From an uncultured Spirochaetia bacterium (GTDB lineage Bacteria > Oederibacteriota > PGYV01 > Palsa-1178): 64,000 nt of DNA. The stretch covers positions 34,823 to 98,822 of the forward strand of contig CAYUDX010000011.1 of the NCBI GenBank assembly GCA_964443355.1, given 5' to 3'. Positions within the stretch are counted from its first letter, which is position 1. Every line of letters starts with the position of its first letter. Below the pieces are notes generated by a model. It was not told the origin of the DNA. It was given only the letters and a program-made list of their open reading frames with translations, and made no database searches. Made by a program: the position numbers and the translations under genes. This document shows, one piece after another, positions 1 to 64,000 of this stretch.

Positions 1-1779
1 AAACGTTTTGTTACAATTGAGGCAAAAAATCCGGGCGCGGCCTCCTATGAATTGTTCAATATACCAACGATCGACATGTATTTTTTTGAGGCGGAGGCGC
101 CATTAAAAGAAGGCGACACCTCCGGATTTGACGGTATTGTATCCGCGGTATCGGCGGCATATTCCAATGTAAATAAACCCATTATTCTGGACCTGAAATA
201 TTCCGGTTCTCCGGCCGGTATTGGAAGGGCCGTTCCGGAAGCGGCGAAAATATTTTTTGGGTCCAGGGGATCCGTCATAATATACGACATCGCAGGCGGC
301 ACGATTGACGCGGCAGCGGCGGGCCCGGATGTTATTTCGGCCCTAAAGGAGTCGGCGGATTACGCTTCTTCAATGAAAGAGAGGATAATAGCGGCCTCAA
401 TAAAAAATATCAAGCCGAAGGCGGGCGTCGATTCCGTGGAAATTTCAATGGATACTGACGGCGATTACGACATTAAGGTGATGTACGGTGAAAAAATGCC
501 GCTTACGGATTTTACCGGACTAAAAGGCGCAAAAAAGGGTTTTAACATGCTGAAAGTCGCCGGCTTGAAACCGGAAACGAAATATATGTTCTCCGTAGCA
601 GTTTCGGGAAAGACGGCAGGAGGAATATCAAAGGCGGCGGAATTTACCACACTGAAAACACCGCAGCTTGCGGCCGTAAAATTCACAATGTCAAAGAATT
701 TTATAAGGGCCGTCGGGACCGACTTTTACGACGGCAGGAATGTTTACAAATATGTCGGCACGAATAATTACATAATGCGCAAATATTACATGGATAAGAC
801 GGATAAGGACAAGTACAGGCATATAATAGACGAGATATTTGAAGCTGCGGAAAAAGCCGGATTCAAGGTTATAAGGGTGGGTTCAAACGGAGAGGCGTAT
901 GATGAAGCTTCGTCGAACAAGGATGACGTCACCCACGATTTCAGGATAGGGCCGGAAAAATTCAACGAGATGGCGTACAGGTCCATAGATTACGTCCTTG
1001 ATTCCGCAAGAAGACATAATATCAGGGTAATCCTGCATTTTACCGATAACTGGGAATATTACGGAGGGGTGACCGTTTATGCCAAATGGGCCGGCGTCGC
1101 CAAGAACGACTTCTGGACAAATGAAACCTGCAAGAAATATTACAAACAAACAGTCGATGCTTTCGTAAAAAGGAAAAACACCGTTAACGGCGTTTTATAC
1201 AGGGACGATCCAGCGATATTCTGCTACGACCTCATGAACGAACCCAGGAACGAAGCGGATACATCCTCAAAGGTCATGAACGCCTGGGTCGCGGAAATGT
1301 CGGATTATATAAAGTCGCAGGACCCCAACCACATGGTCACCACAGGCATGGAAGGCTTCTTTTTGCAGGCCGACGGGACGCATTATTCCGGCACCGATTT
1401 TGTATTATCGCACCGGCCGGCATCGATAGATTTTTGCACTTTTCATATTTACCCGGCGGGCCAGTACACGCATTTTTCCCCTGGGACCACAAAATGGACC
1501 ATTGAGAATTTTATAAAGCAGGCGCATGAGACGGTAAAAAAACCGGTGGTAATGGAGGAATTCGGCATTCCCAACGGAGTTCCCGAATACCCGAAAGCGC
1601 AGTGGCTAGACGAAATGACGGGCGAGTTTTTTGCCGCAGGCGGAAACGGGGTCAACTACTGGATGCTTCTCGACCCGTCGTATACGCACGGCGACGGCAA
1701 CGAGGTTTATTACAACCAGACGCAATACATGAATATATTCGCCAAATACGCCAACGAAGTGAACAAAGACGGATATTAG
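1..1779 (+). CDS. Glycoside hydrolase family 5 (endo-β-1,4-mannanase/cellulase-like) with an N-terminal Fn3-like region. The 5' end is truncated by the window edge: the reading frame is open from position 1, and the first in-frame TTG/ATG lies at 52.
   Basis: GH5 catalytic acid motif LMNEPRNEAD and nucleophile region VVMEEFG; the overall (β/α)8 aromatic pattern (HFTDNWEYYGG, WMLLDP); no stop codon upstream in frame to position 1. Confidence 0.75.
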   Translation, partial: KRFVTIEAKNPGAASYELFNIPTIDMYFFEAEAPLKEGDTSGFDGIVSAVSAAYSNVNKPIILDLKYSGSPAGIGRAVPEAAKIFFGSRGSVIIYDIAGGTIDAAAAGPDVISALKESADYASSMKERIIAASIKNIKPKAGVDSVEISMDTDGDYDIKVMYGEKMPLTDFTGLKGAKKGFNMLKVAGLKPETKYMFSVAVSGKTAGGISKAAEFTTLKTPQLAAVKFTMSKNFIRAVGTDFYDGRNVYKYVGTNNYIMRKYYMDKTDKDKYRHIIDEIFEAAEKAGFKVIRVGSNGEAYDEASSNKDDVTHDFRIGPEKFNEMAYRSIDYVLDSARRHNIRVILHFTDNWEYYGGVTVYAKWAGVAKNDFWTNETCKKYYKQTVDAFVKRKNTVNGVLYRDDPAIFCYDLMNEPRNEADTSSKVMNAWVAEMSDYIKSQDPNHMVTTGMEGFFLQADGTHYSGTDFVLSHRPASIDFCTFHIYPAGQYTHFSPGTTKWTIENFIKQAHETVKKPVVMEEFGIPNGVPEYPKAQWLDEMTGEFFAAGGNGVNYWMLLDPSYTHGDGNEVYYNQTQYMNIFAKYANEVNKDGY

Positions 1780-1818
1780 GAATGCAAGATAAATGAAATA
1801 AACATTGTGGAGGTTCAT

Positions 1819-2460
1819 ATGAAAAGGATATTTACGCTGTTGATGATAATAGTTACGGTTATTGCCATTGTTTCGTGCGGCAAACTGAAGCAATACCCGG
1901 CAGGCCCGATTGAATCCGCCGCAGGCGGGCCTGACAATTCGACCTATCCGTTCGAATCGCAGGCTGATGTCAACATGTTTTCCCTTAGCGGCACCGGTTT
2001 TACAGCCCTTTCATATTCAACGGATGTGGCTTACGAAGGGACCGGATGCGTTAAACTTGATTGTAATTTTAACGCGCCTAATACGGCGCAGGGCAGGCTC
2101 GCAATCGGCAACGTCGTACTATCGACGCTTGTTGGCAAAACAATCACAGCCGCCATCTGGGTGCCGCTGGGTATGGATTCATACGGCGGCTTTTTCTATT
2201 TTCAGCTCGGCGCATCCGGAAATTACGCGTGGTATCAATCCCCGTGGATAAATATCAACCCGTCAAATGGAGCCGTTCCGGGAATATGGAACGTAATATC
2301 AGCCGATGTAAACAGCATGACACCGGCCAGCGGAAGCGGAACTGCTGGAACCATTGCCGATACAACGCAGACAATTACATGGGGCGTGGTAGTTGGACAG
2401 GGCTCAACGGCGCCGAATTACAAAGGTCCGATGTATATTGATTCCATTAATATTAAATAA
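1819..2460 (+). CDS. Secreted lipoprotein, β-sandwich / CBM-like (hypothetical)
   Basis: Signal peptide plus lipobox (MKRIFTLLMIIVTVIAIVSC); GGAGG ribosome-binding site 7 nt upstream; Gly/aromatic-rich β pattern; immediately downstream of the GH5 gene. Confidence 0.55.
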   Translation: MKRIFTLLMIIVTVIAIVSCGKLKQYPAGPIESAAGGPDNSTYPFESQADVNMFSLSGTGFTALSYSTDVAYEGTGCVKLDCNFNAPNTAQGRLAIGNVVLSTLVGKTITAAIWVPLGMDSYGGFFYFQLGASGNYAWYQSPWININPSNGAVPGIWNVISADVNSMTPASGSGTAGTIADTTQTITWGVVVGQGSTAPNYKGPMYIDSINIK

Positions 2461-2461
2461 A

Positions 2462-3061
2462 TTGGAGATTCTTTCCGCCGCAGACGAAAATTTTGGGGAA
2501 AATTCCTATCTTTTGCGCGAATACGGCAATATTTATATAATAGATCCGGGCTTTAATTCCGCCGAACTTAAAAGGATGATTTCCGGCTTTGACGGAAGGG
2601 TAAAGGCCATATTTTTGACCCACGGCCATTACGACCATATAGCTTCCATTGCTGATTTTCCGGATATTATCATATATGCACATTCGGAAGAAAAAAAATT
2701 GCTCGCGGATCCCGACCTGAACCTATCGTCATTTACAGGAGAAAAAATACGCGCCACAAATGTGACGTTTTATTCCGGCGATAGAAACGAGTTGGAGGGA
2801 TTCGGGATATATCATACTCCCGGACATACGCAGGGAAGCGTTGTCATAACACGCGAAAATTGTATTTTTTCCGGCGATACTCTGTTCGAGGATTCGGTCG
2901 GAAGGTCCGACCTGCCTACGGGAGACGGAGTAAAACTGAAGGAAACACTTAAGATATTTAAGTCATTTCATCCTGATTCGATGGTTTATCCGGGTCATGG
3001 CATGCCATTTTCATTAAAAGAAGCATTTCAATATAATTTTTTCTTAAGAAATATAAAATAA
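2462..3061 (+). CDS. Metallo-β-lactamase (MBL)-fold metallohydrolase (glyoxalase II-like)
   Basis: HxHxDH motif FLTHGHYDH, downstream HTPGHT and a C-terminal PGHG; start assigned to the in-frame TTG at 2462 so as not to overlap the upstream gene (the ORF track extends to 2393). Confidence 0.7.
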   Translation: MEILSAADENFGENSYLLREYGNIYIIDPGFNSAELKRMISGFDGRVKAIFLTHGHYDHIASIADFPDIIIYAHSEEKKLLADPDLNLSSFTGEKIRATNVTFYSGDRNELEGFGIYHTPGHTQGSVVITRENCIFSGDTLFEDSVGRSDLPTGDGVKLKETLKIFKSFHPDSMVYPGHGMPFSLKEAFQYNFFLRNIK

Positions 3062-3243
3062 GATCCTGTTTCCCGATAAAAACAAATCCGATTTAACCAT
3101 AACCATATAACACAAAAAATTAGACACTTATTTTGTAACATAAACAAAAACATACATTTATTTATAATCCGATAAACACCCATATTTATAAGGCGAATAA
3201 TTGTTTTTTGATGTGGTATATACAAGATGATATACTATAGCAC

Positions 3244-3272
3244 TTGACATATATATATAGTTGGAATATAAT
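3244..3272 (+). promoter_or_regulatory. Consensus σ70 promoter (TTGACA-N17-TATAAT) upstream of the 3304 ORF
   Basis: ttgaca at 3244-3249, a 17-nt spacer, tataat at 3267-3272, within an AT-rich intergenic region. Confidence 0.6.
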
Positions 3273-3303
3273 TTCTTGTATAGAACCATTAAGGAGCGTA
3301 AAA

Positions 3304-3612
3304 ATGGAGTGTGCAATTTTGAACAGGAATGATTTTCTGGAGGTAATCAGTACATGGAATTCCATTTATGTATCCAACTATATGCATTATGATATACAGC
3401 GCAGGGACGATTCTTCCAATGATTGGAAAAAAGGGCTCCTGAAGGTTGTTTCCGTTCTTGACGTGATCGATGACGTAAAAGGCACTCCGGTAGAGCTTCT
3501 GCTCAATAAAGCCATAAAAAATGCGAAACAAATGGATGATTCACGCATCCAATCCGTACACGAACTTCTTCATACGGTCGAAAAATATATGAATGAGGAA
3601 GCAAGCGTCTGA
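3304..3612 (+). CDS. Hypothetical protein (102 aa)
   Basis: AGGAG ribosome-binding site then ATG at 3304; no recognisable domain. Confidence 0.45.
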   Translation: MECAILNRNDFLEVISTWNSIYVSNYMHYDIQRRDDSSNDWKKGLLKVVSVLDVIDDVKGTPVELLLNKAIKNAKQMDDSRIQSVHELLHTVEKYMNEEASV

Positions 3613-3752
3613 CGGCCGGCCGGGGTTTTACGCATGATTCAGGATACTCTCCCATATAAAATCCCTTGATTTTAGCCCCATAAATGTTAAAATCCAATAA
3701 ATATAAATATTTTACAATCTATTTAATGTGAAAAAGTCACATGGGAGGATTT

Positions 3753-4652
3753 ATGCCGGTAGTTATCGTCGGCTCAATGGCTTTTGATACCATACATACG
3801 CCGGCCGCGAGCCGTGAAAGGGTCCTTGGAGGCGCGTGCGTGTATGCGTCCATAGCGTCGTCTTATTTCGACAGGACACATATAGTTGGGGTTGTGGGCG
3901 ATGATTTTACCGAAGATAATTTGAAGCTGTTAAAGGACCATAAAATAGACATCAAAGGGGTAAAAAAGACAGCCGGAAAGTCGTTTTTTTGGGAAGGCAG
4001 GTACAATGCCGACATGAAAACAAGGGATACGATAAAGACGGAGCTGAACGTTTTTGAGACCTTTAATCCGGAGTTGCCGGAATCTTTCAAATATGTCCCA
4101 TATCTTTTTCTTGCCAACATAGACCCCGAACTGCAGCTCAAGGTGCTCAATTCAATGCAAAAGCTGAAATTTTCAATGGTCGACACCATGAACCTCTGGA
4201 TATCCATCAAAAAAGAGAAGTTGACGGAGGTGTTCTCCAAGGTCGACTGCGTGGTAATGAACGACGAGGAAATAAGGCTTTTTACCGGAAAAGACAACAT
4301 ACTGCAGGGGGCCAAGGACATACAGGCCATAGGCCCAAGGTACGTGATAATAAAAAAGGGCGAACACGGGGCGGCGCTCGCGGCTGCCAACACATACTTC
4401 TCTCTGCCGTCATACCCGGTGGATAATGTGGTGGACCCCACTGGTGCAGGAGACTCTTTCGGCGGGGCTTTTATCGGTTACCTCTCAAAGGTCAACAAGA
4501 CGGACGTATCCGCGCTTAAAAAAGCCATAGCTTACGGCAACACGGTGGCTTCGTTCACGGTTGAGGATTTCTCGGTTGACAGGCTGAAGACCCTGTCGCG
4601 CAGGGACATCGACAGGAGAATGAAAAAGATAAAAAAAATGGTAAGGTTCTAG
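3753..4652 (+). CDS. PfkB-family carbohydrate/nucleoside kinase (ribokinase superfamily)
   Basis: PfkB signature 2 DPTGAGDSFGGAFIGYL; N-terminal Gly-rich MPVVIVGSMAFD; GGGAGG ribosome-binding site. Confidence 0.8.
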   Translation: MPVVIVGSMAFDTIHTPAASRERVLGGACVYASIASSYFDRTHIVGVVGDDFTEDNLKLLKDHKIDIKGVKKTAGKSFFWEGRYNADMKTRDTIKTELNVFETFNPELPESFKYVPYLFLANIDPELQLKVLNSMQKLKFSMVDTMNLWISIKKEKLTEVFSKVDCVVMNDEEIRLFTGKDNILQGAKDIQAIGPRYVIIKKGEHGAALAAANTYFSLPSYPVDNVVDPTGAGDSFGGAFIGYLSKVNKTDVSALKKAIAYGNTVASFTVEDFSVDRLKTLSRRDIDRRMKKIKKMVRF

Positions 4653-4667
4653 ACGGGGAGATAATAT

Positions 4668-5885
4668 ATGGAACTTGAAAAGCTTGAAGGCGATCTTTTG
4701 AGGACATTGCGGGACCTTGAAGGCGAGAAACTGAAAAATATTCCGCCATATGTTTTCGGCGTTGTGAAAAAGGAATGCGCGGCTTTAAGAAAAGCCGGAA
4801 GGGATATAATAGATTTTTCCATGGGGAATCCCGACGGCCCCACGCCGAGGCACATAGTCGACAAGCTTATCGAGGCGGCGCAGAACCCCAGGAACCACAG
4901 ATATTCCGCTTCAAGGGGGATATATAAGCTCAACCTCGCCGCAACGGATTATTATAAAAGGCGTTTCGGGGTCGAGCTTGACCCGGCAACGGAATGCATA
5001 ACAACAATCGGATCAAAAGAGGGGATATCGCACCTGATGTACGCCGTGATCAACAGGGGCGACAACGTCCTGGTGCCGACGCCGTGCTATCCGATACATT
5101 CGGTTGCCGTGACGCTGGCGGGAGGCAACGTAATATCGGTGCCCATAGTGAAAGGCGGGGATTTTTTTGAGGACATGGTAAAGGTTGTCGAAAACACATG
5201 GCCAAAACCGAAGATACTTATTCTCAATTACCCGCATAATCCGACGGCCGAGGTCGTGGCGCCGGGATTTTTTGAAAAGATCGTTGCGTTCGCGAAAAAG
5301 AACAATATAATAGTGCTTCACGACAACGCATACGCGGAATTATATTTCGACGGATACCTGCCGCCGAGCTTTTTGCAGGCTCCGGGGGCCAAGGACATCG
5401 GGGCCGAGTTTTATACGCTTTCAAAGACATACAACATGCCCGGCTGGAGGGTGGGTTTTCTTGTCGGCAACAAATATATCGTAAAGGCACTTGAAAAAAT
5501 AAAAAGTTACCTTGATTACGGCATGTTCCAGCCGATCCAGATAGCCGCGATACACGCCCTTAATTCAAGGGACGACTGCGTCGGGGACATACGTGAAATA
5601 TACAGGACAAGACGGGACCAGCTCGTCGACGGGCTCAACAAGATCGGATGGCCCGTGGACAGGCCCCTGGCCACGATGTTCGTCTGGGCGAAGATACCGG
5701 AAAAATTCAGCCACATGTCCTCGGCGGATTTTTCCATGAAACTTCTCAAGGAAGCGGACGTCGCGGTTTCCACCGGATCGGGTTTCGGGGTTGGCGGGGA
5801 AGGTTTTGTGCGTTTCTCGCTCATAGAGAACGAGCAAAGGACAAAACAGGCGCTCAGGAACATAAAGGAAATGATCGCAAAATAA
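4668..5885 (+). CDS. Class I/II PLP-dependent aminotransferase (alanine/aspartate aminotransferase family)
   Basis: PLP-lysine motif LSKTYNMPGWRVGF; NxAYxEL region HDNAYAELYF; fold-type I length. Confidence 0.8.
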   Translation: MELEKLEGDLLRTLRDLEGEKLKNIPPYVFGVVKKECAALRKAGRDIIDFSMGNPDGPTPRHIVDKLIEAAQNPRNHRYSASRGIYKLNLAATDYYKRRFGVELDPATECITTIGSKEGISHLMYAVINRGDNVLVPTPCYPIHSVAVTLAGGNVISVPIVKGGDFFEDMVKVVENTWPKPKILILNYPHNPTAEVVAPGFFEKIVAFAKKNNIIVLHDNAYAELYFDGYLPPSFLQAPGAKDIGAEFYTLSKTYNMPGWRVGFLVGNKYIVKALEKIKSYLDYGMFQPIQIAAIHALNSRDDCVGDIREIYRTRRDQLVDGLNKIGWPVDRPLATMFVWAKIPEKFSHMSSADFSMKLLKEADVAVSTGSGFGVGGEGFVRFSLIENEQRTKQALRNIKEMIAK

Positions 5886-5906
5886 CAAATTTTAACGGAG
5901 GATGAG

Positions 5907-7091
5907 ATGATAGCCGACAGACTAAAGAAAGTTTCGCCGTCTTTGACGCTTGCCATAGACGCGAAAGCCAAACAGATGATAAAAGACGGCGTGGATCTTG
6001 TCGGATTCGGGGCTGGCGAACCGGATTTTAACACCCCCGACAACATAAAAGAAGCCGGAATAAACGCTATAAAAGCCAACAAGACAAGATACACGCCGGC
6101 ATCAGGAATGGTGGAGCTAAAGACAGCGGTTTCCGAGAAATTCAGGAGGGACAACGGCCTTGAATACAGGCCATCCGACATCATCATTTCATGCGGCGCG
6201 AAACATTCACTTTACAATGTTTTTACTGCTATCATAAATCCGGGCGATGAGGTCATAATCTTTTCGCCTTACTGGGTTTCATACGAGGAACAGGTCAAGA
6301 TAGCGGACGGCATACCGGTATTCGTGGAACTTGACGAAGCGAGGAATTTTGAGATAGATTTCGACCTTTTAAGGTCAAAGATAAACAAAAAGACAAAAGC
6401 AATGCTCATTAATTCGCCGTCAAATCCAACCGGGGCGGTTTTATCCGAATCATCGCTGAAAAAACTTGCGGAGATAGCCCTGCAAAACAATATAATCATT
6501 GTTTCGGATGAAATATACGAGAAACTCATTTATAACGGAAAGAAACACATATCCATCGCCTCCTTTTCAAAAGAGGTGAAGGCGCGCACAATAACGGTCA
6601 ACGGGGTTTCAAAGGCCTACGCAATGACAGGCTGGAGGATAGGCTACCTGGCCGCGGATGACAGGGAAATAATTTCCGCTATAGACAACCTTCAATCGCA
6701 TTCGACGTCAAACCCGGCCACAATGACCCAGTTGGCTGCGATAGAGGCTTTAAAGACCCCTGAGAGCGTAATTGGGGGCATGGTAACGGAGTTTGACAGG
6801 AGAAGGAAGCACATTCTGGAAAGGGTCCGGGCCATAGCCGGGCTTACCGCGGTGGAACCCGAGGGCGCTTTTTATGTCTTCCCGAATTTCAGCGCATTAA
6901 AGGGAAAAACGATAAAAGGAAAGGCGATAAACGGCTCGCTGGACCTGGCCGACATGCTGCTAAACGAGGCGAAAGTAGCCGTGGTACCGGGCATAGCGTT
7001 CGGTTCCGACTCGCATTTCAGGATGTCATACGCAACGTCAATGCAGAACATAGACAAAGGACTCGACAGGATAGCGGAAGCTTTGAAATGA
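5907..7091 (+). CDS. Aspartate aminotransferase (class Ib, AspB-like)
   Basis: N-terminus MIADRLKKVSPSLTLAIDAKA..., FGAGEPDFNTP, PLP lysine VSKAYAMTGWRIGY. Confidence 0.8.
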   Translation: MIADRLKKVSPSLTLAIDAKAKQMIKDGVDLVGFGAGEPDFNTPDNIKEAGINAIKANKTRYTPASGMVELKTAVSEKFRRDNGLEYRPSDIIISCGAKHSLYNVFTAIINPGDEVIIFSPYWVSYEEQVKIADGIPVFVELDEARNFEIDFDLLRSKINKKTKAMLINSPSNPTGAVLSESSLKKLAEIALQNNIIIVSDEIYEKLIYNGKKHISIASFSKEVKARTITVNGVSKAYAMTGWRIGYLAADDREIISAIDNLQSHSTSNPATMTQLAAIEALKTPESVIGGMVTEFDRRRKHILERVRAIAGLTAVEPEGAFYVFPNFSALKGKTIKGKAINGSLDLADMLLNEAKVAVVPGIAFGSDSHFRMSYATSMQNIDKGLDRIAEALK

Positions 7092-7129
7092 TGCTTTTTA
7101 CCGGAAAATAAAATTTTCAAGGAGTTGAC

Positions 7130-7831
7130 ATGACAGAACCGATCTGGCTCAAGGAAGTAAAATGCCCGGCGTGCGACTCCACGTTCAAGACGCCCAGGGT
7201 AAAGCCTTCGGCTTTAAAAGTGAAATCAAGCGACCCTGATTTTCACAAGGTTTATGAGAATATAAATCCGCTGCTTTACGCGGTCACCACGTGCTCGCAG
7301 TGCAATTACAGCGCGCGCAACGACGAGTTCGACGAAAAAACGCTGGAATATCATCCCGAGATACTGAAGATCGCAAGGGCTATAAAGGAGACGGGCAAGA
7401 ACGTCAAATTCCCTGAAGGCAGGGAGATCGACGTTGAAACGGCTGTAAAAAAACACCTTCTCGCGGTTTTTTTTGCGAAACATTTCAAGCCCGAGGACCC
7501 TCTTACGATAGCCGGGCTTTATATGCATGTGGCCTGGATATACAGGGAACAGGGGGACGCGGCAAAGGACATCGAGCACCAGAAACTCGCCCTTGAATAT
7601 TACATCAAGACATTTGAAAAAGGCAGCCACATACCCGAAAAGATCGGCGAACCCGGCATAATCTATCTTATAGGCGAACTCAACAGGGTACTCGGAAATT
7701 ATAACGAAGCCGTGAACTGGTTCTCAAGGGTGGTAAAGCACGATCAAATAGGGAATTTTCCCAACATTGAGAACCTCGCGCGCGACGCGTGGGAAAAGAT
7801 CACCGAGGAAAAGCACAAAAGCAAGCAGTGA
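7130..7831 (+). CDS. DUF2225-like protein (zinc-ribbon plus helical domain)
   Basis: CPACDS...CSQCNYS Cys pairs at the N-terminus, as in DUF2225. Confidence 0.5.
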   Translation: MTEPIWLKEVKCPACDSTFKTPRVKPSALKVKSSDPDFHKVYENINPLLYAVTTCSQCNYSARNDEFDEKTLEYHPEILKIARAIKETGKNVKFPEGREIDVETAVKKHLLAVFFAKHFKPEDPLTIAGLYMHVAWIYREQGDAAKDIEHQKLALEYYIKTFEKGSHIPEKIGEPGIIYLIGELNRVLGNYNEAVNWFSRVVKHDQIGNFPNIENLARDAWEKITEEKHKSKQ

Positions 7832-7879
7832 TGATATTTTTTTAAGGTTTTGGACAGACTAAACTTCAGGGAGGTTGGA

Positions 7880-9091
7880 ATGAAAATAGCAATTGTAACG
7901 GACACATACAGGCCCAGGGTAAACGGAGTGGTCGCTTCGATAGACACTTTCGCGCATGAATACAGAAAGCTCGGGCATGAGGTGAAAATAATAGCCCCGG
8001 AATTTCCCGCGGACCAGAAGGATTTCAAGGACGCGGATAACGAGAAATACGTGATAAGGATAAAATCCCATTACCTGTTCTTCGACCCCGAGGACAGGCT
8101 GCCCGCGCCGTGGGAAGCCGCGGCCAAAAAAGTCATCAAAGAGGAGATAATCAACCATAAATTCGACATCATCCACACACAGACGCCGTTTACGCTCGGT
8201 ATTGAAGCAGTAAAATGGGCAAAACAGATGGACTGTCCGATCGTGCACACATACCATACGATGTTTGAGTCCTACGTGACCCATTACATTAAATTCCTGC
8301 CAAAGTCGTTCGCGTTATGGTTCTCCAAGGCTTTTTCCAAATGGTACTGCGATAAAATGAACCTGAACATAACGCCGTCGTCACAGATGCACGACCTGCT
8401 CGTGTCCTACAAGGTAAAGCCCCCGGTCGAGGTAAACCCCACCGGGATAAAGATAGAAAAATTCAAGACTTTCAACGGCAACGACTTCAGGAAAAAGAAC
8501 AACATACCGCTGGACACGGTCCTGTTCCTTTTTATGGGAAGGATAGGCCATGAGAAGAACATACCGTTCCTTTTTGACGTATTGAAAAAAGTAAAGGCCC
8601 TCATGCCCGGCAGGCAGGTCAAGCTCATGGTTGCGGGCAAAGGCCCGGCCGAGGATGCGGTAAAAGCCGCGGCAAAGGAAAAGGGCGTTGAGAACGACAT
8701 ACTCTGGTTCGGCTACTTTGAACCCCAGGACTGGGTCAATTGCTACGCGGCGGCAAATCTTTTTACATTCGCTTCCGTGACCGAGACGCAGGGTCTTGTC
8801 GTGACCGAGGCCATGGCGGTCGGGACCCCGGTGGTGGCCGTCGGGGAAATGGGCGTTGCAGAGGTGATGAAAGGCGACAAAGGCGGGATACTCGTGGACC
8901 TGAACGTGGACCATTTTGTCGATGCGGTGATGAAAATGCTCACCGACAGTCCGTTCTATGAAATGAAAAAGAACGAGGCCTTTGAATACGCAAAAGAATG
9001 GTCGGCGGAATCCATGGCCAAAAAGCTGCTTACCAAGTTTGAGAAAGTTATAGCGGATAAAAAGGCCGGAGTGAAAAATAATGCGGAATAA
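7880..9091 (+). CDS. GT4-family glycosyltransferase (glycolipid/polysaccharide synthesis)
   Basis: GT-B N-terminus MKIAIVTDTYRPRVNGV; the C-terminal EX7E-like region FASVTETQGLVVTEAMAVGTPVV; GGAGG ribosome-binding site. Confidence 0.75.
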   Translation: MKIAIVTDTYRPRVNGVVASIDTFAHEYRKLGHEVKIIAPEFPADQKDFKDADNEKYVIRIKSHYLFFDPEDRLPAPWEAAAKKVIKEEIINHKFDIIHTQTPFTLGIEAVKWAKQMDCPIVHTYHTMFESYVTHYIKFLPKSFALWFSKAFSKWYCDKMNLNITPSSQMHDLLVSYKVKPPVEVNPTGIKIEKFKTFNGNDFRKKNNIPLDTVLFLFMGRIGHEKNIPFLFDVLKKVKALMPGRQVKLMVAGKGPAEDAVKAAAKEKGVENDILWFGYFEPQDWVNCYAAANLFTFASVTETQGLVVTEAMAVGTPVVAVGEMGVAEVMKGDKGGILVDLNVDHFVDAVMKMLTDSPFYEMKKNEAFEYAKEWSAESMAKKLLTKFEKVIADKKAGVKNNAE

Positions 9092-9521
9092 AATTTTTGC
9101 GGCGGCAATCGCCCTGATAGTCGCGGCAACCGCGGGATGCGCCTCTTACAATGCCAAGAAAGTGAGATACATGGAGATCAGCGGCCGCGGATGCTACGTC
9201 TGCGAGAGAATGAACGGCGTAGTTGACGAAATATCCAGGGAATACGGCAACGAGGTGGATATTTCGACGTATGCCGAAACATCGGACACGGGAGCGGACC
9301 TTATAAAAAAATACAATATCACCAAATTTCCGTCCAACATAATGACGGATAACAAGGACAACGTTATTTTCAGGTATGACGGACTGCTTGACGTGACCGC
9401 CTTAAAGGAAATTTTAAGGACAAAAGGCATCGGGATCAAACCGAAGGATGTCACTGTTACGGCATCGCCCCTGGCCGCTCCGTCGGCTGTGACCTTTACA
9501 CCGGGGGCCGTCACAAAATGA
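9081..9521 (+). CDS. Thioredoxin-like lipoprotein (CxxC)
   Basis: Signal/lipobox AATAGC and redox motif CYVC; overlaps the GT4 stop. Confidence 0.55.
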   Translation: MRNKIFAAAIALIVAATAGCASYNAKKVRYMEISGRGCYVCERMNGVVDEISREYGNEVDISTYAETSDTGADLIKKYNITKFPSNIMTDNKDNVIFRYDGLLDVTALKEILRTKGIGIKPKDVTVTASPLAAPSAVTFTPGAVTK

Positions 9522-9871
9522 AGCGATCCATAGGGGTAATAATTGCGGCAATTGCAACAGCTTTTGTTATCGGTTGTACGCCCCAAAAAGAGGCGGCAAA
9601 GGTGACCATAACCGAATATTACCATCCGTCGTGTGAAACATGCATTTCCATGATGCCGGTTGTCGATGCCGTGCAGGCCGAATTCAAGGGCAGTGTGCTG
9701 ATTGTCAGGGTGAGCCTTGACACAAAAGAAGGCGCAAAAAAAGCCTCGGCATTATCCATTGCCACCATACCGATGTTCGTTTTTTCCGACTTTCAGGGCG
9801 TTGATTATTACCGCCATGACGGCAAAATGACGAAAGAAGAAATCGAAAATATTATCAGGATAAAATTGTAA
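9518..9871 (+). CDS. Thioredoxin-like lipoprotein (CxxC), paralog of the preceding gene
   Basis: Signal/lipobox FVIGC, motif CETC; ATGA overlap with the upstream paralog. Confidence 0.55.
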   Translation: MKRSIGVIIAAIATAFVIGCTPQKEAAKVTITEYYHPSCETCISMMPVVDAVQAEFKGSVLIVRVSLDTKEGAKKASALSIATIPMFVFSDFQGVDYYRHDGKMTKEEIENIIRIKL

Positions 9872-9936
9872 TAAATATTTTATATCCGTGTTTCACTTCC
9901 GGGTTTTTAATTTTAACTTTTAAATTGAGGTTCTCA

Positions 9937-10236
9937 ATGGACACCCAGGATTTCCTCGACAACATAAACAGCTGGCTGGAATTTTACAGGGATGTGCGCG
10001 ATCCCGACCTTATATATCCGCCTGCGGTCAGGCCGGATGATATAAAATGGGAAGAGAGCATGCTAAGGATAGCCTCTTCATTTAAGATATGTGATTCTCT
10101 TTTTGGCACCCCCGCTCAAAAAAAGGTTGAACAGGCGATAAGGCTTGCTCAATCGGGCGACAAGTCGCGGGTAAAAGATATTTATGACATTTTTTTTGAG
10201 GTTGAAAGATTTTTGGGCGAAAACACAAATAAGTAA
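9937..10236 (+). CDS. Hypothetical protein
   Basis: ORF with a GAGG ribosome-binding site; no recognisable domain. Confidence 0.35.
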   Translation: MDTQDFLDNINSWLEFYRDVRDPDLIYPPAVRPDDIKWEESMLRIASSFKICDSLFGTPAQKKVEQAIRLAQSGDKSRVKDIYDIFFEVERFLGENTNK

Positions 10237-10364
10237 ATGAAATCATATTTTCACATCATGAAAACCAAACCCGCTTGTTAAAAATTTTGTAAGGTTTTTC
10301 CTTGAAAAAATATGGGCTTATGATATATTTATGTCATAAAGGGAGCAATTGTTAGAGGTGATAA

Positions 10365-13300
10365 GTGCGCAAATTTATACGTGCGGGAACAGCGGTAAAA
10401 TTAATATTTAACTCTTTGTTTATTGCTGTTTTTGTGTTTTTTGCATCCTCGCAACTTTACGCGGACACACCCACCGACACTCCGACAGACATGCAAACCG
10501 CCACTGAGACCCCCACCTTCACCCCGGTTACCGCTGCATATTTTGATATTGCCGCGCCGTCCCAGGCCGGGGCTTCCGCTCCTTTTTTGATAACAGTGAC
10601 CGCAAGGACCGCCCTTGGCGCGGTGGCGAATAATTATACCGGAGTTGTGACCTTCGGCACCGGAGCGTTCCTTTTTGTCATGCCTGACGATTATGGTTTC
10701 ACGGCTTCCGACAACGGTTCTCACGCGTTCCTGGTCCAGATAATGTCGGCCGGCGACGAGGTGGTGAACGTAAGCGACATAGACAACCCGTCGGTCTCAA
10801 GCTCGGCCATAGTAACCATCCTTCCGGCCGCCGCGTCGTATTATACTTTGAACGCGCCGTCATCGGTAAAGGCTGGAGTCCTTTTTTCATTGACTCTTAC
10901 CGCCAAGGATTCCTATAACAATGTAGTGACCAATTACAACGGCACGGCTTCATTCAATTCTTCGGATACATCGGCGGTCCTGCCTCCGGATACGACTTTT
11001 ATCAATGACGACGCGGGGAAAAAAGTCCTTGCCGTCACGCTTAAGACAAAAGGCACACAGACAATATCGGCCAAGGACCTCAATGGCTCGTCGATAAACG
11101 GTTCATCGAACGCGATTAACGTCACGTGCGGGACAATATCGTCCTTTAACGTTAGTGCGCCGGCCGTGGCAAACCCGAATACAAGCTTTAATTTCGCAAT
11201 AAGCGCGATGGACAGTTTTTCCAATGTCGCCGACAACTACACTGGCACAGTGCATTTCACTTCAAGCGATGTTGCCGCGGTCCTGCCGGCCAATTACACC
11301 TTCCAGGCGGGGGATTACGGCAACAGGGTGTTCTCCGCAACGCTCGTAAATTCAGGGACTCAGACAATAACCGTCGGCGACGCGACGGCCGCCACCATAA
11401 CCGGGATTTCATCCGGCATAAACGTCAACCAGGTTTTTAACCCTTATGCCCAGCCGCTTATGCTTACCTCTTACATTCCCGACGCGGCCATATATCAGTT
11501 TGTTTATTTAAAGGTAATGACCGCCGCCAATATCCAGATACCCGACAATGCGTATCTTGAATATGACGTCTTCATGCCTTCATATAACGCGGATTTTTAT
11601 ACCGGGACGGACATGGACGGGACCGTTTTCGGAGATATGAGGGACTATGGTCAGGCTACCCAGAGCTACATAATCGACCAGAACGGAATAAGGTGCCATC
11701 CGTCGATGGACCTTTCGCAATATGCGTCAGGCCAGTGGTATCACAGGAAATTCAACATAGCCGCTCTGGGCGGATCGACTTACAATGAGCTTGACCTGGC
11801 GCAGGATACCGGAAATTCCGGCGCGAACGGCGCGCCTTCAAACCAGGCGGGCACTTTTAATTCTTTTTTTAACAACATTGTATTTACCAATTCGGGCGGA
11901 ACGGTGCTCACAAATTTCTTTTCAAGCAACAACACCATACCTTACAGCGGCACCGTGAGCCTTAACGGAAGCGTGGCCGGAAACAGGGGACAGGGTGGGA
12001 TAAACGCGGGTCCGACGCCTCCGGCCCCCGTAAATAATTATCTTTACATAATAAAGGACATGTCGCTTTCTTCGGCTCCGGCAGGGTCTGTCATAGCAGA
12101 TGGAGCTCATTCGCTGACGGTCACGGCCTTTTTATTCGGTCCTACCAACGCGGCAGTTCCGTGGACACTGGCCGATTTCAGTTCGGACAGGGCGGCTGAT
12201 TCCATATATCCCGTGGTCGTAAGCGCGAACGCCAGGGCGGTCACCGGGACTGACGGCCTTGCAGGCGCTCGTATAACTTCGACGCAGTCGGGTCAGGCCA
12301 ATATAACGGTGAAATGCGCTCACCTCACAAAAATAATACCGGTAAATTTCATCGCCGGACCCGCCTCAAAAGTGAACATATCACCGGCCCAGGTAAATAC
12401 CGAAACCGGGGTTCAGGGGACAATGAGCGTGAGCCTTGAGGACTCGTTCGGGAATTTTTCCTCGACCTCAAAAAATATCACGTTAAGTTCGACTTCGTCA
12501 TCGATGAAATTTTCTTCCGACAATGGAAACACATGGCAGTCCGGCCTTGTAGTCGGAGGCACCGTGATAAACAACGTATTAATTGTGGACACTTCAGCCG
12601 GGACTTCAACCATTTCCGCCGTATCCGCGGGGCTCACTTCCGCGTCATGCACGGCCTATATAAACAACGCTCCCGCCTCGGCCATATCTATAACCCCGTC
12701 AAATCCGTCATCCAGAGCCGGTGTGCCGGTCACAATGACGGCGTGGGCCGTCGATTCGTCGGGTAACAACTCTTACTATACAAATACGGTCGCGTTTTTC
12801 TCGGCTTCGCCCACCATGATGTTCTCACAGGACGGGGTGAATTACTTTCAAAGCCTGATGATGAACATGAGCGACGGAAGGGCGGATTTTTACTGTTATG
12901 ACACAAAAGTGGGGTCAAATGTAACCGTTACCGCGCAGTCCTCGGGGCTTGCCGCAGGGACCGCGTATTTTACGACCATAGCCGGGAACGCGGTTATGCT
13001 GAACGGATATGCCAGTAATTATTCGGTACTGGCGGGGCAGTCGGTCACGATCACGGCTGTAGTTACAGACAGTTACGGAAATCCCGTCATGAATACTTTT
13101 GTGATTTTTACCGCGCAGGTGGAAGGCGGGTTGGGCGATTCGCTTTTGACGCCGGCAGGGAACTCCACCAACGCCTCGGGACAGGCGGCTGTCATATTCA
13201 GGACAAAGTCCACGTCGCCGGATATTAATTACGTGATAATGAATTCAAATCTTCTTCTGGGAAAAACAATAGCCATAAGCGGATCGGGCGCTGCGGCTTC

Positions 13301-15125
13301 CTACGCCTTTTCTCCGAGCCCGCTGGCCGCCGGCGCGGATCAGCCGACATCGTTGTTCGTAAACGCCAGGGATTCCGGGGGATTTAACGCGCCAGCGCCG
13401 GGCCACGGCGGTGTTTATGTTTCAGTTACTTATCCGGCGGGTTCGACAAATGTCTTCTTTTCGTCCGACTCCGGCAACAACTGGTACAACAACGTTACGG
13501 CGACACTGGACGCGTCCGGTTCGGCACAGTTGTTCGTAAAATCCCACATACCCGGGGCATATTCCGTTGTAGGCGCGGACATCAATTCCACAGGATCGCT
13601 CCTGCCTGCATCCACGACATTGACGGTTTCCACGGCTTATTATATATCCGTTTCCCCGGCTACGGCAGCTTCGGCCAATGCCGGCTCTACGATGCCGATA
13701 ACAGCCCAGATCGTGGACCAGAACGGGACTCCCGCGGCAATCGCCAATGTCCAGGTGAATTTTTCCACGAGCAACGGGTCTATCTCTCCGGTCACGGTAT
13801 ATACGGACGCCACAGGAAAGGCGGCCTCGACCCTTTCGCTCGCCATTGCCGCGTATGCCGCACAATCCGTAACGGTAAAATCCGTAAACCCGAATTCAAC
13901 CGCGGTTTCGGGGATAATAACATCGCAGCCGGTGCTTTCGTTCAGCATTGCAATACCGGCTTCGGCTTATATAAACACGCCGCTCCAGGCCGTGGTGAGG
14001 GTCAAGGACGCTTACGGCCAGACAATATCAAATTACACCGGGAAAATTCATTTCTCATCGCCTTCGCCCGCAACGCTTCCGTCAGACTATACGTTTGTCC
14101 CGGCTGACGGCGGAGTAAAATATTTTACATTTTCGTTATCGACGGCGGCTCCAATGTCGCAGTCAATAACGGCCGCCGACACGGCCAGCCCGTCGATAAA
14201 CGGGACAAGCAACATAATCCTGATGTATCTTAATCCCACTCCTTCGCCGAGCATTTCCCCGACCAAGACAATGACATTCACCAAAACGCCGACTCCCACA
14301 TTCACCAATACGCCTACCGTTACCCCGACGTCGACAAAAACAGCCACCCCGACAATCACAAGGACATGGTCGGCATCGCCCACGGGCACCCCTTCGTACA
14401 CTCCTACCATAACGCCGACATTTACGGGTACTCTTACATTTACCATAACCCCGACGGTCACGGAGTCTTTCACCATAACCCCGACCTCGACCATATCAAA
14501 GACGTTCACTGTTTCGCCGACTTACACGGTCACGCCGACGATAACGGAAACATGGACCGATTCGCCGACCTTTACGGTGACGCCAACCTCGACGGAAACT
14601 GAGACAGGCAGCCCGACATACACGGCGACCGATACTTTTACTTACTCGCCCACATCCACAATAACTCAGACCGTCACCGAAACGCTTACAGTGACCGACA
14701 CATACACATTTACGGCGACCGGGACTTGCACCACGACTTACACCGTGACACCATCGTTGACCGTCACACAGACGGCCAGCGCCACGCCTACCCTGACAAT
14801 GACGCTGACGCCTTCGGCGACCCCCACTCCATATTTCAACAGGGCGGTTGAAGGAGACTGCTATGTTTTCCCGCAGCCGGCATCGACGGCGCTTACCATA
14901 GTATATTCCTCCGATTCCCAGGCTGATATGACCGTTAAAATATACAACTCGGCGGGAATGCTTGCGGCATCGCTTGAGGCGAAAGCAGCGGTCAATGACT
15001 ATAATTATATCCAGGTAAATCTGTCGAGGTTCGCTCCGGGTGTGTATTTCTATGTTTTGACCGGTAAAAAGAGCTCCGGTGGAACCATGGATTTCGGCAT
15101 AAAGAAATTTATGGTGGCAAAATGA
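10365..15125 (+). CDS. Large secreted adhesin-like protein: signal peptide, repeated Ig-like domains, Thr/Pro-rich linker, C-terminal T9SS-type sorting domain (Por secretion tail-like)
   Basis: GTG start with an AGAGGTG ribosome-binding site; signal peptide; at least four ~90-aa repeats of the pattern NYTGTVHFTSSD..LP..YTF..D.G...F...L...GTQTI...D; a TP-rich linker; a C-terminal ~95 aa (YVFPQPAS...MTVKIYNSAGML...APGVYFYVL...KKFMVAK) resembling the T9SS CTD / FlgD-Ig fold. Confidence 0.75.
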   Translation: MRKFIRAGTAVKLIFNSLFIAVFVFFASSQLYADTPTDTPTDMQTATETPTFTPVTAAYFDIAAPSQAGASAPFLITVTARTALGAVANNYTGVVTFGTGAFLFVMPDDYGFTASDNGSHAFLVQIMSAGDEVVNVSDIDNPSVSSSAIVTILPAAASYYTLNAPSSVKAGVLFSLTLTAKDSYNNVVTNYNGTASFNSSDTSAVLPPDTTFINDDAGKKVLAVTLKTKGTQTISAKDLNGSSINGSSNAINVTCGTISSFNVSAPAVANPNTSFNFAISAMDSFSNVADNYTGTVHFTSSDVAAVLPANYTFQAGDYGNRVFSATLVNSGTQTITVGDATAATITGISSGINVNQVFNPYAQPLMLTSYIPDAAIYQFVYLKVMTAANIQIPDNAYLEYDVFMPSYNADFYTGTDMDGTVFGDMRDYGQATQSYIIDQNGIRCHPSMDLSQYASGQWYHRKFNIAALGGSTYNELDLAQDTGNSGANGAPSNQAGTFNSFFNNIVFTNSGGTVLTNFFSSNNTIPYSGTVSLNGSVAGNRGQGGINAGPTPPAPVNNYLYIIKDMSLSSAPAGSVIADGAHSLTVTAFLFGPTNAAVPWTLADFSSDRAADSIYPVVVSANARAVTGTDGLAGARITSTQSGQANITVKCAHLTKIIPVNFIAGPASKVNISPAQVNTETGVQGTMSVSLEDSFGNFSSTSKNITLSSTSSSMKFSSDNGNTWQSGLVVGGTVINNVLIVDTSAGTSTISAVSAGLTSASCTAYINNAPASAISITPSNPSSRAGVPVTMTAWAVDSSGNNSYYTNTVAFFSASPTMMFSQDGVNYFQSLMMNMSDGRADFYCYDTKVGSNVTVTAQSSGLAAGTAYFTTIAGNAVMLNGYASNYSVLAGQSVTITAVVTDSYGNPVMNTFVIFTAQVEGGLGDSLLTPAGNSTNASGQAAVIFRTKSTSPDINYVIMNSNLLLGKTIAISGSGAAASYAFSPSPLAAGADQPTSLFVNARDSGGFNAPAPGHGGVYVSVTYPAGSTNVFFSSDSGNNWYNNVTATLDASGSAQLFVKSHIPGAYSVVGADINSTGSLLPASTTLTVSTAYYISVSPATAASANAGSTMPITAQIVDQNGTPAAIANVQVNFSTSNGSISPVTVYTDATGKAASTLSLAIAAYAAQSVTVKSVNPNSTAVSGIITSQPVLSFSIAIPASAYINTPLQAVVRVKDAYGQTISNYTGKIHFSSPSPATLPSDYTFVPADGGVKYFTFSLSTAAPMSQSITAADTASPSINGTSNIILMYLNPTPSPSISPTKTMTFTKTPTPTFTNTPTVTPTSTKTATPTITRTWSASPTGTPSYTPTITPTFTGTLTFTITPTVTESFTITPTSTISKTFTVSPTYTVTPTITETWTDSPTFTVTPTSTETETGSPTYTATDTFTYSPTSTITQTVTETLTVTDTYTFTATGTCTTTYTVTPSLTVTQTASATPTLTMTLTPSATPTPYFNRAVEGDCYVFPQPASTALTIVYSSDSQADMTVKIYNSAGMLAASLEAKAAVNDYNYIQVNLSRFAPGVYFYVLTGKKSSGGTMDFGIKKFMVAK
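14231..14835 (+). repeat. Low-complexity Thr/Pro/Ser-rich linker (degenerate PT(x)T repeats) inside the large secreted protein
   Basis: Translation is ~200 aa of TPTxT-type repeats; the DNA is a degenerate ACNCCGAC-type repeat. Confidence 0.8.
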
Positions 15126-16366
15126 ACGCAACCGGCAAAAAGGCGTTATACCCCGGCGTCAGAGGCATCTTTTTTATCTTAATGCTTTTATATGCGTTTT
15201 TCTTGCCGGTGCCGGAGAGTCTTGCGGATATCAACGGGAGCGCCGGCATAATTTTTCCCGAGCTTGATTCCGGGGCCGGCGCCAGGGCGGCCGGCATGGG
15301 AGGCGCCTTTACGGCCGTGGCGGACGACGCGAGCGCGGCTTACTGGAATCCCGCGGGTTTGAGCCTTATAAAAAAGCCTGAAGTCATGATAACTTTCGAC
15401 AAGTGGTACCTGGATTCATTTTATCAGCATTTTATCGGGGCTTTTCCCGTTGGGACGGGGACGATAGGTGCAGACATATTTTACATGAATTACGGAGCGT
15501 TCGATATCAGGGATAATACCGGAATGCTTCTCGGCGGCACATTGAATCCTTACAACGCCGCTGGCACGCTCTCTTACGGTATTGGATTTGGAGGCAACTT
15601 GAGCCTTGGGCTTGGTCTTACATACGCCATACAGTCCATAGGTTCGTCCTCGGACAACGGGTTCGGATTTAACCTCGGTGCGCTGTTCAAATCGGATATC
15701 TTTTCGGCAGGCATATCGCTGAAAAACATGGGAGCAGGGGGTGGGTTTTCACTTCCGGCAGACCTCAGGGTGGGAGCGGCCGTGAATGTTTTCAGGAACA
15801 GGTCGAATTCGGTGCTTGTTTCCGCCGACGCCGCATTAATAGTCAACGACGCGCCCCAGGCCAGTCTCGGTGTGGAATATTCCCTGCTTAAGATATTTTC
15901 ATTGCGCGCGGGTTATACTTTTAAGTTCGACGATGCCAATGGCGGCATATTGGGCGGGCTCTCAGCCGGGGCGGGATTCTCAGCCGGGGATATCTTCTTT
16001 GATTATGCCGTGGTCCCTTTCGGGCAGCTTGGCCTGACGCAAAAAGCCGGGATGAATTTCGAGTTTGACCCGGTTAAATTCAACGCTGAAAAAGAAGCCG
16101 CAAAGGCCCCTTCGGCAAAAGTGGAACTGAAAGACATAATGGCGGAGGCCGGAACCCTTGAAAATAGCGGAAAACTTGAACAGGCAAAGGAAAAGTACCT
16201 GGAGATCATAGACTTTGATATCAATTACGCCGACGCATGGAAACGCCTCGGCGCCGTATATGTTAAGCAGGGCAAAAAGGTTGATGCCATAAATGCTTTT
16301 GAACGTTATCTTCTGATACGGCCCAACGATACGGCGGTCCGGAAATGGCTGGACAAAAACCAATAG
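15122..16366 (+). CDS. Outer-membrane β-barrel protein of the PorV/FadL-like family with a C-terminal TPR extension
   Basis: Signal peptide; motif GAGARAAGMGGAFTAVADDASAAYWNPAGL typical of PorV/UPF0164-type barrels; barrel ends in ...GMNFEF, followed by a ~95-aa TPR-like tail; ATGA overlap with the upstream T9SS-type cargo gene. Confidence 0.55.
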   Translation: MNATGKKALYPGVRGIFFILMLLYAFFLPVPESLADINGSAGIIFPELDSGAGARAAGMGGAFTAVADDASAAYWNPAGLSLIKKPEVMITFDKWYLDSFYQHFIGAFPVGTGTIGADIFYMNYGAFDIRDNTGMLLGGTLNPYNAAGTLSYGIGFGGNLSLGLGLTYAIQSIGSSSDNGFGFNLGALFKSDIFSAGISLKNMGAGGGFSLPADLRVGAAVNVFRNRSNSVLVSADAALIVNDAPQASLGVEYSLLKIFSLRAGYTFKFDDANGGILGGLSAGAGFSAGDIFFDYAVVPFGQLGLTQKAGMNFEFDPVKFNAEKEAAKAPSAKVELKDIMAEAGTLENSGKLEQAKEKYLEIIDFDINYADAWKRLGAVYVKQGKKVDAINAFERYLLIRPNDTAVRKWLDKNQ

Positions 16367-16576
16367 AAACCACGGATTAAATTTTATTGACTAACCCGCT
16401 TATTTTTTGTATATTTATTAGCAATCGTCGGCGATGAAGCCTACATTATTTAACCGTTTTTACGCGTTAAATCCCTTGGAAATCCCGGGATTATATAATC
16501 ATGTTTTAGGGAATGGAAAAATCAGGAAAGCATCACTTAATAAAGGCAAATATTACAAACTTGAAGGAGCGAAAAA

Positions 16577-19500
16577 ATGGCTGGCACAATTTATAACAAT
16601 AACTTTCCACCCAGAGCGCAGGGGCTTTACGACCCATCATTTGAAAAGGATTCATGTGGAGTCGGTTTTATAGTAAACGTTAAAGGTGAAAAGTCCCATA
16701 AAATAGTCAAGGACGGCATGCACATTCTTGAAAGGCTTGCGCACAGAGGCGCGACTGCCGCCGACCCGAAAACCAGCGACGGCGCCGGGCTCATCATCCA
16801 ATTGCCGCATGAATTCCTTGTAAAAGCAGCCGGAGAATCCGGCATAACACTGCCGGACGAGGGGCAATACGGCGCCGGGCTTATTTTTCTTCCCAAGGAA
16901 GAATCCGATTACAAGTTCATAAAGGAAGCATTCGACAGGGCCATAAGCGAAAAGGGACAGGCGCTTCTGGGCTGGCGGAAAGTACCGGTCGACAACAGCG
17001 CCATAGGATACATAGCGAAAGGCAAGGAACCGAATTTTGAGATGATATTCATAAAGAAGGGGGCGAATACCCCGGACCAGGCGGCGTTCGAGCGTAAACT
17101 TTACGTAATAAGGAAAAAAGTCGAGAATTCGGTGCGTCTCGCCGACCTAAAACAGAAATCATATTTTTATGTAACGAACATATCGTCCAGGACACTGAAT
17201 TACAAGGGGTTAATGATGCCCGAGGAGATCGATAATTTTTTTCTCGACCTGAAGGATCCCGCTGTAAAATCGGCTTTATGCTTCGTGCACAGCCGCTATT
17301 CCACAAACACATTCCCCACATGGGACCTGGCCCAGCCGTTCAGGTATCTTGCCCATAACGGGGAAATAAACACGCTCCGGGGAAATATAAACTGGATGCG
17401 CGCCAAAGAGGGGCTTTTTAAGAACGACCTTTTCGGGGATGATATGGCAGATTTAAAACCGGTAATACGCGACGAAGCTCAGTCGGATTCGGCCACGACC
17501 GACAATGCGTTTGAAATATTGACTCTCGGCGGGCGTTCGCTGCCTCACGCGATCCTGATGCTTGTCCCGGGTGCCTGGGAAGATAACAATCAGCTGCCGC
17601 AGGAAACAAAGGATTTCTACAACTATCACGCCTGCTTCATGGAACCATGGGACGGGCCCGCCGCGCTTTGTTTCACCGACGGCGAGTCCATAGGCGCGGT
17701 CCTTGACAGGAACGGCTTAAGGCCCGCAAAATATCTCATTCGCAGGGACGGATGCGTGGTAATGTCGTCCGAAGTCGGGGTCCTGGACGACAAACCGGAG
17801 GATATTGAACACTCCGGGAGGCTTGAGCCGGGCAAGATATTCTATATTGACACAAAAGAGGGCAGGATAGTAAATGACGAAGAGATAAAACACAAAATGG
17901 CAACCAGGAAACCTTACGGGACATGGCTGAAGGAACAGATACTTACACTTGATATGATACCCGAGAAAAAAATTGAAAAGAAATATTCGCCCGAGGCTGC
18001 GCTGACCATGATGAAGTCCTTCGGTTACACCAGGGAGGACCTAAAGGAAATAATAACGCCTCTTGCAGCCACGGCATACGATCCCACAGGTTCCATGGGC
18101 AACGACATGCCCCATGCGGTGCTTTCAAAGAACAGCCAGCCGTTATTCACCTATTTTAAACAGCTTTTCGCGCAGGTTACGAACCCGCCGATAGACTCGA
18201 CGCGCGAAAAATGCGTGATGAGCCTTAACATGTACCTGGGGAAATCGCTTAACATGTTCGCGGAAACTCCCGAGCATGCCCACAAGCTGATGCTAAAGAC
18301 GCCATTGCTTTCCGACGAGGACCTGCTGCGCATAAAAAATATAAATCTGGGCGGTTTTAGGTCAAAAGTCATCTCAATACTTTTTGACGCCGGTGAAAAA
18401 GGGTCGCTAAAGAAAAACCTGGACAGGATATGCGAGGAAGCCGTCGCGGCCGTCAAAGAAGGGTATTCGATAGTTGTTTTAAGCGACAGGGGCGTTAACA
18501 GGGAAAAAGCCGCGATACCGTCGCTCATGGCCGTCGGGGCGGTGCATCATGAGCTGGTGAGGAGGTCGCTAAGGACCCAGATATCAATAGTAATCGAGAC
18601 GGCGGAGCCGCGGGAAGTGCACCATTTTTGCGCGCTCTCGGGTTACGGTGCGGATGCCTACAATCCATACGGCGCTTTTGAGGCCATAAACCACCTTATA
18701 AACACCGGCGAGATAGCAAAGACGTTCGAGGAGTGTCTTAAAAATTTCAAGAAAGGCGTCCATGACGGAATGCTCAAGGTAATAGCCAAGATGGGAATAT
18801 CCACGATACAGAGCTATTGCGGGGCGCAGATATTCGAGGCCATAGGCATACACAGCGAAGTCATAGATAAATGTTTTGCCGGGACGGTTTCCAGGATAGG
18901 CGGAGCCGGATTTGATGAGTTAGAATTGGAAACAATAATGCGCCATAAGGATGCTTATCCAGACAACGGTTCGGCATCGCCCATACTGAAAACAGGCGGC
19001 GTCTATCAGTGGAAAAAAGACGGCGAGTTCCACCTGTGGAACCCGGACACAATAGCCGCGGTGCAGGACGCGTCAAAAAATAACGACCTGAAAAGATACA
19101 GGGATTTTGCGGGGCTCATAAACGACCAGTCGGCCCAGCCGACAACACTGAGGTCCCTGTTTAAATTCAGAAACGCCGCGCCGATACCGGTCGACGAGGT
19201 CGAGCCGGTAAGCGAAATAGTGAAAAGGTTCGTCACCGGCGCCATGAGTTTCGGTTCCATATCCAGGGGTGCCCATGAGGCCATGGCAATCGCCATGAAC
19301 CGCCTTGGCGGCAAATCCAACACGGGTGAGGGAGGAGAGGACCCGATACGCTTTAAACCTTTCCCGGACGGGGATTCCGCCAGAAGCGCAGTCAAACAGG
19401 TTGCCTCAGGCAGGTTCGGGGTCACCACAAATTACCTTACCAACGGTGATGAACTTCAGATAAAGATGGCGCAGGGTGCAAAACCCGGCGAAGGCGGACA

Positions 19501-21124
19501 GCTGCCCGGCCACAAGGTCAGCGAAACAATAGCGAAGACGCGTTATACGACGCCCGGTGTTACTCTCATATCGCCGCCGCCGCATCACGATATTTATTCA
19601 ATTGAAGACCTGAAGCAGTTGATTTTTGACCTTAAAAACACCAATCCGAGGGCCAGGATATCGGTAAAACTCGTATCCGAGGTGGGGGTCGGAACTATTG
19701 CGGCCGGCGTCGCCAAAGGGTTCGCGGACATGATTCTCATATCTGGTTTTGACGGCGGCACGGGCGCCTCGCCGAAAGGATCCATAATCAATGCCGGGCT
19801 CCCGTGGGAACTCGGCGTCTCGGAGACGCACCAGACCCTTGTCCTGAACGACCTGCGCAGCCGCGTAAGGCTGCAGACGGACGGCCAGATGAGGACGGGT
19901 CGCGACGTGGTTATCGCAGCGATGCTTGGAGCGGAGGAATACGGTTTTGCCACTGGCGCACTGATAGTCCTTGGGTGCGTGATGCTCAGGCACTGCCATC
20001 TGAACAATTGCGCGCTCGGGGTCGCAACACAGGACGATTTATTACAGAAACGTTTCCGCGGCAATGCGGACTATCTGGTGAATTATTTCAGGTTCGTGGC
20101 GCAGGACGTCCGGGAAATAATGGCTCAGCTCGGCGTGCGCACGATGAACGAGCTTATCGGAAGGTGTGACATGCTCGAGGTCAATTCCGAGATCCTGCCC
20201 TGGAAGGCCAAAAGGCTCGACCTTTCAAAGATACTTTACAGGCCGCAGGTGGCCCCGGAAGTGGGGACATATTTTAACAGGCCGCAGAAACATGAGATAA
20301 CAGGCGTCCTGGACAGGAAACTTATCGAGAAGTCGATGCCGGCGCTTGAAAGGAAAGAAGCAGTAAGGATAGAGACGGACATAAACAACACCAACCGCAC
20401 CGCAGGCGCCATGCTTTCCGGAGAAATATGTTACCGTCACGGCGAGATGGCCCTGAACGAGGATACGATCCGCATAAAGTTCAACGGTTATGCCGGTCAG
20501 TCGTTCGGCGCGTGGCTCACCGACGGGGTTACCCTGGAGCTTGAGGGAATGGCAAACGACTACGTGGGCAAGGGCATTTCCGGCGGCAAGATAATAGTAT
20601 ATCCATCCAAGAAATCCAGATACAAGCCCGAAGACAACATGATAATCGGCAACACAACATTTTACGGCGCCATCAGGGGCGAGGCTTATATACGCGGAAG
20701 GGCAGGAGAAAGGTTCTGCATCAGGAATTCCGGGCTTTACGGGGTGGTGGAAGGCACGGGCGATCACGGATGCGAATACATGACCGGAGGCAAAGTGGTC
20801 ATCCTCGGCACGACCGGGCGCAATTTTGCCGCGGGAATGTCTGGCGGAGAGGCGTATGTCTACAATGAGGACGGCAAGTTCGTAGAACGCTGCAATAGGG
20901 ACATGGTGGATCTGGACCCAATAGGCGAGGATGACGCGAAAATAATAAAGCAGCTGCTGGCAAACCACATAAAGTACACGGGTTCGGAAAAAGCAGTAAA
21001 AGTTCTAGATAACATAGGTGAAGAGATAAAGAAGTTCATAAAGGTTTATCCAAAAGAATACAAAGCCATAATCGAGGCGCGCAAATCGCAGGAAAAAAAC
21101 CTCGGGCTGGCGGAGGAGAAATAA
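16577..21124 (+). CDS. gltB: Glutamate synthase large subunit
   Basis: N-terminal Ntn amidotransferase Cys (KDSCGVGFIV), FMN and GXGXG domains; 1515 aa. Confidence 0.95.
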   Translation: MAGTIYNNNFPPRAQGLYDPSFEKDSCGVGFIVNVKGEKSHKIVKDGMHILERLAHRGATAADPKTSDGAGLIIQLPHEFLVKAAGESGITLPDEGQYGAGLIFLPKEESDYKFIKEAFDRAISEKGQALLGWRKVPVDNSAIGYIAKGKEPNFEMIFIKKGANTPDQAAFERKLYVIRKKVENSVRLADLKQKSYFYVTNISSRTLNYKGLMMPEEIDNFFLDLKDPAVKSALCFVHSRYSTNTFPTWDLAQPFRYLAHNGEINTLRGNINWMRAKEGLFKNDLFGDDMADLKPVIRDEAQSDSATTDNAFEILTLGGRSLPHAILMLVPGAWEDNNQLPQETKDFYNYHACFMEPWDGPAALCFTDGESIGAVLDRNGLRPAKYLIRRDGCVVMSSEVGVLDDKPEDIEHSGRLEPGKIFYIDTKEGRIVNDEEIKHKMATRKPYGTWLKEQILTLDMIPEKKIEKKYSPEAALTMMKSFGYTREDLKEIITPLAATAYDPTGSMGNDMPHAVLSKNSQPLFTYFKQLFAQVTNPPIDSTREKCVMSLNMYLGKSLNMFAETPEHAHKLMLKTPLLSDEDLLRIKNINLGGFRSKVISILFDAGEKGSLKKNLDRICEEAVAAVKEGYSIVVLSDRGVNREKAAIPSLMAVGAVHHELVRRSLRTQISIVIETAEPREVHHFCALSGYGADAYNPYGAFEAINHLINTGEIAKTFEECLKNFKKGVHDGMLKVIAKMGISTIQSYCGAQIFEAIGIHSEVIDKCFAGTVSRIGGAGFDELELETIMRHKDAYPDNGSASPILKTGGVYQWKKDGEFHLWNPDTIAAVQDASKNNDLKRYRDFAGLINDQSAQPTTLRSLFKFRNAAPIPVDEVEPVSEIVKRFVTGAMSFGSISRGAHEAMAIAMNRLGGKSNTGEGGEDPIRFKPFPDGDSARSAVKQVASGRFGVTTNYLTNGDELQIKMAQGAKPGEGGQLPGHKVSETIAKTRYTTPGVTLISPPPHHDIYSIEDLKQLIFDLKNTNPRARISVKLVSEVGVGTIAAGVAKGFADMILISGFDGGTGASPKGSIINAGLPWELGVSETHQTLVLNDLRSRVRLQTDGQMRTGRDVVIAAMLGAEEYGFATGALIVLGCVMLRHCHLNNCALGVATQDDLLQKRFRGNADYLVNYFRFVAQDVREIMAQLGVRTMNELIGRCDMLEVNSEILPWKAKRLDLSKILYRPQVAPEVGTYFNRPQKHEITGVLDRKLIEKSMPALERKEAVRIETDINNTNRTAGAMLSGEICYRHGEMALNEDTIRIKFNGYAGQSFGAWLTDGVTLELEGMANDYVGKGISGGKIIVYPSKKSRYKPEDNMIIGNTTFYGAIRGEAYIRGRAGERFCIRNSGLYGVVEGTGDHGCEYMTGGKVVILGTTGRNFAAGMSGGEAYVYNEDGKFVERCNRDMVDLDPIGEDDAKIIKQLLANHIKYTGSEKAVKVLDNIGEEIKKFIKVYPKEYKAIIEARKSQEKNLGLAEEK

Positions 21125-21126
21125 TC

Positions 21127-22548
21127 ATGGGAGACCCCAGGGGATTTATCAAGGTTAAAAGGGAAGGTTTTGGATACAGGCCGGTTTCCGAAAGGGTGAA
21201 AGATTATAACGAAGTGGCCGTAATGCACAGCGAAGCGCAGCAAAAAGAGCAGGCGTCGCGCTGCATGGACTGCGGAACGGCTTTTTGCAACTGGGGTTGC
21301 CCGCTGGGAAATTATATCCCGGAATGGAACGACAGCGCATTCAAGGGCCGCTGGCAGGACGCTTTCAGGCTTTTAAATGAAACCGCGACAATGCCCGAAG
21401 TCACGGGACGTGTTTGCCCGTCGCCGTGCGAATATTCGTGCGTCCTGGGGATCGGCGACTCTCCGGTGACCATAAGGGACAATGAGCTCGCCATAATAGA
21501 AAAAGCATGGAAGGAAGGATATATCAAGGCCAACCCTCCGGCAAGACGTACGGGCAAAAAAGTGGCCGTCGTTGGCGCGGGCCCGGCAGGACTTGCGGCC
21601 GCGGCTGTCTTGAACAGGACCGGACATGCGGTCACCGTTTTTGAGAAGAACGACCGCATCGGAGGCTTTATGCGATACGGCATACCTGATTTCAAGCTTC
21701 CAAAGGGCGTCCTGGACCGCAGGATAAGGCTGTGGCAGGATGAGGGGATTGTATTCAAGACCGGCGTTAATGTCGGCATTGATTATGACGTTGAAAAACT
21801 CAGGAAGGAATATGACGCGGTCGTGGTAACAACAGGCTGCAGGGTGGCCCGCGACATGAAAATAAAAGGGCGCGAGCAAAAGGGAATATACCAGGCGGTC
21901 GATTATCTCGAGCAATCAAACAGAAAAGTGGCAGGGGATAAGATCGAAGGGGAGTTAATCGACGCCAGGGGCAAGAACGTGCTGGTCATAGGCGGAGGGG
22001 ATACGGGTTCGGATTGCGTCGGCACAGCCAACAGGCAGGGTGCAAAAAGCGTTGTCCAGATCGAGATACTGCCCCAGCCATCGAAAGAAAGGCCGTTCGA
22101 CCAGCCATGGCCCAATTATCCATTTGTTTTCAAGACATCTTCCAGCCACGAAGAGGGTGTGGAAAGAAAATGGTGTGTTACAACAAAAGAATTCATGGGC
22201 TCCGGCGGATCGGTCAATAAGGTAAAAGCGGCAAGGGTTGAATGGTGCGCAAAACCCGGCGAAAGGGCCTCAATGACCGAATGCCAGGGTTCCGAATTTT
22301 TGATAGACGCGGACCTCGTTTTTCTTTCAATGGGATTTACGAACCCCGTAAAGGAAGGATTGCTTGAAAAGCTCGGGGTTAAACTCAACGAGCGGGGAAA
22401 CGTTTCAAGGGACAAGAACACTTTCGCCACGGACGTACCGGGTGTTTTCGCCGCCGGGGATGTCTCGCGCGGACCTTCACTAATAGTATGGGCGTTTACC
22501 GAAGGCAGGAAGGCTGCCGAAGGGGTAAACGCGTACTTGCTGAAATAA
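21127..22548 (+). CDS. gltD: Glutamate synthase small subunit (NADPH)
   Basis: RCMDCGTAFC...GCPLGNYIPEWN Fe-S motifs; VAVVGAGPAGLAAA and GGGDTGSDC dinucleotide folds; 2 nt after gltB. Confidence 0.9.
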   Translation: MGDPRGFIKVKREGFGYRPVSERVKDYNEVAVMHSEAQQKEQASRCMDCGTAFCNWGCPLGNYIPEWNDSAFKGRWQDAFRLLNETATMPEVTGRVCPSPCEYSCVLGIGDSPVTIRDNELAIIEKAWKEGYIKANPPARRTGKKVAVVGAGPAGLAAAAVLNRTGHAVTVFEKNDRIGGFMRYGIPDFKLPKGVLDRRIRLWQDEGIVFKTGVNVGIDYDVEKLRKEYDAVVVTTGCRVARDMKIKGREQKGIYQAVDYLEQSNRKVAGDKIEGELIDARGKNVLVIGGGDTGSDCVGTANRQGAKSVVQIEILPQPSKERPFDQPWPNYPFVFKTSSSHEEGVERKWCVTTKEFMGSGGSVNKVKAARVEWCAKPGERASMTECQGSEFLIDADLVFLSMGFTNPVKEGLLEKLGVKLNERGNVSRDKNTFATDVPGVFAAGDVSRGPSLIVWAFTEGRKAAEGVNAYLLK

Positions 22549-22585
22549 AAAACAGAGGGCCTGCGATCAAGCGTAAAAACAGCAA

Positions 22586-22612
22586 CCCCGCGGCTTTTTA
22601 AGGACCGCGGGG
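22586..22612 (-). terminator. Hairpin terminator downstream of glnK1 (also sits after the gltD stop)
   Basis: ccccgcgg / ccgcgggg 8-bp stem; a U-run follows on the minus strand. Confidence 0.45.
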
Positions 22613-22649
22613 CGCACGTCTCACAAACCTTTTCGGGGAGGAAGTGAGC

Positions 22650-22991
22650 TTATCCTATGGCTGTTTTTCCTTTTTCGCCGGTCCTTATCCTCAAGCACTC
22701 TTCCATGGGCAGGACAAATATCTTTCCGTCTCCGGTCTCTCCGGAGCGAGCCCCCTGCATTATGGCGTTTATTGTTGGCTCCACGTAATTATCGTTCACT
22801 CCGATCTCGAGCCTTATCTTTCGCAGAAGATTGCCTGATTCCCTGACACCCCTGTAAACCTCGGTGATGCCTTTCTGCCTTCCGTGGCCGAGAACTTCGT
22901 TGACCGTAAGCAGGTTAACGTCCACTTTATAAAGTTCCTGTTTCACTTCCTCGAGCTTTTGCGGCTGAATTATGGCTATTATCAGTTTCAT
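22650..22991 (-). CDS. glnK: Nitrogen regulatory protein P-II (GlnK type, paired with Amt)
   Basis: Canonical PII of 112 aa, T-loop [15 protein letters not shown]-terminal GDGKIFV...RIRTGE; 10 nt downstream of amt. Confidence 0.9.
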   Translation of the reverse strand: MKLIIAIIQPQKLEEVKQELYKVDVNLLTVNEVLGHGRQKGITEVYRGVRESGNLLRKIRLEIGVNDNYVEPTINAIMQGARSGETGDGKIFVLPMEECLRIRTGEKGKTAIG

Positions 22992-23001
22992 GTTTTCCCC
23001 C

Positions 23002-24384
23002 TTACTCTATGAGAGTGTAGGCGCTCTCGTGGTGCTGGGAAAGATCGAGGCCTATCACTTCGTCTTTTTCTTTGGCCCTTAAGCCGAATACCAAGTCCAC
23101 AAGCTTAAAGAGAACAAAACTTCCGACCAGCGTGTAGGCCAATGTGCAACCCACTGCTATGGCCTGTATCAACAGCTGTTTCGGATTACCGTAAAAAAGG
23201 CCGTTGGCCCCGGTTGAATTCACCGCGGTCGTGGCAAAAAGCCCGGTGGCTATGGCGCCAACTATCCCTCCGATTCCATGTACTCCGAACGCGTCAAGCG
23301 AATCGTCATAACCGAGCTTCGATTTTACGAATGCAACCATGAAATAACACACCAGCGACACCAGGATGCCGATGCCGAGCGCTCCGAACACGTCGACGAA
23401 ACCGGCTGCGGGAGTTATGGCAACAAGCCCCGCTACCGCGCCTGTAATAACCCCGAGCATGGTGGGTTTGCCGACCGTCATCCAGTCAAGGACGGCCCAT
23501 GTCAGGGCCGCCATTGCGGCGGCGGTATTCGTGGCAACGAACGCGCTGACCGCAAGACCGTTGGCCGCAAGCGCGCTACCGGCGTTAAAGCCGAACCAGC
23601 CGAACCACAGCAGGGCCGCGCCAAGAACCGCAAAGGGAAGATTGTGCGGCGGGATCGGGCTCGAGAGCCCTTTTCTTTTTCCGAGCACAAGAGCTGAAAC
23701 GAGCGCCGCTATTCCGGCATTGATGTGGACGACGGTGCCTCCGGCAAAATCAAGGGCTCCCATATTTTTAAGAAATCCGCCGACGCCCCAGACCCAGTGC
23801 GCGATAGGGTCGTATATGAACGTGGACCATAGCACCAAAAATATCAGATATGACGAAAATTTCATTCTTTCCGCGAACGCGCCGATTATAAGCGCTGGTG
23901 TAATTATCGCAAACATGGCCTGGAATATCATGAAGGCCTGGTGCGGTATTGTTCCGGCATAATCCGCATACGGTTCGAAACCGACGCCTTTCAGGCCGAA
24001 CCACCCGAAGCCTCCCCAGAAACCGTTTCCAGGATGGAAGGCGAGTGAATAACCGAACAAAACCCATTGCACTGAAACTACGGCAAGCGCAGCCATGCAC
24101 TGCATGAGAATCGACAGCATGTTCTTCTTTCTGACAAGCCCGCCGTAAAAGAATGCCAGCCCGGGTGTCATTAACATTACCAGGGCGGCGGAGACAAGCA
24201 CCCAGGCTGTATCTCCGGCATTAATGGGGACCGGGGGTACTGCAGGTTGAGCCGTGGCTGTGACGGATGCGGTCTGGGTGGTTGCTGCAATTAAAGGCGC
24301 CTTTGCGGCATCGTCAGCCATGGTAAAAGCTGAAAAGGAGAGTAGCAGTAGCGTAGTTGCAAGGATCAAAGATTTTCGGTACAT
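23002..24384 (-). CDS. amt: Ammonium transporter (Amt family), copy 1
   Basis: Signal peptide, 11 TM segments, Amt signatures (DFAGGTVVHI, GAxxERxKF). Confidence 0.9.
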   Translation of the reverse strand: MYRKSLILATTLLLLSFSAFTMADDAAKAPLIAATTQTASVTATAQPAVPPVPINAGDTAWVLVSAALVMLMTPGLAFFYGGLVRKKNMLSILMQCMAALAVVSVQWVLFGYSLAFHPGNGFWGGFGWFGLKGVGFEPYADYAGTIPHQAFMIFQAMFAIITPALIIGAFAERMKFSSYLIFLVLWSTFIYDPIAHWVWGVGGFLKNMGALDFAGGTVVHINAGIAALVSALVLGKRKGLSSPIPPHNLPFAVLGAALLWFGWFGFNAGSALAANGLAVSAFVATNTAAAMAALTWAVLDWMTVGKPTMLGVITGAVAGLVAITPAAGFVDVFGALGIGILVSLVCYFMVAFVKSKLGYDDSLDAFGVHGIGGIVGAIATGLFATTAVNSTGANGLFYGNPKQLLIQAIAVGCTLAYTLVGSFVLFKLVDLVFGLRAKEKDEVIGLDLSQHHESAYTLIE

Positions 24385-24433
24385 TTCATTTTCCTCCCCG
24401 AAAAAAATTTAACAACAATGTGACTTAAAGAAA

Positions 24434-24449
24434 AGCAAAAGGTGTGCCA
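24434..24449 (-). promoter_or_regulatory. σ54 (-24/-12) promoter TGGCAC-N5-TTGCT upstream of amt1
   Basis: Minus-strand sequence tggcacaccttttgct; perfect GG-N10-GC spacing, ~50 nt upstream of the amt1 ATG. Confidence 0.6.
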
Positions 24450-24551
24450 CGATTCAAAAGCCATATAAATAATGGTTATTATTGTTACCAAAAGTCAGTA
24501 TGGTGGTTAAAAAAGCAACAAACATAAAAATCATGATTAAAATATAACCAC

Positions 24552-24594
24552 ATAGCCCCGGTTTTGCTGAACGAAGCCGCAAAACCGGGGCTAT
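24552..24594 (-). terminator. Rho-independent-type hairpin after the divergent PII gene
   Basis: 16-bp perfect stem (atagccccggttttgc / gcaaaaccggggctat), 11-nt loop. Confidence 0.6.
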
Positions 24595-24621
24595 TTATGG
24601 GATTCTTTAGGTTAACGAGTT

Positions 24622-24963
24622 TTAGTAGATGGCCTCGTCTCCTTTTTCGCCAGTCCTTAACCTTATCGCATCGTCAACAGGATGAATGAATATCTTGCCG
24701 TCTCCGATCTCTCCGGTAACCGCGGCTTCCTTGATGGCCGCAACTATCCTTTTTACATCACCGTCCTTGAGCACTATCTCGATACGGGTCTTGGTGATTA
24801 GGTCTATACGATATTTCTTTCCGCGAACTTTTTCTTCCTTGCCGTGCTGTTTGCCGTAACCTTCGATCTCGCTTATCATCATTCCCGGATGACCGACCGC
24901 GTCCAGAGCTTTTACAACGTCCCCGGCCTTATCCGGCCGGACAATCGCTTCTATTCTTTTCAT
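24622..24963 (-). CDS. Divergent PII-family protein (T-loop lacks the canonical Tyr51)
   Basis: PII fold motifs (MKRIEAIVRP..., GDGKIFIHPV..IRLRTGE) but T-loop EGYGKQHGKEEKVRGKKY; strong AGGAGG ribosome-binding site; 12 nt after the permease–PII fusion. Confidence 0.8.
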   Translation of the reverse strand: MKRIEAIVRPDKAGDVVKALDAVGHPGMMISEIEGYGKQHGKEEKVRGKKYRIDLITKTRIEIVLKDGDVKRIVAAIKEAAVTGEIGDGKIFIHPVDDAIRLRTGEKGDEAIY

Positions 24964-24975
24964 GGCATGCCTCCT

Positions 24976-26874
24976 TTAGATTGCTTCGACGCCGGTTTCA
25001 CCGGTGGAAACCCTGAGGGCTTCCCTTGCGTCGAGTACGAATATTTTCCCGTCACCAACCTTGCCGGTCCTTAAGACGTCTTTCATTATGGCAAGCACGG
25101 GGGGGACATCCCAGTCATTTACTACGAGCTCTATCTTTGTCTTTGGAAGGAATGTGATTTTTGTGTCAACATCCTCGTCAGGGTCGATCTTGCCGTAGGT
25201 GCGGCCAAAACCCTTTACTTTTGTGATGGTCATGCCCTGGACAAGGGCTTCTTCCTTTAACACCGCCACAAGCACTCCGACCCTGTCCGGCCTGATCATG
25301 GCCGTTATCATCTTCATTGAATAATTCTTTTTTACTGTCGTTACCATTACATAGAGGAAGCTGATGAGCGCAAATCCTCCGGCAATGTAAAAGCATATCG
25401 CGGCTTCGGCTTTATTGTCGCTTGTGCCTGTGAGGTTAAGGTAAATAATCCCAACAAGCATAAGTATGTTCAGGAGAAGCCCGAGGCCCGGGACAATTCC
25501 GTGCTTCAAAATGTTGAAATCCTTGCGGTCCTTGAATGCAATTATCGTCCATACACAGACAAGGCCGTAAAGAACAAAAGTGCCGAAGTTTGAAGCGAGG
25601 GTAATCCCCGTCAATCCGACAACTGACTGGACTCCTATCGCGGCTATAATGCTGGAAATTACAACCAGCACCCAGATAGTAGTATGCGGAGTCTTGTTCT
25701 TTGCGTGCAGAAAGCTTAAAAAATCGGGAAGCTCACGGTCGGCAGCCATGCCGTTGGTAACGCGGACAGCGGTGTTCATGCAGCTTAAAGTCGTGCCGAT
25801 GACGGCGATTGCCACGGTTATGGCCATTGTTATCATCAAACCGAAACCGATGCCGCCAAGAAGATGGTCGCCGATTAGCCTGCTCATGTCGCCGATAGGG
25901 GCGGCGGATGCCACCATCGCGTCCATTCCCGTAACGGTCTTGGTTATGGCGGCGGTTGTAGCCGTTGCCGCGGTTGTTACGGTGCCGGTCAGTTTTTCGC
26001 TGACCATAAGGTTTGCCGCGAAATACTCGAACAGGTAAGCCAGGACGCCCTGCACGAAAAGGGCGATGATTATGGCTTTTGGTATGTTCTTTTCCGGCTC
26101 TTTTGTCTCCGCCGACATTGCAGTGGCGCTTTCAAAACCAACCAGTATCAATATGGCGATCGTGGACTGAACAAGAACAGCCTTTATGTTGTGAAACTTG
26201 ACTATGTCGAAACTCCCCGAAAACGCCCAGCTTGTCGCGTGTTCGGGATTGGCTATCCTGTACCAGATAGCGAGTCCGCTGAAAATCGCGAGAGCGACCC
26301 ACTGGATTATGTTTATCCAGACGTTTGTTACAGTGGAACCCTGAACGCCTTTGTACGCCACATAACCGACCGCAAAGGCGAAGACCACGCCGATTATGGT
26401 AAGCTCGGGAACAGAGAGCGTCTTTCCCGTTATCGAATTATAGATGTACCCTATAAGCGTGGCCATCATGGCGACCATGACGCCGGGATAAACCCAGTAG
26501 AACAGGTGTGCGGCCCATCCTGTCACAAGCTTTGAAAGCCTTGCCAACGATGTCGGGCCGGCGCGCTTTTCCTTTCTCGAATCAAGAAAAGCTTTTTCCG
26601 CGAAGTAAGCGCAGCTTGCGAATCCCGCTTCCGGATATATCCTGGCAAGTTCAGCGTAGGAAAAAGCCGTTAAAAAGGCAAGAACAAGGGCCACGAGTAT
26701 GCCCGCCCACATATCGGCCGCAGCCGTTGCTCCGCTGGGATCTGTAGCGGCGGCCTGGAGCTGGTACGTTATCCAGAGAAAGGCTCCTGGGGCGATCAGG
26801 GCCATAGCGTTCATGGCGGCGCCCATCAGGCCGAGCGTAGGGACTATCTTTACCGAAGAATCATTGTTAGCCAT
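24976..26874 (-). CDS. APC-superfamily permease (amino acid/polyamine/organocation type) with a C-terminal PII-like domain (fusion)
   Basis: About 12 TM helices; APC signatures AELARIYPEAG and GFESATAMSAETKEPEKNIPKAI; last ~110 aa are PII-like (MITAMIRPDRVG...GFGRTYG...[22 protein letters not shown]); no stop codon or ribosome-binding site between the domains. Confidence 0.7.
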   Translation of the reverse strand: MANNDSSVKIVPTLGLMGAAMNAMALIAPGAFLWITYQLQAAATDPSGATAAADMWAGILVALVLAFLTAFSYAELARIYPEAGFASCAYFAEKAFLDSRKEKRAGPTSLARLSKLVTGWAAHLFYWVYPGVMVAMMATLIGYIYNSITGKTLSVPELTIIGVVFAFAVGYVAYKGVQGSTVTNVWINIIQWVALAIFSGLAIWYRIANPEHATSWAFSGSFDIVKFHNIKAVLVQSTIAILILVGFESATAMSAETKEPEKNIPKAIIIALFVQGVLAYLFEYFAANLMVSEKLTGTVTTAATATTAAITKTVTGMDAMVASAAPIGDMSRLIGDHLLGGIGFGLMITMAITVAIAVIGTTLSCMNTAVRVTNGMAADRELPDFLSFLHAKNKTPHTTIWVLVVISSIIAAIGVQSVVGLTGITLASNFGTFVLYGLVCVWTIIAFKDRKDFNILKHGIVPGLGLLLNILMLVGIIYLNLTGTSDNKAEAAICFYIAGGFALISFLYVMVTTVKKNYSMKMITAMIRPDRVGVLVAVLKEEALVQGMTITKVKGFGRTYGKIDPDEDVDTKITFLPKTKIELVVNDWDVPPVLAIMKDVLRTGKVGDGKIFVLDAREALRVSTGETGVEAI

Positions 26875-26970
26875 TTTTGCACCTCCCGAATTATTTTATA
26901 TCTGTTTCTTTATCCTGTTTCTGCCGACGATATTTTATGCCGAAATTGCTTCGTTTTCCTTACTGTTGCT

Positions 26971-27747
26971 TTATGACTTCGCCGCCGGCGGAGGTGGAAC
27001 CATGTCGAAATCAACATCAAGCTGGAGAGACCACATCATCTTCGAGCTTCCGGCAAACTGCTTTGAAAGGGGGAATACCGGCCCTGTCAAAAGATCCGCG
27101 TTGTCCGCGAAATAGTAGTACAAACCGGCGCCCCATGCAGAAAGGGCGTTGTTGCCGCCCATATAATCCGCGCAAACCTGGAACTTTCCGACCTGCGGCG
27201 ATACGTAGCTGGCCATCAGGCCGCTGGTATCGACTTTTCCGTTATCGTCGATAAGAAGCTTGTCGTTGCCTGAATAAGCGCCGACGCATACCGTCCCGAT
27301 GTTGTCAAATGTCTTTCCTATGGCCGCGTAATAAACGTCGTAATTGGTAACGTTGTTGTCGATGCCAACGTTAAAAACACCCAGTGAAAAGCCGACAGGG
27401 AGCAGGGCGCCTTCGTTCCAGCCGATCTTCGCGTTGAAATAGTTTGCGTCCTTAAATGTTGCCGGTGATGCCACGGGAAGAAGGGCGTCATAACCGACTT
27501 CCGCCTGAATTTCCTTGAACGGCAGCACTCCGACCGTGAAACCGTAATCATTCGAGAGCATGCTGTTGTCGCGCACATAGGAGTCGTAACCGATGTGGCC
27601 CTTCATGAACGGTTGAAAATAGACCGTGCATGGCGTCCAGAAAACCGTGGACGGTGTGGCATTTAGAACAAAAACCGGAACAACCGAGAGAAGAACCGTT
27701 AAAAGAACCGTTGCGATGCTGATCGTTTTGCTTTTTGCTTTTTCCAT
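26971..27747 (-). CDS. Small outer-membrane β-rich protein (putative porin), hypothetical
   Basis: AGGAGG ribosome-binding site, signal peptide (MEKAKSKTISIATVLLTVLLSVVPVFVLNA), alternating β pattern, C-terminal ...LQLDVDF; first gene of the operon with the APC–PII fusion. Confidence 0.5.
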   Translation of the reverse strand: MEKAKSKTISIATVLLTVLLSVVPVFVLNATPSTVFWTPCTVYFQPFMKGHIGYDSYVRDNSMLSNDYGFTVGVLPFKEIQAEVGYDALLPVASPATFKDANYFNAKIGWNEGALLPVGFSLGVFNVGIDNNVTNYDVYYAAIGKTFDNIGTVCVGAYSGNDKLLIDDNGKVDTSGLMASYVSPQVGKFQVCADYMGGNNALSAWGAGLYYYFADNADLLTGPVFPLSKQFAGSSKMMWSLQLDVDFDMVPPPPAAKS

Positions 27748-27809
27748 TTTTCTTCCTCCTTTAGTGTTTTGGTAAATTTTAGTATGCCATTTAATGCTGT
27801 GTTTATATA

Positions 27810-27825
27810 AGCACATGTCGTGCCA
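27810..27825 (-). promoter_or_regulatory. σ54 (-24/-12) promoter TGGCACGACATGTGCT upstream of the outer-membrane-protein/APC–PII/PII operon
   Basis: GG-N10-GC spacing with a TGGCAC -24 box, ~60 nt upstream of the ATG at 27747. Confidence 0.5.
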
Positions 27826-27983
27826 CTGGCATAAACACCTGTGAAATATTGATTATATTTTAAACAATTAATCAATTAATGGTCAATATTTAATCATAGA
27901 AACGCATTGTGATTAAATATTATACACGAATTCAATGTTTTGTTTGAAGGTTTGAAGGTTGTTCGGCCGGCTTAAAAATGACA

Positions 27984-28010
27984 AAAGGCGGGCTTTACGC
28001 CCGCCTTTTG
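27984..28010 (-). terminator. Bidirectional hairpin terminator after glnK2
   Basis: aaaaggcgggc-tttac-gcccgcctttt, flanked by A- and T-runs. Confidence 0.65.
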
Positions 28011-28036
28011 TCTTGCTGATCATGTTAAAATTACAT

Positions 28037-28378
28037 TTATCCTATGGCTTCTTTTCCTTTTTCACCGGTTCTTATCCTGATGCATTCATCCATTGGCAGG
28101 ACAAAAATCTTGCCGTCGCCGGTCTCTCCGGTCTGTGCGCCCGCCATAATTGCTTTTATAGTAGGCTCAAGGAAATCATCGTTTACGCATATTTCAAGCC
28201 TTATTTTGCGCAGCAGGTTGCCCGACTCCCTGACGCCCCTGTAAACTTCAGTAATTCCTTTCTGCCTGCCGTGCCCCAAAACCTCATTAACGGTCAAAAG
28301 ATTTACATTAGCCTTGTACAGCTCCTGTTTAACCTCTTCCAGCTTGTGCGGCTGGATGATAGCGATTATCATTTTCAT
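28037..28378 (-). CDS. glnK: Nitrogen regulatory protein P-II (GlnK type), copy 2
   Basis: ~88% identical to the copy at 22650-22991. Confidence 0.9.
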
Positions 28379-28435
28379 TTAGATCCTCCTGAAAATATTT
28401 TTATTCATTATAGTGCTAAAAATCATCTGAGTAAA

Positions 28436-29773
28436 TCACTCAATTAATGTATAGGCACGCTCGTTATGCTCGCTGACATCGAGCCCCAGAACCTCTTTTT
28501 TATCCGGAACCCTTACGCCAAGTATGACATCCACGAGTTTATAGAGAACGGCCGTTGCGACGACAGTATAGGCCACGGCGGCAAAAGCGCCTATGCACTG
28601 GACTCCGAACTGTCCCGGGTTGCCGAAAAACAAACCATTGGCACCGGCCGGATTTATAAGTTTTGAGGCGAAAAGACCGGTCATGAGAGTTCCCCATAAT
28701 CCGCCTATGCCGTGAACGCCGAACGCGTCAAGCGTATCATCGTAATTGAACTTGGGCTTGATCAAACCTACCGCAATATAACAAATAATGGAAGTGGATA
28801 TTCCGATGGCTATCGCCCCCCATATGCCTATAAAACCCGATGCAGGCGTGACCGTGGCGAGTCCCGCAATGGCCCCGGTGGCTGTCCCGAGCATGGTGGG
28901 CCTTCCTACGGTAAGCCACTCAATGGTGGCCCACGTTAGGGCCGCGGCTGCGGCGGCTATATTTGTTGACAGGAAAGCGCTGATTGCTATATTATTTGCG
29001 GCAAGGGAGCTTCCGGCGTTAAAGCCGAACCATCCGAACCAGAGCAATCCGGCCCCGAGGACCGTAAAGGGCAGGTTGTGCGGCGTCGGCGCCGCGGTAT
29101 GGTTGCGTCGTTTGCCTATTATTATCGCCGTGACAAGCGCTGCGAAACCCGCACTTATATGGACAACTATACCTCCGGCAAAATCCATCACACCCAGTTT
29201 TGCAAGCCAGCCTCCGCCCCAGACCCAGTGGCAGAGCGGATTATAAACAAATGTGGCCCAGAGAAGGGAAAAAATGATGTAGGCGGAGAATTTCATCCTT
29301 TCCGCGAACGCTCCAATGATGAGCGCCGGGGTGATAATGGCGAACATCATCTGGAATATGACGAAAAGCTGGTGGGGGATGTTGGGGGCCCAGGGGCACG
29401 GTTCCATTCCGACGTTGTTTAGGCCTATGTATTTAAGCCCGCCTATAAAACCGTTGCCCGGAGCAAAAGAAAGGGAATATCCGAAAAGCACCCATTGCAG
29501 GCTTATCACGGCCATGGCCATGAAGCATTGCATTAAGACGCCCAGGATGTTCTTTCTCCTGACAAGGCCGCCGTAGAAAAAGGCCAGTCCCGGAGTCATC
29601 AGAAGAACGAGAGCGGAAGAAATAAGCATCCAGGAAATATCCCCGGAGTTTGAAGCTGCTGCCGGAGCAGCGGCAATAGCCGTTGAAACGGCGGGCACGG
29701 ACTGGGCCGCATCCGCGGCGAACATTAAGAATGGACATGACAATACAAACAATAAAATAATAAATCTTTTCAT
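28436..29773 (-). CDS. amt: Ammonium transporter (Amt family), copy 2
   Basis: Paralog of the 23002-24384 protein with the same signatures. Confidence 0.9.
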   Translation of the reverse strand: MKRFIILLFVLSCPFLMFAADAAQSVPAVSTAIAAAPAAASNSGDISWMLISSALVLLMTPGLAFFYGGLVRRKNILGVLMQCFMAMAVISLQWVLFGYSLSFAPGNGFIGGLKYIGLNNVGMEPCPWAPNIPHQLFVIFQMMFAIITPALIIGAFAERMKFSAYIIFSLLWATFVYNPLCHWVWGGGWLAKLGVMDFAGGIVVHISAGFAALVTAIIIGKRRNHTAAPTPHNLPFTVLGAGLLWFGWFGFNAGSSLAANNIAISAFLSTNIAAAAAALTWATIEWLTVGRPTMLGTATGAIAGLATVTPASGFIGIWGAIAIGISTSIICYIAVGLIKPKFNYDDTLDAFGVHGIGGLWGTLMTGLFASKLINPAGANGLFFGNPGQFGVQCIGAFAAVAYTVVATAVLYKLVDVILGVRVPDKKEVLGLDVSEHNERAYTLIE

Positions 29774-29946
29774 TGTGTTCCTCCCCGAATTTGTTATCCC
29801 TTTACTTCAAAGCTTATCTTAGAATCTACAATGAAATATTTTCAAAGCCCTTCCGACAGGGCACTGTGGACCTTCTGCTTTTGACGGCTTTTTAGCGGCC
29901 CCGGGGCGTCGGCACCCCGGGGCCAAGTCGGCGTCGAAGTAGAAGG

Positions 29947-29995
29947 GATCAAAGATGGATAATGGATATGAAATATCCATTATCCATCTTTGATC
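29947..29995. promoter_or_regulatory. 22-bp perfect inverted repeat with a 5-nt spacer, between glnN and amt2
   Basis: gatcaaagatggataatggata-tgaaa-tatccattatccatctttgatc; a GC-rich ggccccgggg hairpin lies ~40 nt away. Confidence 0.5.
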
Positions 29996-30105
29996 TTTGC
30001 TTTTGTAGGGGCGGCCTTATATGGCCGCCCGTTAAGCCCTATGCTTTAAAGAGCGAAAAAATCCCGGAGCGGTTCTTCACCGCCCCGGGAAACATTGGTA
30101 TAGGT

Positions 30106-32217
30106 TTACAGCTTAAAAAGAAGGTCCGCGTAAGTCGGGACTGGCCAGAGATCAGCCGGGACAAGTCCTTCTAGGGCATCGATATCGTCCCTTAATGAAG
30201 TGTAAGCGGTAAATACGCCGTCCCTGTATGCTTCGGCTTTCTTGACCGCATCCGATATATCGGCGGCTTTTGCCCTTGCGTCAACAGCTGCCATGAGCTT
30301 TGCCGATGCGGAATCAAGCAGGGTAGATACCATCTTCAATACCGCTTCCTGCGTCTTTGAAGTGCCGCCGGCGGATTTTACCTTGGAGATTGAATCCGCA
30401 AGTTTTGTCGCATACTTGATGGCGGCCGGTATGAACTGCGTGCTTGCCATGTTAATGGCCGTATTGGCTTCTATATTTATGACCTTGGAATATGTCTCTA
30501 TATAAATTTCATAGCGGCTGTGAAGCTCTTCTTTTGAAAGAACGCCGTATTTTGTGAGGATAGCTTCCGCTTTTGGGGTGATCAGCGCCTTGTGCGCGTC
30601 GACGGAATTTTTTACGTTCGGAAGGCCGCGTTTTGCCGCTTCTTTTTCCCATTCGGCGGAATAGTTGTTGCCGTTGAAAACTATCTTTGAATTTTCCCTG
30701 AAAACGTCCTTGAGTATCGCGGCAACTTCGGCTTTTATATCCTTTGATTTCTCAAGCCTGCCAGCGATCTCGTCGAGCGATTCGGCAACGGCGGTATTGA
30801 GGATCAGCATGGGGCCGGCGCATGACATTGCCGAACCAACCATCCTGAACTCGAATTTATTGCCGGTAAAGGCGAAAGGCGACGTCCTGTTCCTGTCAGA
30901 GTTGTCCTTGGGGAAGGAAGGAAGCGAATCAACGCCGACATTTGTGAATTCCTTGCCTTTGGAGGAGTATTTCTCGCCTTTGCCGAGCTTCTCAAATATC
31001 TCGCCGAGCATGTCGCCGAGATAAACGGAGATGATCGCGGGAGGAGCCTCGTTTGCGCCGAGCCTGTGGTCCTGTCCGGCTGTCGCGCATCCGCCGCGGA
31101 GCATATCGGCGTGGCGGTCAACGGCCCTGATTACGCCCGCAAGGAAAGCCAGGAACTGCATGTTGTCGTGTGGGTTATCGCCAGGCTCGAGAAGGTTCAG
31201 CCCGTCATCCGTTCCAAGCGACCAGTTGTTGTGTTTTCCAGAACCGTTGATGCCCCTGTAAGGTTTCTCATGGAGCAGGCATACAAGGTCGTGCCTCAGG
31301 GCTATCTTCTGCATAAGCTCCATTGTGAGCTGGTTATGGTCGACCGCGGTGTTTAGCATCGAGAATACCGGAGCGTTCTCGAACTGCGCCGGCGCAACTT
31401 CGTTGTGCCTTGTTTTTGAGAAAATGCCGAGCTTCCACATTTCGGTGTCAAGGTCGGCCATGAATGCCGATACATTGTCCTTGATGGTCCCGAAATATTG
31501 GTCCTCAAGCTCCTGCCCCTTGGGGGATGGGGCGCCGAAAAGCGTCCTGCCCGTGAGCTGGAGGTCGAGCCTCTGCATGAAAAGTTTCTTGTCCACAAGG
31601 AAATATTCCTGCTCCGGCCCGAGCGTGGCGACAACTTTTCTTGTCGTTGTGTTTCCGAGGGCTTTCAACACCCTTAAAGCCTGCTTTGAAACCGCGTCGA
31701 TGGAACGCAGAAGCGGTATCTTTTTATCGAGCGCCACACCGGTGTAGGAATAAAATGCAGTGGGAATGAAAAGTGTCACATCGCCGACGGCGTTCTCCTT
31801 GACGAATGCCGGGACGGTTGGATCCCAGGCCGTATATCCGCGGGCTTCAAATGTTGCGCGCAATCCGCCGGACGGAAAAGACGATGCGTCGGGTTCTCCC
31901 TGTATAAGCTGTTTGCCTGAAAATTCGAGCACGATCTCTCCGTCTCCGACAGGCGAAATGAACGCGTCGTGTTTCTCTGCTGTAATGCCGGTCAGCGGCT
32001 GGAACCAGTGGGTGTAGTGCGTTGCGCCCTTTTCAATGGCCCAGTCCTTCATAGCGTTGGCGATTACATTGGCTGTATCCATTGTCATCTGCTTGCTCTC
32101 ATCGACGGATTTTTTAAACGCCTTGTAAACCGCCTTGGGAAGCCTTTCTTTCATTACTTTGTCGCTGAAAACATTGGAACCGAAGATTTCTGCCACATTA
32201 ATAACCGGATTAGACAT
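30106..32217 (-). CDS. glnN: Glutamine synthetase type III
   Basis: 703 aa; GSIII-type N-terminus (MSNPVINVAEIFGSNVF...ATHYTHWFQPLTG) and catalytic core. Confidence 0.9.
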   Translation of the reverse strand: MSNPVINVAEIFGSNVFSDKVMKERLPKAVYKAFKKSVDESKQMTMDTANVIANAMKDWAIEKGATHYTHWFQPLTGITAEKHDAFISPVGDGEIVLEFSGKQLIQGEPDASSFPSGGLRATFEARGYTAWDPTVPAFVKENAVGDVTLFIPTAFYSYTGVALDKKIPLLRSIDAVSKQALRVLKALGNTTTRKVVATLGPEQEYFLVDKKLFMQRLDLQLTGRTLFGAPSPKGQELEDQYFGTIKDNVSAFMADLDTEMWKLGIFSKTRHNEVAPAQFENAPVFSMLNTAVDHNQLTMELMQKIALRHDLVCLLHEKPYRGINGSGKHNNWSLGTDDGLNLLEPGDNPHDNMQFLAFLAGVIRAVDRHADMLRGGCATAGQDHRLGANEAPPAIISVYLGDMLGEIFEKLGKGEKYSSKGKEFTNVGVDSLPSFPKDNSDRNRTSPFAFTGNKFEFRMVGSAMSCAGPMLILNTAVAESLDEIAGRLEKSKDIKAEVAAILKDVFRENSKIVFNGNNYSAEWEKEAAKRGLPNVKNSVDAHKALITPKAEAILTKYGVLSKEELHSRYEIYIETYSKVINIEANTAINMASTQFIPAAIKYATKLADSISKVKSAGGTSKTQEAVLKMVSTLLDSASAKLMAAVDARAKAADISDAVKKAEAYRDGVFTAYTSLRDDIDALEGLVPADLWPVPTYADLLFKL

Positions 32218-32341
32218 AAATTTTACACTCCTTTCGGAATTTTAGGGGATATGAGTATAGATTACCGCAGTCCCTTCAACTTCGCTAACCGACTCAAACC
32301 CTCTGTTTGCCTGTAAACAGGCTTCTAGATGCTATCTAATA

Positions 32342-32357
32342 AGCAAAAAACATGCCA
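32342..32357 (-). promoter_or_regulatory. σ54 (-24/-12) promoter TGGCAT-N5-TTGCT upstream of glnN
   Basis: Minus-strand tggcatgttttttgct, GG-N10-GC spacing, ~115 nt before the glnN ATG. Confidence 0.55.
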
Positions 32358-32553
32358 GATAAAACGCTTGTGAAATATAGTGAAATCTATCTTTTGGTGG
32401 TCAAATTTGGCACAAAAAAAAGTTAGAAATGGTCAAAAGTTATACAAATTTTCAGTTTAATATTGACTTAAAGAAAGAGTATTATATAATAACCAGATGA
32501 TTAAATAATGACCAATTACGGCATGTTATATGCTTATAAATATGGAGGACAAG

Positions 32554-34653
32554 ATGAAAAAGAAAGAGGAAATATCTGCCGTTGCAGCCGCTTCACGGGG
32601 CGGTGATTACGAGAACAAGCTTAAAAAACTGAAACTTGTCCATTATATATCAATAGAAATGAATAAACCGCATTCCACAAAAGCGCTGCTAACATTGATA
32701 CTTGAACGTTGCCTTGAGCTCACAGGAGCAAAGACCGGCAGTGTCATGCTCATAAATGAGGCTGATAATCTCCTCGATATAGTCGCGTATAAGAATCTCC
32801 CGGCAAAAACAGCCGAAGCGACCAGGCTAAAGATCGGCGAAGGAATTACGGGATGGGTGGCAATGACCGGCAGCCCAAAGCTGGTCAACAACACAAGGCA
32901 GGACCCGATCTATATCAAGGTCAGGGAGGACCTATTATCCGAGCTTGCGGTCCCGATAAGGACTGAAAACAAGGTAATAGGCGTAATAAGCGTGGATTCG
33001 AACCGGGAAAACGCCTTTACAGAGGACGATCTGGACCTGTTGCTGATGGTGGCGGAACTTTCCGCTCAGATAATAACAAAGGACAAGATACAGGAAAAGT
33101 TGGGGTCCAAGATAAGCTCGCAGGAGATACTTATCGACACCTTCCATATAATAGAGGAAGAAGAGTCGCTCAACGACGTGTTTAACAAGGTAATGGAAGT
33201 ATTGAAGGACAAAATGAACATTTCCAGGGGCATGCTGGTGCTTTTTGACAAGGAGAGCCCTGATTCTCTGAAGGTTTACAGCGGCTATAAGATAAGCGAG
33301 GACTCCATTAAGAACGGGGTATATAAGATAGGCGAAGGCATAATTGGAAATGCGGTGCTAAAGGGGCAGACCATAGCCGTAGAGGACCTAACAAAAGAGC
33401 CGTTATTCCTAAACAGGCTGAAGATCCAGCGGCCGGAAAAAAACTCCATGATAGCCGCGCCCATCAAGGCGGGGCCGCGTGTCCTGGGCGTACTGTCCAT
33501 CGAAAAAATTTTTGAGGAAAAGGAATACTTTCAGGACGGTGTCCATACTATAACTATACTCGCGTCGCTGATCGCATACAGGGTAAGGAGCTTCCAGCGC
33601 CAGCAGGCCGAGACGCAGAAACTTATAACAGAAAACATCGAATTGCGCAAAGAACTGAAAAAGGACTACAGTTTCAGGAATATCGTCGGCAAGAACGAAC
33701 AGGTGCGGCGCATCATAGAGCAGATCAAAACGGTTTCCAATACCACCGCATCCGTGCTTATCACCGGGGAGACCGGCACCGGCAAGGAATTGATAGCCAA
33801 GATCGTCCATTTTTTGAGCGACAGGAGGGAAAATAAGTTCATTTCCGTCAACTGCGCGGCAATTCCTGAAAATCTCCTCGAATCAGAGTTGTTCGGATTC
33901 GAAAAAGGTGCATTTACCGGAGCGGTCGGCAACAAAAAGGGAAAATTCGAGCTGGCGGACAGGGGAACGCTGTTCCTCGACGAAATAGGAGAGATGCCTC
34001 TCCAGCTCCAGTCAAAGATACTCAGGGCCCTGCAGGAAAAAGAAATTGAGCCGCTGGGCTCCGAAAAATCCACGAAGATCGACATAAGGATAATCGCCGC
34101 CACCAATAAGGACCTGAAAAAGATGGTGGACGAGAAAAAATTCAGGGCGGACCTCTATTTCAGGCTTAATGTGATAACCGTGCACATGCCGGCTCTGCGT
34201 GAAAGGAAAGACGACCTGCCTTTGCTTGTGGATTTTTTCATAAAAAGGTATAATGAAGTATATGGTAAACAGGTGGCGGGCATTGACAGCTCCGTCGAGG
34301 ACATTTTTATGAATTATGAATGGCCGGGAAACATCAGGGAGCTTGAAAACGTCATTGAACGGGCCGTAATAATGGCCAAGGGCAGCCTTATAGACATATC
34401 GCTAATCCCGGACGCAATAAATCCGGCTAAAAACAAGGATGAAGGGTTTAATATCAAGAATTATATAAAGATTGAGTCCAGAAAGAAGGCCAGCGGCAGT
34501 ATATATAAGGAAGTGATAGGTGAGCTTGAAAAATGGCTTATCGAGGAAATGCTGGTGGATACCGGAAATAATAAGTTGAAAACCGCCCAAAAGCTTGGTA
34601 TTAATAGGAATACGCTGAAATCAAAGATGAAAGAGTACGGGATAATCCAATAA
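32554..34653 (+). CDS. σ54-dependent transcriptional activator (GAF–GAF–AAA+–HTH; NifA-like, no receiver domain)
   Basis: Two N-terminal GAF-like regions; AAA+ motifs GETGTGKELIAKIVH and ESELFGFEKGAFTGA (GAFTGA σ54-contact motif); C-terminal Fis-type HTH; GGAGG ribosome-binding site before the ATG at 32554. Confidence 0.85.
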   Translation: MKKKEEISAVAAASRGGDYENKLKKLKLVHYISIEMNKPHSTKALLTLILERCLELTGAKTGSVMLINEADNLLDIVAYKNLPAKTAEATRLKIGEGITGWVAMTGSPKLVNNTRQDPIYIKVREDLLSELAVPIRTENKVIGVISVDSNRENAFTEDDLDLLLMVAELSAQIITKDKIQEKLGSKISSQEILIDTFHIIEEEESLNDVFNKVMEVLKDKMNISRGMLVLFDKESPDSLKVYSGYKISEDSIKNGVYKIGEGIIGNAVLKGQTIAVEDLTKEPLFLNRLKIQRPEKNSMIAAPIKAGPRVLGVLSIEKIFEEKEYFQDGVHTITILASLIAYRVRSFQRQQAETQKLITENIELRKELKKDYSFRNIVGKNEQVRRIIEQIKTVSNTTASVLITGETGTGKELIAKIVHFLSDRRENKFISVNCAAIPENLLESELFGFEKGAFTGAVGNKKGKFELADRGTLFLDEIGEMPLQLQSKILRALQEKEIEPLGSEKSTKIDIRIIAATNKDLKKMVDEKKFRADLYFRLNVITVHMPALRERKDDLPLLVDFFIKRYNEVYGKQVAGIDSSVEDIFMNYEWPGNIRELENVIERAVIMAKGSLIDISLIPDAINPAKNKDEGFNIKNYIKIESRKKASGSIYKEVIGELEKWLIEEMLVDTGNNKLKTAQKLGINRNTLKSKMKEYGIIQ

Positions 34654-34695
34654 GCGCCATATAACGAAAAAAAAGGGAAAATGCGTGGAGGAAAA

Positions 34696-35586
34696 ATGAA
34701 GAAGTATAAATTTGTTTCCGTCTTATTTATTTTGATGTTATTATTTGCCGCGGCAGTATACCCGGCAAAGTCTCCGAAAGCTAAGAAAACCCCAAAACCC
34801 ACCGTTTCAAGCCTCACAAGGCAGTTAAACGAGGCAAAAGACACCATAGAAACATTATCGGCGCAAAAGGTGTCGCTTACGGCAAAAGTCAGCCAGATGG
34901 ACATTGACATGAAAAAGCTCAGGAAGGATTCGGACGCAAAATTTTACCTTGCTCTTGGCTGCGGCCTGGGGACGACAATAATATGCCTTGCCATAATAAT
35001 AATTTTGACCGGAGCAAAAAATGCGGCGGCCGGAACGACGCAAAAAAAGAAAAAATTCGCCGGGCCCGACAGGGAAAGCCATTTTGAGGAGCTTGAATAC
35101 AACGTACTGGACGACTGGCACAACATATGGTTCCATCCTGAAAAGGTGAACAACGAGCTTTATATGGACCTTGCCAACCATTTTCCTGAACTTCATGAGA
35201 AAATTGAAAAATGGAAATATGACATGGCCAAAAGGAACGACCTTGTGGACGGAATGAACAGGAACATATCGGTTAAATTCAAGGAAATAGAGGCAACCCC
35301 CTCAATATATCTGCTTGCGCTCGGGGAGAGCGAGTTTTTTATCGACGAGAACGAAATACACGTCGGGACTTTTGTATGCGCGCATGCGAAGCCGGGATAT
35401 ACGACGACAAGGGACATGATGCAGGCTTTTTATAATGAAGTGATCAAGATGATGGAGATAGATTATTCCGAGATAAAGGCCATTTCAGTGGAGATAGCGG
35501 ATTTAAAAACCGCGGTTGACATAGAGATACGGAAAATAAAGCATCACAGGAAACTGCCGGGTGATTGCAAATTTATCAGGGCATAA
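34696..35586 (+). CDS. Hypothetical membrane protein (signal/TM segments, coiled coil, unknown C-terminal domain)
   Basis: GGAGG ribosome-binding site; two hydrophobic segments; 42 nt after the σ54 activator gene. Confidence 0.5.
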   Translation: MKKYKFVSVLFILMLLFAAAVYPAKSPKAKKTPKPTVSSLTRQLNEAKDTIETLSAQKVSLTAKVSQMDIDMKKLRKDSDAKFYLALGCGLGTTIICLAIIIILTGAKNAAAGTTQKKKKFAGPDRESHFEELEYNVLDDWHNIWFHPEKVNNELYMDLANHFPELHEKIEKWKYDMAKRNDLVDGMNRNISVKFKEIEATPSIYLLALGESEFFIDENEIHVGTFVCAHAKPGYTTTRDMMQAFYNEVIKMMEIDYSEIKAISVEIADLKTAVDIEIRKIKHHRKLPGDCKFIRA

Positions 35587-35652
35587 TTATATTTACAGCC
35601 GTATGAACGCACGGCGTACGCGTCAAATTTCGCTATGGGGTTAAAAGTTGAT

Positions 35653-35841
35653 TTAAAGCGCCATATAAAGCTTTAAAAGCAGGGAATCAACGGCGCCTGC
35701 GGTCTTTTTGTTCTCGGCTTTTTCGAATGAAGCGAAAGCTTTTGATTTTGAGAGCAGTTCGAGATGTTCGCTTCCGGGCCTGTAACCTTCCCAATTTTCC
35801 GTGTCCGTGATCTTAGTGCGTGCGTCCAGTGTCTTTGTCAT
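35653..35841 (-). CDS. Small hypothetical protein (62 aa) downstream of, and overlapping, the XRE regulator gene
   Basis: AGGAGG ribosome-binding site 9 nt upstream of the ATG; overlaps the 3' end of the HTH gene by 29 nt. Confidence 0.3.
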   Translation of the reverse strand: MTKTLDARTKITDTENWEGYRPGSEHLELLSKSKAFASFEKAENKKTAGAVDSLLLKLYMAL

Positions 35842-36031
35842 TTCTTGTTTTCCTCCTTTTTATGCCCAACAGTTTGTTGATGTGATATTCCTGAATCTGA
35901 TTGGGGTCGTTCCTGCTTTTAAACCACCTGTTTACCGTGCAGAAAGCCACGTCAAGTTCACACGCCAGCTTCTGTTGCGATATCCTGTTTTCCAGCCTGT
36001 ATTTTTCCAATTCTTTCACTATGTTCTTCAT
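35813..36031 (-). CDS. XRE-family helix-turn-helix transcriptional regulator (72 aa)
   Basis: HTH_3 pattern ISQQKLACELDVAFCTVNRWFKSRNDP; a TTGACA...TATAAT promoter abuts the ATG, suggesting a leaderless mRNA. Confidence 0.6.
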   Translation of the reverse strand: MKNIVKELEKYRLENRISQQKLACELDVAFCTVNRWFKSRNDPNQIQEYHINKLLGIKRRKTRNDKDTGRTH

Positions 36032-36177
36032 ATAGCATATTATAGCAAATTATAGCATTTTGTCAAGCTTAAAAATTATTTATTTTTTTTGCATCCGGAT
36101 CAGATTGGCCGCGGAGTTTTTGAGTTTTTCTTTAGAAATTCTGTTATAATCATAAAAATGAAAAAGGAGGGCAGTTT

Positions 36178-37092
36178 ATGAAAAAAATATTGATGATCGT
36201 TTTGCTGTGCGCACCGTCGGTCTTATTCGGGGTTTCTTCGGCACCGTTTTTAAGGTTTAATTACAATGCGGCGTCCCAGGGATCGGGAGGGGCGGGGTGC
36301 GCGCGATTCGGGGATATTTCGGGGATAAGCATAAACCCGGCTTCCACCAACGGCGCAATGAACGCGTCCGCGGCGTTTTCATACGGCGACATAGGCGAGT
36401 TCGATATAAGCGCCACGCAAACGAACGTGCTTGTGCCCGTGACCGACTACGGGAATTTTGGAGCGTCATTCATATATTCGAAGCAGGGAATCGACGACCC
36501 GGCGGATCCCGGTTCAAAAATCGACCGGAACGACAGGCTTGCCCTGTTGAATTATTCTTTCATGACCGATGATTCCATCGGGTTTGGCGCAAATTTAAAA
36601 TATGCGTGGTCCGATGTGGCGGGAACAACGGCTTCTTTCCTGGCGGCGGATATCGGCGCATTGTATTTATTCGACAAGGACCTTTCTTTTGGGCTGGCGG
36701 CAAGGGATATCGGGGCATTGGTCTCGTCGGGCGGGAACGGATACGGGTTAAAAGAGGAAGGACTTGATTCTTCGGTCATGGCAGGGGTAAATTACTACAT
36801 GCTATATGATAACGAGAACAAGTTATCGTTATCCATGGACCTTGGTTTTGCGATTCCTTTCGAGCGGGCCGTAATTTCAGAGGGGATGGAATACGGTTAT
36901 AACTCATTATTCATTATAAGGGCAGGGGACTACGAGAGCGTGAGCGGCGAGAATTATTTGAGCGTGGGGCTCGGGATGGACCACGATATCGCCGGAATTA
37001 ATTTTAAATTCGATTATACTTACAGCCCAAGGATTTCCGGTTCGTCCAATTTTAGCGACGATCAATTTATTACAATAACATCAATTTTTTAA
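36178..37092 (+). CDS. Outer-membrane β-barrel protein (distant PorV/FadL-like superfamily), hypothetical
   Basis: AGGAGG ribosome-binding site, signal peptide, G-rich N-terminal ...INPAST motif, β-rich, C-terminal ...ITSIF. Confidence 0.5.
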   Translation: MKKILMIVLLCAPSVLFGVSSAPFLRFNYNAASQGSGGAGCARFGDISGISINPASTNGAMNASAAFSYGDIGEFDISATQTNVLVPVTDYGNFGASFIYSKQGIDDPADPGSKIDRNDRLALLNYSFMTDDSIGFGANLKYAWSDVAGTTASFLAADIGALYLFDKDLSFGLAARDIGALVSSGGNGYGLKEEGLDSSVMAGVNYYMLYDNENKLSLSMDLGFAIPFERAVISEGMEYGYNSLFIIRAGDYESVSGENYLSVGLGMDHDIAGINFKFDYTYSPRISGSSNFSDDQFITITSIF

Positions 37093-37211
37093 TTAATAAA
37101 AAATCTCGATGGTTTCATAGCCCTATGTTATAATCCGACCCGGGGTTCCATTTTTGCAACGTACCGCCGGACCAAACTTCGACCTCGGGTCGCTTGTGAA
37201 AATAATCTTTA

Positions 37212-37240
37212 TTGACAATTTGTTTGTTTCTGATTATAAT
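37212..37240 (+). promoter_or_regulatory. Perfect consensus σ70 promoter (TTGACA-N17-TATAAT), ~290 nt upstream of the hydrogenase–Nfn operon
   Basis: ttgaca 37212-37217, 17-nt spacer, tataat 37235-37240. Confidence 0.6.
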
Positions 37241-37529
37241 AAATTCACTAACATGAATGTTTTCAGGGATCTTTAAAATTTGACAATCAGAGAGTATTTT
37301 TAGAAGATAATTTAGAAGTATATAATGCCATATAAACCTAACCTTTTTCAATTAATAAAAAATTTTACAGTTTTCTTTTATCATCTTTCTTGTGAAAAAT
37401 TACACTAACTTTTGCGGAAAAGGAGGCAAATAACAGCATATTGGTAGCATTTGAAAAAAGCATTTATCCTGAATATGGCGAAGTTGCATATTACGGAAAA
37501 AATACAAATCATCAAAAGGGAGAAAAAGC

Positions 37530-38045
37530 ATGCCCACAGTAAAAGTGTTGCCGGCGGACGTGAAAAAGTTGGACGAGATCATCAAAGCTTATGAAAACAA
37601 GCAGGGACGGGTTCTTGGCGTCCTGGAAGAGGCGCAGAAGATAAATAAGCACAATTTTTTGCCCGAGGATACCATCAATTATATCTCCTCGAAGCTCAAT
37701 GTGCCGTTGTCGCGGCTTTATAGCATAGTTACATTTTATTCTTTTTTTAACCTCAAACCGCAGGGGGATCACACCATAATCGTATGCAGGGGAACAGCCT
37801 GTCACACAAAAGGGTCAAAATCCCTTCTGGACGATGTCGGCGGCCAGATGGGCGGCACAAAGGAACTGGAAGGCGGCGAGCCGTCTTTCACAACGCCGGA
37901 CAACAAGTTTACAATAAGGACCGTGGCCTGTTTCGGGCAATGCGCGCTGGCGCCTGTTGTGTCAATAGACGGGGTCATCCATTCTAATGTAACATCGTCG
38001 CAGCTTCGCAGGCTCGTTCAAAAAACGCAGAAGGGGAGGAAATAG
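37530..38045 (+). CDS. NuoE/HndA-like [2Fe-2S] thioredoxin-like subunit (diaphorase/bifurcating hydrogenase gamma-type)
   Basis: CRGTACHTKG...CFGQCALAPV motif; AGGGAG ribosome-binding site. Confidence 0.85.
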   Translation: MPTVKVLPADVKKLDEIIKAYENKQGRVLGVLEEAQKINKHNFLPEDTINYISSKLNVPLSRLYSIVTFYSFFNLKPQGDHTIIVCRGTACHTKGSKSLLDDVGGQMGGTKELEGGEPSFTTPDNKFTIRTVACFGQCALAPVVSIDGVIHSNVTSSQLRRLVQKTQKGRK

Positions 38046-38047
38046 AA

Positions 38048-41000
38048 ATGAAAATAAACGATATAACCGCCCTGAACAATCTCCAGAAAAAATCGCTCAA
38101 GAAACTTCTGCCCGATAAACCGATGATAGCGGTCGGAATGGGCACCTGCGGAATCGGCAACGGCGCGGACGAATTATTTATGGCCATAGGCAAGGCCATC
38201 AAGACGAAAAAAGCCGATATTATTCTCAATACCGTCGGTTGTTTCGGCTTTTGCGCCAATGAGCCCCTTGTCAATGTTTACATTCCCGGGCAGCCGCTGG
38301 TAATACTCAATAAAGTCGCAGCAAAGGACGCAACATCCATAGTAGAAGCAGTTTCAAAGGGGAATATGCCTCTGAAAAAGGCCATGTGTAAAATAGAGCA
38401 ATGGGACTTTTTGACCTCTAAGATAGAATACGGCAAAGGCCTGCCGCAGGTCCCGGTATGGGACGAGATCCCGTTCTTTAAGGGGCAGAAAAAAATGGTC
38501 CTTCGCGACGCCGGGCTAATCAATCCCGAGGATATCGAGGAATACATCGCGGTCGGAGGTTATCAGGCGCTCCTGAAATCATTGACGACAATGAAGCCGG
38601 ACGGGGTGCTCGAGGAAATGAAAAAATCAAAGCTCCGCGGACGCGGGGGCGCGGGTTTCCCGGTCGGAAGGAAATGGGAGCTCATGAAGAACGTGAAAGG
38701 CGACCAGAAATACGTTGTCTGCAACGCCGACGAGGGCGATCCGGGCGCTTACATGAACAGGAATGAGATAGAAAGCGACCCGCACGCCCTTATAGAAGGC
38801 ATGATAATAGGCGCATATGTAATGGGCGCGTCAAAGGGGATAGTTTACATAAGGGCCGAATATCCGCTTGCAGTGGAACGACTGAAAAAAGCCATCAATC
38901 AGGCCAAAGACAACGGATTTTTGGGCGAGAATATCTTCGGTTCGGGTTTTAATTTCGACCTTGATTATGTGGAAGGAGCCGGGGCGTTCGTTTGCGGAGA
39001 GGAAACCGCTCTGATGGCCTCAATAGAAGGCAAGGCCGGCAGGTCGATGCCCAGGCCGCCTTTTCCGGCCCAGAAAGGCATCGATGGTAAGCCCACCAAC
39101 ATCAATAACGTCGAAACGTGGGAAAACGTTCCCCTTATTCTCAACCGTGGCGGTGATTTTTTCGCGCAGACGGGTACGGAAAATTCATCGGGCACAAAGG
39201 TTTTTTCGCTGGTCGGGAAGATAAGGAACACCGGCCTTGTGGAACTGCCGCTCGGCACCCCGCTTGAAAAGATAATATATGAGATGGGCGAAGGCGCCGG
39301 CAAAAACAAGAAGATACGCGCCGTCCAGACCGGAGGCCCTTCCGGCGGATGCATACCGGTGGAGAGTTTCAACACTCCGGTCGATTACGAGTCATTGAAC
39401 GCGCTGGGCGCTATAATGGGTTCCGGTGGAATGGTCGTCATGGACCAGGATAACTGCATGGTGGACGTCGCCAGGTATTTCGTGGAATTCACATCCTCCG
39501 AGTCGTGCGGCAAATGCACCTCGTGCAGGGAAGGGCTTTCACAGTCCATGGAAATATTGAACAGGATAACCAAAGGCAAGGGAACGCTCGAGGATATTGA
39601 AACCCTTGAGAAACTCGCGATGGTGATAAAGGATTCTTCGCTGTGCGGGCTCGGACAGACCAGTGCGAACCCGGTTCTTACTACACTGCGTTACTTCAGG
39701 GACGAATACAAGGCGCACATCATAGAAAAAAGATGCAAAGCAGGCGTCTGCGAAAACCTCTTCATGGCGCTTTGCGAGAATTCATGCCCCATGCATATGA
39801 ACATACCCGCATACCTGCAGATGCTCAAGGAAGGCAGGATAGAGGACGCCTTTGAATCAACCCTGCGGGACAATCCGCTTCCCGGGACGCTCGGCCGCAT
39901 ATGCCACTTTCACTGCAAAATGCGCTGCAGAAGGGATACGGTCGATGAATCTGTGGCGCAGGGCGAGATACACCGTTACCTCGCGGATACCATTTATAAG
40001 ATGGGAAAGGAAAAACAGCTTTATACAAGGCTGATAAAGGAAAAACTCCCGGCGACCGGAAAGAAGATCGCCATAATAGGCGCAGGCCCGGCAGGATTGA
40101 CCGCCGCGTATTACCTGGTGCGGCTCGGACACACGGTTACGGTCTATGATTCGCATCCCCTGGCAGGCGGCATTCTTTATTACGGTATCCCGGCCTACAG
40201 GTTGCCAAAAGACGTGCTGGCCAAGGAAATCGAGCTCATAAAAAAGCTGGGCGTAAAATTCGTCATGAACACGATGGTTGGGACGGACATTTCGTTCAAG
40301 ACCATAGCAAAGGAAAACGATTCGGTTATAATTTCCGTGGGGGCGCAGAAAGACGCGTCGCTTGACATACCTGGAGCGGAGCTGAAAGGAGTCCATCCTG
40401 GATATGAATTCCTTGAGGACCACGCGAAAGGCAAGAAACTAAGGATAGGAAAAAAGGTGGCCATAATCGGCGCGGGCAATGTATCGATAGACGCGGCAAG
40501 GACCGCGCTGAGGCTCGGCTCTGAGGTCACAATAGTTTACCGCAGGGACCGCAATGAAATGCCGGCAAACCTTCATGAGATAGAGGATGCCGAGGCTGAA
40601 AAGATAAATTTCCGCCTGATGTGCGGCCCGACCAGGATACTCGGGGACGCTAAAGGGAACGTCAAAGGCCTCGAGGTTGAAAAGATGAAATTCGGCTCCA
40701 TTGACAGGTCGGGAAGGCGCAAACCCGTGGGAACGGGGGCGTGCGAAATAATCGACTGCGACACTGTCATACTCGCGGTCGGCGAGAAAGTGGATTCAAG
40801 TTTTGCCAAAGACCTGGGTATAGAGACGAACAAGGATGCGACTATCAAGACCAATCCTTTCACATACAGGACTTCAAACAGTTCTTTTTACGCGATAGGC
40901 GACGCCGTGACCGGACCGGCGACCGCGGCAGAGGCCATGGGAATAGCGAAAACAACGGCCGAAGCTGTCGACTTTGACCTTATGAAGGAACACAGGTTCT

Positions 41001-41203
41001 CCAGACTTTACAGGAAATTCGAATACAAGAACGAGGTGCCGTTGAAACCCGAAGGCGGCAGGAACACGAGGCCGAAAAAACTTGCCGTAAAGGAAAGGGT
41101 AACGAATTTTCAGGAAATACTTTCCGGCTACACGGGCGAACAGGCTCTTCGCGAATCAGTCAGGTGCCTGAGGTGCGACGTGCGCCCGGGCAACGAAGAA
41201 TAG
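38048..41203 (+). CDS. Triple-fusion flavoprotein: N-terminal HndB-like thioredoxin-like [2Fe-2S] domain, NuoF/HydB-like NADH-binding FMN 51-kDa core, and a C-terminal GltD/NfnB-like NAD(P)H:FAD oxidoreductase domain
   Basis: GMGTCGIGNG...CFGFC; GRGGAGFPVG, CNADEGDPGA, SCGKCTSCREG (NuoF); then CxxxC Fe-S motifs plus IAIIGAGPAGLTAAYYL and VAIIGAGNVSIDAA (GltD-like); 1051 aa. Confidence 0.85.
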   Translation: MKINDITALNNLQKKSLKKLLPDKPMIAVGMGTCGIGNGADELFMAIGKAIKTKKADIILNTVGCFGFCANEPLVNVYIPGQPLVILNKVAAKDATSIVEAVSKGNMPLKKAMCKIEQWDFLTSKIEYGKGLPQVPVWDEIPFFKGQKKMVLRDAGLINPEDIEEYIAVGGYQALLKSLTTMKPDGVLEEMKKSKLRGRGGAGFPVGRKWELMKNVKGDQKYVVCNADEGDPGAYMNRNEIESDPHALIEGMIIGAYVMGASKGIVYIRAEYPLAVERLKKAINQAKDNGFLGENIFGSGFNFDLDYVEGAGAFVCGEETALMASIEGKAGRSMPRPPFPAQKGIDGKPTNINNVETWENVPLILNRGGDFFAQTGTENSSGTKVFSLVGKIRNTGLVELPLGTPLEKIIYEMGEGAGKNKKIRAVQTGGPSGGCIPVESFNTPVDYESLNALGAIMGSGGMVVMDQDNCMVDVARYFVEFTSSESCGKCTSCREGLSQSMEILNRITKGKGTLEDIETLEKLAMVIKDSSLCGLGQTSANPVLTTLRYFRDEYKAHIIEKRCKAGVCENLFMALCENSCPMHMNIPAYLQMLKEGRIEDAFESTLRDNPLPGTLGRICHFHCKMRCRRDTVDESVAQGEIHRYLADTIYKMGKEKQLYTRLIKEKLPATGKKIAIIGAGPAGLTAAYYLVRLGHTVTVYDSHPLAGGILYYGIPAYRLPKDVLAKEIELIKKLGVKFVMNTMVGTDISFKTIAKENDSVIISVGAQKDASLDIPGAELKGVHPGYEFLEDHAKGKKLRIGKKVAIIGAGNVSIDAARTALRLGSEVTIVYRRDRNEMPANLHEIEDAEAEKINFRLMCGPTRILGDAKGNVKGLEVEKMKFGSIDRSGRRKPVGTGACEIIDCDTVILAVGEKVDSSFAKDLGIETNKDATIKTNPFTYRTSNSSFYAIGDAVTGPATAAEAMGIAKTTAEAVDFDLMKEHRFSRLYRKFEYKNEVPLKPEGGRNTRPKKLAVKERVTNFQEILSGYTGEQALRESVRCLRCDVRPGNEE

Positions 41204-41221
41204 TGAAAAGGAGAAAACCAA

Positions 41222-43000
41222 ATGGAGATAAAAAATCCGGTAAACGTAAAGATCAATAAAAATTCATACCAGGTCGAAAAAGGCTCCACGATACTGAAGG
41301 CATGCAGGGCGGCGGGAATAGAGATACCGACATTGTGTTTCCTCGAGGATGTTTCAAGCAACGCCTCATGCGGCATCTGCGTGGTAGAGGTAAAGAACGG
41401 CAAGTCGCTGATACGCTCGTGCATAACGGAAGTTTTTGAAAACATGGAAATATCAACGAATTCGGCAAGGGTAAGGGAAGCAAGGAAGATGAACCTCGAG
41501 CTTATCCTGGCAAACCACCCGAACGACTGCCTGAACTGCCTGCGCAACCAGAATTGCGAGCTGCAGAAGATGGCTTTTGAGCTCGGCATCAAGGAAACGC
41601 GTTTTGGAAGGACAAAAAAGCTCTCCGAGCTCGATGAAACATCGCCTTCCGTGGTAAGGGACCCGAACAAATGCATACTCTGCAAAAGATGCGTCAATGT
41701 GTGCGCGGATGTACAGACGGTTTACGCCATAGATATAACTCACAGGGGCATCAAAAGCAAAGTGACCCCGTATATGGACAAAGGGCTCGGCAACGTCGCG
41801 TGCACCAATTGCGGGCAGTGCGCCCTGGTGTGTCCGACCGGCGCCATCGTCGAAAAAGACAATACCGAAGAGGTCTGGAAAGAGCTCCAGGACCCGGAAA
41901 GAATAGTGCTTGTCCAGACGGCCCCGGCAATCAGGGTCGGCATAGGTGAAGCGATGGGCATGGAGCAGGGGGCCCTGGTAACCGGAAAAATGGTCTCAGC
42001 CCTGAGGAAACTCGGGTTTAACAAGGTATTCGACACGAATTTTACGGCCGACCTTACGATACTAGAGGAAGGGCACGAGCTTTTAAAAAGGCTCACAAAG
42101 GGCGGGACATTGCCCATGATAACATCCTGTTCGCCGGGCTGGATAAAATTTATCGAGCACTTTTTTCCGGAAGAAGTGGACCATCTCTCCACATGCAAAT
42201 CGCCGCAGCAGATGTTCGGCGCGGTAGCCAAGACCTATTACGCCGAAAAAATGCACATAGACCCGAGGAAAATATCGGTTGTATCCATAATGCCTTGCAC
42301 GGCGAAAAAGTATGAGGCAAAAAGGGGCGAGATGAAAGGCGCCTACGATTACTGGAAAGGCAGGATGAACCTTACCGAGGACGAAAAATTTTACGACGTT
42401 GATTACGTTCTCACAACAAGGGAACTTGCAAGGATGTTCACCGAGGCGGGAATACAGTTCGAATCCCTTCCCAAGGAAGAATTCGACAGCCCACTCGGGG
42501 CGTCCACCGGCGCGGCGGTGATATTCGGCGCCACAGGCGGAGTCATGGAAGCGGCGGTCAGGACGGTCTACGAAGTAGTTGTAGGCAAGCCCCTTGAAAA
42601 CCTTAATTTGATGCCGGTGAGGGGTTTTGAGGGAATAAGGGATGCCGAACTTGATCTGAACGGGACAAAGGTAAAAGTAGCTGTCGCGCACACCCTTAAA
42701 AACGCACGTAAACTTCTTGAGCAGATAGAAAAAGGCGAATCGCCCTATCATTTTATTGAGGTCATGACATGCCCCGGAGGATGCCTTGGCGGCGGCGGAC
42801 AGCCGATACCCACGACCTGGGACATCAGGAAGAAACGCGCGGAATCCATTTACGCCGAAGACAGCATGAAGGGGCTGCGCAAATCGCATGAGAACCCCGA
42901 GGTAAAGGCGCTTTATTCCGAGTTCCTGAAGGAGCCGCTCGGCCATCTTTCGCATGAGCTGCTCCATACGGAATACACAAAAAGAGGATATTTTATTTAA
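41222..43000 (+). CDS. hydA: [FeFe] hydrogenase large subunit, M3-type, with a non-canonical H-cluster L1 motif (TSCSPGW)
   Basis: N-terminal 2Fe-2S and HPNDC His-ligated 4Fe-4S domains, two ferredoxin-like CxxCxxCxxxCP motifs; L2 MPCTAKKYE; L3 EVMTCPGGCLGGGGQP; L1 reads ITSCSPGW (codons TCC TGT TCG CCG). Confidence 0.85.
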   Translation: MEIKNPVNVKINKNSYQVEKGSTILKACRAAGIEIPTLCFLEDVSSNASCGICVVEVKNGKSLIRSCITEVFENMEISTNSARVREARKMNLELILANHPNDCLNCLRNQNCELQKMAFELGIKETRFGRTKKLSELDETSPSVVRDPNKCILCKRCVNVCADVQTVYAIDITHRGIKSKVTPYMDKGLGNVACTNCGQCALVCPTGAIVEKDNTEEVWKELQDPERIVLVQTAPAIRVGIGEAMGMEQGALVTGKMVSALRKLGFNKVFDTNFTADLTILEEGHELLKRLTKGGTLPMITSCSPGWIKFIEHFFPEEVDHLSTCKSPQQMFGAVAKTYYAEKMHIDPRKISVVSIMPCTAKKYEAKRGEMKGAYDYWKGRMNLTEDEKFYDVDYVLTTRELARMFTEAGIQFESLPKEEFDSPLGASTGAAVIFGATGGVMEAAVRTVYEVVVGKPLENLNLMPVRGFEGIRDAELDLNGTKVKVAVAHTLKNARKLLEQIEKGESPYHFIEVMTCPGGCLGGGGQPIPTTWDIRKKRAESIYAEDSMKGLRKSHENPEVKALYSEFLKEPLGHLSHELLHTEYTKRGYFI

Positions 43001-43076
43001 AATGGTTTATAATAAAGACCGCCGGGATATCTGAAAAGCCCGGCGGGTTTTTAATAAACGCTGATGCGGAGAATAT

Positions 43077-43913
43077 ATGTATAAAATCACACTGAAGAAA
43101 CAGCTGACGAAGGACATCAAGCTCATGGGCGTACTCGCCCCGCATGTCGTGAAAAACGCGAAGGCCGGGAATTTTGTTATCGTGATACCAGGAGAGACCG
43201 GCGAAAGGGTCCCGCTTACCATTTATGATTGGGACTCAAAGAGCGGCGTTGTATATATCATCTTCCAGGAAGTGGGGGTTTCCACGGTAAAGCTGGGCAT
43301 GATGAACGAGGGCGATTCCGTGTATTCCATTGCGGGCCCGCTTGGCCGCCATTTCCACACCGAGAAATACGGCAATACGGTTGTCGTCGGCGGCGGCGTA
43401 GGAGTGCCGGCGATATTTCCGATAGCGAGGGCGCTTCGTTCCGAAGGCAACCGCGTGACATCCATCACGGGTTTCAGGAGCAGCGACCTTATCATCCTCG
43501 AAAAAGAAATGGGAACCGTTTCCGATAAGGTTATAACCGCCACGAACGACGGGTCAAGCGGCACAAAAGGGCTTGTGACCGATGCTCTGAAATCACTGCA
43601 TGATACCGGTGAAAAGATAGACCTGGTAGTGGCTGTGGGCCCCGTGGTCATGATGAAAGCCGTGTCCGAGCTTACAAAGCAGCTGGGGATAAAGACCATA
43701 GTTAGCCTGAACGCCCTCATGCTCGACGGGACAGGTATGTGCGGAGGCTGCAGGGTCACAATAGGCGGCAAGGTAAAATTCTCGTGCGTTGACGGCCCGG
43801 ATTTTGACGGACATCTTGTTAATTTCAACGAACTTACAAGCAGGCTCGCGACATTCAAGGCGGAAGAAAAAATATCGCTTGAGCACTGCAAAATACATCT
43901 GGCTGGCAGGTAA
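43077..43913 (+). CDS. nfnA: NfnA/SudB-like (PyrK-type) FAD/NAD-binding [2Fe-2S] subunit
   Basis: PyrK-like fold with a C-terminal CGGCRV...C motif; high similarity in pattern to NfnA (ferredoxin-NADP+ reductase α subunit). Confidence 0.8.
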   Translation: MYKITLKKQLTKDIKLMGVLAPHVVKNAKAGNFVIVIPGETGERVPLTIYDWDSKSGVVYIIFQEVGVSTVKLGMMNEGDSVYSIAGPLGRHFHTEKYGNTVVVGGGVGVPAIFPIARALRSEGNRVTSITGFRSSDLIILEKEMGTVSDKVITATNDGSSGTKGLVTDALKSLHDTGEKIDLVVAVGPVVMMKAVSELTKQLGIKTIVSLNALMLDGTGMCGGCRVTIGGKVKFSCVDGPDFDGHLVNFNELTSRLATFKAEEKISLEHCKIHLAGR

Positions 43914-43919
43914 ACAAAC

Positions 43920-45326
43920 ATGGCAAAAAAAGAACGCCTAAAAGTACGGCAGCAGGCGGCAAACGAAAGGATACGTAATTTCGAAGAAGTACCCTTCGGT
44001 TATGACGACAACGAGGCAAAACTCGAGGCGTCCCGCTGCCTTCAATGCAAGAACCCGACATGCATTCAGGGCTGTCCCGTCAATATAAACATAAAGGAAT
44101 TCATCAGTCAGATAGCCTCAGGGGACGTTGCCGGCGCTATCAAGACGATAAAAGAATCGAACAGCCTTCCGGCGGTCTGCGGAAGGGTATGCCCGCAGGA
44201 AACACAGTGCGAAGAAAAATGCGTCCTGTTAAAAACAGGGCAGGCGATCAATATCGGCGCTCTTGAGAGGTACGCAGCCGATTGGGAAGCCGCGAACATG
44301 GAAACAAAGGCACAGGTCATCACTCCGGTATTGGGCCGCGACGGCAAACAGATAAAAGTCGCGATAGCCGGCTCCGGACCGGCAGGACTGACCGTTGCCG
44401 GAGAACTTGCAAAGCTCGGTTATAAGGCGGTTATTTTTGAGGCCCTTCATCTGCCTGGAGGCGTGCTTGTATACGGCATTCCTGAATTCAGGCTGCCGAA
44501 GGCGATAGTGAAAAGGGAAGTCGATTACCTGAAAACACTCGGTGTGGAGATACAGACTGACGTACTTGTCGGGAAATCCTATACTATAGACGACCTGGTA
44601 CAGGATGGTTTTCAGGCTGTCTTTATAGGCGTAGGGGCCGGTACGCCGTCTTTTATGAACGTCCCGGGGGAAAATTTCAAAGGGGTTTATTCATCCAACG
44701 AGTTCCTTACGAGGATGAACCTTCTTAAAGCATATAAATTTCCGGAATACGACACGCCGGTCAAGCTTGGGAAAAAAGTCGCCGTGGTCGGGGCGGGAAA
44801 CGTGGCCATGGATTCGGCGCGTGTTTCCAGAAGGCTAAAGGGCGTGGAGGAGGTCCATATAATATACAGGCGTTCCGAGAAAGAAATGCCCGCCAGGCAC
44901 GAGGAGATCGAGCACGCTAAGGAAGAGGGGATAATACTGGACCTGCTTACCAATCCGGTTGAAATAATTTCCGATGAGAACGGTTTCGTATCAAAGATCA
45001 AATGCGTAAGGATGGAACTTTGCGAGCCCGACGCCTCGGGAAGATGCGGTACAAAGGCAATTCCGGGATCGGAATTCATCATGGAAGTCGACAATGTCAT
45101 CCCGGCGCTTGGGACAAAGGCCAATGAATTACTCACTACAAACGTCAAAGGCTTGAAATTAAACAAATGGGGTTACATAGAGGCAAACCCGGAGACCGGG
45201 GCTACTTCAATACCGGGAATATTCGCGGGCGGAGATATTTCAACGGGTTCGGCGACGGTTATAGCGGCAATGGGAGCCGGCAAAAAAGCCGCCGCAGCGA
45301 TCGACATTTATCTTAAGGCAAAGTAA
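43920..45326 (+). CDS. nfnB: NfnB/SudA/GltD-like NADPH-dependent oxidoreductase subunit (2×[4Fe-4S] plus FAD)
   Basis: CLQCKNPTCIQGCP...CGRVCPQETQCEEKC, IAGSGPAGLTVAGEL, VVGAGNVAMDSA; 7 nt after nfnA. Confidence 0.8.
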   Translation: MAKKERLKVRQQAANERIRNFEEVPFGYDDNEAKLEASRCLQCKNPTCIQGCPVNINIKEFISQIASGDVAGAIKTIKESNSLPAVCGRVCPQETQCEEKCVLLKTGQAINIGALERYAADWEAANMETKAQVITPVLGRDGKQIKVAIAGSGPAGLTVAGELAKLGYKAVIFEALHLPGGVLVYGIPEFRLPKAIVKREVDYLKTLGVEIQTDVLVGKSYTIDDLVQDGFQAVFIGVGAGTPSFMNVPGENFKGVYSSNEFLTRMNLLKAYKFPEYDTPVKLGKKVAVVGAGNVAMDSARVSRRLKGVEEVHIIYRRSEKEMPARHEEIEHAKEEGIILDLLTNPVEIISDENGFVSKIKCVRMELCEPDASGRCGTKAIPGSEFIMEVDNVIPALGTKANELLTTNVKGLKLNKWGYIEANPETGATSIPGIFAGGDISTGSATVIAAMGAGKKAAAAIDIYLKAK

Positions 45327-45647
45327 TTAATTAATATAGTTTGGGACAGGGACAAATCGCACTTTAACGTGTATCATATTGAAAAAGTTCAATAGATACC
45401 GACTATATCTTTATGCCCGGTATTGTCTAAAATCTTTTTTTCACAAGCAAATTGACAAATTGCTACCATTATGATATCATTTAAATGTTACCCGGTATTT
45501 TTCATTTTACTTTTAAAGAATATTATGGCGTTTTTTTTATCTTGACATAATTTGGGCTTCGCTGTATATTCTCACCAATTAAAGACTAACTTTTTACATA
45601 GTCACAGGAGAGTTCAGAGCCGCTCTCTGCCTTTAATATAAAAACAT

Positions 45648-45663
45648 GTGAAAATAATCACAT
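45648..45663. promoter_or_regulatory. TGTGA-N6-TCACA palindrome (CRP/FNR-type or Rex-type operator) ~30 nt upstream of the hnd-type operon
   Basis: aTGTGAaaataaTCACAt, centred ~35 nt upstream of the 45690 ATG. Confidence 0.45.
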
Positions 45664-45689
45664 ACTAAAATATACGGAGGTAAATGCAC

Positions 45690-46187
45690 ATGATGTTAGA
45701 AAAGCAAGAGATACAGCTTGAAAAACCGCTGCTTGATTTCATGGACCAATGGAAAGACAAGCCGGGCAATGAGATCATGGTACTGCACAAGATCCAGGAA
45801 ATATACGGGTATGTGCCGAGAAAAGTGGCAATGGAAGTGTCCAGGTTGATGGGCATACCGCTTGCGAAGATTTACGGCATTATTACATTTTATCATTTAT
45901 TCAAGCTTTCCAAACCCGGCAAGAACCAGATCCAGGTGTGCCTGGGTACGGCCTGCTATCTTAAAGGCAGCAATGACATTATACAGGAGATAGAGAATAT
46001 CCTGGGAGTCGCGGTAAATTCCACAAGCGACGATGGAATGTTTTCCCTCGAAATAGTCCGTTGCGTCGGTTGCTGCGGACTGGCTCCGGTGATGCTAGTC
46101 AACGGAAAAACCCACGGCAACGTGCTGAAAACAGACCTGCCGAAGATCCTTGGCGAATACAGCAAAAAAGAGGAGGCGCTTAAATAA
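45690..46187 (+). CDS. HndA/HydC/NuoE-like [2Fe-2S] subunit of a bifurcating [FeFe] hydrogenase
   Basis: CLGTACYLKG...CVGCCGLAPV; GGAGG ribosome-binding site. Confidence 0.85.
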   Translation: MMLEKQEIQLEKPLLDFMDQWKDKPGNEIMVLHKIQEIYGYVPRKVAMEVSRLMGIPLAKIYGIITFYHLFKLSKPGKNQIQVCLGTACYLKGSNDIIQEIENILGVAVNSTSDDGMFSLEIVRCVGCCGLAPVMLVNGKTHGNVLKTDLPKILGEYSKKEEALK

Positions 46188-46570
46188 TGGAAAAGATGAA
46201 AAAGGGCGACCTTGAAAAATTCAGGAAAAATTACAAGACAGAGCAAAAGGGAGAAGTAATGATCTCCATGGGCACCTGCGGGATAGCCGCCGGCGGCGAC
46301 GCTGTATATAAGATATTCGAGGACGAACTGAAAAGCAACGGGCTTGAGGGAAGCGTAAAGCTCAAGAAAACAGGCTGCCTGGGGATGTGCTTTTGCGAGC
46401 CCAATATGGTTGTAAAGATAAACGGCATGCCCGAGATACTTTACGGCAACGTCGACGAAAAAGCCGCCCACGCGATCGTGTCGGAACACATTATCAAGAA
46501 AAACATACTGAACAATTATGTTATATTCATGCCTTCGACGGATACCGGCAAGAATATATTCAAAGACTAG
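46187..46570 (+). CDS. HndB-like small thioredoxin-like [2Fe-2S] ferredoxin subunit
   Basis: MGTCGIAAGG...GCLGMCFCEP; homologous to the N-terminal domain of the 38048 fusion protein. Confidence 0.75.
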   Translation: MEKMKKGDLEKFRKNYKTEQKGEVMISMGTCGIAAGGDAVYKIFEDELKSNGLEGSVKLKKTGCLGMCFCEPNMVVKINGMPEILYGNVDEKAAHAIVSEHIIKKNILNNYVIFMPSTDTGKNIFKD

Positions 46571-46580
46571 GAGGCCTGCG

Positions 46581-48347
46581 ATGAATAAACAATATATTTT
46601 TGTCTGGGAGCCCGCCGCATCAAAGGACAAGCCCGTTTACAATACTTTCGTAAAGCTTGTCAATGAAAAGGGGCTGACGGATTCTTTTGAGGTTATAAGG
46701 AGCCCGTTCATAGGATTTACGACGGACGGGCCCATAGCCAGGGTTATGCCGGATGGCGTCATCTACACCAAATTCAAGGCTGAGGATGCGGACGACATTA
46801 TCAGCGCCCATATGAAGGGCGCAAGGCTAGATAAGTTCGTCCTTTCCTATGACAATAAGTTCCTGCCGATCAAGGAAAAGGATGCGACAAGCAAGCAATT
46901 TAAAATTGTCCTGAGGAACATTGGATACCTCGATCCGGAATCCATCGACGAGTACATAATGAGGGGCGGATACAAGGCCCTTGAAAAGGCGCTTTTTGAC
47001 CTCAATGAGGACAAGGTCATAGTGGAGATGAAGGCATCCGGGCTGCGCGGCAGGGGCGGCGCGGGATTCCCGACCGGCCTGAAATGGGAACTTACAAAAA
47101 AAGAAAAGAACGCGGAAAAATATGTGATATGCAATGCCGATGAAGGAGATCCGGGAGCTTATATGGACAGGAGCGTCCTTGAAGGCGACCCGCATTCCGT
47201 GATCGAGGGCATGATAATCGGCGGTTACGCGGTAGGTTGCACTCGCGGTTTTATTTACATAAGGGCGGAATATCCGCTGGCAATTGAAAGGCTTGAAAAA
47301 GCGCTGAAATCCGCAAGGGAATACGGGCTTCTCGGGAACAACATACTGGGTTCCAGTTTTTCCTTTGACATCGAGCTGCGCTGGGGCGCGGGCGCGTTCG
47401 TGTGCGGCGAAGAAACCGCCCTTATCGCGTCGATCGAGGGAAAAAGGGGAAATCCGAGGCCGCGGCCCCCATTCCCGTCGGTTTCCGGACTCTGGGGAAA
47501 ACCCACTTTTATCAATAATGTAGAGACATGGGCAAACGTTCCCGCAATAGTCGAAAGGGGCGGCGCCTGGTTCGCCTCTATCGGAACTGAAAAATCAAAG
47601 GGGACAAAAGTTTTTGCCGTGACCGGAAAGGTCACGAACCCCGGCCTCGTGGAAGTGCCCATGGGCACGACCATCAGGGAAATAGTTTATGACATTTGCG
47701 GAGGCATCCAGAACGGCAAGAAATTCAAGGCCGTGCAGACAGGCGGGCCGTCCGGAGGCGTCATACCGGAAAAATACCTGGATATGCCCATAGATTACGA
47801 ATCGCTACAATCGATAGGATCCATCATGGGATCAGGCGGCCTCATTGTAATGGATGAGGACGACTGCATGGTCGACGTCAACAAGTTCTACCTGCAGTTC
47901 TCGGTCGACGAATCGTGCGGAAAATGCTCGCCGTGCAGGATAGGCGGCAAGCAGATACTCGAATTGCTCGAAAAAATATCAAAAGGCAACGGCGACCCGG
48001 AGGACATAACGAAGATCAGGTCCATATCGATCGCAATGCAGAAGGCATCGCTTTGCGCCCTCGGCCAGACGACGCCAAACCCGGTCATTTCCGCCCTCAC
48101 TTATTTTGAGGACGAGTATATGGAGCACATTACGGACAAGAAATGCCTGACCGGGAAATGCCGCGACCTCGTTGAATACACGATAATCACGGAAAAATGC
48201 ATCGGCTGCGGGCTTTGCGCGATAAGGTGCCCCGTGAAATGCATCAGCGGAGAGAAACGCAAGCCCTATGTTATAGACAAAAAGCAGTGCATAAAATGCG
48301 GTGAATGCTACAACGTCTGCAAGTTCGACGCCGTAAAGAGAGGATGA
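46581..48347 (+). CDS. HndC/HydB/NuoF-like NAD(P)H-binding FMN flavoprotein subunit with a C-terminal 2×[4Fe-4S] ferredoxin domain
   Basis: GRGGAGFPTG, CNADEGDPGA, SCGKCSPCRIG; C-terminal CIGCGLCAIRCP...CIKCGECYNVC; AGGAGG ribosome-binding site. Confidence 0.9.
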   Translation: MNKQYIFVWEPAASKDKPVYNTFVKLVNEKGLTDSFEVIRSPFIGFTTDGPIARVMPDGVIYTKFKAEDADDIISAHMKGARLDKFVLSYDNKFLPIKEKDATSKQFKIVLRNIGYLDPESIDEYIMRGGYKALEKALFDLNEDKVIVEMKASGLRGRGGAGFPTGLKWELTKKEKNAEKYVICNADEGDPGAYMDRSVLEGDPHSVIEGMIIGGYAVGCTRGFIYIRAEYPLAIERLEKALKSAREYGLLGNNILGSSFSFDIELRWGAGAFVCGEETALIASIEGKRGNPRPRPPFPSVSGLWGKPTFINNVETWANVPAIVERGGAWFASIGTEKSKGTKVFAVTGKVTNPGLVEVPMGTTIREIVYDICGGIQNGKKFKAVQTGGPSGGVIPEKYLDMPIDYESLQSIGSIMGSGGLIVMDEDDCMVDVNKFYLQFSVDESCGKCSPCRIGGKQILELLEKISKGNGDPEDITKIRSISIAMQKASLCALGQTTPNPVISALTYFEDEYMEHITDKKCLTGKCRDLVEYTIITEKCIGCGLCAIRCPVKCISGEKRKPYVIDKKQCIKCGECYNVCKFDAVKRG

Positions 48348-48353
48348 CAAAAC

Positions 48354-50126
48354 ATGTATACAACAAAAACAACCGGTAAAATGATAAACATGAAGATAAA
48401 CGGAAAGGATTATTCGGTCGATTCAGGCATGACCATACTGGAGGCGGCAAGGCTTGCGCACGTCAAGATACCGACGCTCTGCAAGCACGACGACCTGCCC
48501 GCAACCGCGTCATGCGGCATTTGCGTCGTAAAGGCGAAAGGCAACAGAAAACTTCTGCGCGCCTGCTGCACCTACGTGGAACCCAACATGGAGATCACTA
48601 CGCACGACGGCGAGCTTTACCAGGTAAGGAAGAACGTCCTTGACCTGATCCTCTCGTCCCATCCTTTCGTATGCCTGACATGCCTCAGGAACGGGGATTG
48701 CGAACTGCAGACCCTGGCAGAGGAATTCGGCATAAGGTCCAGGCCATACAAGGAAATGCTCCAGGACATCAAAAAAGACACATCCACAAAAGCCGTTGTG
48801 CTTGACCCGATAAAATGCATCCATTGCGGGCGCTGCGTGGAAGTGTGCCAGAACATACAGAAGGTTTACGCCCTTGAATTTTTGGACAGGGGATTTGAAT
48901 CCAGGATAGCCCCGGCAGGAGACATTTCGCTATCCGATTCGCCGTGCATTAAATGCGGACAGTGCTCGGCGCATTGCCCGGTGGGCGCGCTTGTCGAGTT
49001 CAGCGAGATTCCGAAGGTCTGGGACGCGCTAGGAAATCCCGACGTTTACCCCATAGTTCAGATAGCGCCGGCTGTAAGGGTGGCAATAGGAGAGGCTTTC
49101 GGATTGCCTTCCGGCACGATCCTTACCAAGAAACTTTACGCCCTTTTCAGAAGACTCGGTTTTAAGGCTGTTTTTGACACAAATTTCGGGGCCGACCTGA
49201 CGATCATGGAAGAAGGCTCGGAACTGATTGAAAGGATCAAGACCGGCAACGGCGCAATGCCCCTTATCACAAGCTGCTGCCCGGCATGGGTTGATTTCCT
49301 TGAAAAATATTATCCGGACCTCATCGAACATTTTTCCACGGCCAAGTCGCCGCATGAAATGGTCGGAGCGCTGGCGAAAACATACTATGCGCAAAAGGCC
49401 GGGATAGACCCTTCAAAAATGTTCGTTGTCTCGGTAATGCCCTGCACTGCAAAGAAATACGAGGTATCAAGGACCGCGGACATGAGTTCGTCGGGTTTCC
49501 AGGATGTCGACGTATCCATCACGACGAGGGAACTTGTCAGGATGATAAAATCAAGCGGCATCAAGATGCTTGAACTCGATGATGAAGAGGCTGATTCCAT
49601 TCTGGGGACATACACCGGCGCCGGCACCATATTCGGCGCCACCGGAGGCGTCATGGAAGCCGCCATAAGGACCGCATACTTTTTGCTCACCAATAAGAAC
49701 CTTGACAACATCAATGTCGAAGTCGTCAGGGGCTTGACAGGGGTAAAAAGCGGCGTCATAGACGCCGGCGGGACAAAGATACGAGTGGCGGTCGCCCACG
49801 GCACGGGGAATGTGCGCGCCGTCATGGATGAATTGCGCGCCGCGAAAAAGGCGGGAGCGCCTATGCCGTACGACTTTATAGAAGTCATGGCATGCGAAGG
49901 CGGATGCATAGCAGGCGGAGGACAGCCATACCGTGTCACCAATGCCGTGAGAAAAACAAGGACCGAAGGCATATACAAGGACGACGTGCAGTCAAAACTC
50001 AGGCAGTCTCATGAAAATCCGGACGTACAGAAACTTTACAAGGATTTCCTCGAGAAACCGCTTTCACACAAGGCGCATAAGCTGCTCCATAACCATTACT
50101 CGGCAAGGCCGATCTATTACAAATAG
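48354..50126 (+). CDS. hydA: [FeFe] hydrogenase catalytic subunit HydA/HndD, M3-type, canonical H-cluster motifs
   Basis: L1 TSCCPAW, L2 MPCTAKKYE, L3 EVMACEGGCIAGGGQP; N-terminal 2Fe-2S/4Fe-4S accessory domains. Confidence 0.95.
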   Translation: MYTTKTTGKMINMKINGKDYSVDSGMTILEAARLAHVKIPTLCKHDDLPATASCGICVVKAKGNRKLLRACCTYVEPNMEITTHDGELYQVRKNVLDLILSSHPFVCLTCLRNGDCELQTLAEEFGIRSRPYKEMLQDIKKDTSTKAVVLDPIKCIHCGRCVEVCQNIQKVYALEFLDRGFESRIAPAGDISLSDSPCIKCGQCSAHCPVGALVEFSEIPKVWDALGNPDVYPIVQIAPAVRVAIGEAFGLPSGTILTKKLYALFRRLGFKAVFDTNFGADLTIMEEGSELIERIKTGNGAMPLITSCCPAWVDFLEKYYPDLIEHFSTAKSPHEMVGALAKTYYAQKAGIDPSKMFVVSVMPCTAKKYEVSRTADMSSSGFQDVDVSITTRELVRMIKSSGIKMLELDDEEADSILGTYTGAGTIFGATGGVMEAAIRTAYFLLTNKNLDNINVEVVRGLTGVKSGVIDAGGTKIRVAVAHGTGNVRAVMDELRAAKKAGAPMPYDFIEVMACEGGCIAGGGQPYRVTNAVRKTRTEGIYKDDVQSKLRQSHENPDVQKLYKDFLEKPLSHKAHKLLHNHYSARPIYYK

Positions 50127-50159
50127 GTCAAAGATAAACTAAATTTCTTTCGTTTTAAC

Positions 50160-50198
50160 GGCGGCCGGGCGGATAAAACCACCCGGCCGTTTTTTTTT
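50160..50198 (+). terminator. Rho-independent terminator after hydA
   Basis: cggccggg...cccggccg stem followed by T9. Confidence 0.8.
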
Positions 50199-50304
50199 AA
50201 AAACCTTTTAAATCCTACTAAAATGGTAATATTTAATTTGAAATTTCCTTGAAAATCGGGTATAATTTGATGTATAATATATCAATTAATAAAACAAAAA
50301 GGTC

Positions 50305-51783
50305 GTGAAGAGCATGCTTACACAAAAACAGTTATCCTGGAAACAGGACAGGATACGTCAGGTCATGAAGTATCTTGATGAGGAAAAAAGGCCGGATTTT
50401 ATCGACGACGGCCTCATAGAAGGGCTGATCGCGGCGCCTTCGGCCATTGACAGGGTGAAAATATCCGAACTTTTGACGAAAGCAAAGGCGTTAAAAGGGC
50501 TTACGCCCGGGGAAGCCGCATACCTTATGAACATAAACGACAATGACATCTGGAATGAAATATTTGCCACAGCAATGGAAGTAAAATTGTCGGTTTACGG
50601 CAACAGGATAGTTCTTTTCGCTCCGTTATACATTTCGGATGAATGCGTCAACGACTGCGTTTATTGCGGCTACAGGAGCTCGAACAAGGAAATAAACCAC
50701 CAGGGGCTCACCGACGATGAATTAAGGGCGGAAATCAGGGCTATGACCGACATGGGGCAGAAAAGGATAGTGGCGGTTTACGGCGAAGGGCCGGAAAACG
50801 ACGCCGATTATATCGCGCACAGCATGGAAGTCATATATTCGGTGAAAAACGGAAGAGGCGAGATCAGGCGTGTGAACATCAACGCGGCCCCGCTTTTCGT
50901 GGACGAATACAAGAAAATAAAAGCCGCCGGCATCGGGACGTTCCAGGTATTTCAGGAAACCTATAATAAGGCCAGGTATAAGCAGCTTCACGGGACCGAC
51001 AACGTAAAAAGCATCTATAAATGGCGGCTTTTGTCGCAGCACCGGGCTCAGGAGGCGGGGATATCCGACGTTGCAATAGGGGCCCTTTTCGGGATATATG
51101 ACTGGAGATTTGAGGTCATGGGACTGCTTTATCATGCCGCAGACATGGACAGGGAATTCGGCGTAGGGTCGCATACAATATCGTTTCCGCGGCTGAATCC
51201 GGCGTTGAACACCCCTTTTTACACAAAGAACCAATATAAAGTTACGGACGAGGACATGAAAAAGATAATAGCCATACTCAGGCTTTCCGTGCCTTATACC
51301 GGGTTGATACTTACTGCAAGGGAGAATCCGCAGCTTAGGCATGACCTTATAAAGCTCGGTGTCTCGCAGATCGACGCCGGTTCAAATATAGCAATCGGCG
51401 GTTACCAGAAGGGCAGGGATGCTTCAAAGGAACAGTTCCAACTTTCCGACAACCGCTCGCTGGATGATTGCATTTCAGAGCTGGTGGACGAAGGCTACAT
51501 ACCCTCGTTTTGCACGGCGGATTACAGGTGCGGCAGGGTCGGATGCGAGTTCATGGAGCTGGCAAAATCGGGGAAAATCAAGAATTTATGCATACCCAAC
51601 GCGGTGTTGACATTCGAGGAATACCTGCTCGATTACGCTTCGCCGGCTGTAAAGGATAAGGGCGAGAAGCTCCTGGCGGGTTATGTGAAATTTGTCAGGG
51701 AAAGCTACTCCGCGGTAATGGCAAAAAACGTTGAAGATTATCTTGTCAGGATAAAGAACGGAGAGAGAGATCTGTACTTTTAA
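50305..51783 (+). CDS. hydG: [FeFe] hydrogenase maturase HydG (radical SAM tyrosine lyase)
   Basis: CVNDCVYCGY radical-SAM motif, ThiH-like core, C-terminal Cys-rich (CTADYRCGRVGCEF) auxiliary cluster region; start ambiguous (GTG 50305 or ATG 50314). Confidence 0.85.
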   Translation: MKSMLTQKQLSWKQDRIRQVMKYLDEEKRPDFIDDGLIEGLIAAPSAIDRVKISELLTKAKALKGLTPGEAAYLMNINDNDIWNEIFATAMEVKLSVYGNRIVLFAPLYISDECVNDCVYCGYRSSNKEINHQGLTDDELRAEIRAMTDMGQKRIVAVYGEGPENDADYIAHSMEVIYSVKNGRGEIRRVNINAAPLFVDEYKKIKAAGIGTFQVFQETYNKARYKQLHGTDNVKSIYKWRLLSQHRAQEAGISDVAIGALFGIYDWRFEVMGLLYHAADMDREFGVGSHTISFPRLNPALNTPFYTKNQYKVTDEDMKKIIAILRLSVPYTGLILTARENPQLRHDLIKLGVSQIDAGSNIAIGGYQKGRDASKEQFQLSDNRSLDDCISELVDEGYIPSFCTADYRCGRVGCEFMELAKSGKIKNLCIPNAVLTFEEYLLDYASPAVKDKGEKLLAGYVKFVRESYSAVMAKNVEDYLVRIKNGERDLYF

Positions 51784-51814
51784 CCGTAATCCATCAACAT
51801 GAATGGGGCCAATA

Positions 51815-53227
51815 ATGAGGATTGAGAAGGATATGCTGGGGGAAAAAGAAATTCCCGACGACAAATATTACGGGATACACACGCTGCGTGCAATGGAAAA
51901 TTTCGGCCCCGCAATCGAGGCCATAGACCCCGTATTTATCAAAGGTTATTTGTTCGTAAAAAAAGCCGCCTGCCTGACCAATATCGAGATAAAAACCCTT
52001 GACGAAAGACGCGGCAGGGCCATTATAGGGGCCATAGACGCCCTGCTTGCTTCCCGAGATCATTCGCAGATATGCGTGAATCCGCTATCCGGAGGGGCAG
52101 GCACGTCGATAAACATGAACGTGAACGAAGTCATAGCCAACATGGCGCTTGAACTTGCAGGAAGAAAAAAAGGGGACTACGCTTTTATAAGCCCGCTTGA
52201 CCACGTCAATATGCACCAGTCCACCAACGACACCTTCCCGACGGCCCTGCGCGTGGCAATGATGCTGCGTCTGAAAACCCTTGAGAATGCCCTTATTTCG
52301 CTCCAGGAGTCCCTGCAGGCGCGTGAAAAGGAGTTCTCCGACGTTGTACGGCTGGCAAGGACAGAGCTCATGGATGCCCTGCCGACGACCGTAGGAATGC
52401 AATTCTCCGCATACGCCGAGGCAATAGGCCGCGACAGGTGGAGGATCTTCAAGTCGGAAGAACGCATCAAGACGGTGAACCTCGGAGGAACGGCAATAGG
52501 AACCGGTTTTGGAGCTCCGCAGGAATATATTTTCAGGGCATGGCAGCATTTGAAGGCCCTTTCAGGGCTCTCCCTTACAAGGGCGGAGAATCTGGTCGAC
52601 TCAACCCAGAATTTCGACCAGATAATCGAGGTAATGGCCATGGTAAAAGCGCTGGCCGTCAACATTATGAAGATATCAGGGGATATAAGGCTTTCCGCAT
52701 CCGGGCCGGAAGGCGGGCTGGGAGAATTTATTTTACCGTCCCTTCAGGAGGGTTCCTCAATAATGGCCGGCAAAGTAAACCCTGTAATCGCGGAATTCTG
52801 CGCTCAGTCATCACTGCAGGTCATAGCAAACGATTCTGCAATTGCCACGGCAGCCGGGCTCGGAAATCTTGACCTTAACCAGTACGCGCCACTTATAGCG
52901 CATATGTCACTTAAGAACCTTAACCTTATGGAAATGTCGGTAAGTTTGTTGGACCAGAAGCTTGTTAGAGGAATCAAACTAAGCATGGACAGGATCAATA
53001 ATAACCTTCACGGCTCCCTGGCCATATTGACATATTTAAGCCTGACAATAGGCCATGACAGGGCTTCCGAGACCGCCTTTAAGATGAAAGAGACCGGAAA
53101 AAGCGCCCGCGAGATCCTTGATGAAAGCGGCATCTTAAGCGTCCAGAAATATGACGAACTTGTCCGGCCCGAAAATATCAGGATGCTTGGGATAAAGACC
53201 GGTTCCAAGGGAGACTTATCCACATGA
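51815..53227 (+). CDS. Aspartate ammonia-lyase / class II fumarase-family lyase
   Basis: Fumarate-lyase signature GSSIMAGKVNP; ~470 aa; embedded between hydG and hydF. Confidence 0.8.
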   Translation: MRIEKDMLGEKEIPDDKYYGIHTLRAMENFGPAIEAIDPVFIKGYLFVKKAACLTNIEIKTLDERRGRAIIGAIDALLASRDHSQICVNPLSGGAGTSINMNVNEVIANMALELAGRKKGDYAFISPLDHVNMHQSTNDTFPTALRVAMMLRLKTLENALISLQESLQAREKEFSDVVRLARTELMDALPTTVGMQFSAYAEAIGRDRWRIFKSEERIKTVNLGGTAIGTGFGAPQEYIFRAWQHLKALSGLSLTRAENLVDSTQNFDQIIEVMAMVKALAVNIMKISGDIRLSASGPEGGLGEFILPSLQEGSSIMAGKVNPVIAEFCAQSSLQVIANDSAIATAAGLGNLDLNQYAPLIAHMSLKNLNLMEMSVSLLDQKLVRGIKLSMDRINNNLHGSLAILTYLSLTIGHDRASETAFKMKETGKSAREILDESGILSVQKYDELVRPENIRMLGIKTGSKGDLST

Positions 53228-54438
53228 CGCAGACCCCGTCGGCCAACAGGTTGCAGATAGGTATCTTTGGAAGGCGCAATGCCGGAAAATCTTCCTTCAT
53301 AAACGCCCTTACGGGACAAAATTTGGCCATTGTTTCGGATACTCCGGGCACCACAACAGACCCTGTAGCCAAGGCTGTGGAGATACGCGGATTGGGGTCG
53401 GTTATGCTCTATGATACGGCAGGTTTGGACGATACAGGAGAGCTTGGTGACAAGAGGGTGGCCAGGTCAAGAGAGGTCATGAAGAAGGTTAACTTCGGGG
53501 TCATTATTACCACCTATTCCTCGTGTGGCAAGCTCGAAGAAGAGCTCATAAATGAGTTCAAAAATACGGGTAAAACATGCATTGTTTTGTTCAACAAAAT
53601 AGACATTGAACAAAAGGATGAAGAAAAAGAAAAAATCTTTAAAAACAATAAAACAAACTATTTTTCTTTAAGCGCCACCACAGGACAAAACATTGACGAA
53701 ATTAGGAGCCTGATAGTCCGACTTTGTTCAGAACTTCAGGCTGAAGATTCCACGATATTGGGGGATCTTATAAGCCAGGGAAGTTTGGTCGTTCTTGTCG
53801 TACCAATTGACCTTGGCGCGCCAAAGGGCAGGCTTATTTTACCCCAGGTCCAGGTCATCAGGGACATCCTGGACAATGACGCCATTGCCGTAACTGTGAA
53901 GGAACGGGAACTGCAATATACGCTAAAAACTTTGGGTCAAAAACCGGCATTGGTGGTATGCGATTCTCAGGTGGTTTTAAAGGCTGCAGGAGACGTACCG
54001 GACGGCATAAAACTCACCACTTTTTCCATTCTTTTTTCCCGACTCAAGGGCGACCTGGCTGAACTTGTCAGGGGAGTCAAGACTGTGGATAACTTAAAGG
54101 ACGGTGACAGGGTTCTTATCATGGAGGCCTGCACTCATCACGCTCAGGCTGATGATATCGGCCGGGTAAAAATCCCCCGTTGGTTAAGGCAATACACGGG
54201 CAAGAACCTTGAATTTGAATCGAACGCCGGCCCCTATGTGAGCAAGGATTTGAGCCGCTATAAACTCATAATTGCCTGCGGCGGCTGCATGATAAACCGG
54301 CAGGAAATGCTCTCCAGGATGAAGGACTCGGCAGCCTTAAACGTGCCCATGACCAATTACGGTGTCCTGATTTCATACGTCCAGGGAGTGGCTAAAAGGG
54401 TACTTGAACCTTTCCCGGAAACGCGGGGGATATTATAA
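53224..54438 (+). CDS. hydF: [FeFe] hydrogenase maturase HydF (GTPase scaffold)
   Basis: G1 GRRNAGKSS, G3 DTAG; C-terminal CxH...HCxxC-type cluster motif (EACTHHAQ...ACGGCM); ATGA overlap with the upstream gene. Confidence 0.9.
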   Translation: MTQTPSANRLQIGIFGRRNAGKSSFINALTGQNLAIVSDTPGTTTDPVAKAVEIRGLGSVMLYDTAGLDDTGELGDKRVARSREVMKKVNFGVIITTYSSCGKLEEELINEFKNTGKTCIVLFNKIDIEQKDEEKEKIFKNNKTNYFSLSATTGQNIDEIRSLIVRLCSELQAEDSTILGDLISQGSLVVLVVPIDLGAPKGRLILPQVQVIRDILDNDAIAVTVKERELQYTLKTLGQKPALVVCDSQVVLKAAGDVPDGIKLTTFSILFSRLKGDLAELVRGVKTVDNLKDGDRVLIMEACTHHAQADDIGRVKIPRWLRQYTGKNLEFESNAGPYVSKDLSRYKLIIACGGCMINRQEMLSRMKDSAALNVPMTNYGVLISYVQGVAKRVLEPFPETRGIL

Positions 54439-54714
54439 ACAGGCATTCTGTATGGGCCGCCCTATGTGGCGGCCCGGCATTGGTTTTGCTGTGTCGGTAT
54501 TGTGGCCTTGAAACTGTTGTTGCGGGACAGGCGGAATTTTTTTACGGCACTGCCGTCCGAAGCTTTGCTTGAGGCAGATCGGAACAAAGACCTGGAAATT
54601 AAAGTTTTACCTTTGCTTAATTTACAAAGTAGTTTTTGTTGGACGTTTGGCCGAAAAAAGTTCCGCCTGTCCCGCGCAGGTTTCCTGATGATAAAAGGAT
54701 CATGGTGAATTACA

Positions 54715-55752
54715 ATGGACAAAACAACAGAATATATTAAACAAATAACCGCCGGCAACGCCACGGCTGAAAATATTACATACCTGCTTTCAATACCCAC
54801 GCGCGAGGAATTCAGGCCTGTTTTTGACGAATCGGCCCGCATATGCAAAAGGTATTTTGGCGACCGGGTTTTCATGCGCGGTATAATTGAATTTTCCAAT
54901 TATTGCCGAAAGGGGTGTTATTATTGCGGCATAAATCGGGCAAATAAAAATATAGGACGCTACAGGATCCCGCTTGAGGAAATTATCGAAGCCGCTGTTT
55001 TCATGAAAAAGAACAGGGCCATGACCGTTGTCCTGCAGTCCGGCGAGGACCCGGGGTACGACAGGATTCTCATGGAAGCCATACGGACAATAAAAAACAA
55101 GCTTAATATGGCCGTGACCATATCTGTCGGCGAAAGGGAGCCTGATGTCTACAGGCAATTCCTTAAGGCCGGGGCGGACAGGTATCTGCTGCGAATAGAG
55201 ACCACAGACAGGGTCTTATTCAAGAAACTCCATCCGGACGATGACCTGCAATACCGTAAAAAGTGCCTTTATGCCCTCAAGAAGCTCGGTTTTGAGGTAG
55301 GGACGGGAATTATGGTGGGTTTACCCGGGCAGAGCCTGGAATCGATAGCTGACGATCTTTTGTTCTTTAGGGAACTTAACCCCGCAATGGTTGGCATCGG
55401 GCCGTTTTTGGCCCATAAGGAGACAAAGCTTAAGGATTTTAAGAACACGGACATATTTCCCACGCTTAAGACACTGGCCTTAATACGGCTGATACTCCCG
55501 AAATCAAACCTTCCTGCCACCACTGCAATGGGAACAATATCTCCTACGGGAAGGCAACAGGCCCTGAAGATCGGCGCCAATGTCATAATGCCTAATTTTA
55601 CCCCGTCCAAATACCGCGAAAGATACAAGCTTTACGACAACAAGATATGCGTCTCCGAGGAATACGGAAAATGCGCTTCCTGCACATCGGCCATAGCAAT
55701 GGCAGCCGGTAAGCGCATAGTCAAGAGCAAAGGCTATTCCAGGAACAAATGA
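54715..55752 (+). CDS. hydE: [FeFe] hydrogenase maturase HydE (radical SAM, BioB-like)
   Basis: CRKGCYYCG radical-SAM motif; ~345 aa biotin-synthase-like. Confidence 0.85.
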   Translation: MDKTTEYIKQITAGNATAENITYLLSIPTREEFRPVFDESARICKRYFGDRVFMRGIIEFSNYCRKGCYYCGINRANKNIGRYRIPLEEIIEAAVFMKKNRAMTVVLQSGEDPGYDRILMEAIRTIKNKLNMAVTISVGEREPDVYRQFLKAGADRYLLRIETTDRVLFKKLHPDDDLQYRKKCLYALKKLGFEVGTGIMVGLPGQSLESIADDLLFFRELNPAMVGIGPFLAHKETKLKDFKNTDIFPTLKTLALIRLILPKSNLPATTAMGTISPTGRQQALKIGANVIMPNFTPSKYRERYKLYDNKICVSEEYGKCASCTSAIAMAAGKRIVKSKGYSRNK

Positions 55753-56684
55753 ATACGACGCCAAAGATCACTGCCCTTGATTTTGAGACCGCAAATTATT
55801 TCAGGGGAAGCATCTGCGCGGCCGGAGTTGCCGTGATCGAGGACGGCCGCATCGGCGCGACAAAACGCTGGCTGATAAAACCCGGCAATAAATGTTCCGC
55901 TTTCATCCCGGAATTCATAAAAATACATTCCATTACCCCGGACACGGTAAAAAATGCCCCTTCGTTCGTTGAAATATTCCCGGAACTCAGGCAATACCTT
56001 GAAGGGGCCGTCGTAATAGCGCATAACTCATCGTTTGACATGACTGCATTAAGGGATGTGCTGACACTTTATTCCGTGGAATTCCCGGAATTTCAATATG
56101 GATGCACCCTTAAATTATCGAAAAAAGTGTGGAAAAACATGGCGGGTTACAGCCTTGATAAGGTGTGCTCGGCTTTGAACCATTCGTTCAACCACCATGA
56201 CGCCTTGGAAGACGCGGTGGCGTGCGCGCAAATATTTCTCGGAGCGGTAAAGGAACTCGGGGACGTGCGGAAGGCATTGCACATCATGGATATGAATAAA
56301 ATATTTCCCGGACAGCCTCACGCAATGGGCCGTATTTATGCGGCCAACGGTTTCGGGGAGCGGGTGGACATCAGGTCGATCAAGCCCGGAGTTGAAAAAT
56401 TCGACGAGACAAACCCCCTTTTCGGGAAAAAAGTCGTATTCACCGGCACCCTGTCGATGCCGCGCCAGGAGGCAATGCAGGAGGCGGTCGACCTCGGGGC
56501 CAGATTGGGGAATTCAGTGACCCGCGACACGGATTTTCTTGTCACGGGAGAGCGCGACGCCAGGTTCATGGCAAAAGGAATCATTGAAAGCGCAAAGACA
56601 AAAAAGGCAGGAGAATACGCTGCAGGAGGTTCGGCTATAAAGGTGATAAACGAGGCGCAGTTCATGGCTTTGATAGGGAGGTAG
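55749..56684 (+). CDS. DnaQ-like DEDDh 3'-5' exonuclease fused to a C-terminal BRCT domain
   Basis: Exo motifs ALDFETAN (I), HNSSFDMTAL (II), HHDALEDAVA (III); C-terminal KKVVFTGTLSMPRQEA...FLVTGE BRCT pattern; ATGA overlap with hydE. Confidence 0.75.
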   Translation: MNTTPKITALDFETANYFRGSICAAGVAVIEDGRIGATKRWLIKPGNKCSAFIPEFIKIHSITPDTVKNAPSFVEIFPELRQYLEGAVVIAHNSSFDMTALRDVLTLYSVEFPEFQYGCTLKLSKKVWKNMAGYSLDKVCSALNHSFNHHDALEDAVACAQIFLGAVKELGDVRKALHIMDMNKIFPGQPHAMGRIYAANGFGERVDIRSIKPGVEKFDETNPLFGKKVVFTGTLSMPRQEAMQEAVDLGARLGNSVTRDTDFLVTGERDARFMAKGIIESAKTKKAGEYAAGGSAIKVINEAQFMALIGR

Positions 56685-56777
56685 CGCCGCTGCTTTTTTT
56701 GTTGTTGAAATTACACTCCCGAAAGCTTAATATAGTCAATGTTTAATATACCCCATGATCCGGGCTTTGAGGTGAGA

Positions 56778-58598
56778 ATGCGTTCCTTTTTTGATCTTGT
56801 GAAAAGACATGTCCTTCTTGATTTGCTCCTTATAACGATAACGGCCCCTGCTTTGTTCGCCGATAACGTGGCGTTTTGTTACCATAAGTTCAGTTACGCA
56901 ATGGAAGATATCTATTCCACCCTGCCGGAAGTATTTGAATGGCAGATCGAATATATCAAGTCGCAGAATATCCCCATAATAAATGTCGATTCCCTGGCCG
57001 CTTCATATACGGCAAAAAAAGAGATAGGGGAAAGCATACTGCTTACCGTCGACGATGGATGGAAAAGCGACGTAAACGCCATCCCGATACTTGAAAGGCA
57101 GCAGGTGCCCGTAACTTTATATCTTTATCCTCTTGTGCTTCATCAGGGAGTTAAACAATACATGAACCCGGACGACCTACAGAAGGTCATTGCGTGCAAA
57201 TGGTTCAATTACGGCTGCCACAGCTATACCCATCCGTTGCTGACAAAATTGAACGATAAAAAACTTTATCACGAGATCGTGGAATCCAAATTAAAACTTG
57301 AACAGATGCTCGGGACCACGGTCACGACGTTCGCATACCCTTATGGCATGCTCAACAAACGGGTTGAAAAATACACAAAAAAATATTATCCGATAGTGCT
57401 CGGGGTGAACGACGGGTTCAACAACCTGAAAACAAACCCTTACAACCTCAACAGGTTCGTTTTTTACCGAAATACGACTTTCGGGGAATTCATGGACATG
57501 GTGGGCTGGGTTAAGGGAAAGGGCCGGGACAGGCCGTTTACAATCAATAAAATAGGGACCAGCGATGATTACGGGAAGAACATCCTTTTCCCGAAAAACA
57601 AGTATTATAAGTTCAGGCAGTCCGGCGGCAAAAAAGGCAACGTGATATTCATTTCCGGGTCGGAAATAGGGGCCGGATGGAATTATAAGTCCATGAAAAA
57701 GCTTTTGGCATTGGGCTATCAGTGCGGGGTTATCGTCAACAGGAACAACAACATACCTTTTTACAGGCCGGAAAAAAGGACGATGAAAGTGATCCAGGGC
57801 TGGGGGCTGAAGGAATACATGGGCGACATGACAAAGGCGCTGGATTTTATCTTTTTAAAGGAAGATAAAAGCGTTATATTCACCTGGGGCGACGGTTTTG
57901 ACACGCTCATGGCCGTGCTTTCGTCGACGGACAAGTATAACAAATACATAAAAGGCATTGTGGCCGTAAATCCGTCATTTCCGGAGGTCGACGGGACCAA
58001 AGAGGTTTATAAAAAGAACCTGGATTATTACAATATCCAGCTGGCCTCGGGCGAGTTTGAGGCGCAAAACCTGGGATATTTTTTAAAAGTGAAGACGCTT
58101 TCGGACATGGTGGTGTTAAAGCCGGATGACATCTCGATATTCACAAAAAAAATGGGATACGACGGCAGCATGACCAACAAACAGCTGCTGGCGCGCGTCC
58201 TCAACGACGAGGACCATCCCGACCTGGGCATCGATTACAAACACAGCGAGTACACGCTTGAGGATTTCAGGCAGGCTTTCATGCAGCCCCTCCCGCTTTT
58301 TTCAATGGTGGTGCCGATAGCGTTTTTAAGGGATATAAACGAGCTCTGGTACAATGATTTTGTATCGGAGGAACTCGGGGCTGTCGACGCAAAGAGCGTC
58401 TCCATTCCGATTTCGTTCATTTACAGCGGCAGTTACGCCCAGGCCGTGGCCAAGGTAAAGGACACTTTTCCATCCATGAAAGTTTTATCCGAACTGCCCC
58501 TCGACGGCATATCAACGGTGGAAATGATGCTCTCGAACAATGTGGCGGATTTTGTAACAGACGAAACGCAAAAAATCTTCGACATGAAGGACAAATAA
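56778..58598 (+). CDS. Polysaccharide deacetylase (NodB-domain) family protein with a C-terminal extension
   Basis: NodB motifs LLTVDDGW, HSYTHP; signal-peptide-like N-terminus; GAGGTGA ribosome-binding site. Confidence 0.7.
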   Translation: MRSFFDLVKRHVLLDLLLITITAPALFADNVAFCYHKFSYAMEDIYSTLPEVFEWQIEYIKSQNIPIINVDSLAASYTAKKEIGESILLTVDDGWKSDVNAIPILERQQVPVTLYLYPLVLHQGVKQYMNPDDLQKVIACKWFNYGCHSYTHPLLTKLNDKKLYHEIVESKLKLEQMLGTTVTTFAYPYGMLNKRVEKYTKKYYPIVLGVNDGFNNLKTNPYNLNRFVFYRNTTFGEFMDMVGWVKGKGRDRPFTINKIGTSDDYGKNILFPKNKYYKFRQSGGKKGNVIFISGSEIGAGWNYKSMKKLLALGYQCGVIVNRNNNIPFYRPEKRTMKVIQGWGLKEYMGDMTKALDFIFLKEDKSVIFTWGDGFDTLMAVLSSTDKYNKYIKGIVAVNPSFPEVDGTKEVYKKNLDYYNIQLASGEFEAQNLGYFLKVKTLSDMVVLKPDDISIFTKKMGYDGSMTNKQLLARVLNDEDHPDLGIDYKHSEYTLEDFRQAFMQPLPLFSMVVPIAFLRDINELWYNDFVSEELGAVDAKSVSIPISFIYSGSYAQAVAKVKDTFPSMKVLSELPLDGISTVEMMLSNNVADFVTDETQKIFDMKDK

Positions 58599-58599
58599 C

Positions 58600-59358
58600 A
58601 TGCCATATTTTGATTACGGCGGCAAAAAAGTTTATTTCAACACTTACGGGAAGAAGGGGGATTTTTTGCTCCTGCTGCACGCAGGGGCGGTCTCTTCGCG
58701 CATCTTTACACGCGAAATAAAAAGGTTCTATGAAAAATATTACAGGGTCTATACTTTTGATTACCTTGGCCTTGGGAAATCGTCAAAGGCGGGTTCCGTT
58801 CCTGATAATTACTGGATCGAGAACGCGCGTGTGGCCGTGGCGCTTTCAAGGCGGTTGGGAGTCGATTCCACATTCATTATAGGGACCGATGCGGGAGCGT
58901 CCGTGGCGCTAAATACCGCGATATTCGCCCCCGAACTTGTAAGAAAAGTAATATGCGACGGATTTTTGGGGACGAACATCGAAAAACCCCTTGCCGAAAT
59001 GATAAAAGACTCGAGAGAATCTTCAAAAAAGGGTTTGATGGCGCTGGCCTGGTTTTTTACCCACGGCTTTAACTGGAAAAAAACAGTCGATCTTGACACG
59101 GAAAAGGTGATGAATGCCGCGGGAACCGGCATGGTTATCTCGGGTGAAATGGCAAAAATTCAATGTCCGGTGGTTTTCACCGCCGGAAACCCGGACCCGG
59201 CCATACCCGACACGGAAAATAAACTTGCCGGATACGTCTCGCAAAACCCGCTTTTTTCCATGAAATTAATGACTAAGCCGGGCCATATGTCCATGCTTTA
59301 CGACAATTACAATTTCTCAAGGTTTGCCAGGGATTTTTTCGGCAGGTCATCTGTTTGA
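58600..59358 (+). CDS. α/β-hydrolase fold protein
   Basis: LLLLHAGAVSS, nucleophile elbow GTDAGA(S), C-terminal PGHMSM His motif. Confidence 0.65.
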   Translation: MPYFDYGGKKVYFNTYGKKGDFLLLLHAGAVSSRIFTREIKRFYEKYYRVYTFDYLGLGKSSKAGSVPDNYWIENARVAVALSRRLGVDSTFIIGTDAGASVALNTAIFAPELVRKVICDGFLGTNIEKPLAEMIKDSRESSKKGLMALAWFFTHGFNWKKTVDLDTEKVMNAAGTGMVISGEMAKIQCPVVFTAGNPDPAIPDTENKLAGYVSQNPLFSMKLMTKPGHMSMLYDNYNFSRFARDFFGRSSV

Positions 59359-59499
59359 TCTTTTAAGTTCCTCGAGTATCGATTTAAGGGTGGCGTCTAT
59401 GGACCAGAGTTTTATGGGCGCCAGAAGTATCATAGCCGCAAGCATCAGTCCAAGGATAACGAGAGCAACGTACAAAAAAGTCATTAATGAAAAGACCAT
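59347..59499 (-). CDS. Possible small membrane protein (50 aa, single TM)
   Basis: GAGGTGA ribosome-binding site then ATG; hydrophobic MVFSLMTFLYVALVILGLMLAAMILLAP; below the ORF-track length cutoff. Confidence 0.25.
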   Translation of the reverse strand: MVFSLMTFLYVALVILGLMLAAMILLAPIKLWSIDATLKSILEELKRSNR

Positions 59500-59627
59500 T
59501 CTTTCACCTCGCGATTTTTTTTAATAATAACACAAATTATCGAATAGAAACAATTTTTTATTTATGATAATATTCATTACGCGGACGGAAAAGAAAAACC
59601 GCCAAAAGGACGGGCTTAAACTTAAAT

Positions 59628-60242
59628 ATGGACAATACCGTGTATTTCGAGAACATACAGGCCAGGCCGGACAGGCAAAAGGTAATGTTCAGGCTCGGCT
59701 ACAAAAATGGGATGACGCAGATATCCGCCGCACAGTCAAGGCTGATTGAAGTAACTATCGATGATGGATTTTTTCTTTGCGAATTAAAGGGGGCATACTC
59801 GTTTTACGATGTTTTGAAAATATCGAAGGGCTCGGTCGCGCTCGCCTGCGGCATAACGCTGGAAAGCACGGATATTGCATCGGTCTTTGCCGGCTGCTCA
59901 AGGGCGCTGATAATGGCATCGACCGCCGGAAATGCCGTCATTGAGAAAAGGGACCTTGAAGTCAAGAACGGGAACGGGTCAACGGCGCTTGTCCTGGATG
60001 CGGCCGCATCGGAAACCGCGGATTACGGACTTGACTGGATGCAGGAATATCTGTCCGGGCAGCTTATAAAAAAATCCATGTCAATAACCCGCAGGTTCAG
60101 CCCGGGATACGGCGACCTTGGGCTTTCATACCAGAAACAGATATATGACATGCTGAAACTTGAAAAGATCGGCATCAGCATCACCGAAAGGTTCATACTG
60201 GTGCCGGAAAAATCCGTAATAGGGATATGTGGGATAAGATAA
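59628..60242 (+). CDS. Stand-alone methionine synthase B12-reactivation (AdoMet-binding) domain protein
   Basis: Pattern RFSPGYGDLGLSYQKQIYDML...IGISITE...LVPEKSVIGICG typical of the Met_synt_B12 activation domain; metH lacking this domain lies downstream. Confidence 0.65.
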   Translation: MDNTVYFENIQARPDRQKVMFRLGYKNGMTQISAAQSRLIEVTIDDGFFLCELKGAYSFYDVLKISKGSVALACGITLESTDIASVFAGCSRALIMASTAGNAVIEKRDLEVKNGNGSTALVLDAAASETADYGLDWMQEYLSGQLIKKSMSITRRFSPGYGDLGLSYQKQIYDMLKLEKIGISITERFILVPEKSVIGICGIR

Positions 60243-60337
60243 TAAATTAAAAAGTTAAAAGTCAAAACCAAGAAGTTAGGCAGGCGATAAAAAAGCCAAA
60301 GTTGTAACGATGGGAACGACAAGTAAAGGAGATTGCC

Positions 60338-61495
60338 TTGGAAAATAAAATATTTATGAAAAAATTACGAATGTGGGCCCTCGGTATGATCATTCCCGCC
60401 ATGCCGCTGTTAAACAGGGCGATACCGGTTTTTACCAACGGACCCGATGGCTCAATAATATCGGCCGACTCTGCAAATTCCGCGGATTTCTCAAAAAAAT
60501 TCAGGTCGGATTTTTCGCCGACGGAGCAAAATCCGGTATGGTTGGCTTACGACATATCTTCCATAGCAGACAAGCAGCGCAGGAACATCCTGCTTGTCTG
60601 GGGCAATGACGAGACTTCGCCTTACGATCATACCCTGATAACCGATATATCCAATCCGGGTTACAATAATCCGGGCAGTTATTTTCTGGAGGCAAACAAG
60701 GCCCCGGGCGGCAAGGTTCCCGGGCAGGGCTGGGAAAAGGTATTAAGCGTGACCGGCAATACTTTGCATTCTCGCCAGCATCTGATGGACCTGACCGGTT
60801 ATAACTGGGTAAGGCTGGTATTTACCGGGACCGACGGCACAAAAGACAACATGGATATTTCCGCGCATACAGACATTTTCGGGCCGGTCGGGGGGGCAAA
60901 AGATATGGATGACTGGATATTTTACGGGGATTCCATCACACAGATGGCGATGAACAGGGACCCGTTAAAGTGCGCGGCCGGGGTGGGGAGTTTTTCTTCG
61001 CTGATAAATTCCATGGCTCCTTCTTATTATCCCGCTCAGGAGAACGGCGGGACAGGGTACATGAAATCCGCGGACGGCGCAAAGCACATCGGTGAGTGGC
61101 TGAAAATTTTCCCCGGAAAATTCGTCGCCATAAGCTATGGTACAAACGATGCGTGGAACATGCTAGACCCCGCGGAATTTTACGATAATTATGAAAAAAT
61201 GGTGAAAGCGGTCATTGGTTCAGGCAAGATACCGCTTGTACCTGTTTCGATACCGTGGTCAAGCTCGCAAAAGAACATACAGGAACACGCGCCCAAGCTG
61301 AATGCTTCTCTGGCGGAACTTTTCAAAAAATACCCACAGATAATCAAGGGTCCTGATTTTTTTAAATTATTCATTGATCATCCGGAACTTTTATCGCCGG
61401 ACGGCGTGCATCCATCATTGCCGTCAGGGCTGTTCGCATACAGAAAAGCCTGGGCCAAAGCGGCCTATGACGCGGTTTACGCGGGAAACAAATAA
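60338..61495 (+). CDS. Secreted SGNH/GDSL-family hydrolase with an N-terminal β domain
   Basis: SGNH blocks FYGDSITQ (block I), SYGTNDAWN (block III); C-terminal DGVHPS (DxxH); signal peptide; AAGGAG ribosome-binding site with a TTG start. Confidence 0.65.
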   Translation: MENKIFMKKLRMWALGMIIPAMPLLNRAIPVFTNGPDGSIISADSANSADFSKKFRSDFSPTEQNPVWLAYDISSIADKQRRNILLVWGNDETSPYDHTLITDISNPGYNNPGSYFLEANKAPGGKVPGQGWEKVLSVTGNTLHSRQHLMDLTGYNWVRLVFTGTDGTKDNMDISAHTDIFGPVGGAKDMDDWIFYGDSITQMAMNRDPLKCAAGVGSFSSLINSMAPSYYPAQENGGTGYMKSADGAKHIGEWLKIFPGKFVAISYGTNDAWNMLDPAEFYDNYEKMVKAVIGSGKIPLVPVSIPWSSSQKNIQEHAPKLNASLAELFKKYPQIIKGPDFFKLFIDHPELLSPDGVHPSLPSGLFAYRKAWAKAAYDAVYAGNK

Positions 61496-61513
61496 AAATC
61501 ACAGGGGTTTGAC

Positions 61514-63940
61514 ATGGCTGAAAATAAGTTCAAAAAACTTTTAGACGAAAAAAAAATCATCATACTCGACGGCTCGTCCGGCGTTGCCATGCAAAAACGC
61601 GGCATGCCGAACGGCGTCTGCCCGGAGAAATGGGCGGTCGAAAATCCGTCCCATCTGATAGAGCTCCAGCGTGAATATGTCGGATCCGGGTCTCAGGTGA
61701 TATACACTTTCACATTCGGCGGGAACCCAATGAAGCTCGACGAATACGGGCTGAAAGACAGGACCTATGAAATAAACAAAAAATTGGGGGAAATATCAAG
61801 GGAGGCTGCCGGGGATTCGGCGCTTGTGGCCGGCGACATCGGGCCTTCAGGCCATTTTCCGGAACCTTTCGGGGACATTCCTTTCGAGGAAATGGTCTCG
61901 GCTTTCAAGGAACAGGCGCGGGGATTACTCGACGGCGGCGTTGACCTTTTCATCGTAGAAACATTTATAGACATCCAGGAGGCCAGAGCTGCCGTGCTGG
62001 CAATAAAGGAAATATGCGACCTGCCGGTAATCGTCTCGATGACATTTGACGAGGCGGGCAAGACGATCACCGGAACCGACCCGGTAAGCGCCGCAGTAAC
62101 TTTGCAGGCGCTGGGCGTGGATTGTGTCGGTGTCAACTGTTCCACGGGTCCCGCTGAAATGGTCAAAGTGATAAAGCAGATAAGGTCATACGTCAATATC
62201 CCGATAATAGCAAAACCAAACGCCGGATTGCCGCAGTTGATAAACGGCGAGACGGTCTTTGGAATGGGGGCAAAGGAATTCAGCTCCTATGCTCTGCCTC
62301 TAGCCAGGGCCGGGGCCGGCCTTATCGGCGGCTGCTGCGGCACCTCGCCGGAATTCATAAAACTCACCGAGGGCAGGCTTAAGGGTAAAAAACGCCGGTC
62401 GCCGGAGGAAAAATTAAAAAGCGCGCTTTCTTCAGCGCGCAAAAGCGTGTTCCCGGGCGGGAAAAATTTTGTAATAGTCGGCGAGCGGATAAATCCCACG
62501 GGCAAGAAACAGCTGCAGGCGGAGCTCAAAGAGGGTAAAGAGAGCGAGATAAGGAGATTTGCCGCGGAGCAGGCCAAAAACGGTGCGTCAGTGCTTGACG
62601 TAAACGTCGGGATGCCCGGAATAAGCGAGAAGGATGCGATGGTAAAGACCGTAAAATTTTTGTCCGGCATATCGGAGCTGCCGCTTTGCATAGACTCGTC
62701 AACTCCGGAGGTCATTGAAGCCGCGCTCAGGATATATCCCGGTAAGGCCGTCATTAATTCGATATCGGGCGAAAGGTCGAAATATGAAAAACTTCTTCCG
62801 CTGGCCGCGAAATACGGCGCCATGTTCATACTTCTCCCGCTGACCGACAGGGGCATTCCAAAAAGCGTTGACGAAAGGATGACCGTAATAAAAGAAGTTG
62901 TGTCTGCGGCAAAAAAACTCGGCATCGGCCCCGAAGACATAGCGGTTGACGGCCTTGTAATGACGGTTTCATCGGACCAGGCTGCCGCGCTTGTAACATT
63001 AAAGGTCATTGAAAAGTGCCGCAAAGAACTCAAATTAAACACCATTGTCGGGCTTTCCAACGTTTCTTTCGGGCTCCCCGAAAGGGCCCTGATAAATTCG
63101 ACATTTTTTAACCTGGCCCGCGCGAAAGGATTGACCATGGCGATAGCCAATCCCGCGCCGGACCTTTCCGTGACCGATAAATACGCCCGCAATCTGCTGC
63201 TTGGCAGGGATAAAAATGCCGCGGCATTCATAGCCAGATACGGCTCGGACGGCGGCAAAGGGCCGGCCCAGAAGGCTGCGGTGAAACAGTCCGCGCAGGC
63301 CGCCGGGGACCCTAAAAAAATATACGAATGCGTCATTACGGGGGACAGGGAAAATATCACACGGCACATCGAGGCCGCGTTAAAGGCCGGTGAAAAACCA
63401 TCGGAAATAGTGGACCTGAAACTTATACCAGCCATCGCGGAAGTGGGAAACTATTTTGACCAGAAAAAATATTTTTTACCGCAGTTGATCCAGAGCGCGG
63501 AAGCCATGAAGGCCGGTTTTGCGCTATTGGAGCCCCTGCTTGCGGCGGCGCCCGGCGCGACGGAGAAGAAAAAGACGGGGATAGTGCTTGCCACGGTAAA
63601 AGGCGACATCCACGACATAGGAAAAAACATAGTCGCACTGATGCTTAAAAATTACGGTTTTGAGGTCTATGACCTGGGAAAAGACGTGGCTGCGGAGATT
63701 ATAGTCGCCGAGGCCAAAGAAAAAGGCGCGCAGCTAATCGGCCTCTCGGCGTTAATGACCACAACAATGACCGAGATGCCTGAAGTGATCAGGCTTTCAA
63801 AAAAAGAAGGATTGAACGTAAAAATCATGATAGGCGGGGCCGTGGTAACCCAGGCATACGCGGACGAGATCGGGGCGAACGGGTATTCGAAGGATGCCTA
63901 TGAAGCCGTGAAGACCGCAAAAAGGCTCGGCAACACATGA
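61514..63940 (+). CDS. metH: Cobalamin-dependent methionine synthase (Hcy-binding, pterin-binding and B12-binding domains; no activation domain)
   Basis: Hcy-methyltransferase N-terminus, pterin-binding middle, B12-binding DIHDIGKNIV (DxHxxG) plus S..L..T motif; 808 aa. Confidence 0.9.
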   Translation: MAENKFKKLLDEKKIIILDGSSGVAMQKRGMPNGVCPEKWAVENPSHLIELQREYVGSGSQVIYTFTFGGNPMKLDEYGLKDRTYEINKKLGEISREAAGDSALVAGDIGPSGHFPEPFGDIPFEEMVSAFKEQARGLLDGGVDLFIVETFIDIQEARAAVLAIKEICDLPVIVSMTFDEAGKTITGTDPVSAAVTLQALGVDCVGVNCSTGPAEMVKVIKQIRSYVNIPIIAKPNAGLPQLINGETVFGMGAKEFSSYALPLARAGAGLIGGCCGTSPEFIKLTEGRLKGKKRRSPEEKLKSALSSARKSVFPGGKNFVIVGERINPTGKKQLQAELKEGKESEIRRFAAEQAKNGASVLDVNVGMPGISEKDAMVKTVKFLSGISELPLCIDSSTPEVIEAALRIYPGKAVINSISGERSKYEKLLPLAAKYGAMFILLPLTDRGIPKSVDERMTVIKEVVSAAKKLGIGPEDIAVDGLVMTVSSDQAAALVTLKVIEKCRKELKLNTIVGLSNVSFGLPERALINSTFFNLARAKGLTMAIANPAPDLSVTDKYARNLLLGRDKNAAAFIARYGSDGGKGPAQKAAVKQSAQAAGDPKKIYECVITGDRENITRHIEAALKAGEKPSEIVDLKLIPAIAEVGNYFDQKKYFLPQLIQSAEAMKAGFALLEPLLAAAPGATEKKKTGIVLATVKGDIHDIGKNIVALMLKNYGFEVYDLGKDVAAEIIVAEAKEKGAQLIGLSALMTTTMTEMPEVIRLSKKEGLNVKIMIGGAVVTQAYADEIGANGYSKDAYEAVKTAKRLGNT

Positions 63941-64000
63941 AATACAGACCCGACAACCGCTTAAGGAAACAGTTTGATTTTATAATTGAGATCGACGCGG

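What the first reader, a model, noticed from the sequence alone, without database searches (positions are those of the whole stretch)
10365..16366. T9SS-type cargo adhesin translationally coupled to a PorV-like β-barrel that carries a TPR tail
The 1586-aa protein ends in a ~95-aa domain (YVFPQPAS…MTVKIYNSAGML…PGVYFYVL…KKFMVAK) that matches the architecture of T9SS C-terminal sorting domains. The next gene overlaps it by ATGA and encodes a PorV/UPF0164-like outer-membrane barrel (GARAAGMGGAFTAVADDASAAYWNPAGL). PorV is the shuttle for CTD cargo in Bacteroidetes, so a cargo–shuttle gene pair in one transcript would be unusual. The barrel also has a C-terminal soluble TPR extension after its terminal aromatic residue (…GMNFEF), which is not typical of PorV. 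The pair may be a dedicated cargo/shuttle module in a non-Bacteroidetes lineage.
Basis: partly seen in the sequence, partly recalled or inferred. Interest (0 to 1): 0.6.

Follow-up and report, generated by a model that had tools for sequence, protein, structure and literature searches.

The report
Surface adhesin with its own PorV-like anchor
A giant Ig-repeat surface protein ending in a type IX-style sorting domain is co-translated with its own PorV-like outer-membrane barrel carrying a periplasmic TPR tail, a recurring two-gene cassette in Goldbacteria and related uncultured phyla that extends the one-cargo-one-barrel rule, so far known for type B signals, to type A signals.

Summary
Gene A (10365-15125, 1586 aa) has a signal peptide, Ig-like repeats, a 225-aa Thr/Pro stalk and a C-terminal domain that passes the curated type A CTD thresholds. 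The model of that domain best matches the PorU CTD. Gene B (15122-16366, 414 aa) overlaps A by ATGA. It passes the PorV/PorQ family threshold but not the PorV or PorQ ortholog models. Its model best matches PorV, and it has a conserved near-consensus TPR tail.

The source is Goldbacteria-like. The pair recurs in different genomic neighbourhoods. In one genome the passenger is replaced while stalk, CTD and barrel-TPR are kept, so the cassette is CTD plus barrel.

In 1.28 Mb from about 20 phyla, 74 of 103 PorV-family barrels directly follow a gene with a CTD-like end (about 1 expected by chance). Some of these are canonical porU-porV.

The best reading is a cognate barrel that binds and holds the CTD, as in PorU-PorV, PorZ-PorQ and SprB-SprF, with the tail acting like a fused PorE.

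I could not test whether the genome has a T9SS translocon. New variant of a known kind; interest 0.55.

The parts
10302..10329 (+). Promoter-like site (TTGAAA, 16 nt, TG-TATATT) 36 nt upstream of the cargo start. Candidate promoter of the two-gene operon.
   Evidence: Consensus scan, 10 of 12 matches with extended -10 TG. Consensus match only, not shown to function.
10355..10361 (+). Shine-Dalgarno-like AGAGGTG ahead of the GTG start of the cargo gene
   Evidence: Read directly from the sequence
10365..15125 (+). Cargo gene: 1586-aa secreted Ig-repeat adhesin-like protein (stop codon included)
   Evidence: ORF; Big_1 x5 and Por_Secre_tail; about 12 full-length orthologs of 1550-2170 aa
10365..10463 (+). 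Sec signal peptide of the cargo (aa 1-33, predicted cleavage LYA|D)
   Evidence: Read from the sequence; the N-terminal hydrophobic leader is conserved in orthologs L003, L006, L007, L008. No signal-peptide predictor was available.
10545..14159 (+). Passenger (aa 61-1265): Ig-like repeat regions flanking a ~220-aa central domain (aa 351-570) with no family match
   Evidence: Big_1/Invasin_D3 hits; no match in PDB sequences; homologous along its full length in L007 (45%) but unrelated in L004
14160..14834 (+). Thr/Pro-rich stalk (aa 1266-1490; 39% Thr, 12% Pro), not a DNA tandem repeat
   Evidence: Composition; no tandem repeats found; conserved together with the CTD when the passenger is swapped
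14835..15122 (+). Type A T9SS-style C-terminal domain (aa 1491-1586), a seven-strand beta-sandwich
   Evidence: PF18962 38.2 bits and TIGR04183 32.5 bits when scanned alone; AF2 pLDDT 94 with 7 strands; best fold matches are the PorU CTD 6ZA2 (TM 0.73) and the mirolase CTD 8QB1
15122..15125 (+). ATGA start/stop overlap coupling the two genes
   Evidence: Sequence; the same overlap in L003, L006, L090 and the P0055 contig; gaps of 5-20 nt in L004, L007, L008, L089
15122..16366 (+). Barrel-TPR gene: 414-aa PorV/PorQ-family outer-membrane protein (stop codon included)
   Evidence: NF033709 141.5 bits against a cutoff of 90; orthologs at 36-100% identity
15122..15226 (+). Signal peptide of the barrel protein (aa 1-35, predicted cleavage SLA|D)
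   Evidence: Read from the sequence; helix 11-27 in the model; aligned hydrophobic leaders in 40 homologs
15227..16069 (+). N-terminal hatch-like segment (aa ~47-82) and FadL/PorV-type beta-barrel (aa ~87-316) ending in the aromatic motif GMNFEF
   Evidence: AF2 pLDDT 84; Foldseek best matches are F. johnsoniae PorV 8GL6_F and 6H3I_F; profile against PDB sequences hits PorV at E 1.7e-22
16115..16363 (+). C-terminal TPR tail (aa 332-414, about two near-consensus TPR units plus a capping helix), inferred periplasmic
   Evidence: TPR_1/TPR_2; helices 332-413; matches consensus TPR proteins; conserved in 40 homologs and in 76 of the top 150 cluster representatives

Best explanation
This is a two-gene surface-display cassette.

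Gene A encodes a Sec-exported giant Ig-repeat protein (adhesin or coat-like). Its passenger sits on a Thr/Pro-rich stalk that ends in a type A T9SS-style CTD. Gene B is translated in a fixed ratio with A through the ATGA overlap. It encodes a private PorV/PorQ-family FadL-fold outer-membrane barrel.

The barrel recognises the CTD of its partner at the outer face of the membrane. It keeps hold of it as a non-covalent anchor, or at least as a dedicated collector. This is how PorV holds the uncleaved CTD of PorU, PorQ holds PorZ, and PorP/SprF barrels hold type B cargo such as SprB.

The C-terminal TPR tail lies in the periplasm. It supplies in cis the kind of protein-docking module that PorE (TPR ... 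OmpA_C) supplies in trans to PorP in Bacteroidota. It would tie the barrel to a periplasmic partner, which could be the translocon, a wall-associated protein, or the incoming cargo.

Shown: the identity and fold of both domains, the coupling, conservation of the pair, and passenger swapping.
Inferred: CTD-barrel binding, retention of the CTD, the periplasmic location and role of the tail, and the route across the outer membrane (presumed to be a SprA-type translocon encoded elsewhere).
For: 1. Domain identities hold by sequence and by fold. The CTD model's best PDB match is the CTD of PorU, the one known to stay uncleaved and bound to PorV (PMC10202324).

2. The pair is the conserved unit. A 1560-1700-aa CTD protein followed by barrel-TPR occurs in L003, L004, L006, L007 and L008. 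Flanks are unrelated in L004, L007 and L008. It also occurs beside barrels only 31-37% identical (L089, L090, the P0055 contig).

3. Passenger swap. The window and HGW-Goldbacteria-1 cargos share only the stalk and CTD (aa 1347-1586); their passengers are unrelated. Their barrels are orthologous at 42%. L090 has an NHL/SBBP-type passenger with the same CTD.

4. Tight coupling by ATGA overlap or gaps of at most 20 nt. This fits stoichiometric production, as argued for type B cognate shuttles (PMC12618676).

5. No other ORF in about 170 kb of Goldbacteria DNA carries this CTD.

6. Broad survey. 74 of 103 PorV-family barrels directly follow a gene with a CTD-like end, against about 0.95 expected by chance. 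Barrel-adjacent CTDs form a sequence class distinct from unpaired CTDs: 89 of 114 nearest neighbours share the class after removing body homologs, against 61 +/- 6 under permutation.

7. Sister barrels carry an OmpA peptidoglycan-binding domain at the same C-terminal position. This places such tails in the periplasm and parallels PorE (PMC9143113).
Against: - No direct evidence of CTD-barrel contact.
- Whether the genome has SprA, PorKLMN or PorU is unknown. None are in the 64-kb window. The literature places T9SS in the FCB group only (PMC9127263, PMC11205867), so the export step is a gap.
- Retention versus cleavage of the CTD cannot be read from sequence.
- The paired-versus-unpaired CTD class signal could partly reflect taxonomy.
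- The iterated CTD HMM reaches beyond curated thresholds. Three tested cluster representatives (L071, L073, L063) had no Pfam CTD hit.
- DSSP gives 15-16 strand segments, so the strand number (14 expected) is not settled.
Confidence: 0.6

Rival explanations
1. Autonomous, T9SS-independent export. The barrel-TPR protein is both translocator and anchor. The periplasmic TPR captures the cargo and the FadL-type barrel, perhaps with BAM, moves it to the surface, as Slam/T11SS or two-partner systems do. The CTD-barrel pair would then be a minimal system that predates or bypasses the T9SS.
For: - The lineage (Goldbacteria) and many pair-bearing relatives (Elusimicrobiota, FCPU426, Coatesbacteria, Lindowbacteria) lie outside the FCB group, to which the T9SS is assigned in the literature (PMC9127263, PMC11205867).
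- No paper in the library reports T9SS there.
- No T9SS core gene is in the window or in the flanks of eight related loci, and no SprA-sized ORF is in any locus.
- TPR plus a small barrel encoded next to its cargo matches the logic of Slam (my own knowledge of T11SS).
Against: - T9SS genes are normally scattered, so their absence from about 250 kb says little.
- A hatch-plugged FadL-type barrel has no known protein-conducting activity.
- The CTD is a stable folded beta-sandwich, and folded export in T9SS needs the 36-strand SprA pore (PMC9143113).
- The same gene arrangement is common in FCB lineages that do have T9SS, including true porU-porV.
- There is no DUF560/Slam or POTRA match.
Confidence: 0.2
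2. Ordinary T9SS cargo next to the organism's general PorV shuttle. B serves all type A cargo and is recycled. Its position after A is incidental or only co-regulated.
For: In model Bacteroidota all type A CTDs use one PorV (PMC12618676). B's nearest solved structure is PorV.
Against: - B fails the PorV equivalog model (51 bits against 250).
- The genome has further paralogs: 36178-37092 in the window and two in tandem in Goldbacteria locus L019.
- A general shuttle would be made in excess rather than 1:1 with one 1586-aa protein (PMC12618676).
- The pair persists through passenger swaps and in unrelated neighbourhoods.
- Paired CTDs form their own sequence class.
Confidence: 0.1
3. A divergent attachment-complex pair. 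A is a PorU- or PorZ-like processing component held by its barrel, rather than an adhesin.
For: porU sits directly upstream of porV in five surveyed loci (NF033707, 529 bits). The CTD model is closest to the PorU CTD. NCBIfam lists putative PorU2/PorV2 families.
Against: - A has no C25 peptidase or PorZ propeller match. The PorU and PorZ models touch only its CTD at 13.7 and 15.6 bits.
- The body of A is Big_1 Ig repeats plus a Thr/Pro stalk.
- The passenger is freely replaced by TIG/Big_3 or NHL-type bodies. That does not fit a conserved enzyme.
Confidence: 0.04
4. B is a FadL-type channel for hydrophobic compounds, unrelated in function to A. The adjacency is a chance or regulatory accident.
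For: A weak Toluene_X/FadL Pfam match (28.9 bits, just below the GA of 29.7). FadL and TodX are among the fold matches.
Against: - The family-level match is to PorV/PorQ, well above cutoff, and PorV ranks above FadL in fold and sequence searches.
- The adjacency is about 80-fold above chance across phyla.
Confidence: 0.02

Closest known systems
PorV (F. johnsoniae / P. gingivalis), the general type A CTD shuttle of the T9SS
   Same: Same family-level HMM (NF033709). It is the nearest solved fold (8GL6_F, 6H3I_F) and the nearest sequence in the PDB. The partner carries a type A CTD.
   Different: Not an ortholog (fails NF033710). It is encoded 1:1 with a single cargo rather than serving all cargo. 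It has a C-terminal TPR tail. The lineage lies outside the FCB group. Association with SprA is unknown.
PorU-PorV and PorZ-PorQ retained-CTD complexes of the T9SS attachment complex
   Same: A PorV/PorQ-family barrel permanently holds the uncleaved type A CTD of one specific partner. porU-porV are adjacent genes in the same order. This CTD's best fold match is the PorU CTD.
   Different: The partner here is an Ig-repeat adhesin-like protein with a swappable passenger, not a sortase or LPS carrier. CTD retention is not shown here.
Type B CTD cargo with cognate PorP/SprF barrels and PorE (SprB-SprF; PG1035-PorP-PorE; Fjoh_3952-3951-3950)
   Same: A large adhesin gene is followed immediately by its own FadL-family barrel gene. 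Production is stoichiometric and the barrel anchors the cargo. A TPR/OmpA periplasmic component gives static anchoring (PMC9143113, PMC12618676).
   Different: The CTD here is type A (TIGR04183), not type B (TIGR04131). The barrel is PorV/PorQ family, not PorP/SprF (no PF11751 hit). The TPR is fused to the barrel instead of sitting on a separate PorE lipoprotein.
Slam / type XI secretion (DUF560 barrel with periplasmic TPR, encoded next to its surface cargo)
   Same: A small outer-membrane barrel plus a periplasmic TPR domain in one polypeptide, encoded next to a dedicated surface cargo (my own knowledge).
   Different: No sequence relationship (no DUF560 hit). The domain order is reversed (TPR is N-terminal in Slam). 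Slam cargo are lipoproteins without a CTD.
NCBIfam 'PorU2/PorV2' putative sorting pair (NF052324, NF052325)
   Same: A curated hint that extra PorU/PorV-like pairs exist. B gives a weak partial hit to PorV2 (41 bits).
   Different: B is far below the PorV2 cutoff (325), and A has no PorU2 match.

Membership tests
T9SS type A C-terminal sorting domain (TIGR04183 / PF18962) | Sequence match above the curated threshold | tested here: met
   PF18962 at 31.0 bits (GA 27) and TIGR04183 at 25.2 bits (cutoff 23) in the full protein; 38.2 and 32.5 bits for the isolated domain
T9SS type A C-terminal sorting domain (TIGR04183 / PF18962) | Located at the extreme C-terminus of a protein with an N-terminal Sec signal peptide | tested here: met
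   The domain ends at the last residue. The leader MRKF...SSQLYA|D is read from the sequence and conserved in orthologs. No dedicated signal-peptide predictor was run.
T9SS type A C-terminal sorting domain (TIGR04183 / PF18962) | Seven-strand Ig-like beta-sandwich fold | tested here: met
   AF2 model pLDDT 94 with seven strands. Best PDB matches are the PorU CTD 6ZA2 (TM 0.73, rmsd 2.6) and the mirolase CTD 8QB1.
T9SS type A C-terminal sorting domain (TIGR04183 / PF18962) | [quoted passage not shown] | not testable with these tools
   Needs the whole genome and experiments. No core T9SS gene is in the window.
PorV/PorQ family (NF033709) | Sequence match above the curated family threshold | tested here: met
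   141.5 bits against a cutoff of 90, residues 46-315 covering profile positions 5-326 of 326
PorV/PorQ family (NF033709) | FadL-type outer-membrane barrel with an N-terminal hatch, closest to PorV | tested here: met
   AF2 pLDDT 84. Foldseek best matches are 8GL6_F (E 2e-14) and 6H3I_F, ahead of FadL and TodX. The exact strand number is not settled (15-16 DSSP segments).
PorV/PorQ family (NF033709) | Binds the CTD of a partner protein at the cell surface | not testable with these tools
Only genetic linkage supports binding.
PorV proper (NF033710) or PorQ proper (NF033711) | Score above the equivalog cutoff | tested here: not met
   PorV 51.3 bits against 250; PorQ 65.1 against 220; PorV2 41.1 against 325
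Type B CTD / PorP-SprF cognate system | Cargo carries a type B CTD (TIGR04131) and the barrel is PorP/SprF family (PF11751) | tested here: not met
   No TIGR04131 hit at E<=1. CHU_C reaches only 15.6-20.9 bits (GA 27). There is no PF11751 hit for B.
Type B CTD / PorP-SprF cognate system | Cognate barrel encoded immediately downstream of a large adhesin, with an associated TPR/OmpA periplasmic module | tested here: met
   ATGA overlap. The TPR tail is fused. OmpA tails occur in sister barrels. This is a resemblance in how it works, not family membership.
Slam / T11SS | DUF560 barrel with an N-terminal TPR domain | tested here: not met
   No DUF560 match at E<=1, and the TPR is C-terminal
Complete T9SS in the host genome | Presence of sprA, porK/L/M/N (gldK-N), porU, porZ and porT | not testable with these tools
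   Only 64 kb of a 228-kb contig is available. None of these genes is present there or in +/-10 kb around eight related pairs.

The most novel reading that the evidence does not exclude
In Goldbacteria, Elusimicrobiota and allied non-FCB phyla, the CTD + PorV-family barrel pair is a self-sufficient outer-membrane display system that works without SprA or PorKLMN. It would be a minimal 'proto-T9SS' from which the Bacteroidota machine recruited its signal and shuttle. The fused TPR or OmpA tails would stand in for PorE.
Probability: 0.2. Interest if true: 0.85.

Novelty: new variant of a known kind. Interest (0 to 1): 0.55.

Why it matters
The current model, built on two Bacteroidota, holds that every type A CTD uses a single recycled PorV and that only type B signals have private barrels. 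This locus and its relatives show type A-style CTDs paired one-to-one with private PorV-family barrels. The barrels often have periplasmic TPR or OmpA tails fused on, and the pairs occur across some twenty phyla, including lineages where no T9SS has been described.

This gives a compact, portable [stalk-CTD]+[barrel] cassette that accepts different passengers. Such a cassette is attractive for surface display.

It also makes two questions testable. What is the minimal unit that recognises a CTD? And did the CTD-barrel pair precede the T9SS translocon?

Tried and rejected
1. Co-folding the CTD with the barrel. An unpaired MAFFT alignment misplaced the CTD fragments.

2. Searching the 5.8-billion-protein set with the CTD profile, to see whether other enzyme classes in this lineage carry the same CTD. 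It returned only 25 short contig-end fragments, so it was uninformative.

3. Literature searches for T9SS in Goldbacteria or Elusimicrobia found nothing relevant.

4. Looking for SprA-sized ORFs in all fetched loci found none. This is weak evidence, because T9SS genes are scattered.

5. The '182-aa CTD protein' upstream of an identical barrel in L002 looked like a deletion variant. It is the cargo gene cut by the contig end.

6. The upstream GT4 glycosyltransferase and two thioredoxin-like lipoproteins were considered as parts of the module. They were rejected because they are syntenic only in close relatives (L003, L006) and absent beside the pair in L004, L007 and L008.

7. The raw 57/80 adjacency count was first read as 'cargo'. 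It was then corrected, because the neighbours are mixed: PorU sortases, M6-like proteases, a 17-member unknown family and giant adhesins.

8. Total hit counts from the exhaustive profile search are inflated by multi-TPR proteins. Only the architectures of the top 150 were used.


Full report
**Observation.** The two ORFs are exactly as described: A at 10365..15125 (+, GTG, 1586 aa) and B at 15122..16366 (+, ATG, 414 aa). They are joined by an ATGA start/stop overlap. A GAGGTG Shine-Dalgarno lies 4 nt before the GTG. A promoter-like site with an extended -10 lies at 10302-10329. The public gene call for A (P0146, 1544 aa) starts at Met43 and drops the signal peptide. Orthologs keep an N-terminal hydrophobic leader, so the longer ORF is preferred.

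**What the two proteins are.**
- The last ~95 residues of A pass both curated type A CTD models. PF18962 scores 31.0 bits against a GA of 27, and 38.2 in isolation. TIGR04183 scores 25.2 against 23, and 32.5 in isolation. No type B model matches.
- An AlphaFold model of the CTD (pLDDT 94) is a seven-strand sandwich. Its best PDB matches are the CTD of P. gingivalis PorU (6ZA2, TM 0.73, rmsd 2.6 Å, 25% identity) and the T. forsythia mirolase CTD.
- The body of A holds Big_1/invasin-type Ig repeats and a central ~220-aa domain with no family match. A 225-aa stretch with 39% Thr and 12% Pro precedes the CTD.
- B passes the NCBIfam PorV/PorQ family model (141.5 bits against 90). It fails the ortholog-level models for PorV (51 against 250), PorQ (65 against 220) and PorV2 (41 against 325).
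- The model of B (pLDDT 84) shows a signal helix, short hatch-like helices, a beta-barrel over ~87-314, a disordered linker and a helical TPR bundle over 332-413.
- The best PDB fold matches for B are F. johnsoniae PorV in the SprA complexes (8GL6_F, 6H3I_F), ahead of FadL and TodX. A family profile also finds PorV by sequence (E 1.7e-22), and the tail matches consensus TPR proteins.

**Organism and surroundings.** Named relatives of B come from Candidatus Goldiibacteriota. The neighbourhood is housekeeping:
- aminotransferases, a GT4 glycosyltransferase and two thioredoxin-like lipoproteins upstream;
- glutamate synthase, ammonium transporters with P-II, GS-III and a sigma-54 activator downstream;
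- then [FeFe]-hydrogenase clusters and their maturases.

No T9SS core gene is in the 64 kb. A second, tail-less PorV-family barrel stands alone at 36178-37092.

**The pair is the conserved unit.**
- Contexts of five homologs at 41-65% identity all show a 1560-1700-aa CTD protein immediately followed by barrel-TPR. L003 and L006 are syntenic with the window. L004, L007 and L008 have unrelated flanks.
- Junctions are ATGA overlaps or gaps of at most ~20 nt.
- Barrels only 31-37% identical show the same arrangement. The upstream genes encode 1128, 1058 and 1522 aa. The two with DNA available end in a CTD recognised by a narrow HMM built from Goldbacteria CTDs alone (E 6e-20 and 1.5e-23).
- The window cargo and the HGW-Goldbacteria-1 cargo are similar only across the Thr/Pro stalk and CTD (aa 1347-1586). 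Their ~1300-aa passengers are unrelated (best E 0.058). Their barrels are orthologous.
- The L007 cargo is homologous throughout (45%). L090 has an NHL/SBBP-type passenger.
- The functional cassette is therefore [stalk + CTD] + [barrel-TPR], with an exchangeable passenger.
- In about 170 kb of Goldbacteria DNA, no other ORF carries this CTD.

**How unusual is it?**
- A scan of species-representative genomes returned 80 loci with PorV-family barrels from roughly twenty phyla. These include FCB-group lineages (Ignavibacteria, Chlorobiales, Cytophagia, Cloacimonadota, Latescibacteria, Zixibacteria, KSB1, Gemmatimonadota). They also include lineages outside that group (Elusimicrobiota, FCPU426, Coatesbacteria, Lindowbacteria, Stahlbacteria, Eisenbacteria).
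- I used an iterated CTD HMM and a barrel HMM over 1.28 Mb. Of 103 barrel ORFs, 74 are directly preceded on the same strand by an ORF whose exact C-terminus is CTD-like. About 0.95 would be expected from the background density.
- The neighbours are mixed. Five are true PorU sortases (NF033707, 529 bits), which is the canonical porU-porV pair. Five are M6-like metalloproteases. Seventeen form an unannotated ~1050-1160-aa family in FCB phyla. Many are giant fn3, Kelch or S-layer-like proteins in Elusimicrobiota, FCPU426 and KSB1.
- Caveats: the loci were selected for having barrels, and the iterated HMM reaches beyond curated thresholds. Three tested cluster representatives had no Pfam CTD hit.
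- Barrel-adjacent CTDs are also a distinguishable sequence class. Their nearest neighbour from another locus shares the paired or unpaired state in 100 of 114 cases. The figure is 89 of 114 after excluding neighbours with homologous bodies. Label permutation gives 61 ± 6, and none of 2000 permutations reached the observed value. Taxonomic structure may contribute to this signal.

**The TPR tail.**
- The tail is conserved in all 40 aligned homologs, and the unit is duplicated in two of them.
- Fourteen of the 103 surveyed barrels carry it. They include Coatesbacteria and Elusimicrobiota, typically with very large cargo (median 1586 aa against 912 aa for other barrels).
- In an exhaustive search of 1.84 billion cluster representatives, 76 of the best 150 match barrel and TPR colinearly. 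Another 27 have a barrel plus further TPR stretches.
- Sister barrels carry an OmpA peptidoglycan-binding domain at the same C-terminal position. Both ends of an outer-membrane barrel face the periplasm (established knowledge). Together these place the tail in the periplasm.
- TPR and OmpA_C are the end domains of PorE. PorE binds the PorP barrel and is encoded in operons with type B cargo and their cognate barrels (PMC9143113, PMC12618676). Here that function appears to be fused onto the barrel.

**Mechanism.**
- The best-supported reading is a cognate CTD-barrel display cassette. A is exported by Sec and crosses the outer membrane. Its CTD is then captured and held by B, which is made in a fixed ratio with it. 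The tail ties B to a periplasmic partner.
- Published precedents are the retained CTDs of PorU on PorV and PorZ on PorQ, and type B cargo on PorP/SprF (PMC10202324, PMC9143113, PMC12618676).
- Shown here: domain identities, coupling, pair conservation and passenger swapping.
- Inferred: binding, CTD retention, the role of the tail and the export route.
- The main rival (0.2) is that the pair is autonomous and needs no T9SS. The lineage lies outside the group where T9SS is described (PMC9127263, PMC11205867), and I found no core genes. Against this, T9SS genes are normally scattered, a hatch-plugged FadL barrel is not known to conduct proteins, and the same arrangement coexists with T9SS in FCB phyla.
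- Three other readings are disfavoured, for the reasons given under rival explanations: a general PorV shuttle (0.1), a divergent PorU/PorZ-type component (0.04) and an unrelated FadL transporter (0.02).

**Comparison and novelty.**
- It works like the PorP/SprF-type B-PorE design, but it is built from type A CTD and PorV/PorQ-family parts with the periplasmic module fused on.
- It is a member of the type A CTD family and of the PorV/PorQ family. It is not PorV, PorQ, PorP/SprF or Slam.
- The latest experimental paper states that type A CTDs all rely on one PorV (PMC12618676). No paper in the searchable library describes private PorV-family barrels for type A cargo, or any T9SS parts in Goldbacteria or Elusimicrobia. 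NCBIfam's 'PorU2/PorV2' names suggest curators have seen related pairs.
- I rate it a new variant of a known kind, with interest 0.55.

**Limits.** I could not examine the rest of the genome for the translocon, could not co-fold the CTD with the barrel, and could not fix the strand count from DSSP alone.

Noticed in passing
window 36178-37092 (+): A second, tail-less PorV/PorQ-family barrel (304 aa). It scores 85 bits against NF033709, just under the cutoff of 90, and my barrel HMM gives E 7.5e-19. It has no CTD-bearing neighbour. Its upstream gene (34681-35586, 301 aa) has no family match.
   Followed up: partly
window 10365-10490: The public gene call for the cargo (P0146, 1544 aa) starts at Met43 and lacks the signal peptide. 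The GTG at 10365 with its GAGGTG Shine-Dalgarno restores a leader that orthologs also have.
   Followed up: yes
window 24976-26874 (-): A 631-aa protein combines an N-terminal amino-acid/APC-type transporter region (aa ~52-480) with a C-terminal P-II nitrogen-regulator domain (aa 519-631). It sits between two amt genes in a nitrogen-assimilation cluster with GOGAT, GS-III and a NifA-like sigma-54 activator.
   Followed up: no
window 38048-41203 (+): A 1051-aa fusion of a NuoF-like flavoprotein (aa 160-558) with a glutamate-synthase-small-subunit-like NAD(P)H oxidoreductase (aa ~525-1045). It lies next to HoxE/NuoE-like and [FeFe]-hydrogenase genes. A second NuoE/NuoF/HydA set and the HydE/F/G maturases follow at 45.6-55.7 kb.
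   Followed up: no
window 9081-9871 (+); also L003 4039-4820 and L006 4208-4651: Two small thioredoxin-fold proteins with lipoprotein-like leaders and a 103-aa ORF lie between a GT4 glycosyltransferase and the cargo gene. They are syntenic only in close relatives and absent beside the pair elsewhere.
   Followed up: partly
L071 2540-6022, L076 6544-9984, L083 755-4195, L058 6423-9581, L055 6669-9908 and 12 more loci: A 17-member family of ~1050-1160-aa proteins with a CTD-like end always sits directly upstream of a PorV-family barrel. It occurs in Ignavibacteria, Chlorobiales, Cytophagia, Marinimicrobia, Gemmatimonadota and Stahlbacteria. It has no Pfam or NCBIfam match at all.
   Followed up: partly
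L012, L028, L038, L054 (6564-9899), L074: An M6-like metalloprotease with a CTD is encoded directly upstream of a PorV-family barrel in five loci. It partly matches NF052323, 'T9SS-dependent M6-like inactivated metalloprotease'.
   Followed up: partly
L060 6327-9989: In this Elusimicrobia locus the barrel-paired CTD protein has a segment matching the Kustd1514 anammox S-layer glycoprotein family. This hints that some paired cargos are surface-coat proteins.
   Followed up: no
L019 1333-4840: This Goldiibacteriota locus has two PorV-family barrels in tandem (703 aa with a ~370-aa TPR tail, then 447 aa). A CTD protein (545 aa) lies 2.3 kb downstream and is not followed by a recognisable barrel.
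   Followed up: partly
L016 6821-13562; L088 9983-14371: In a few loci a CTD protein follows the barrel, either instead of or as well as preceding it. The gene order within the pair is therefore not absolute.
   Followed up: no

Follow-up and report, generated by a model that had tools for sequence, protein, structure and literature searches.

The window analysed here, a 64-kb stretch of DNA from an uncultured wetland bacterium, contains an island of about 18 kb devoted to nitrogen assimilation, and it raises the question of how these genes are switched on and by which protein. An initial annotation had placed the whole island under sigma-54 control with a dedicated GAF-type activator. The answer we favor, at a probability of roughly 0.7, is that the locus holds a compact regulon for ammonium assimilation under a one-component, EbpA-type GAF-GAF-AAA+-HTH activator. 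This activator would bind 17-bp dyads and flanking TTTRACCAY half-sites, spaced ~30 bp apart and lying about 60-175 bp upstream of sigma-54 promoters. [quoted passage not shown] We find this circuit convincing because one dyad lies upstream of each promoter, and because the dyad, the promoters and the divergent glnN/activator arrangement recur in relatives. Gene content, promoters, dyads, their conservation and their co-occurrence with the activator come directly from the in silico analysis. The genes are as follows:

16577-22548, plus strand: gltB-gltD, glutamate synthase, adjoining the regulon (gltB, 16577-21124; gltD, 21127-22548; Pfam; upstream scan negative)
22650-24384, minus strand: amt1-glnK1 pair (glnK1, a PII, 22650-22991; amt1, an Amt, 23002-24384; Pfam)
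24622-27747, minus strand: operon for a 12-stranded outer-membrane beta-barrel (a secreted protein, 26971-27747), an APC permease-PII fusion (AA_permease plus PII, 24976-26874; Pfam) and, last, a divergent PII (24622-24963; Pfam)
28037-29773, minus strand: amt2-glnK2 pair (glnK2, a PII, 28037-28378; amt2, an Amt, 28436-29773; Pfam), without a sigma-54 promoter or dyad of its own on the upstream scan
30106-32217, minus strand: glnN, GSIII (Pfam GSIII_N, Gln-synt_C, Gln-synt_C-ter)
32554-34653, plus strand: activator gene, GAF-GAF-Sigma54_activat-HTH_8 (AAA+; Pfam and sequence)

Each gene that the initial annotation had named is matched by Pfam, and two start codons needed correction. A start of the outer-membrane-protein gene at 27816 would overlap its promoter, and we place it at the ATG at 27747, behind GGAGG; for the activator the likeliest start is 32554 (GGAGG-N5-ATG) instead of 32530. 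The 258-aa outer-membrane protein has a signal peptide and a 12-stranded beta-barrel fold of the KdgM / COG4313-like channel kind, with 8% identity to these structural matches; it has no Pfam or NCBIfam match and is not assignable to a curated family. Among the annotated ORFs of the 64-kb window there is no RpoN, the island holds no histidine kinase gene, and neither the window nor the related loci contain nif genes.

What kind of protein is the activator? As initially described, it lacks a receiver domain: Pfam finds two GAF stretches and no Response_reg match. The AAA+ sigma-54 interaction domain is well matched (PF00158, E = 2.5e-73) and its GAFTGA loop is intact (EKGAFTGAVG), with F454, T455 and A457 invariant among 30 homologues and the other loop residues invariant or nearly so. 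At the C-terminus lies an HTH_8 domain (PF02954, E = 1.2e-09, residues 665-703 of the 707-residue translation from 32530), whose recognition helix, LGINRNTL(K/R)xK, hardly varies within the family. In the PDB the protein matches NifA best (9qq6_C, residues 198-613, E = 1.5e-94), and GAF2, the AAA+ domain and the lid all align with that protein. GAF2 also resembles the Nlh GAF domain, and GAF1, an extra N-terminal domain relative to NifA, weakly resembles that of PtsP. Naming the protein after a known activator fails by score. The NifA equivalog TIGR01817, though the best NCBIfam model, gives 482.8 bits against a cutoff of 528.85; FhlA (NF011958) gives 345 bits against 830; and NtrC (TIGR01818), whose receiver has no counterpart here, gives 332.8 against 558.6 bits, with the AAA+/HTH part alone matched. 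Like NifA, the protein is proposed to be a receiver-less activator of sigma-54 promoters, and the GAF domain of NifA is the textbook case of 2-oxoglutarate or PII input. By this likeness, 2-oxoglutarate may be sensed here too. We take the signal to be nitrogen status, read by the tandem GAF domains either through direct binding of 2-oxoglutarate or glutamine or through contact with PII. Upstream of the three promoters described below there is no NifA-type TGT-N10-ACA site; the only nearby matches (27800-27815 and 32304-32319) lie downstream of or over them.

A receiver-less GAF circuit of this sort has precedents. In Leptospira interrogans, EbpA (LIC_10132; Hu et al. 2017) carries a pair of GAF domains but no receiver, binds upstream of the sigma-54 amtB promoter, and is needed for amtB transcription and for growth at low nitrogen, according to a review (PMC12655853). 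The window activator shares this two-GAF, AAA+, HTH architecture. We compared it with P0117, a GAF-GAF activator of 698 aa from Leptospira sp., and found 42% identity at 97% coverage (E = 3.3e-165), a value measured to P0117 and not to LIC_10132 itself. We take P0117 to be an EbpA because Leptospira is stated to have at most two such activators, of which the second carries a receiver domain (PMC12655853). This Leptospira EbpA-like protein is a member of the window activator's family, sharing its HTH signature with only a slight difference in recognition-helix context (NTLDKK versus NTLKSK). Both regulons include envelope proteins whose function is unknown, lipoproteins in Leptospira and a small outer-membrane barrel here. 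On the other hand, EbpA is not reported to target glnN, the APC-PII fusion or the 12-stranded barrel, and in the one Leptospira locus examined (L090) the activator gene is unlinked to glnN or amt. Given this full-length homology, the present circuit would be a further example of one demonstrated by experiment in Leptospira.

A second precedent is a prediction. DVU1949 of Desulfovibrio vulgaris was predicted to be a one-component, non-receiver sigma-54 activator of nitrogen genes, with DVU1231-1233, DVU1258, DVU3392 and DVU1823-1821 assigned to it (Kazakov et al. 2015, PMC4641369). It differs from the window activator in its motif (16 bp, of the type TTTACA-N4-GTAAC), in an unrelated HTH sequence, in a regulon that takes in glt genes, and in that its gene is not divergent from glnN. 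DVU1949 is an analogue from a separate family. From their locus tags, we take its targets to be amtB-glnK, a type III glutamine synthetase, glnA and gltB.

We then turned to the promoters. The three proposed -24/-12 sites are the top three matches to a sigma-54 matrix in the whole window, both strands included, and one stands upstream of each of amt1, the outer-membrane-protein/APC-PII operon and glnN, as had been claimed. All three lie on the minus strand, which corrects the initial annotation:

32342-32357, minus strand: sigma-54 promoter of glnN, TGGCATGTTTTTTGCT (score 20.9, rank 1)
24434-24449, minus strand: sigma-54 promoter of amt1-glnK1, TGGCACACCTTTTGCT (score 19.3, rank 2)
27810-27825, minus strand: sigma-54 promoter of the outer-membrane-protein/APC-PII/PII operon, TGGCACGACATGTGCT (score 17.1, rank 3)

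These sites are intergenic, 50-125 nt 5' of the start codons, and each has GG and GC doublets exactly 10 nt apart in a TGGCAC-N5-TTGCW-like context, with its gene in the same orientation. The strict pattern TGGCAY-N5-TTGCW occurs twice in the window versus 0.14 expected, and the third-best matrix score was at most 15.2 in every one of 20 shuffles. The predicted transcription start of glnN, near 32331, leaves a 5' leader of ~114 nt. The promoters are kept at orthologous positions in at least seven other loci: that of glnN in L081, L085, L086, L087, L088, L091 and L162, that of amt1 in L081 and L088, and that of the outer-membrane-protein operon in L081, L085, L086, L088, L107 and L148. The claim of sigma-54 control over the entire 18-kb island is supported for glnN, amt1 and the outer-membrane-protein operon but not for gltBD and amt2-glnK2, two of the island's five transcription units, whose upstream regions yielded neither a sigma-54 site at a score of ≥7 nor a dyad at ≥10. 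Upstream of amt2 there is a weak sigma-70-like promoter (TTGAAA-18-TAAGAT, 29845-29816); amt2-glnK2 could depend on sigma-54 only via read-through from glnN past a canonical terminator.

The initial annotation had called for a search for enhancer-like inverted repeats upstream of each promoter, and such repeats were found at all three. The 17-bp dyad TGRTYA-N5-TRAYCA has exactly three matches in the window versus 0.03 expected, one upstream of each promoter, with weaker copies spaced ~30 bp apart; the consensus is about TGATTAAAWWTTTAACCA. With a matrix built from sites of other genomes and none from the window, five of the six window matches scoring ≥13 fell upstream of the three promoters, against a background of 13 matches in 1.28 Mb of unrelated activator loci. 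The elements are:

32498-32514, no strand: predicted distal glnN enhancer dyad, TGATTAAATAATGACCA, at ~-175 (exact match; score 19.3)
32479-32495: weaker dyad copy beside it
32463-32490, plus strand: sigma-70-like promoter of the activator gene, TTGACT-16-TATAAT (consensus scan, 11/12 matches)
32427-32436 and 32395-32404, minus strand: two half-sites TTTGACCAY between the dyad and the glnN promoter
27850-27866, 27880-27896 and 27910-27926, no strand: array of three dyads 5' of the outer-membrane-protein promoter, 30 bp centre to centre, at ~-59, -89 and -119 (scores 20.5, 20.3 and 15.8)
24534-24550, no strand: predicted amt1 enhancer dyad, TGATTAAAATATAACCA, at ~-119 (score 25.0)
24503-24511: amt1 half-site, TTTAACCAC

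The proximal dyad of the array, at ~-59, is nearer its promoter than typical enhancers. The dyad TGATTAAATAATGACCA falls at about +1 to +17 of the activator gene's sigma-70-like promoter, and because it overlaps the start of that promoter, the activator probably represses its own gene.

These arrangements recur elsewhere. Dyad and promoter occur together in the window lineage (L081, L085, L087, L107, L142, L148, L162) and also in a Goldbacteria-labelled genome (L088), in L091 and in a Brevinematales-labelled MAG (L163). The same three-dyad, 30-bp-spaced array is present in L081 (at 5263-5339) and L148, and equivalents of the glnN half-sites are present in L081, L086 and L088. Dyads adjoining the activator gene are kept in L081, L085, L091 and L092, the last having the dyad directly upstream of the activator gene even though the neighbour is not glnN. 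The divergent glnN/activator arrangement is kept in eight lineages and persists to 47% identity (Thermospira); in L001 the activator gene is instead divergent from gltBD. We infer that it is this activator that occupies the dyads, and the amt1 promoter, conserved together with its dyad, would likewise depend on it. The dyad is AT-rich, and another DNA-binding protein could bind it.

Might another activator be at work? The sigma-54 promoters could be real and yet be served by an enhancer-binding protein encoded elsewhere, NtrB-NtrC for example, with the GAF-GAF protein controlling other genes or just its own. NtrC is the regulator in the classical nitrogen control of glnA and amtB, and several sigma-54 promoters elsewhere have more than one activator, as with DVU1231, which is assigned to both DVU3220 and DVU1949. 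In its logic the locus resembles the proteobacterial NtrB-NtrC system, having sigma-54 promoters at glutamine synthetase and Amt genes, arrayed 17-bp dyads and, as proposed here, sigma-70 self-repression through the same sites. However, no NtrC-type GCACY-N5-RGTGC site is found near any of the three promoters, and the dyad, which differs in sequence from that of NtrC, is the sole conserved upstream motif and tracks the activator gene across lineages, even beside the gene itself. Neither a receiver nor an adjacent histidine kinase accompanies the window activator, and the enzyme here is GSIII, not the GSI of Proteobacteria. In proteobacteria, Tyr51 of PII is the uridylylation site that feeds NtrB, and the amt-linked PII proteins lack this residue when compared with the E. 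coli sequence. We regard control by an activator from elsewhere as quite improbable and retain the divergent GAF-GAF protein as the probable regulator of the three promoters.

Alternatively, the dyad could serve as an operator for some other protein, a nitrogen repressor or a global regulator, the activator using other sites such as TTTRACCAY half-sites alone. The geometry beside the activator gene, where the dyad overlaps a sigma-70-like promoter both in the window and in L081, is operator-like, and L086, with an activator 80% identical, keeps the promoters with half-sites only and no full dyad scoring ≥13. TTTRACCAY by itself has five window matches versus 2.6 expected and is not significantly enriched. 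The half-site is, however, simply one arm of the dyad, and the dyads stand at enhancer distances (-59 to -175), in 30-bp arrays, upstream of the sigma-54 promoters and not over them. The format, 17 bp with an N5 spacer between the arms, is moreover the one that NtrC-type HTH_8 domains use. A separate operator seems to us about as improbable as an outside activator, and enhancer dyads bound by the GAF-GAF protein remain our reading. It is hardly credible that the -24/-12 matches arose by chance or have no function, with transcription of the genes left to the housekeeping sigma factor. The best match in single shuffled windows can score 17-20 and sigma-70-like hexamers are plentiful in the AT-rich spacers (23 versus 10.6 expected), but the top three matches are all correctly oriented, each in a spacer that precedes nitrogen genes, they persist in loci with protein identities of just 61-70%, and an intact sigma-54 activator is encoded alongside.

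Nitrogen regulation is poorly mapped beyond the Proteobacteria, Firmicutes, Actinobacteria and Cyanobacteria, and one activator family seems to govern ammonium assimilation in no fewer than three deep lineages: the window's own peat-associated lineage, a Goldbacteria-labelled genome and spirochaete-labelled genomes of the Brevinematales type. No concept is overturned, receiver-less GAF activators of sigma-54 nitrogen genes being already known. What emerges is a concrete predicted binding motif and a list of targets, which include two uncharacterised, widespread families, the amt-linked 12-stranded outer-membrane channel and the APC permease fused to PII. The dyad and targets offer hypotheses for the EbpA enhancer in Leptospira, and the cultivable Thermospira aquatica keeps the glnN/activator pair.

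Outside the sigma-54 circuit proper, we noticed a conserved element at the 3' end of glnN, an invariant 21-nt C/U-rich stretch followed by a covarying hairpin just downstream of the gene:

29897-29947, minus strand: conserved glnN 3'-end element, invariant CCCTTCTACTTCGACGCCGAC, then a GC hairpin with loop GCCGAC

The Rfam family TD-2 was rejected as the identity of the glnN 3' region (37.1 bits, below the gathering threshold of 48.7); what matches is a pair of generic hairpins at 29950-30028, and the invariant 21-mer is left uncovered. Tentatively, and with considerable doubt, we suggest that the element may act as a regulatory RNA, either a small RNA derived from the 3'-UTR or a 3' element acting in cis, whose seed would pair with the glnN 5' leader to give post-transcriptional feedback on GSIII, and perhaps also with other leaders rich in GAAGG, those of PII_b and amt2 among them. 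Such an element would add feedback on type III glutamine synthetase atop the EbpA-type sigma-54 switch, and would be an independent analogue, in an uncultured lineage, of GlnZ, the enterobacterial small RNA derived from the glnA 3'UTR.

Pfam searches agree throughout with the gene content that the initial annotation had named for the nitrogen-assimilation island. The features on which our analysis rests are the following:

16577-21124 (+), gltB
21127-22548 (+), gltD
22650-22991 (-), glnK1
23002-24384 (-), amt1
24434-24449 (-), -24/-12 element upstream of amt1
24534-24550, exact dyad
24622-24963 (-), divergent PII
24976-26874 (-), amino-acid permease with a C-terminal PII domain (APC-PII)
26971-27747 (-), 258-aa secreted protein
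27810-27825 (-), -24/-12 element upstream of the outer-membrane-protein operon
27880-27896, exact dyad
28037-28378 (-), glnK2
28436-29773 (-), amt2
29897-29947 (-), 21-mer and hairpin
30106-32217 (-), glnN, type III glutamine synthetase
32342-32357 (-), -24/-12 element upstream of glnN
32498-32514, exact dyad
likely start at ATG 32554, just after a GGAGG (+), GAF-GAF-AAA+-HTH_8 activator gene, divergent from glnN

Judged from Pfam and its sequence, the activator keeps its GAFTGA loop intact and lacks a receiver domain. Its nearest NCBIfam model is NifA, with a score below the equivalog cutoff, and it falls far short of the cutoffs for FhlA and NtrC. When matched against PDB, GAF2 and the AAA+ domain align with NifA (9qq6_C) and with the GAF domains of Aquifex Nlh1/2, and GAF1 weakly resembles the GAF domain of PtsP. 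Full-length homologues come from peat and wetland metagenome bins (80-91% identity), proteins labelled Goldbacteria and Aerophobetes (~65%), one labelled Aureabacteria (~60%), Brevinematales and Thermospira (46-47%), and Leptospira (42%). A search with the GAF1-GAF2 region was dominated by giant multi-GAF proteins and is no measure of family size. A close relative is the MAG GCA_003159495.1. No rpoN was found among the annotated ORFs of the window.

The three -24/-12 elements that had been proposed were all found at their positions, on the minus strand. Scored with a sigma-54 matrix that follows the published consensus, they rank 1, 2, and 3 in the whole window (20.9, 19.3, and 17.1), and the third-best score in each of 20 shuffled windows was at most 15.2. 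The predicted leaders are ~39 nt for amt1, ~52 nt for the outer-membrane-protein operon, and ~114 nt for glnN. Sites occupy orthologous positions in related loci from other genomes and contigs (designated by L numbers, each with its own coordinates) whose activators are 61-91% identical to that of the window: upstream of glnN in L081, L085, L086, L087, L088, L091, and L162, upstream of amt in L081 and L088, and upstream of a small envelope-protein gene in L081, L085, L086, L088, L107, and L148. A fourth matrix match, at 55724-55742 (-), lies antisense within a radical-SAM gene and was taken as chance. Upstream of gltB and amt2, in the window and likewise in its relatives, there are no sigma-54 matches scoring at least 7 and no dyads scoring at least 10; a weak sigma-70-like promoter precedes amt2, and a canonical terminator (30090-30062) follows glnN. 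Because the signals are present in three of the five transcription units, the initial annotation's description of the whole island as under sigma-54 control is overstated.

When the glnN/activator spacers of eight genomes were set side by side, we found that the half-site TTTRACCAY recurs, often as a 17-bp inverted repeat. Across the 64 kb of the window, the resulting dyad pattern, TGRTYA-N5-TRAYCA, is matched exactly three times where 0.03 matches would be expected, a number that no shuffle out of 100 reached. One match lies upstream of each sigma-54 promoter, where the initial annotation had proposed looking for enhancer-like inverted repeats. Because the pattern was drawn up after seeing the window sequences, we rebuilt the matrix from sites in other genomes only. 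This matrix gives six window matches scoring at least 13, of which five lie in front of the three promoters; among these are two extra copies that complete an array at 27850/27880/27910 with 30-bp spacing. The control, 1.28 Mb of unrelated activator loci, yielded 13 matches at the same threshold. These loci came from a contig search with the activator alignment, in which the generic AAA+ peptides ESELFG and WPGNVRELE were used; it returned mostly unrelated activators, and all but the sole orthologue, L001, served as the negative control. Relative to the promoters, the dyads are located at about -59/-89/-119 for the outer-membrane-protein operon, at about -119 for amt1, with half-sites closer to the promoter, and at about -175 for glnN, with half-sites near -100 and -68. 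No NtrC-type or NifA-type enhancers were found upstream of these promoters.

Exact or high-scoring dyads occur together with sigma-54 promoters in L081, L085, L087, L088 (a Goldbacteria-labelled relative), L091, L107, L148, and L162. In the Brevinematales-labelled MAG L163, three dyads lie between divergent sigma-54-like sites, one for amt-glnK-glnD and the other for an APC-PII/PII pair. Where the activator gene is no longer beside glnN (L092), two dyads are immediately upstream of the activator gene, and L142 has dyads upstream of glnN, its single sigma-54 site being downstream of that gene. The exception is L086, which keeps the promoters and has only half-sites ~30 bp apart. In L001 (5177-12046, Brevinematales-labelled), the activator orthologue is paired divergently with gltB-gltD, not with glnN, and the spacer holds a dyad-like site (score 15.6) and no strong sigma-54 match.

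We infer from these sequences that the dyads are the probable sites of this activator, because they co-occur with its gene across lineages, because a dyad adjoins that gene, because the sequence of the recognition helix in its HTH, LGINRNTL(K/R)xK, hardly varies, and because the geometry of the sites is enhancer-like. The initial annotation's reading of the island, as a sigma-54-controlled set of genes with a dedicated GAF-type activator that would make up an NtrBC-independent nitrogen circuit, is partly supported. According to published work, Leptospira EbpA has two GAF domains and no receiver, binds upstream of the amtB sigma-54 promoter and of two lipoprotein genes, and is needed for the transcription of all three genes, for low-nitrogen growth, and for survival in water (PMC12655853). 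Since EbpA has already been described, the window system is of a kind already known by experiment, which it extends by its linkage to glnN, by additional targets, and by a predicted enhancer motif. The predicted Desulfovibrio one-component nitrogen activator DVU1949 (PMC4641369) is a functional analogue, but its own motif and HTH differ from those of the window activator. In the literature searched, we found no paper on the dyad or the glnN linkage of this activator family.

Relative to the TTGACT-16-TATAAT promoter assigned to the activator gene, the dyad at 32498-32514 starts at about +1, which suggests, by analogy with NtrC, that the activator might repress its own transcription; NtrC autorepresses at glnAp1/glnLp. 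The activator might conceivably regulate itself positively: a sigma-54-like site, ACGGCATGTTATATGCTTA, is found immediately 5' of its start (32518-32536, +), with a counterpart in L081 (9989-10007, +). We rejected this site as a likely promoter because its predicted start falls inside the GGAGG ribosome-binding site and because it is absent from L085 and L086; its function is doubtful. A sigma-54-like sequence also lies ~105 nt upstream of the Leptospira homologue (L090, 9877-9895, +). A 301-aa protein (34681-35586, +) begins 27 nt past the activator stop codon, a position kept in L081, L085, and L086. Besides a coiled-coil stretch and a C-terminal domain of no known family, it has two membrane segments by prediction. 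Its gene may share a transcript with that of the activator, and the protein may be a partner of the activator.

How the activator might sense nitrogen has several possible answers: its GAF domains may bind 2-oxoglutarate or glutamine directly, or PII may dock on it, and we give these equal standing. Read against the E. coli reference sequence, both amt-linked PII proteins (22650-22991 and 28037-28378, both -) have Glu in place of Tyr at T-loop position 51, and the third PII keeps Tyr51. In Proteobacteria, Tyr51 of PII is uridylylated by GlnD. Glu51 would thus fit, though it proves nothing, a circuit without the proteobacterial GlnD-PII-NtrB relay; by contrast, L163 has glnD beside amt-glnK.

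The 258-aa protein (no Pfam family) is predicted to form a 12-stranded outer-membrane channel with a KdgM/COG4313-like fold. Its homologues are found in genomes labelled Elusimicrobia and Anaeromyxobacter, and a counterpart lies at L093 6001-6759. In the one Anaeromyxobacter locus examined the homologue adjoins amt, which suggests a possible ammonium-related pore in the outer membrane. In relatives, the slot of this barrel operon is filled by a ~232-aa signal-peptide protein ending YNF:

L081 4449-5159, ~232-aa protein
L085 3128-3829, ~232-aa protein
L086 6495-7193, ~232-aa protein
L088 14665-15345, ~232-aa protein
L091 6568-7263, ~232-aa protein

In L081, L085, and L088 this gene likewise follows a sigma-54 promoter and a dyad array of the type seen in the window; in L086 the promoter is accompanied by half-sites alone, and in L091 there is a dyad but the promoter is degenerate. 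A single family comprising both proteins was rejected (BLASTP E = 0.26), and it looks as if one gene has replaced a non-homologous one in a single regulatory slot. The APC-PII fusion family is widespread, highly conserved, and apparently uncharacterised. Both domains are present in 120/120 best matches (65-100% identity), with labels including Brevinematales, Endomicrobiales, Omnitrophica, and Nitrospiraceae, and in both loci that were inspected, the window and L163 7001-9251, the fusion is followed by a separate divergent PII with Tyr51.

The intergenic spacer downstream of glnN contains a 21-mer that is invariant, CCCTTCTACTTCGACnCnnAC, and behind it a GC hairpin whose loop reads GCCGAC. This element is present once in the window and once per locus in seven related loci, and is downstream of glnN in all identified cases, including ten further metagenome contigs. 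Related loci that carry the element are:

L081 7294-7362, 21-mer and hairpin
L085 7139-7207, 21-mer and hairpin
L086 7511-7579, 21-mer and hairpin
L087 3053-3121, 21-mer and hairpin
L107, L119, L135, L142, L148, L150, and L162, 21-mer and hairpin

The hairpin shows compensatory changes in 10/12 pairs, and the glnN 5' leader (about 32268-32293) contains a complement of the 21-mer, with a predicted duplex energy of -31.8 kcal/mol vs -17.2 +/- 2.9 for shuffles. Among 40 5' regions of the window this leader pairs best, although one other window site ties its energy. The complementarity is also found in L081, L087, and L162, is weaker in L085, and is absent from L086 and L142. The element may be a 3'-UTR regulatory RNA; its possible identities are a terminator to which a regulatory seed is attached, a small RNA derived from the 3' UTR, and a site bound by protein. 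Rfam at gathering thresholds had no match in the whole window, including the glnN leader, and no glutamine riboswitch was among the sub-threshold matches at 29700-30200. The best Rfam match for the adjacent hairpins (29950-30028) was a sub-threshold TD-2 that leaves out the 21-mer. The glnN terminator is separated from the 21-mer by a perfect palindrome (29948-29994) whose stem is at least 20 bp long. The sequence of this palindrome varies among genomes with pairing retained (compensatory changes in L081, a different stem in L085); L085 has ~2.5 tandem copies of a ~115-nt unit at this position (7070-7632), and L148 and L086 lack the palindrome.

Elsewhere in the window, HydABC-type [FeFe] hydrogenase genes (NuoE-like, NuoF-like, and HydA-like) form two clusters, accompanied by gltD-like NADPH-dependent oxidoreductase genes, a probable HydF maturase gene (Pfam), and two radical-SAM genes that we take to be HydG and HydE. 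These hydrogenase, oxidoreductase, and maturase genes (37530-43000, 43077-45326, 46518-50126, and 50305-55752) point to an anaerobic fermentative lifestyle. Proteins encoded in the regions 10365-16366 and 36178-37092 carry domains that suggest a putative FCB-type type IX secretion system (T9SS): one of 1586 aa combines Ig-like domains with a T9SS sorting tail, another is FadL/PorV-like and has TPR repeats, and a third belongs to the PorV/PorQ family. The activator, however, has its closest labelled relatives in Goldbacteria.

Follow-up and report, generated by a model that had tools for sequence, protein, structure and literature searches.

In the solved Bfu enzymes, low-potential electrons are carried to ferredoxin by the B3/B4 domain (PMC12018979, PMC11829005), and a Zn 'B2' hinge site has been defined (PMC12018979). 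Among [FeFe] hydrogenases, HydDB assigns group A2 by the rule 'GltD but not NuoF', which would at least be consistent with earlier encounters of partner proteins that have both domains. A HydB with a 'glutamate synthase (GltA) domain' has been modelled for archaeal hybrid [FeFe]/[NiFe] hydrogenases; for that domain, the authors proposed that ferredoxin accepts the electrons (PMC11216029).

Here we analyzed a 64,000-nucleotide stretch of DNA (the window) from an uncultured Spirochaetia bacterium. The original prediction likened one of its operons to HydABC, Stn and GltD-linked hydrogenases, a likeness that our analysis bears out, and considered the architecture undescribed. A full-text literature search indeed yielded no biochemical description of the bacterial fusion enzyme; as to the architecture itself, the archaeal HydB is a partial precedent. 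The first three genes of the operon probably represent a real and widespread type of H2-making enzyme with a built-in NADPH module, its function being predicted from sequence.

Organization of the locus

An ORF check of the window reproduced exactly the layout reported in the original prediction, namely five ORFs on the + strand with intergenic gaps of 2, 18, 76 and 6 nt:

37530..38045, + strand: gene 1, hydC/bfuC, NuoE-like (171 aa)
38048..41203, + strand: gene 2, hydB fusion, BfuB core plus permuted NfnL/GltD-type FAD-NADPH module (1051 aa)
41222..43000, + strand: gene 3, hydA1, M3-type [FeFe] hydrogenase catalytic subunit (BfuA; 592 aa)
43077..43913, + strand: gene 4, nfnA (NfnA/NfnS), accessory neighbor outside the conserved unit (278 aa)
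43920..45326, + strand: gene 5, nfnB, canonical non-permuted NfnB/NfnL, accessory neighbor (468 aa)

The five domain assignments made earlier were all upheld by Pfam and NCBIfam annotation. GC and GC3 are even across the island, which argues that the insertion of nfnAB is not recent. We read the region as a redox-balancing gene island adjoining hydGFE, rather than one complex.

HydC matched PF01257 (2Fe-2S_thioredx) with 135 bits, contains the CRGTAC...CFGQC cysteines and found its best solved matches in T. maritima HydC, NiFe-HydC and T. kivui HydC; we assign it as a thioredoxin-like [2Fe-2S] subunit with cluster C1. HydA1 comprises Fer2_4, His-ligated 4Fe-4S, 2x4Fe-4S, H-cluster and SSU (M3) domains, and its profile scores were 883 bits for NF040763 (cutoff 765) and 531 bits for TIGR02512 (cutoff 406). 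With A. woodii HydA1 (629 bits) and T. kivui HydA1 (610 bits) as its best solved matches, it is classified as an A. woodii-type M3 catalytic subunit. The L1, L2 and L3 motifs and the cluster cysteines are present, L1 reading TSCSPGW instead of TSCCPxW. The feature behind the earlier description of a 'variant' HydA is this motif, which is not unusual: it is shared with the structurally characterized bifurcating A. woodii HydA1, and TSCSP is found in 68/68 HydA genes downstream of fusions.

Domain structure of the fusion HydB

The database search for NuoF–GltD fusions that had been proposed returned many full-length homologues (>120, at 63-100% identity). Four independent assemblies contain exactly this 1051-aa ORF, and at least 385 species-representative genomes (Bacteroidota, Ignavibacteriota, FCPU426, Spirochaetota) encode a relative of the fusion; together these findings rule out an assembly frameshift artefact. 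The following elements were recognized in HydB, and the conservation of ligands and motifs was scored over 118 homologues:

38048..38437, + strand: HndB-type thioredoxin-like domain with the B5 site (C34, C65, C69, C114), residues 1-130
38495..39727, + strand: NuoF core with FMN/NAD(H) site (GRGGAGFP) and B1 [4Fe-4S] (C487, C490, C493, C533), residues 150-560
39716..39751, + strand: Zn 'B2' hinge motif H557-x5-C563-x4-C568 (with C470), residues 557-568
39773..39928, + strand: first part of the Fer4_20 region (C576, C580, C619, C623, C627), two [4Fe-4S], residues 576-627
40055..40987, + strand: FAD (GAGPAG, 678-683) and NADP(H) (GAGNVxxDxAR ... YRR, 808-833) Rossmann domains, residues 670-980
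41075..41182, + strand: circularly permuted tail (…ERVTNFQEI…RESVRCLRCDV), contributing C1040 and C1043 to the FeS sites of the module, residues 1010-1045

The corresponding Pfam domains are Complex1_51K (192-362), NADH_4Fe-4S (473-557), Fer4_20 (561-652; 76 bits) and Pyr_redox_2 (673-965; 135 bits). The N-terminal ~120 aa are 30% identical to the HndB subunit of the second hydrogenase operon in the window (HndB2; E 4e-12), and residues 1-130 align with the N-terminal domain in solved structures of BfuB, e.g. T. sibiricus NfnB. Three of the four B5-site cysteines are invariant and C114 is retained in 117/118 homologues; the motifs of the NuoF core are likewise invariant (n=118). Residues 26-573 scored 682 bits against T. 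sibiricus NfnB (9n5u_B), 646 against NiFe-HydB and 605 against A. woodii HydB, and Foldseek superimposed the NuoF core onto BfuB chains with TM values of 0.85-0.94. The hinge residues correspond in the alignment to H524/C529/C534 of T. sibiricus NfnB and do not vary among the 118 homologues. As judged from these alignments, HydB retains the whole bifurcating core, i.e. FMN/NAD(H), B1, the Bfu-specific His/Cys Zn hinge and B5.

Beyond the hinge the relationship ends. HydB and the NuoF of the second operon (NuoF2) share 51% identity as far as residue 572 and then diverge, and the alignment to NuoF2 and BfuB chains stops at residue ~573. Pfam detected no Fer4 dicluster in the fusion HydB, though NuoF2 has one. 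We consider the B3/B4-bearing C-terminal ferredoxin-like domain to be lost in the fusion HydB, and the earlier claim that a GltD/NfnB-type module replaces the 2x[4Fe-4S] domain of NuoF2 is borne out by the divergence at residue 572.

The module is tethered just 7 residues past the Zn hinge. Residues 576-1044 align to 9bov_A 104-567 and 8oh5_C 104-568, the Fer4_20 region joining Nfn-BfuA/StnC from residue ~104 with invariant cysteines. The Rossmann region was aligned to the NADPH-binding modules 9bov_A, 9n5u_A, 8oh5_C and 5jca_L; the YRR is kept, the YRR and GxGxxA-type motifs are common to structurally proven NADPH binders, and the FAD/NADP(H) motifs are conserved among the homologues. Superposition onto P. 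furiosus NfnI-L gave an rmsd of 2.0 Å (Foldseek). By alignment, the tail is the counterpart of the canonical NfnB N-terminus (5jca_L residues 14-47; residues 10-43 of the window's NfnB). Its helix at 1030-1039 was modelled with a pLDDT of ~80, and C1040 and C1043 are found in 118/118 and 117/118 homologues, respectively. The module scored 349 bits to Nfn-BfuA vs 181 to GltD; it is only 34% identical to the window's own NfnB. We therefore classify it as a circularly permuted NfnL/GltD type with two predicted [4Fe-4S] sites, FAD and an NADPH-type nucleotide site, arranged as in StnC/Nfn-BfuA, where such a module sits inserted in the BfuA of Stn/Nfn-Bfu transhydrogenases. An AF2 single-chain model of HydB (pLDDT 82, pTM only 0.62) matched the BfuB and NfnL folds separately, and none of the solved chains among the Foldseek matches spans both halves.

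Proposed reaction of the HydC–HydB–HydA1 trimer

The trio HydC–HydB(fusion)–HydA occurs in 74/80 loci, with hydC upstream of the fusion in each of the 74; in all six others a contig end truncates the locus. Locus L088 has the trio as well, at 48% identity, and no other conserved neighbor was found across the 80 loci. We are confident of the structural part of our interpretation, that is, that the trimer is the unit, that the ferredoxin domain has given way to an NADPH module and that NfnAB is not a subunit. For the whole statement, a Bfu/HydABC-type trimer including ferredoxin-independent coupling of NAD(H) and NADP(H), we see the chances as evenly balanced.

By homology, genes 1-3 (37530-43000) encode a heterotrimeric Bfu/HydABC-type [FeFe] hydrogenase. 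In our proposal, the branch normally ending at ferredoxin would end at FAD/NADP(H), and coupling would therefore proceed without ferredoxin: 2 H2 + NAD+ + NADP+ <-> NADH + NADPH + 2 H+. In low-H2 habitats the most likely direction would be NADH+NADPH-confurcating H2 production; the calculated H2 ceiling is ~145 Pa for NADH+NADPH vs ~3 Pa for NADH alone, taking E' values of ~-280 mV for NADH and ~-380 mV for NADPH (Table 1, PMC9304861). Nucleotide specificity, stoichiometry and energy coupling of the trimer are predicted from homology.

The enzyme might instead be a non-coupled dual-specificity NAD(P)H hydrogenase, in which NADH at the FMN and NADPH at the FAD each feed a shared FeS wire to the H-cluster independently, with neither confurcation nor bifurcation. 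NADH-dependent HydAB(C) enzymes that do not bifurcate are known (PMC7311640), the homologous FAD in Stn/Nfn-Bfu and GltD is a simple entry point to one FeS path (PMC12018979), and the canonical low-potential exit is gone without the B3/B4 domain. However, the fusion keeps the Zn-hinge His and the B5 domain, which according to the Bfu literature are absent from non-bifurcating homologues, and overall it is closest to proven bifurcating BfuB subunits. The invariance of these features over 118 homologues argues that a gated mechanism is still under selection, and we regard the non-coupled enzyme as rather unlikely.

Less probable still is a trimer that links H2, NAD(H), NADP(H) and ferredoxin on its own. 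In such an enzyme the distal [4Fe-4S] of the module would retain a ferredoxin site like that of NfnB, and the FAD might be bifurcating as well. By analogy with NfnB/NfnL, where the homologous distal cluster reduces ferredoxin and the 7-Cys pattern is the same, this cluster could dock ferredoxin, the acceptor also proposed at the analogous archaeal domain (PMC11216029). Yet in the permuted StnC/Nfn-BfuA type the FAD is non-bifurcating and the clusters are a wire to the core only, and the trio has no conserved NfnA-like [2Fe-2S]/FAD partner.

NfnAB is a separate enzyme

NfnA scored 376 bits with PRK06222 (cutoff 220) and best matched the small subunit of P. furiosus NfnI (5jca_S, 310 bits; 4ylf_A, 246 bits). 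NfnB scored 554 bits with TIGR01316 (cutoff 472) and matched T. maritima NfnB (4ylf_B) over its full length with 550 bits. The 64 loci with enough downstream sequence to test for NfnAB contained it 3' of the trio in two cases, L001 (93% identity) and L004 (80%); it is missing from the other 62, including the close relatives L002 and L003 (80-85%), and from L088. The gap between hydA1 and nfnA contains a further element:

43005..43059, + strand: GC-rich hairpin followed by GUUUUUAAU, terminator- or attenuator-like

The hairpin has a free energy of -25 kcal/mol (z -3.46; 0/200 shuffles equally stable) and a U-run after the stem, and hairpins are found at the equivalent position 3' of hydA1 in L001-L004, with or without nfnAB there. 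In this it resembles an intrinsic terminator or attenuator. Because no promoter is evident in the 26 nt between hairpin and nfnA, read-through from the hyd promoter may drive nfnAB and lead to co-expression in this lineage.

The original prediction of a single hydrogenase–transhydrogenase super-complex, in which all five products with four pyridine-nucleotide sites couple H2 to NAD(H), NADP(H) and ferredoxin, could draw on the five same-strand genes with short gaps, on possible read-through and on the arrangement kept in L001 and L004. It is not supported, because NfnAB accompanies the trio in so few loci and the terminator-like hairpin separates nfnAB from hydA1. NfnA and NfnB are, moreover, full-length canonical orthologues of a self-sufficient heterodimer, and where they occur the trio carries no lineage-specific additions (same length, 80-93% identity); we judge such a complex very improbable. 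Rather, NfnAB is assigned as a complete, canonical, separate enzyme, a lineage-specific neighbor between two hydrogenase operons. In C. autoethanogenum, too, nfn genes adjoin a multimeric [FeFe] hydrogenase (PMC6405883). NfnAB could link the NAD(H)/NADP(H) pools of hydrogenase 1 to the ferredoxin pool of hydrogenase 2.

Neighboring genes and upstream elements

45684..50126, + strand: second HndABCD-type [FeFe] hydrogenase operon, used as internal comparator
50305..55752, + strand: H-cluster maturation genes hydG, aspartase-like lyase, hydF and hydE (Pfam Radical_SAM+BATS; Lyase_1; HydF_dimer/tetramer; Radical_SAM)
37195..37207, + strand: 13-mer TGTGAAAATAATC, 5 nt upstream of the -35 hexamer
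37212..37240, + strand: sigma-70-type promoter-like site TTGACA-17-TATAAT (12/12, consensus match only)

The second operon encodes NuoE (167 aa), HndB (127 aa), NuoF with C-terminal 2x[4Fe-4S] and HydA (590 aa) with TSCCPAW, and a canonical terminator lies 3' of hydA2. GltB and GltD (16577-22548), with nitrogen-assimilation genes (glutamine synthetase, amt) nearby, lie 15-20 kb upstream of the trio, and HydDB describes A2 as a possible supplier of reductant to glutamate synthase; that the module feeds H2-derived electrons straight to that enzyme is nevertheless scarcely credible, given the window's own canonical GltD adjoining GltB, the lack of a conserved gltB near the trio in 80 loci and the far better match of the permuted module to Nfn-BfuA.

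The promoter-like site lies ~290 nt upstream of hydC, in whose leader no Rfam family was found. The 13-mer preceding it has a second copy at 45647-45659, ahead of the second hydrogenase operon. These are exactly two copies in the window vs 0.07 expected (two or more in 0/100 shuffles), and the 13-mer is also present upstream of the trio in L001. It is a candidate shared operator, possibly a Rex/CRP-like half-site.

Reality and distribution of the HydB fusion

The five open reading frames lie where the original prediction had placed them, all on the forward strand with gaps of 2, 18, 76 and 6 nt, and every domain call made for them was borne out by Pfam and, in addition, by NCBIfam. They are listed below together with the hydrogenase operon that follows them (hydrogenase 2).

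Hydrogenase and nfn genes of the region (coordinates, strand, product)
37530-38045, +, gene 1 (hydC): NuoE/HoxE-type thioredoxin-like [2Fe-2S] protein (Pfam/NCBIfam)
38048-41203, +, gene 2 (hydB fusion), 1051 aa: Complex1_51K 192-362, NADH_4Fe-4S 473-557, Fer4_20 561-652, Pyr_redox_2 673-965
41222-43000, +, gene 3 (hydA1): M3-type HydA, passing the NCBIfam group A and 'A6' cut-offs, with all H-cluster motifs
43077-43913, +, gene 4 (nfnA): full-length orthologue of the solved NfnA/NfnS
43920-45326, +, gene 5 (nfnB): full-length orthologue of the solved NfnB/NfnL
45684-50126, +, hydrogenase 2 operon, HndABCD type: ferredoxin domain present; HydA2 with the canonical TSCCPAW motif, 48% identical to HydA1

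An assembly or frameshift artefact, the reservation attached to the original prediction, is ruled out by the identical 1051-aa reading frame in four independent assemblies (two JGI, two ENA) and by many full-length homologues; the fusion is real. Full-length homologues (∼1045-1060 aa, 63-100% identity) form more than 120 clusters, and relatives are encoded in at least 385 species-representative genomes. The carriers belong mainly to Bacteroidota (Paludibacter, Bacteroidales bacterium CF), Ignavibacteriota, candidate division FCPU426, Spirochaetota and Kryptoniota, and the window is nearest to metagenome-assembled genomes (MAGs) labelled FCPU426 or 'uncultured Spirochaetia' (93% for locus L001). 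The observation itself is confirmed and its interpretation partly supported: the notable object is a three-gene hydrogenase with a rewired HydB (the trio hydC, hydB and hydA1), not the five-gene cluster.

Architecture of the HydB fusion

In the solved Bfu enzymes, the cryo-EM papers describe the bifurcating site as a flavobicluster of FMN and the clusters B1 and C1. B2, in the hinge that follows the four-helix bundle, is a Zn site formed by three Cys and one His, the latter missing from non-bifurcating homologues, and B3 and B4 reside in a loosely attached C-terminal ferredoxin-like domain. Residues 26-573 of HydB align along their full length with the B chains of these enzymes, namely T. sibiricus NfnB (9n5u_B, 682 bits), A. 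mobile NiFe-HydB (646 bits), C. saccharolyticus NfnB (619 bits) and A. woodii HydB (605 bits). Homology to the separate HndB encoded in the neighbouring operon covers the first ∼120 residues (30% identity, E 4e-12), and the ligands of the N-terminal cluster B5 (C34/C65/C69/C114) are invariant or nearly so among 118 homologues. In the same set, the FMN/NAD(H) site (GRGGAGFP) and the B1 ligands C487/C490/C493/C533 are invariant, as is the Zn hinge, whose residues C470/H557/C563/C568 correspond to C437/H524/C529/C534 of T. sibiricus NfnB.

The domain that normally carries B3 and B4 and provides the route to ferredoxin (IPR017896) is replaced. HydB has no match to a Fer4 dicluster, whereas NuoF2, the NuoF of hydrogenase 2, has one. 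With NuoF2 and its usual C-terminal 2×[4Fe-4S] domain, HydB shares 51% identity through residue 572 and diverges beyond; homology to NuoF2 and to the BfuB chains stops at about residue 573, to be followed by Fer4_20 and Pyr_redox_2. This FAD/NADPH-type module of ∼480 aa starts seven residues after the Zn hinge and aligns to residues 104-567 of Nfn-BfuA (9bov_A, 349 bits), to StnC (8oh5_C) and to P. furiosus NfnI-L. The last ∼35 residues of HydB (…ERVTNFQEI…RESVRCLRCDV; 1012-1045) match the N-terminus of canonical NfnB (5jca_L 14-47; NfnB of the window 10-43), and therefore the module is circularly permuted in the manner of the Stn/Nfn-BfuA insert: the CxxC-bearing N-terminal segment of NfnB has moved to its C-terminal end, the layout seen in 9bov_A and 8oh5_C. 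Seven invariant or near-invariant cysteines (C576, C580, C619, C623, C627, C1040 and C1043) fit the NfnB pattern for two [4Fe-4S] clusters, and the FAD motif GxGxxG and the nucleotide motif GAGNVxxDxAR…YRR, common to enzymes with structurally established NADPH binding, are conserved.

An AlphaFold2 single-chain model of HydB (pLDDT 82.4, pTM 0.62) reproduced both folds with the tail folded. It superimposed on BfuB chains with TM scores of 0.85-0.94 and on NfnI-L with 2.0 Å over 424 columns; among solved chains, none spanned both halves of the model (TMq ≤0.50).

HydA1 and HydC

Among solved structures, HydA1 is nearest to the catalytic subunits of the bifurcating HydABC enzymes of A. woodii (629 bits) and T. 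kivui (610 bits), compared with ∼450 bits for CpI, and it scores 531 bits against a cutoff of 406 for TIGR02512. It has the make-up of a BfuA subunit, with A1/A2 clusters and a catalytic domain, comprising Fer2_4, a His-ligated 4Fe-4S cluster, 2×4Fe-4S and the H-cluster domain. The assignment as M3-type was borne out; its description as a variant was not, TSCSPGW being ordinary for this clade. The motif occurs in 68/68 HydA genes downstream of fusions, and a special status is ruled out by the identical motif in A. woodii HydA1 and by its presence in other HydAs of the loci. HydC is a BfuC-type protein with a thioredoxin-like [2Fe-2S] domain for C1, which BfuC subunits carry at the C-terminus (PF01257, 135 bits), and four cysteines (CRGTAC...CFGQC); its best solved matches are HydC/NfnC chains (T. 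maritima HydC and relatives).

Taken together, the alignments show a HydABC-type trimer that keeps the full flavobicluster core and carries a predicted NADPH/FAD/2×[4Fe-4S] module in the place of the ferredoxin-reducing domain.

The conserved unit and its nfnAB neighbours

The order NuoE-fusion-HydA is complete in 74 of the 80 fetched loci of relatives, and the remaining six are all cut by contig ends. By comparison, nfnAB follows HydA in only two (L001 and L004) among the 64 loci with 2.4 kb or more of downstream sequence. It is missing in the relatives of 80-85% identity (L002 and L003; in the latter, the second hydrogenase operon directly follows the trio) and likewise downstream of a trio of 48% identity (L088). 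Across the 80 loci, we found no other conserved neighbours, extra subunits or ferredoxin genes near the trio.

In the 76-nt gap between hydA1 and nfnA, a GC-rich hairpin precedes GUUUUU (-25 kcal/mol, z -3.46), and equivalent hairpins lie 3' of hydA1 in L001-L004, irrespective of the presence of nfnAB. The 26 nt from the hairpin to nfnA contain no apparent promoter, so expression of nfnAB by read-through is possible; co-transcription with the trio would not imply a complex. The proposed five-subunit super-complex of hydrogenase and Nfn thus finds no support, since the five genes are not co-conserved and the hairpin parts hydA1 from nfnA. Because the trio is conserved, nfnAB is rarely adjacent to it and a hairpin lies between them, we take the trimer to be the functional unit and NfnAB to be a neighbour specific to this lineage. 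The adjacency that had drawn attention is the least general part of the finding. A recent horizontal insertion of nfnAB, judged by composition, was unsupported, GC and GC3 being uniform across the island.

Genes 4 and 5 have the predicted make-up of a full-length NfnAB pair, with a PyrK-like NfnA (FAD/NAD, Asp+3Cys [2Fe-2S]) beside an NfnB (2×[4Fe-4S], FAD, NADPH). NfnA scores 376 bits for PRK06222 (cutoff 220) and 310 bits for 5jca_S, and contains the motif DGTGMCGGCRV...FSCVDGP; NfnB scores 554 bits for TIGR01316 (cutoff 472) and 550 bits for 4ylf_B.

Relation to known enzymes

Like the bifurcating HydABC enzymes of A. woodii, T. kivui and T. maritima (Bfu Type 1, 'FeFe-Bfu'), the trio comprises three subunits of the same families, with an FMN/NAD(H) core, B1, Zn hinge and B5 in HydB and C1 in HydC. 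Unlike them, it has the ∼480-aa module where their HydB carries the C-terminal 2×[4Fe-4S] domain (B3/B4) that reduces ferredoxin.

The BfuB core is nearest to that of the Stn/Nfn-Bfu (NfnABC) transhydrogenases (S. ovata 8OH5, C. saccharolyticus 9BOV, T. sibiricus 9N5U), and the module shares the circular permutation of their NfnL-like insert (104-567), including the C-terminal ...RCLxC segment. In those enzymes, however, the module lies inside BfuA, where it replaces the hydrogenase domain and its H-cluster, and BfuB retains B3/B4 and reduces ferredoxin; in the trio, BfuA is a true hydrogenase, complete with motifs L1-L3, and the module sits on BfuB in the place of B3/B4.

The closest published precedent is the HydB of archaeal hybrid [FeFe]/[NiFe] group F hydrogenases, reported to contain a 'glutamate synthase (GltA) domain' and modelled on 7E5Z_B and 7MFM_I (Greening et al. 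2024, PMC11216029). By its description, it resembles the fusion in joining a NuoF-like diaphorase to a GltD-type domain within a hydrogenase cluster. The archaeal enzyme differs in being a five-gene complex with a HydA-HyhS fusion, HyhL and HydD, and ferredoxin was guessed to be the acceptor of the domain (PMC11216029). The claim that the architecture was undescribed holds for the biochemistry of the bacterial enzyme and falls short where this archaeal HydB comes close. In the openly searchable full-text literature, we found the bacterial trimer studied neither biochemically nor structurally, and the fusion goes unmentioned in Losey 2020, Schut 2022, Hydrogenedentota 2024 and the I. album and Stn papers.

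Four InterPro domains, among them the ferredoxin-type 4Fe-4S domain (IPR017896), served to define BfuB in the Bfu survey, which emphasised that the BfuBC core does not vary; Bfu enzymes are described as differing only in BfuA and in additional subunits. Since such a domain was required and the fusion shows no Fer4-type match, the survey probably did not sample this family; the fusion is relevant to it because of that emphasis on invariance. In HydDB, group A2 (glutamate synthase-linked, putative) denotes a group A HydA partnered by a GltD-type NAD(P)H-FAD protein under the rule 'GltD but not NuoF', a NuoF partner denotes A3, and the protein immediately downstream of HydA is inspected. The partner of HydA1 has both NuoF and GltD domains, which does not fit A2. 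As a group A catalytic subunit with an adjacent NuoF partner, HydA1 would be typed as A3 by the published rule, or as A1 (ferredoxin-only) if the downstream protein, NfnA, were supplied, the NuoE/NuoF partners lying upstream. Neither label conveys the NADPH module. Judged by its subunits, the trio is best described as a widespread Bfu/HydABC-type enzyme with a remodelled HydB.

The search for further NuoF-GltD fusions, proposed with the original prediction, returned ∼12 additional clusters at 50% identity, plus NADH_4Fe-4S-GltD proteins of ∼650 aa. These PRK12771-like proteins have the same order of Complex1_51K, NADH_4Fe-4S, Fer4_20 and Pyr_redox_2 and the permuted tail; compared with the trio fusion, some have no N-terminal B5 domain and some add a C-terminal Fer4 dicluster (in clusters P0166 and P0216, after the GltD module). 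Distant fusions of 33-39% identity occur in L086 (5001-8117), L085 (312-3482) and L090 (5001-12686). Their partners are a Mo-pterin FDH-like protein and a Fer4 protein in L086 (P0166), a response regulator and histidine kinase in L085 and in the context of P0132 (P0128, P0132) and, in L090, tandem NuoE-fusion pairs followed by a BfuA-like gene (P0148). Given these varied partners (FDH-like, two-component, tandem), the fused diaphorase is a reusable module, and its association with the hydrogenase trio was the one sampled best in this analysis, with at least 385 species genomes.

Proposed mechanism and its implications

In the mechanism we propose, the branch that leads from C1 through B3/B4 to ferredoxin would be rerouted through the clusters of the module and its FAD to NADP(H). 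The low-potential exit would in this way be switched from ferredoxin to another pyridine nucleotide through a change in the supposedly invariant BfuB, and the coupled reaction would be 2 H2 + NAD+ + NADP+ ↔ NADH + NADPH + 2 H+. From physiological potentials of about -280 mV for NAD and about -380 mV for NADP (PMC9304861), we calculated the following H2 equilibrium pressures.

H2 equilibrium pressures calculated from the potentials in PMC9304861
NADH + NADPH coupled: ∼145 Pa
NADH alone: ∼3 Pa
NADPH alone: ∼7 kPa

These pressures suggest that the enzyme would run as a ferredoxin-independent, NADH+NADPH-confurcating H2 producer in low-H2 habitats. We therefore raise, tentatively, the possibility that the trio is the first representative of a class of Bfu-type hydrogenases independent of ferredoxin, in which NADH and NADPH are confurcated to H2 or H2 is bifurcated onto NAD+ and NADP+.

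A residual ferredoxin site may exist at the distal cluster of the module; the same guess was made for the analogous archaeal HydB (PMC11216029). Two uncoupled sites, acting as independent NADH and NADPH dehydrogenases, are a further reading, which we regard as less likely: the Bfu-specific features that the fusion retains argue for, rather than prove, a gated, coupled mechanism over independent sites.

The enzyme is of mechanistic interest because BfuB is remodelled exactly at the domain that feeds low-potential electrons to ferredoxin; nature has thus provided a test of the gating of the two branches by the flavobicluster. Should NADP(H) take the place of ferredoxin, fermenters could dispose of NADH and NADPH as H2 with reduced ferredoxin unspent, and would tolerate an H2 pressure ∼50-fold above that for NADH alone. 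The carriers include many abundant MAGs of Paludibacter, Bacteroidales and Ignavibacteriota from wetland and anaerobic-digester settings (peat, fens, digesters). Current schemes (the HydDB rules and labels such as 'NuoF' or 'FAD-dependent oxidoreductase') would file the trio as an NADH+ferredoxin A3 enzyme, or even as A1, and models of community H2 and redox metabolism may consequently mis-assign its electron carriers.

Gene island and candidate regulation

We read the region as a redox-balancing gene island of hydrogenase 1 (putatively NAD/NADP), NfnAB (NAD/NADP/ferredoxin) and hydrogenase 2, not as a super-complex. Between 45684 and 55752, a canonical terminator separates hydrogenase 2 from the genes that come next, namely hydG, an aspartase-like lyase gene, hydF and hydE. 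The start of NuoF2 is placed at 46581 (588 aa) by gene callers, compared with 46518 for the longest open reading frame.

The 13-mer TGTGAAAATAATC occurs exactly twice in the 64 kb, once before each hydrogenase operon (0.07 copies expected; at least two copies in 0/100 shuffles). The first copy (37195-37207) lies 5 nt upstream of the -35 element of the perfect promoter of hydrogenase operon 1, the second within the palindrome TGTGAAAATAATCACA (45647-45662) before operon 2, and TGTGAAAATAATC is also found upstream of the trio in L001. Its sharing by both operons suggests common regulation, and it is a candidate Rex/CRP-type operator. Before operon 2 there is a single perfect TGTGA-N6-TCACA, not significant alone. 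In C. autoethanogenum, nfn is clustered with the genes of a multimeric [FeFe] hydrogenase, apparently in one redox regulon (PMC6405883). Nfn and hydrogenase genes are neighbours there as in the window, where the 13-mer precedes both hydrogenase operons. The C. autoethanogenum nfn, however, is a single fused gene downstream of rex (PMC6405883), whereas nfnA and nfnB are separate here and no rex gene was found in the 64-kb window. The AT-rich leader of ∼290 nt before hydC (37240-37529), a possible place for a riboswitch, gave no Rfam match of any kind.

Upstream of the island, a nitrogen-assimilation cluster (16577-34653) encodes GltB (1515 aa), GltD (473 aa), two Amt transporters, an amino-acid permease-PII fusion, a type III glutamine synthetase and a sigma-54 activator with two GAF domains. 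Its linkage to the trio is not conserved in other genomes, and a link between glutamate synthase and the trio is very unlikely, as gltB does not co-occur with it in the 80 loci. The stretch from the sigma-54 activator to the hydrogenase promoter contains two ORFs of ∼300 aa without a Pfam match (34681-35586 and 36178-37092). At 10365-16366, a 1586-aa ORF with a weak Big_1 (bacterial Ig-like) domain precedes a 414-aa ORF without a family match; both are apparently unrelated to the hydrogenases.

In nine Bacteroidales/Paludibacter loci (L044, L050, L052, L056, L057, L070, L076, L078 and L080), the fusion operon adjoins another trimeric hydrogenase (at ∼3.4-7.5 kb in each, or downstream in L052). 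Its HydA carries TSCSP and is 52-53% identical to HydA1. Because the NuoF match extends over only ∼370-430 aa, this second trimer may be of the non-bifurcating type without extra clusters.
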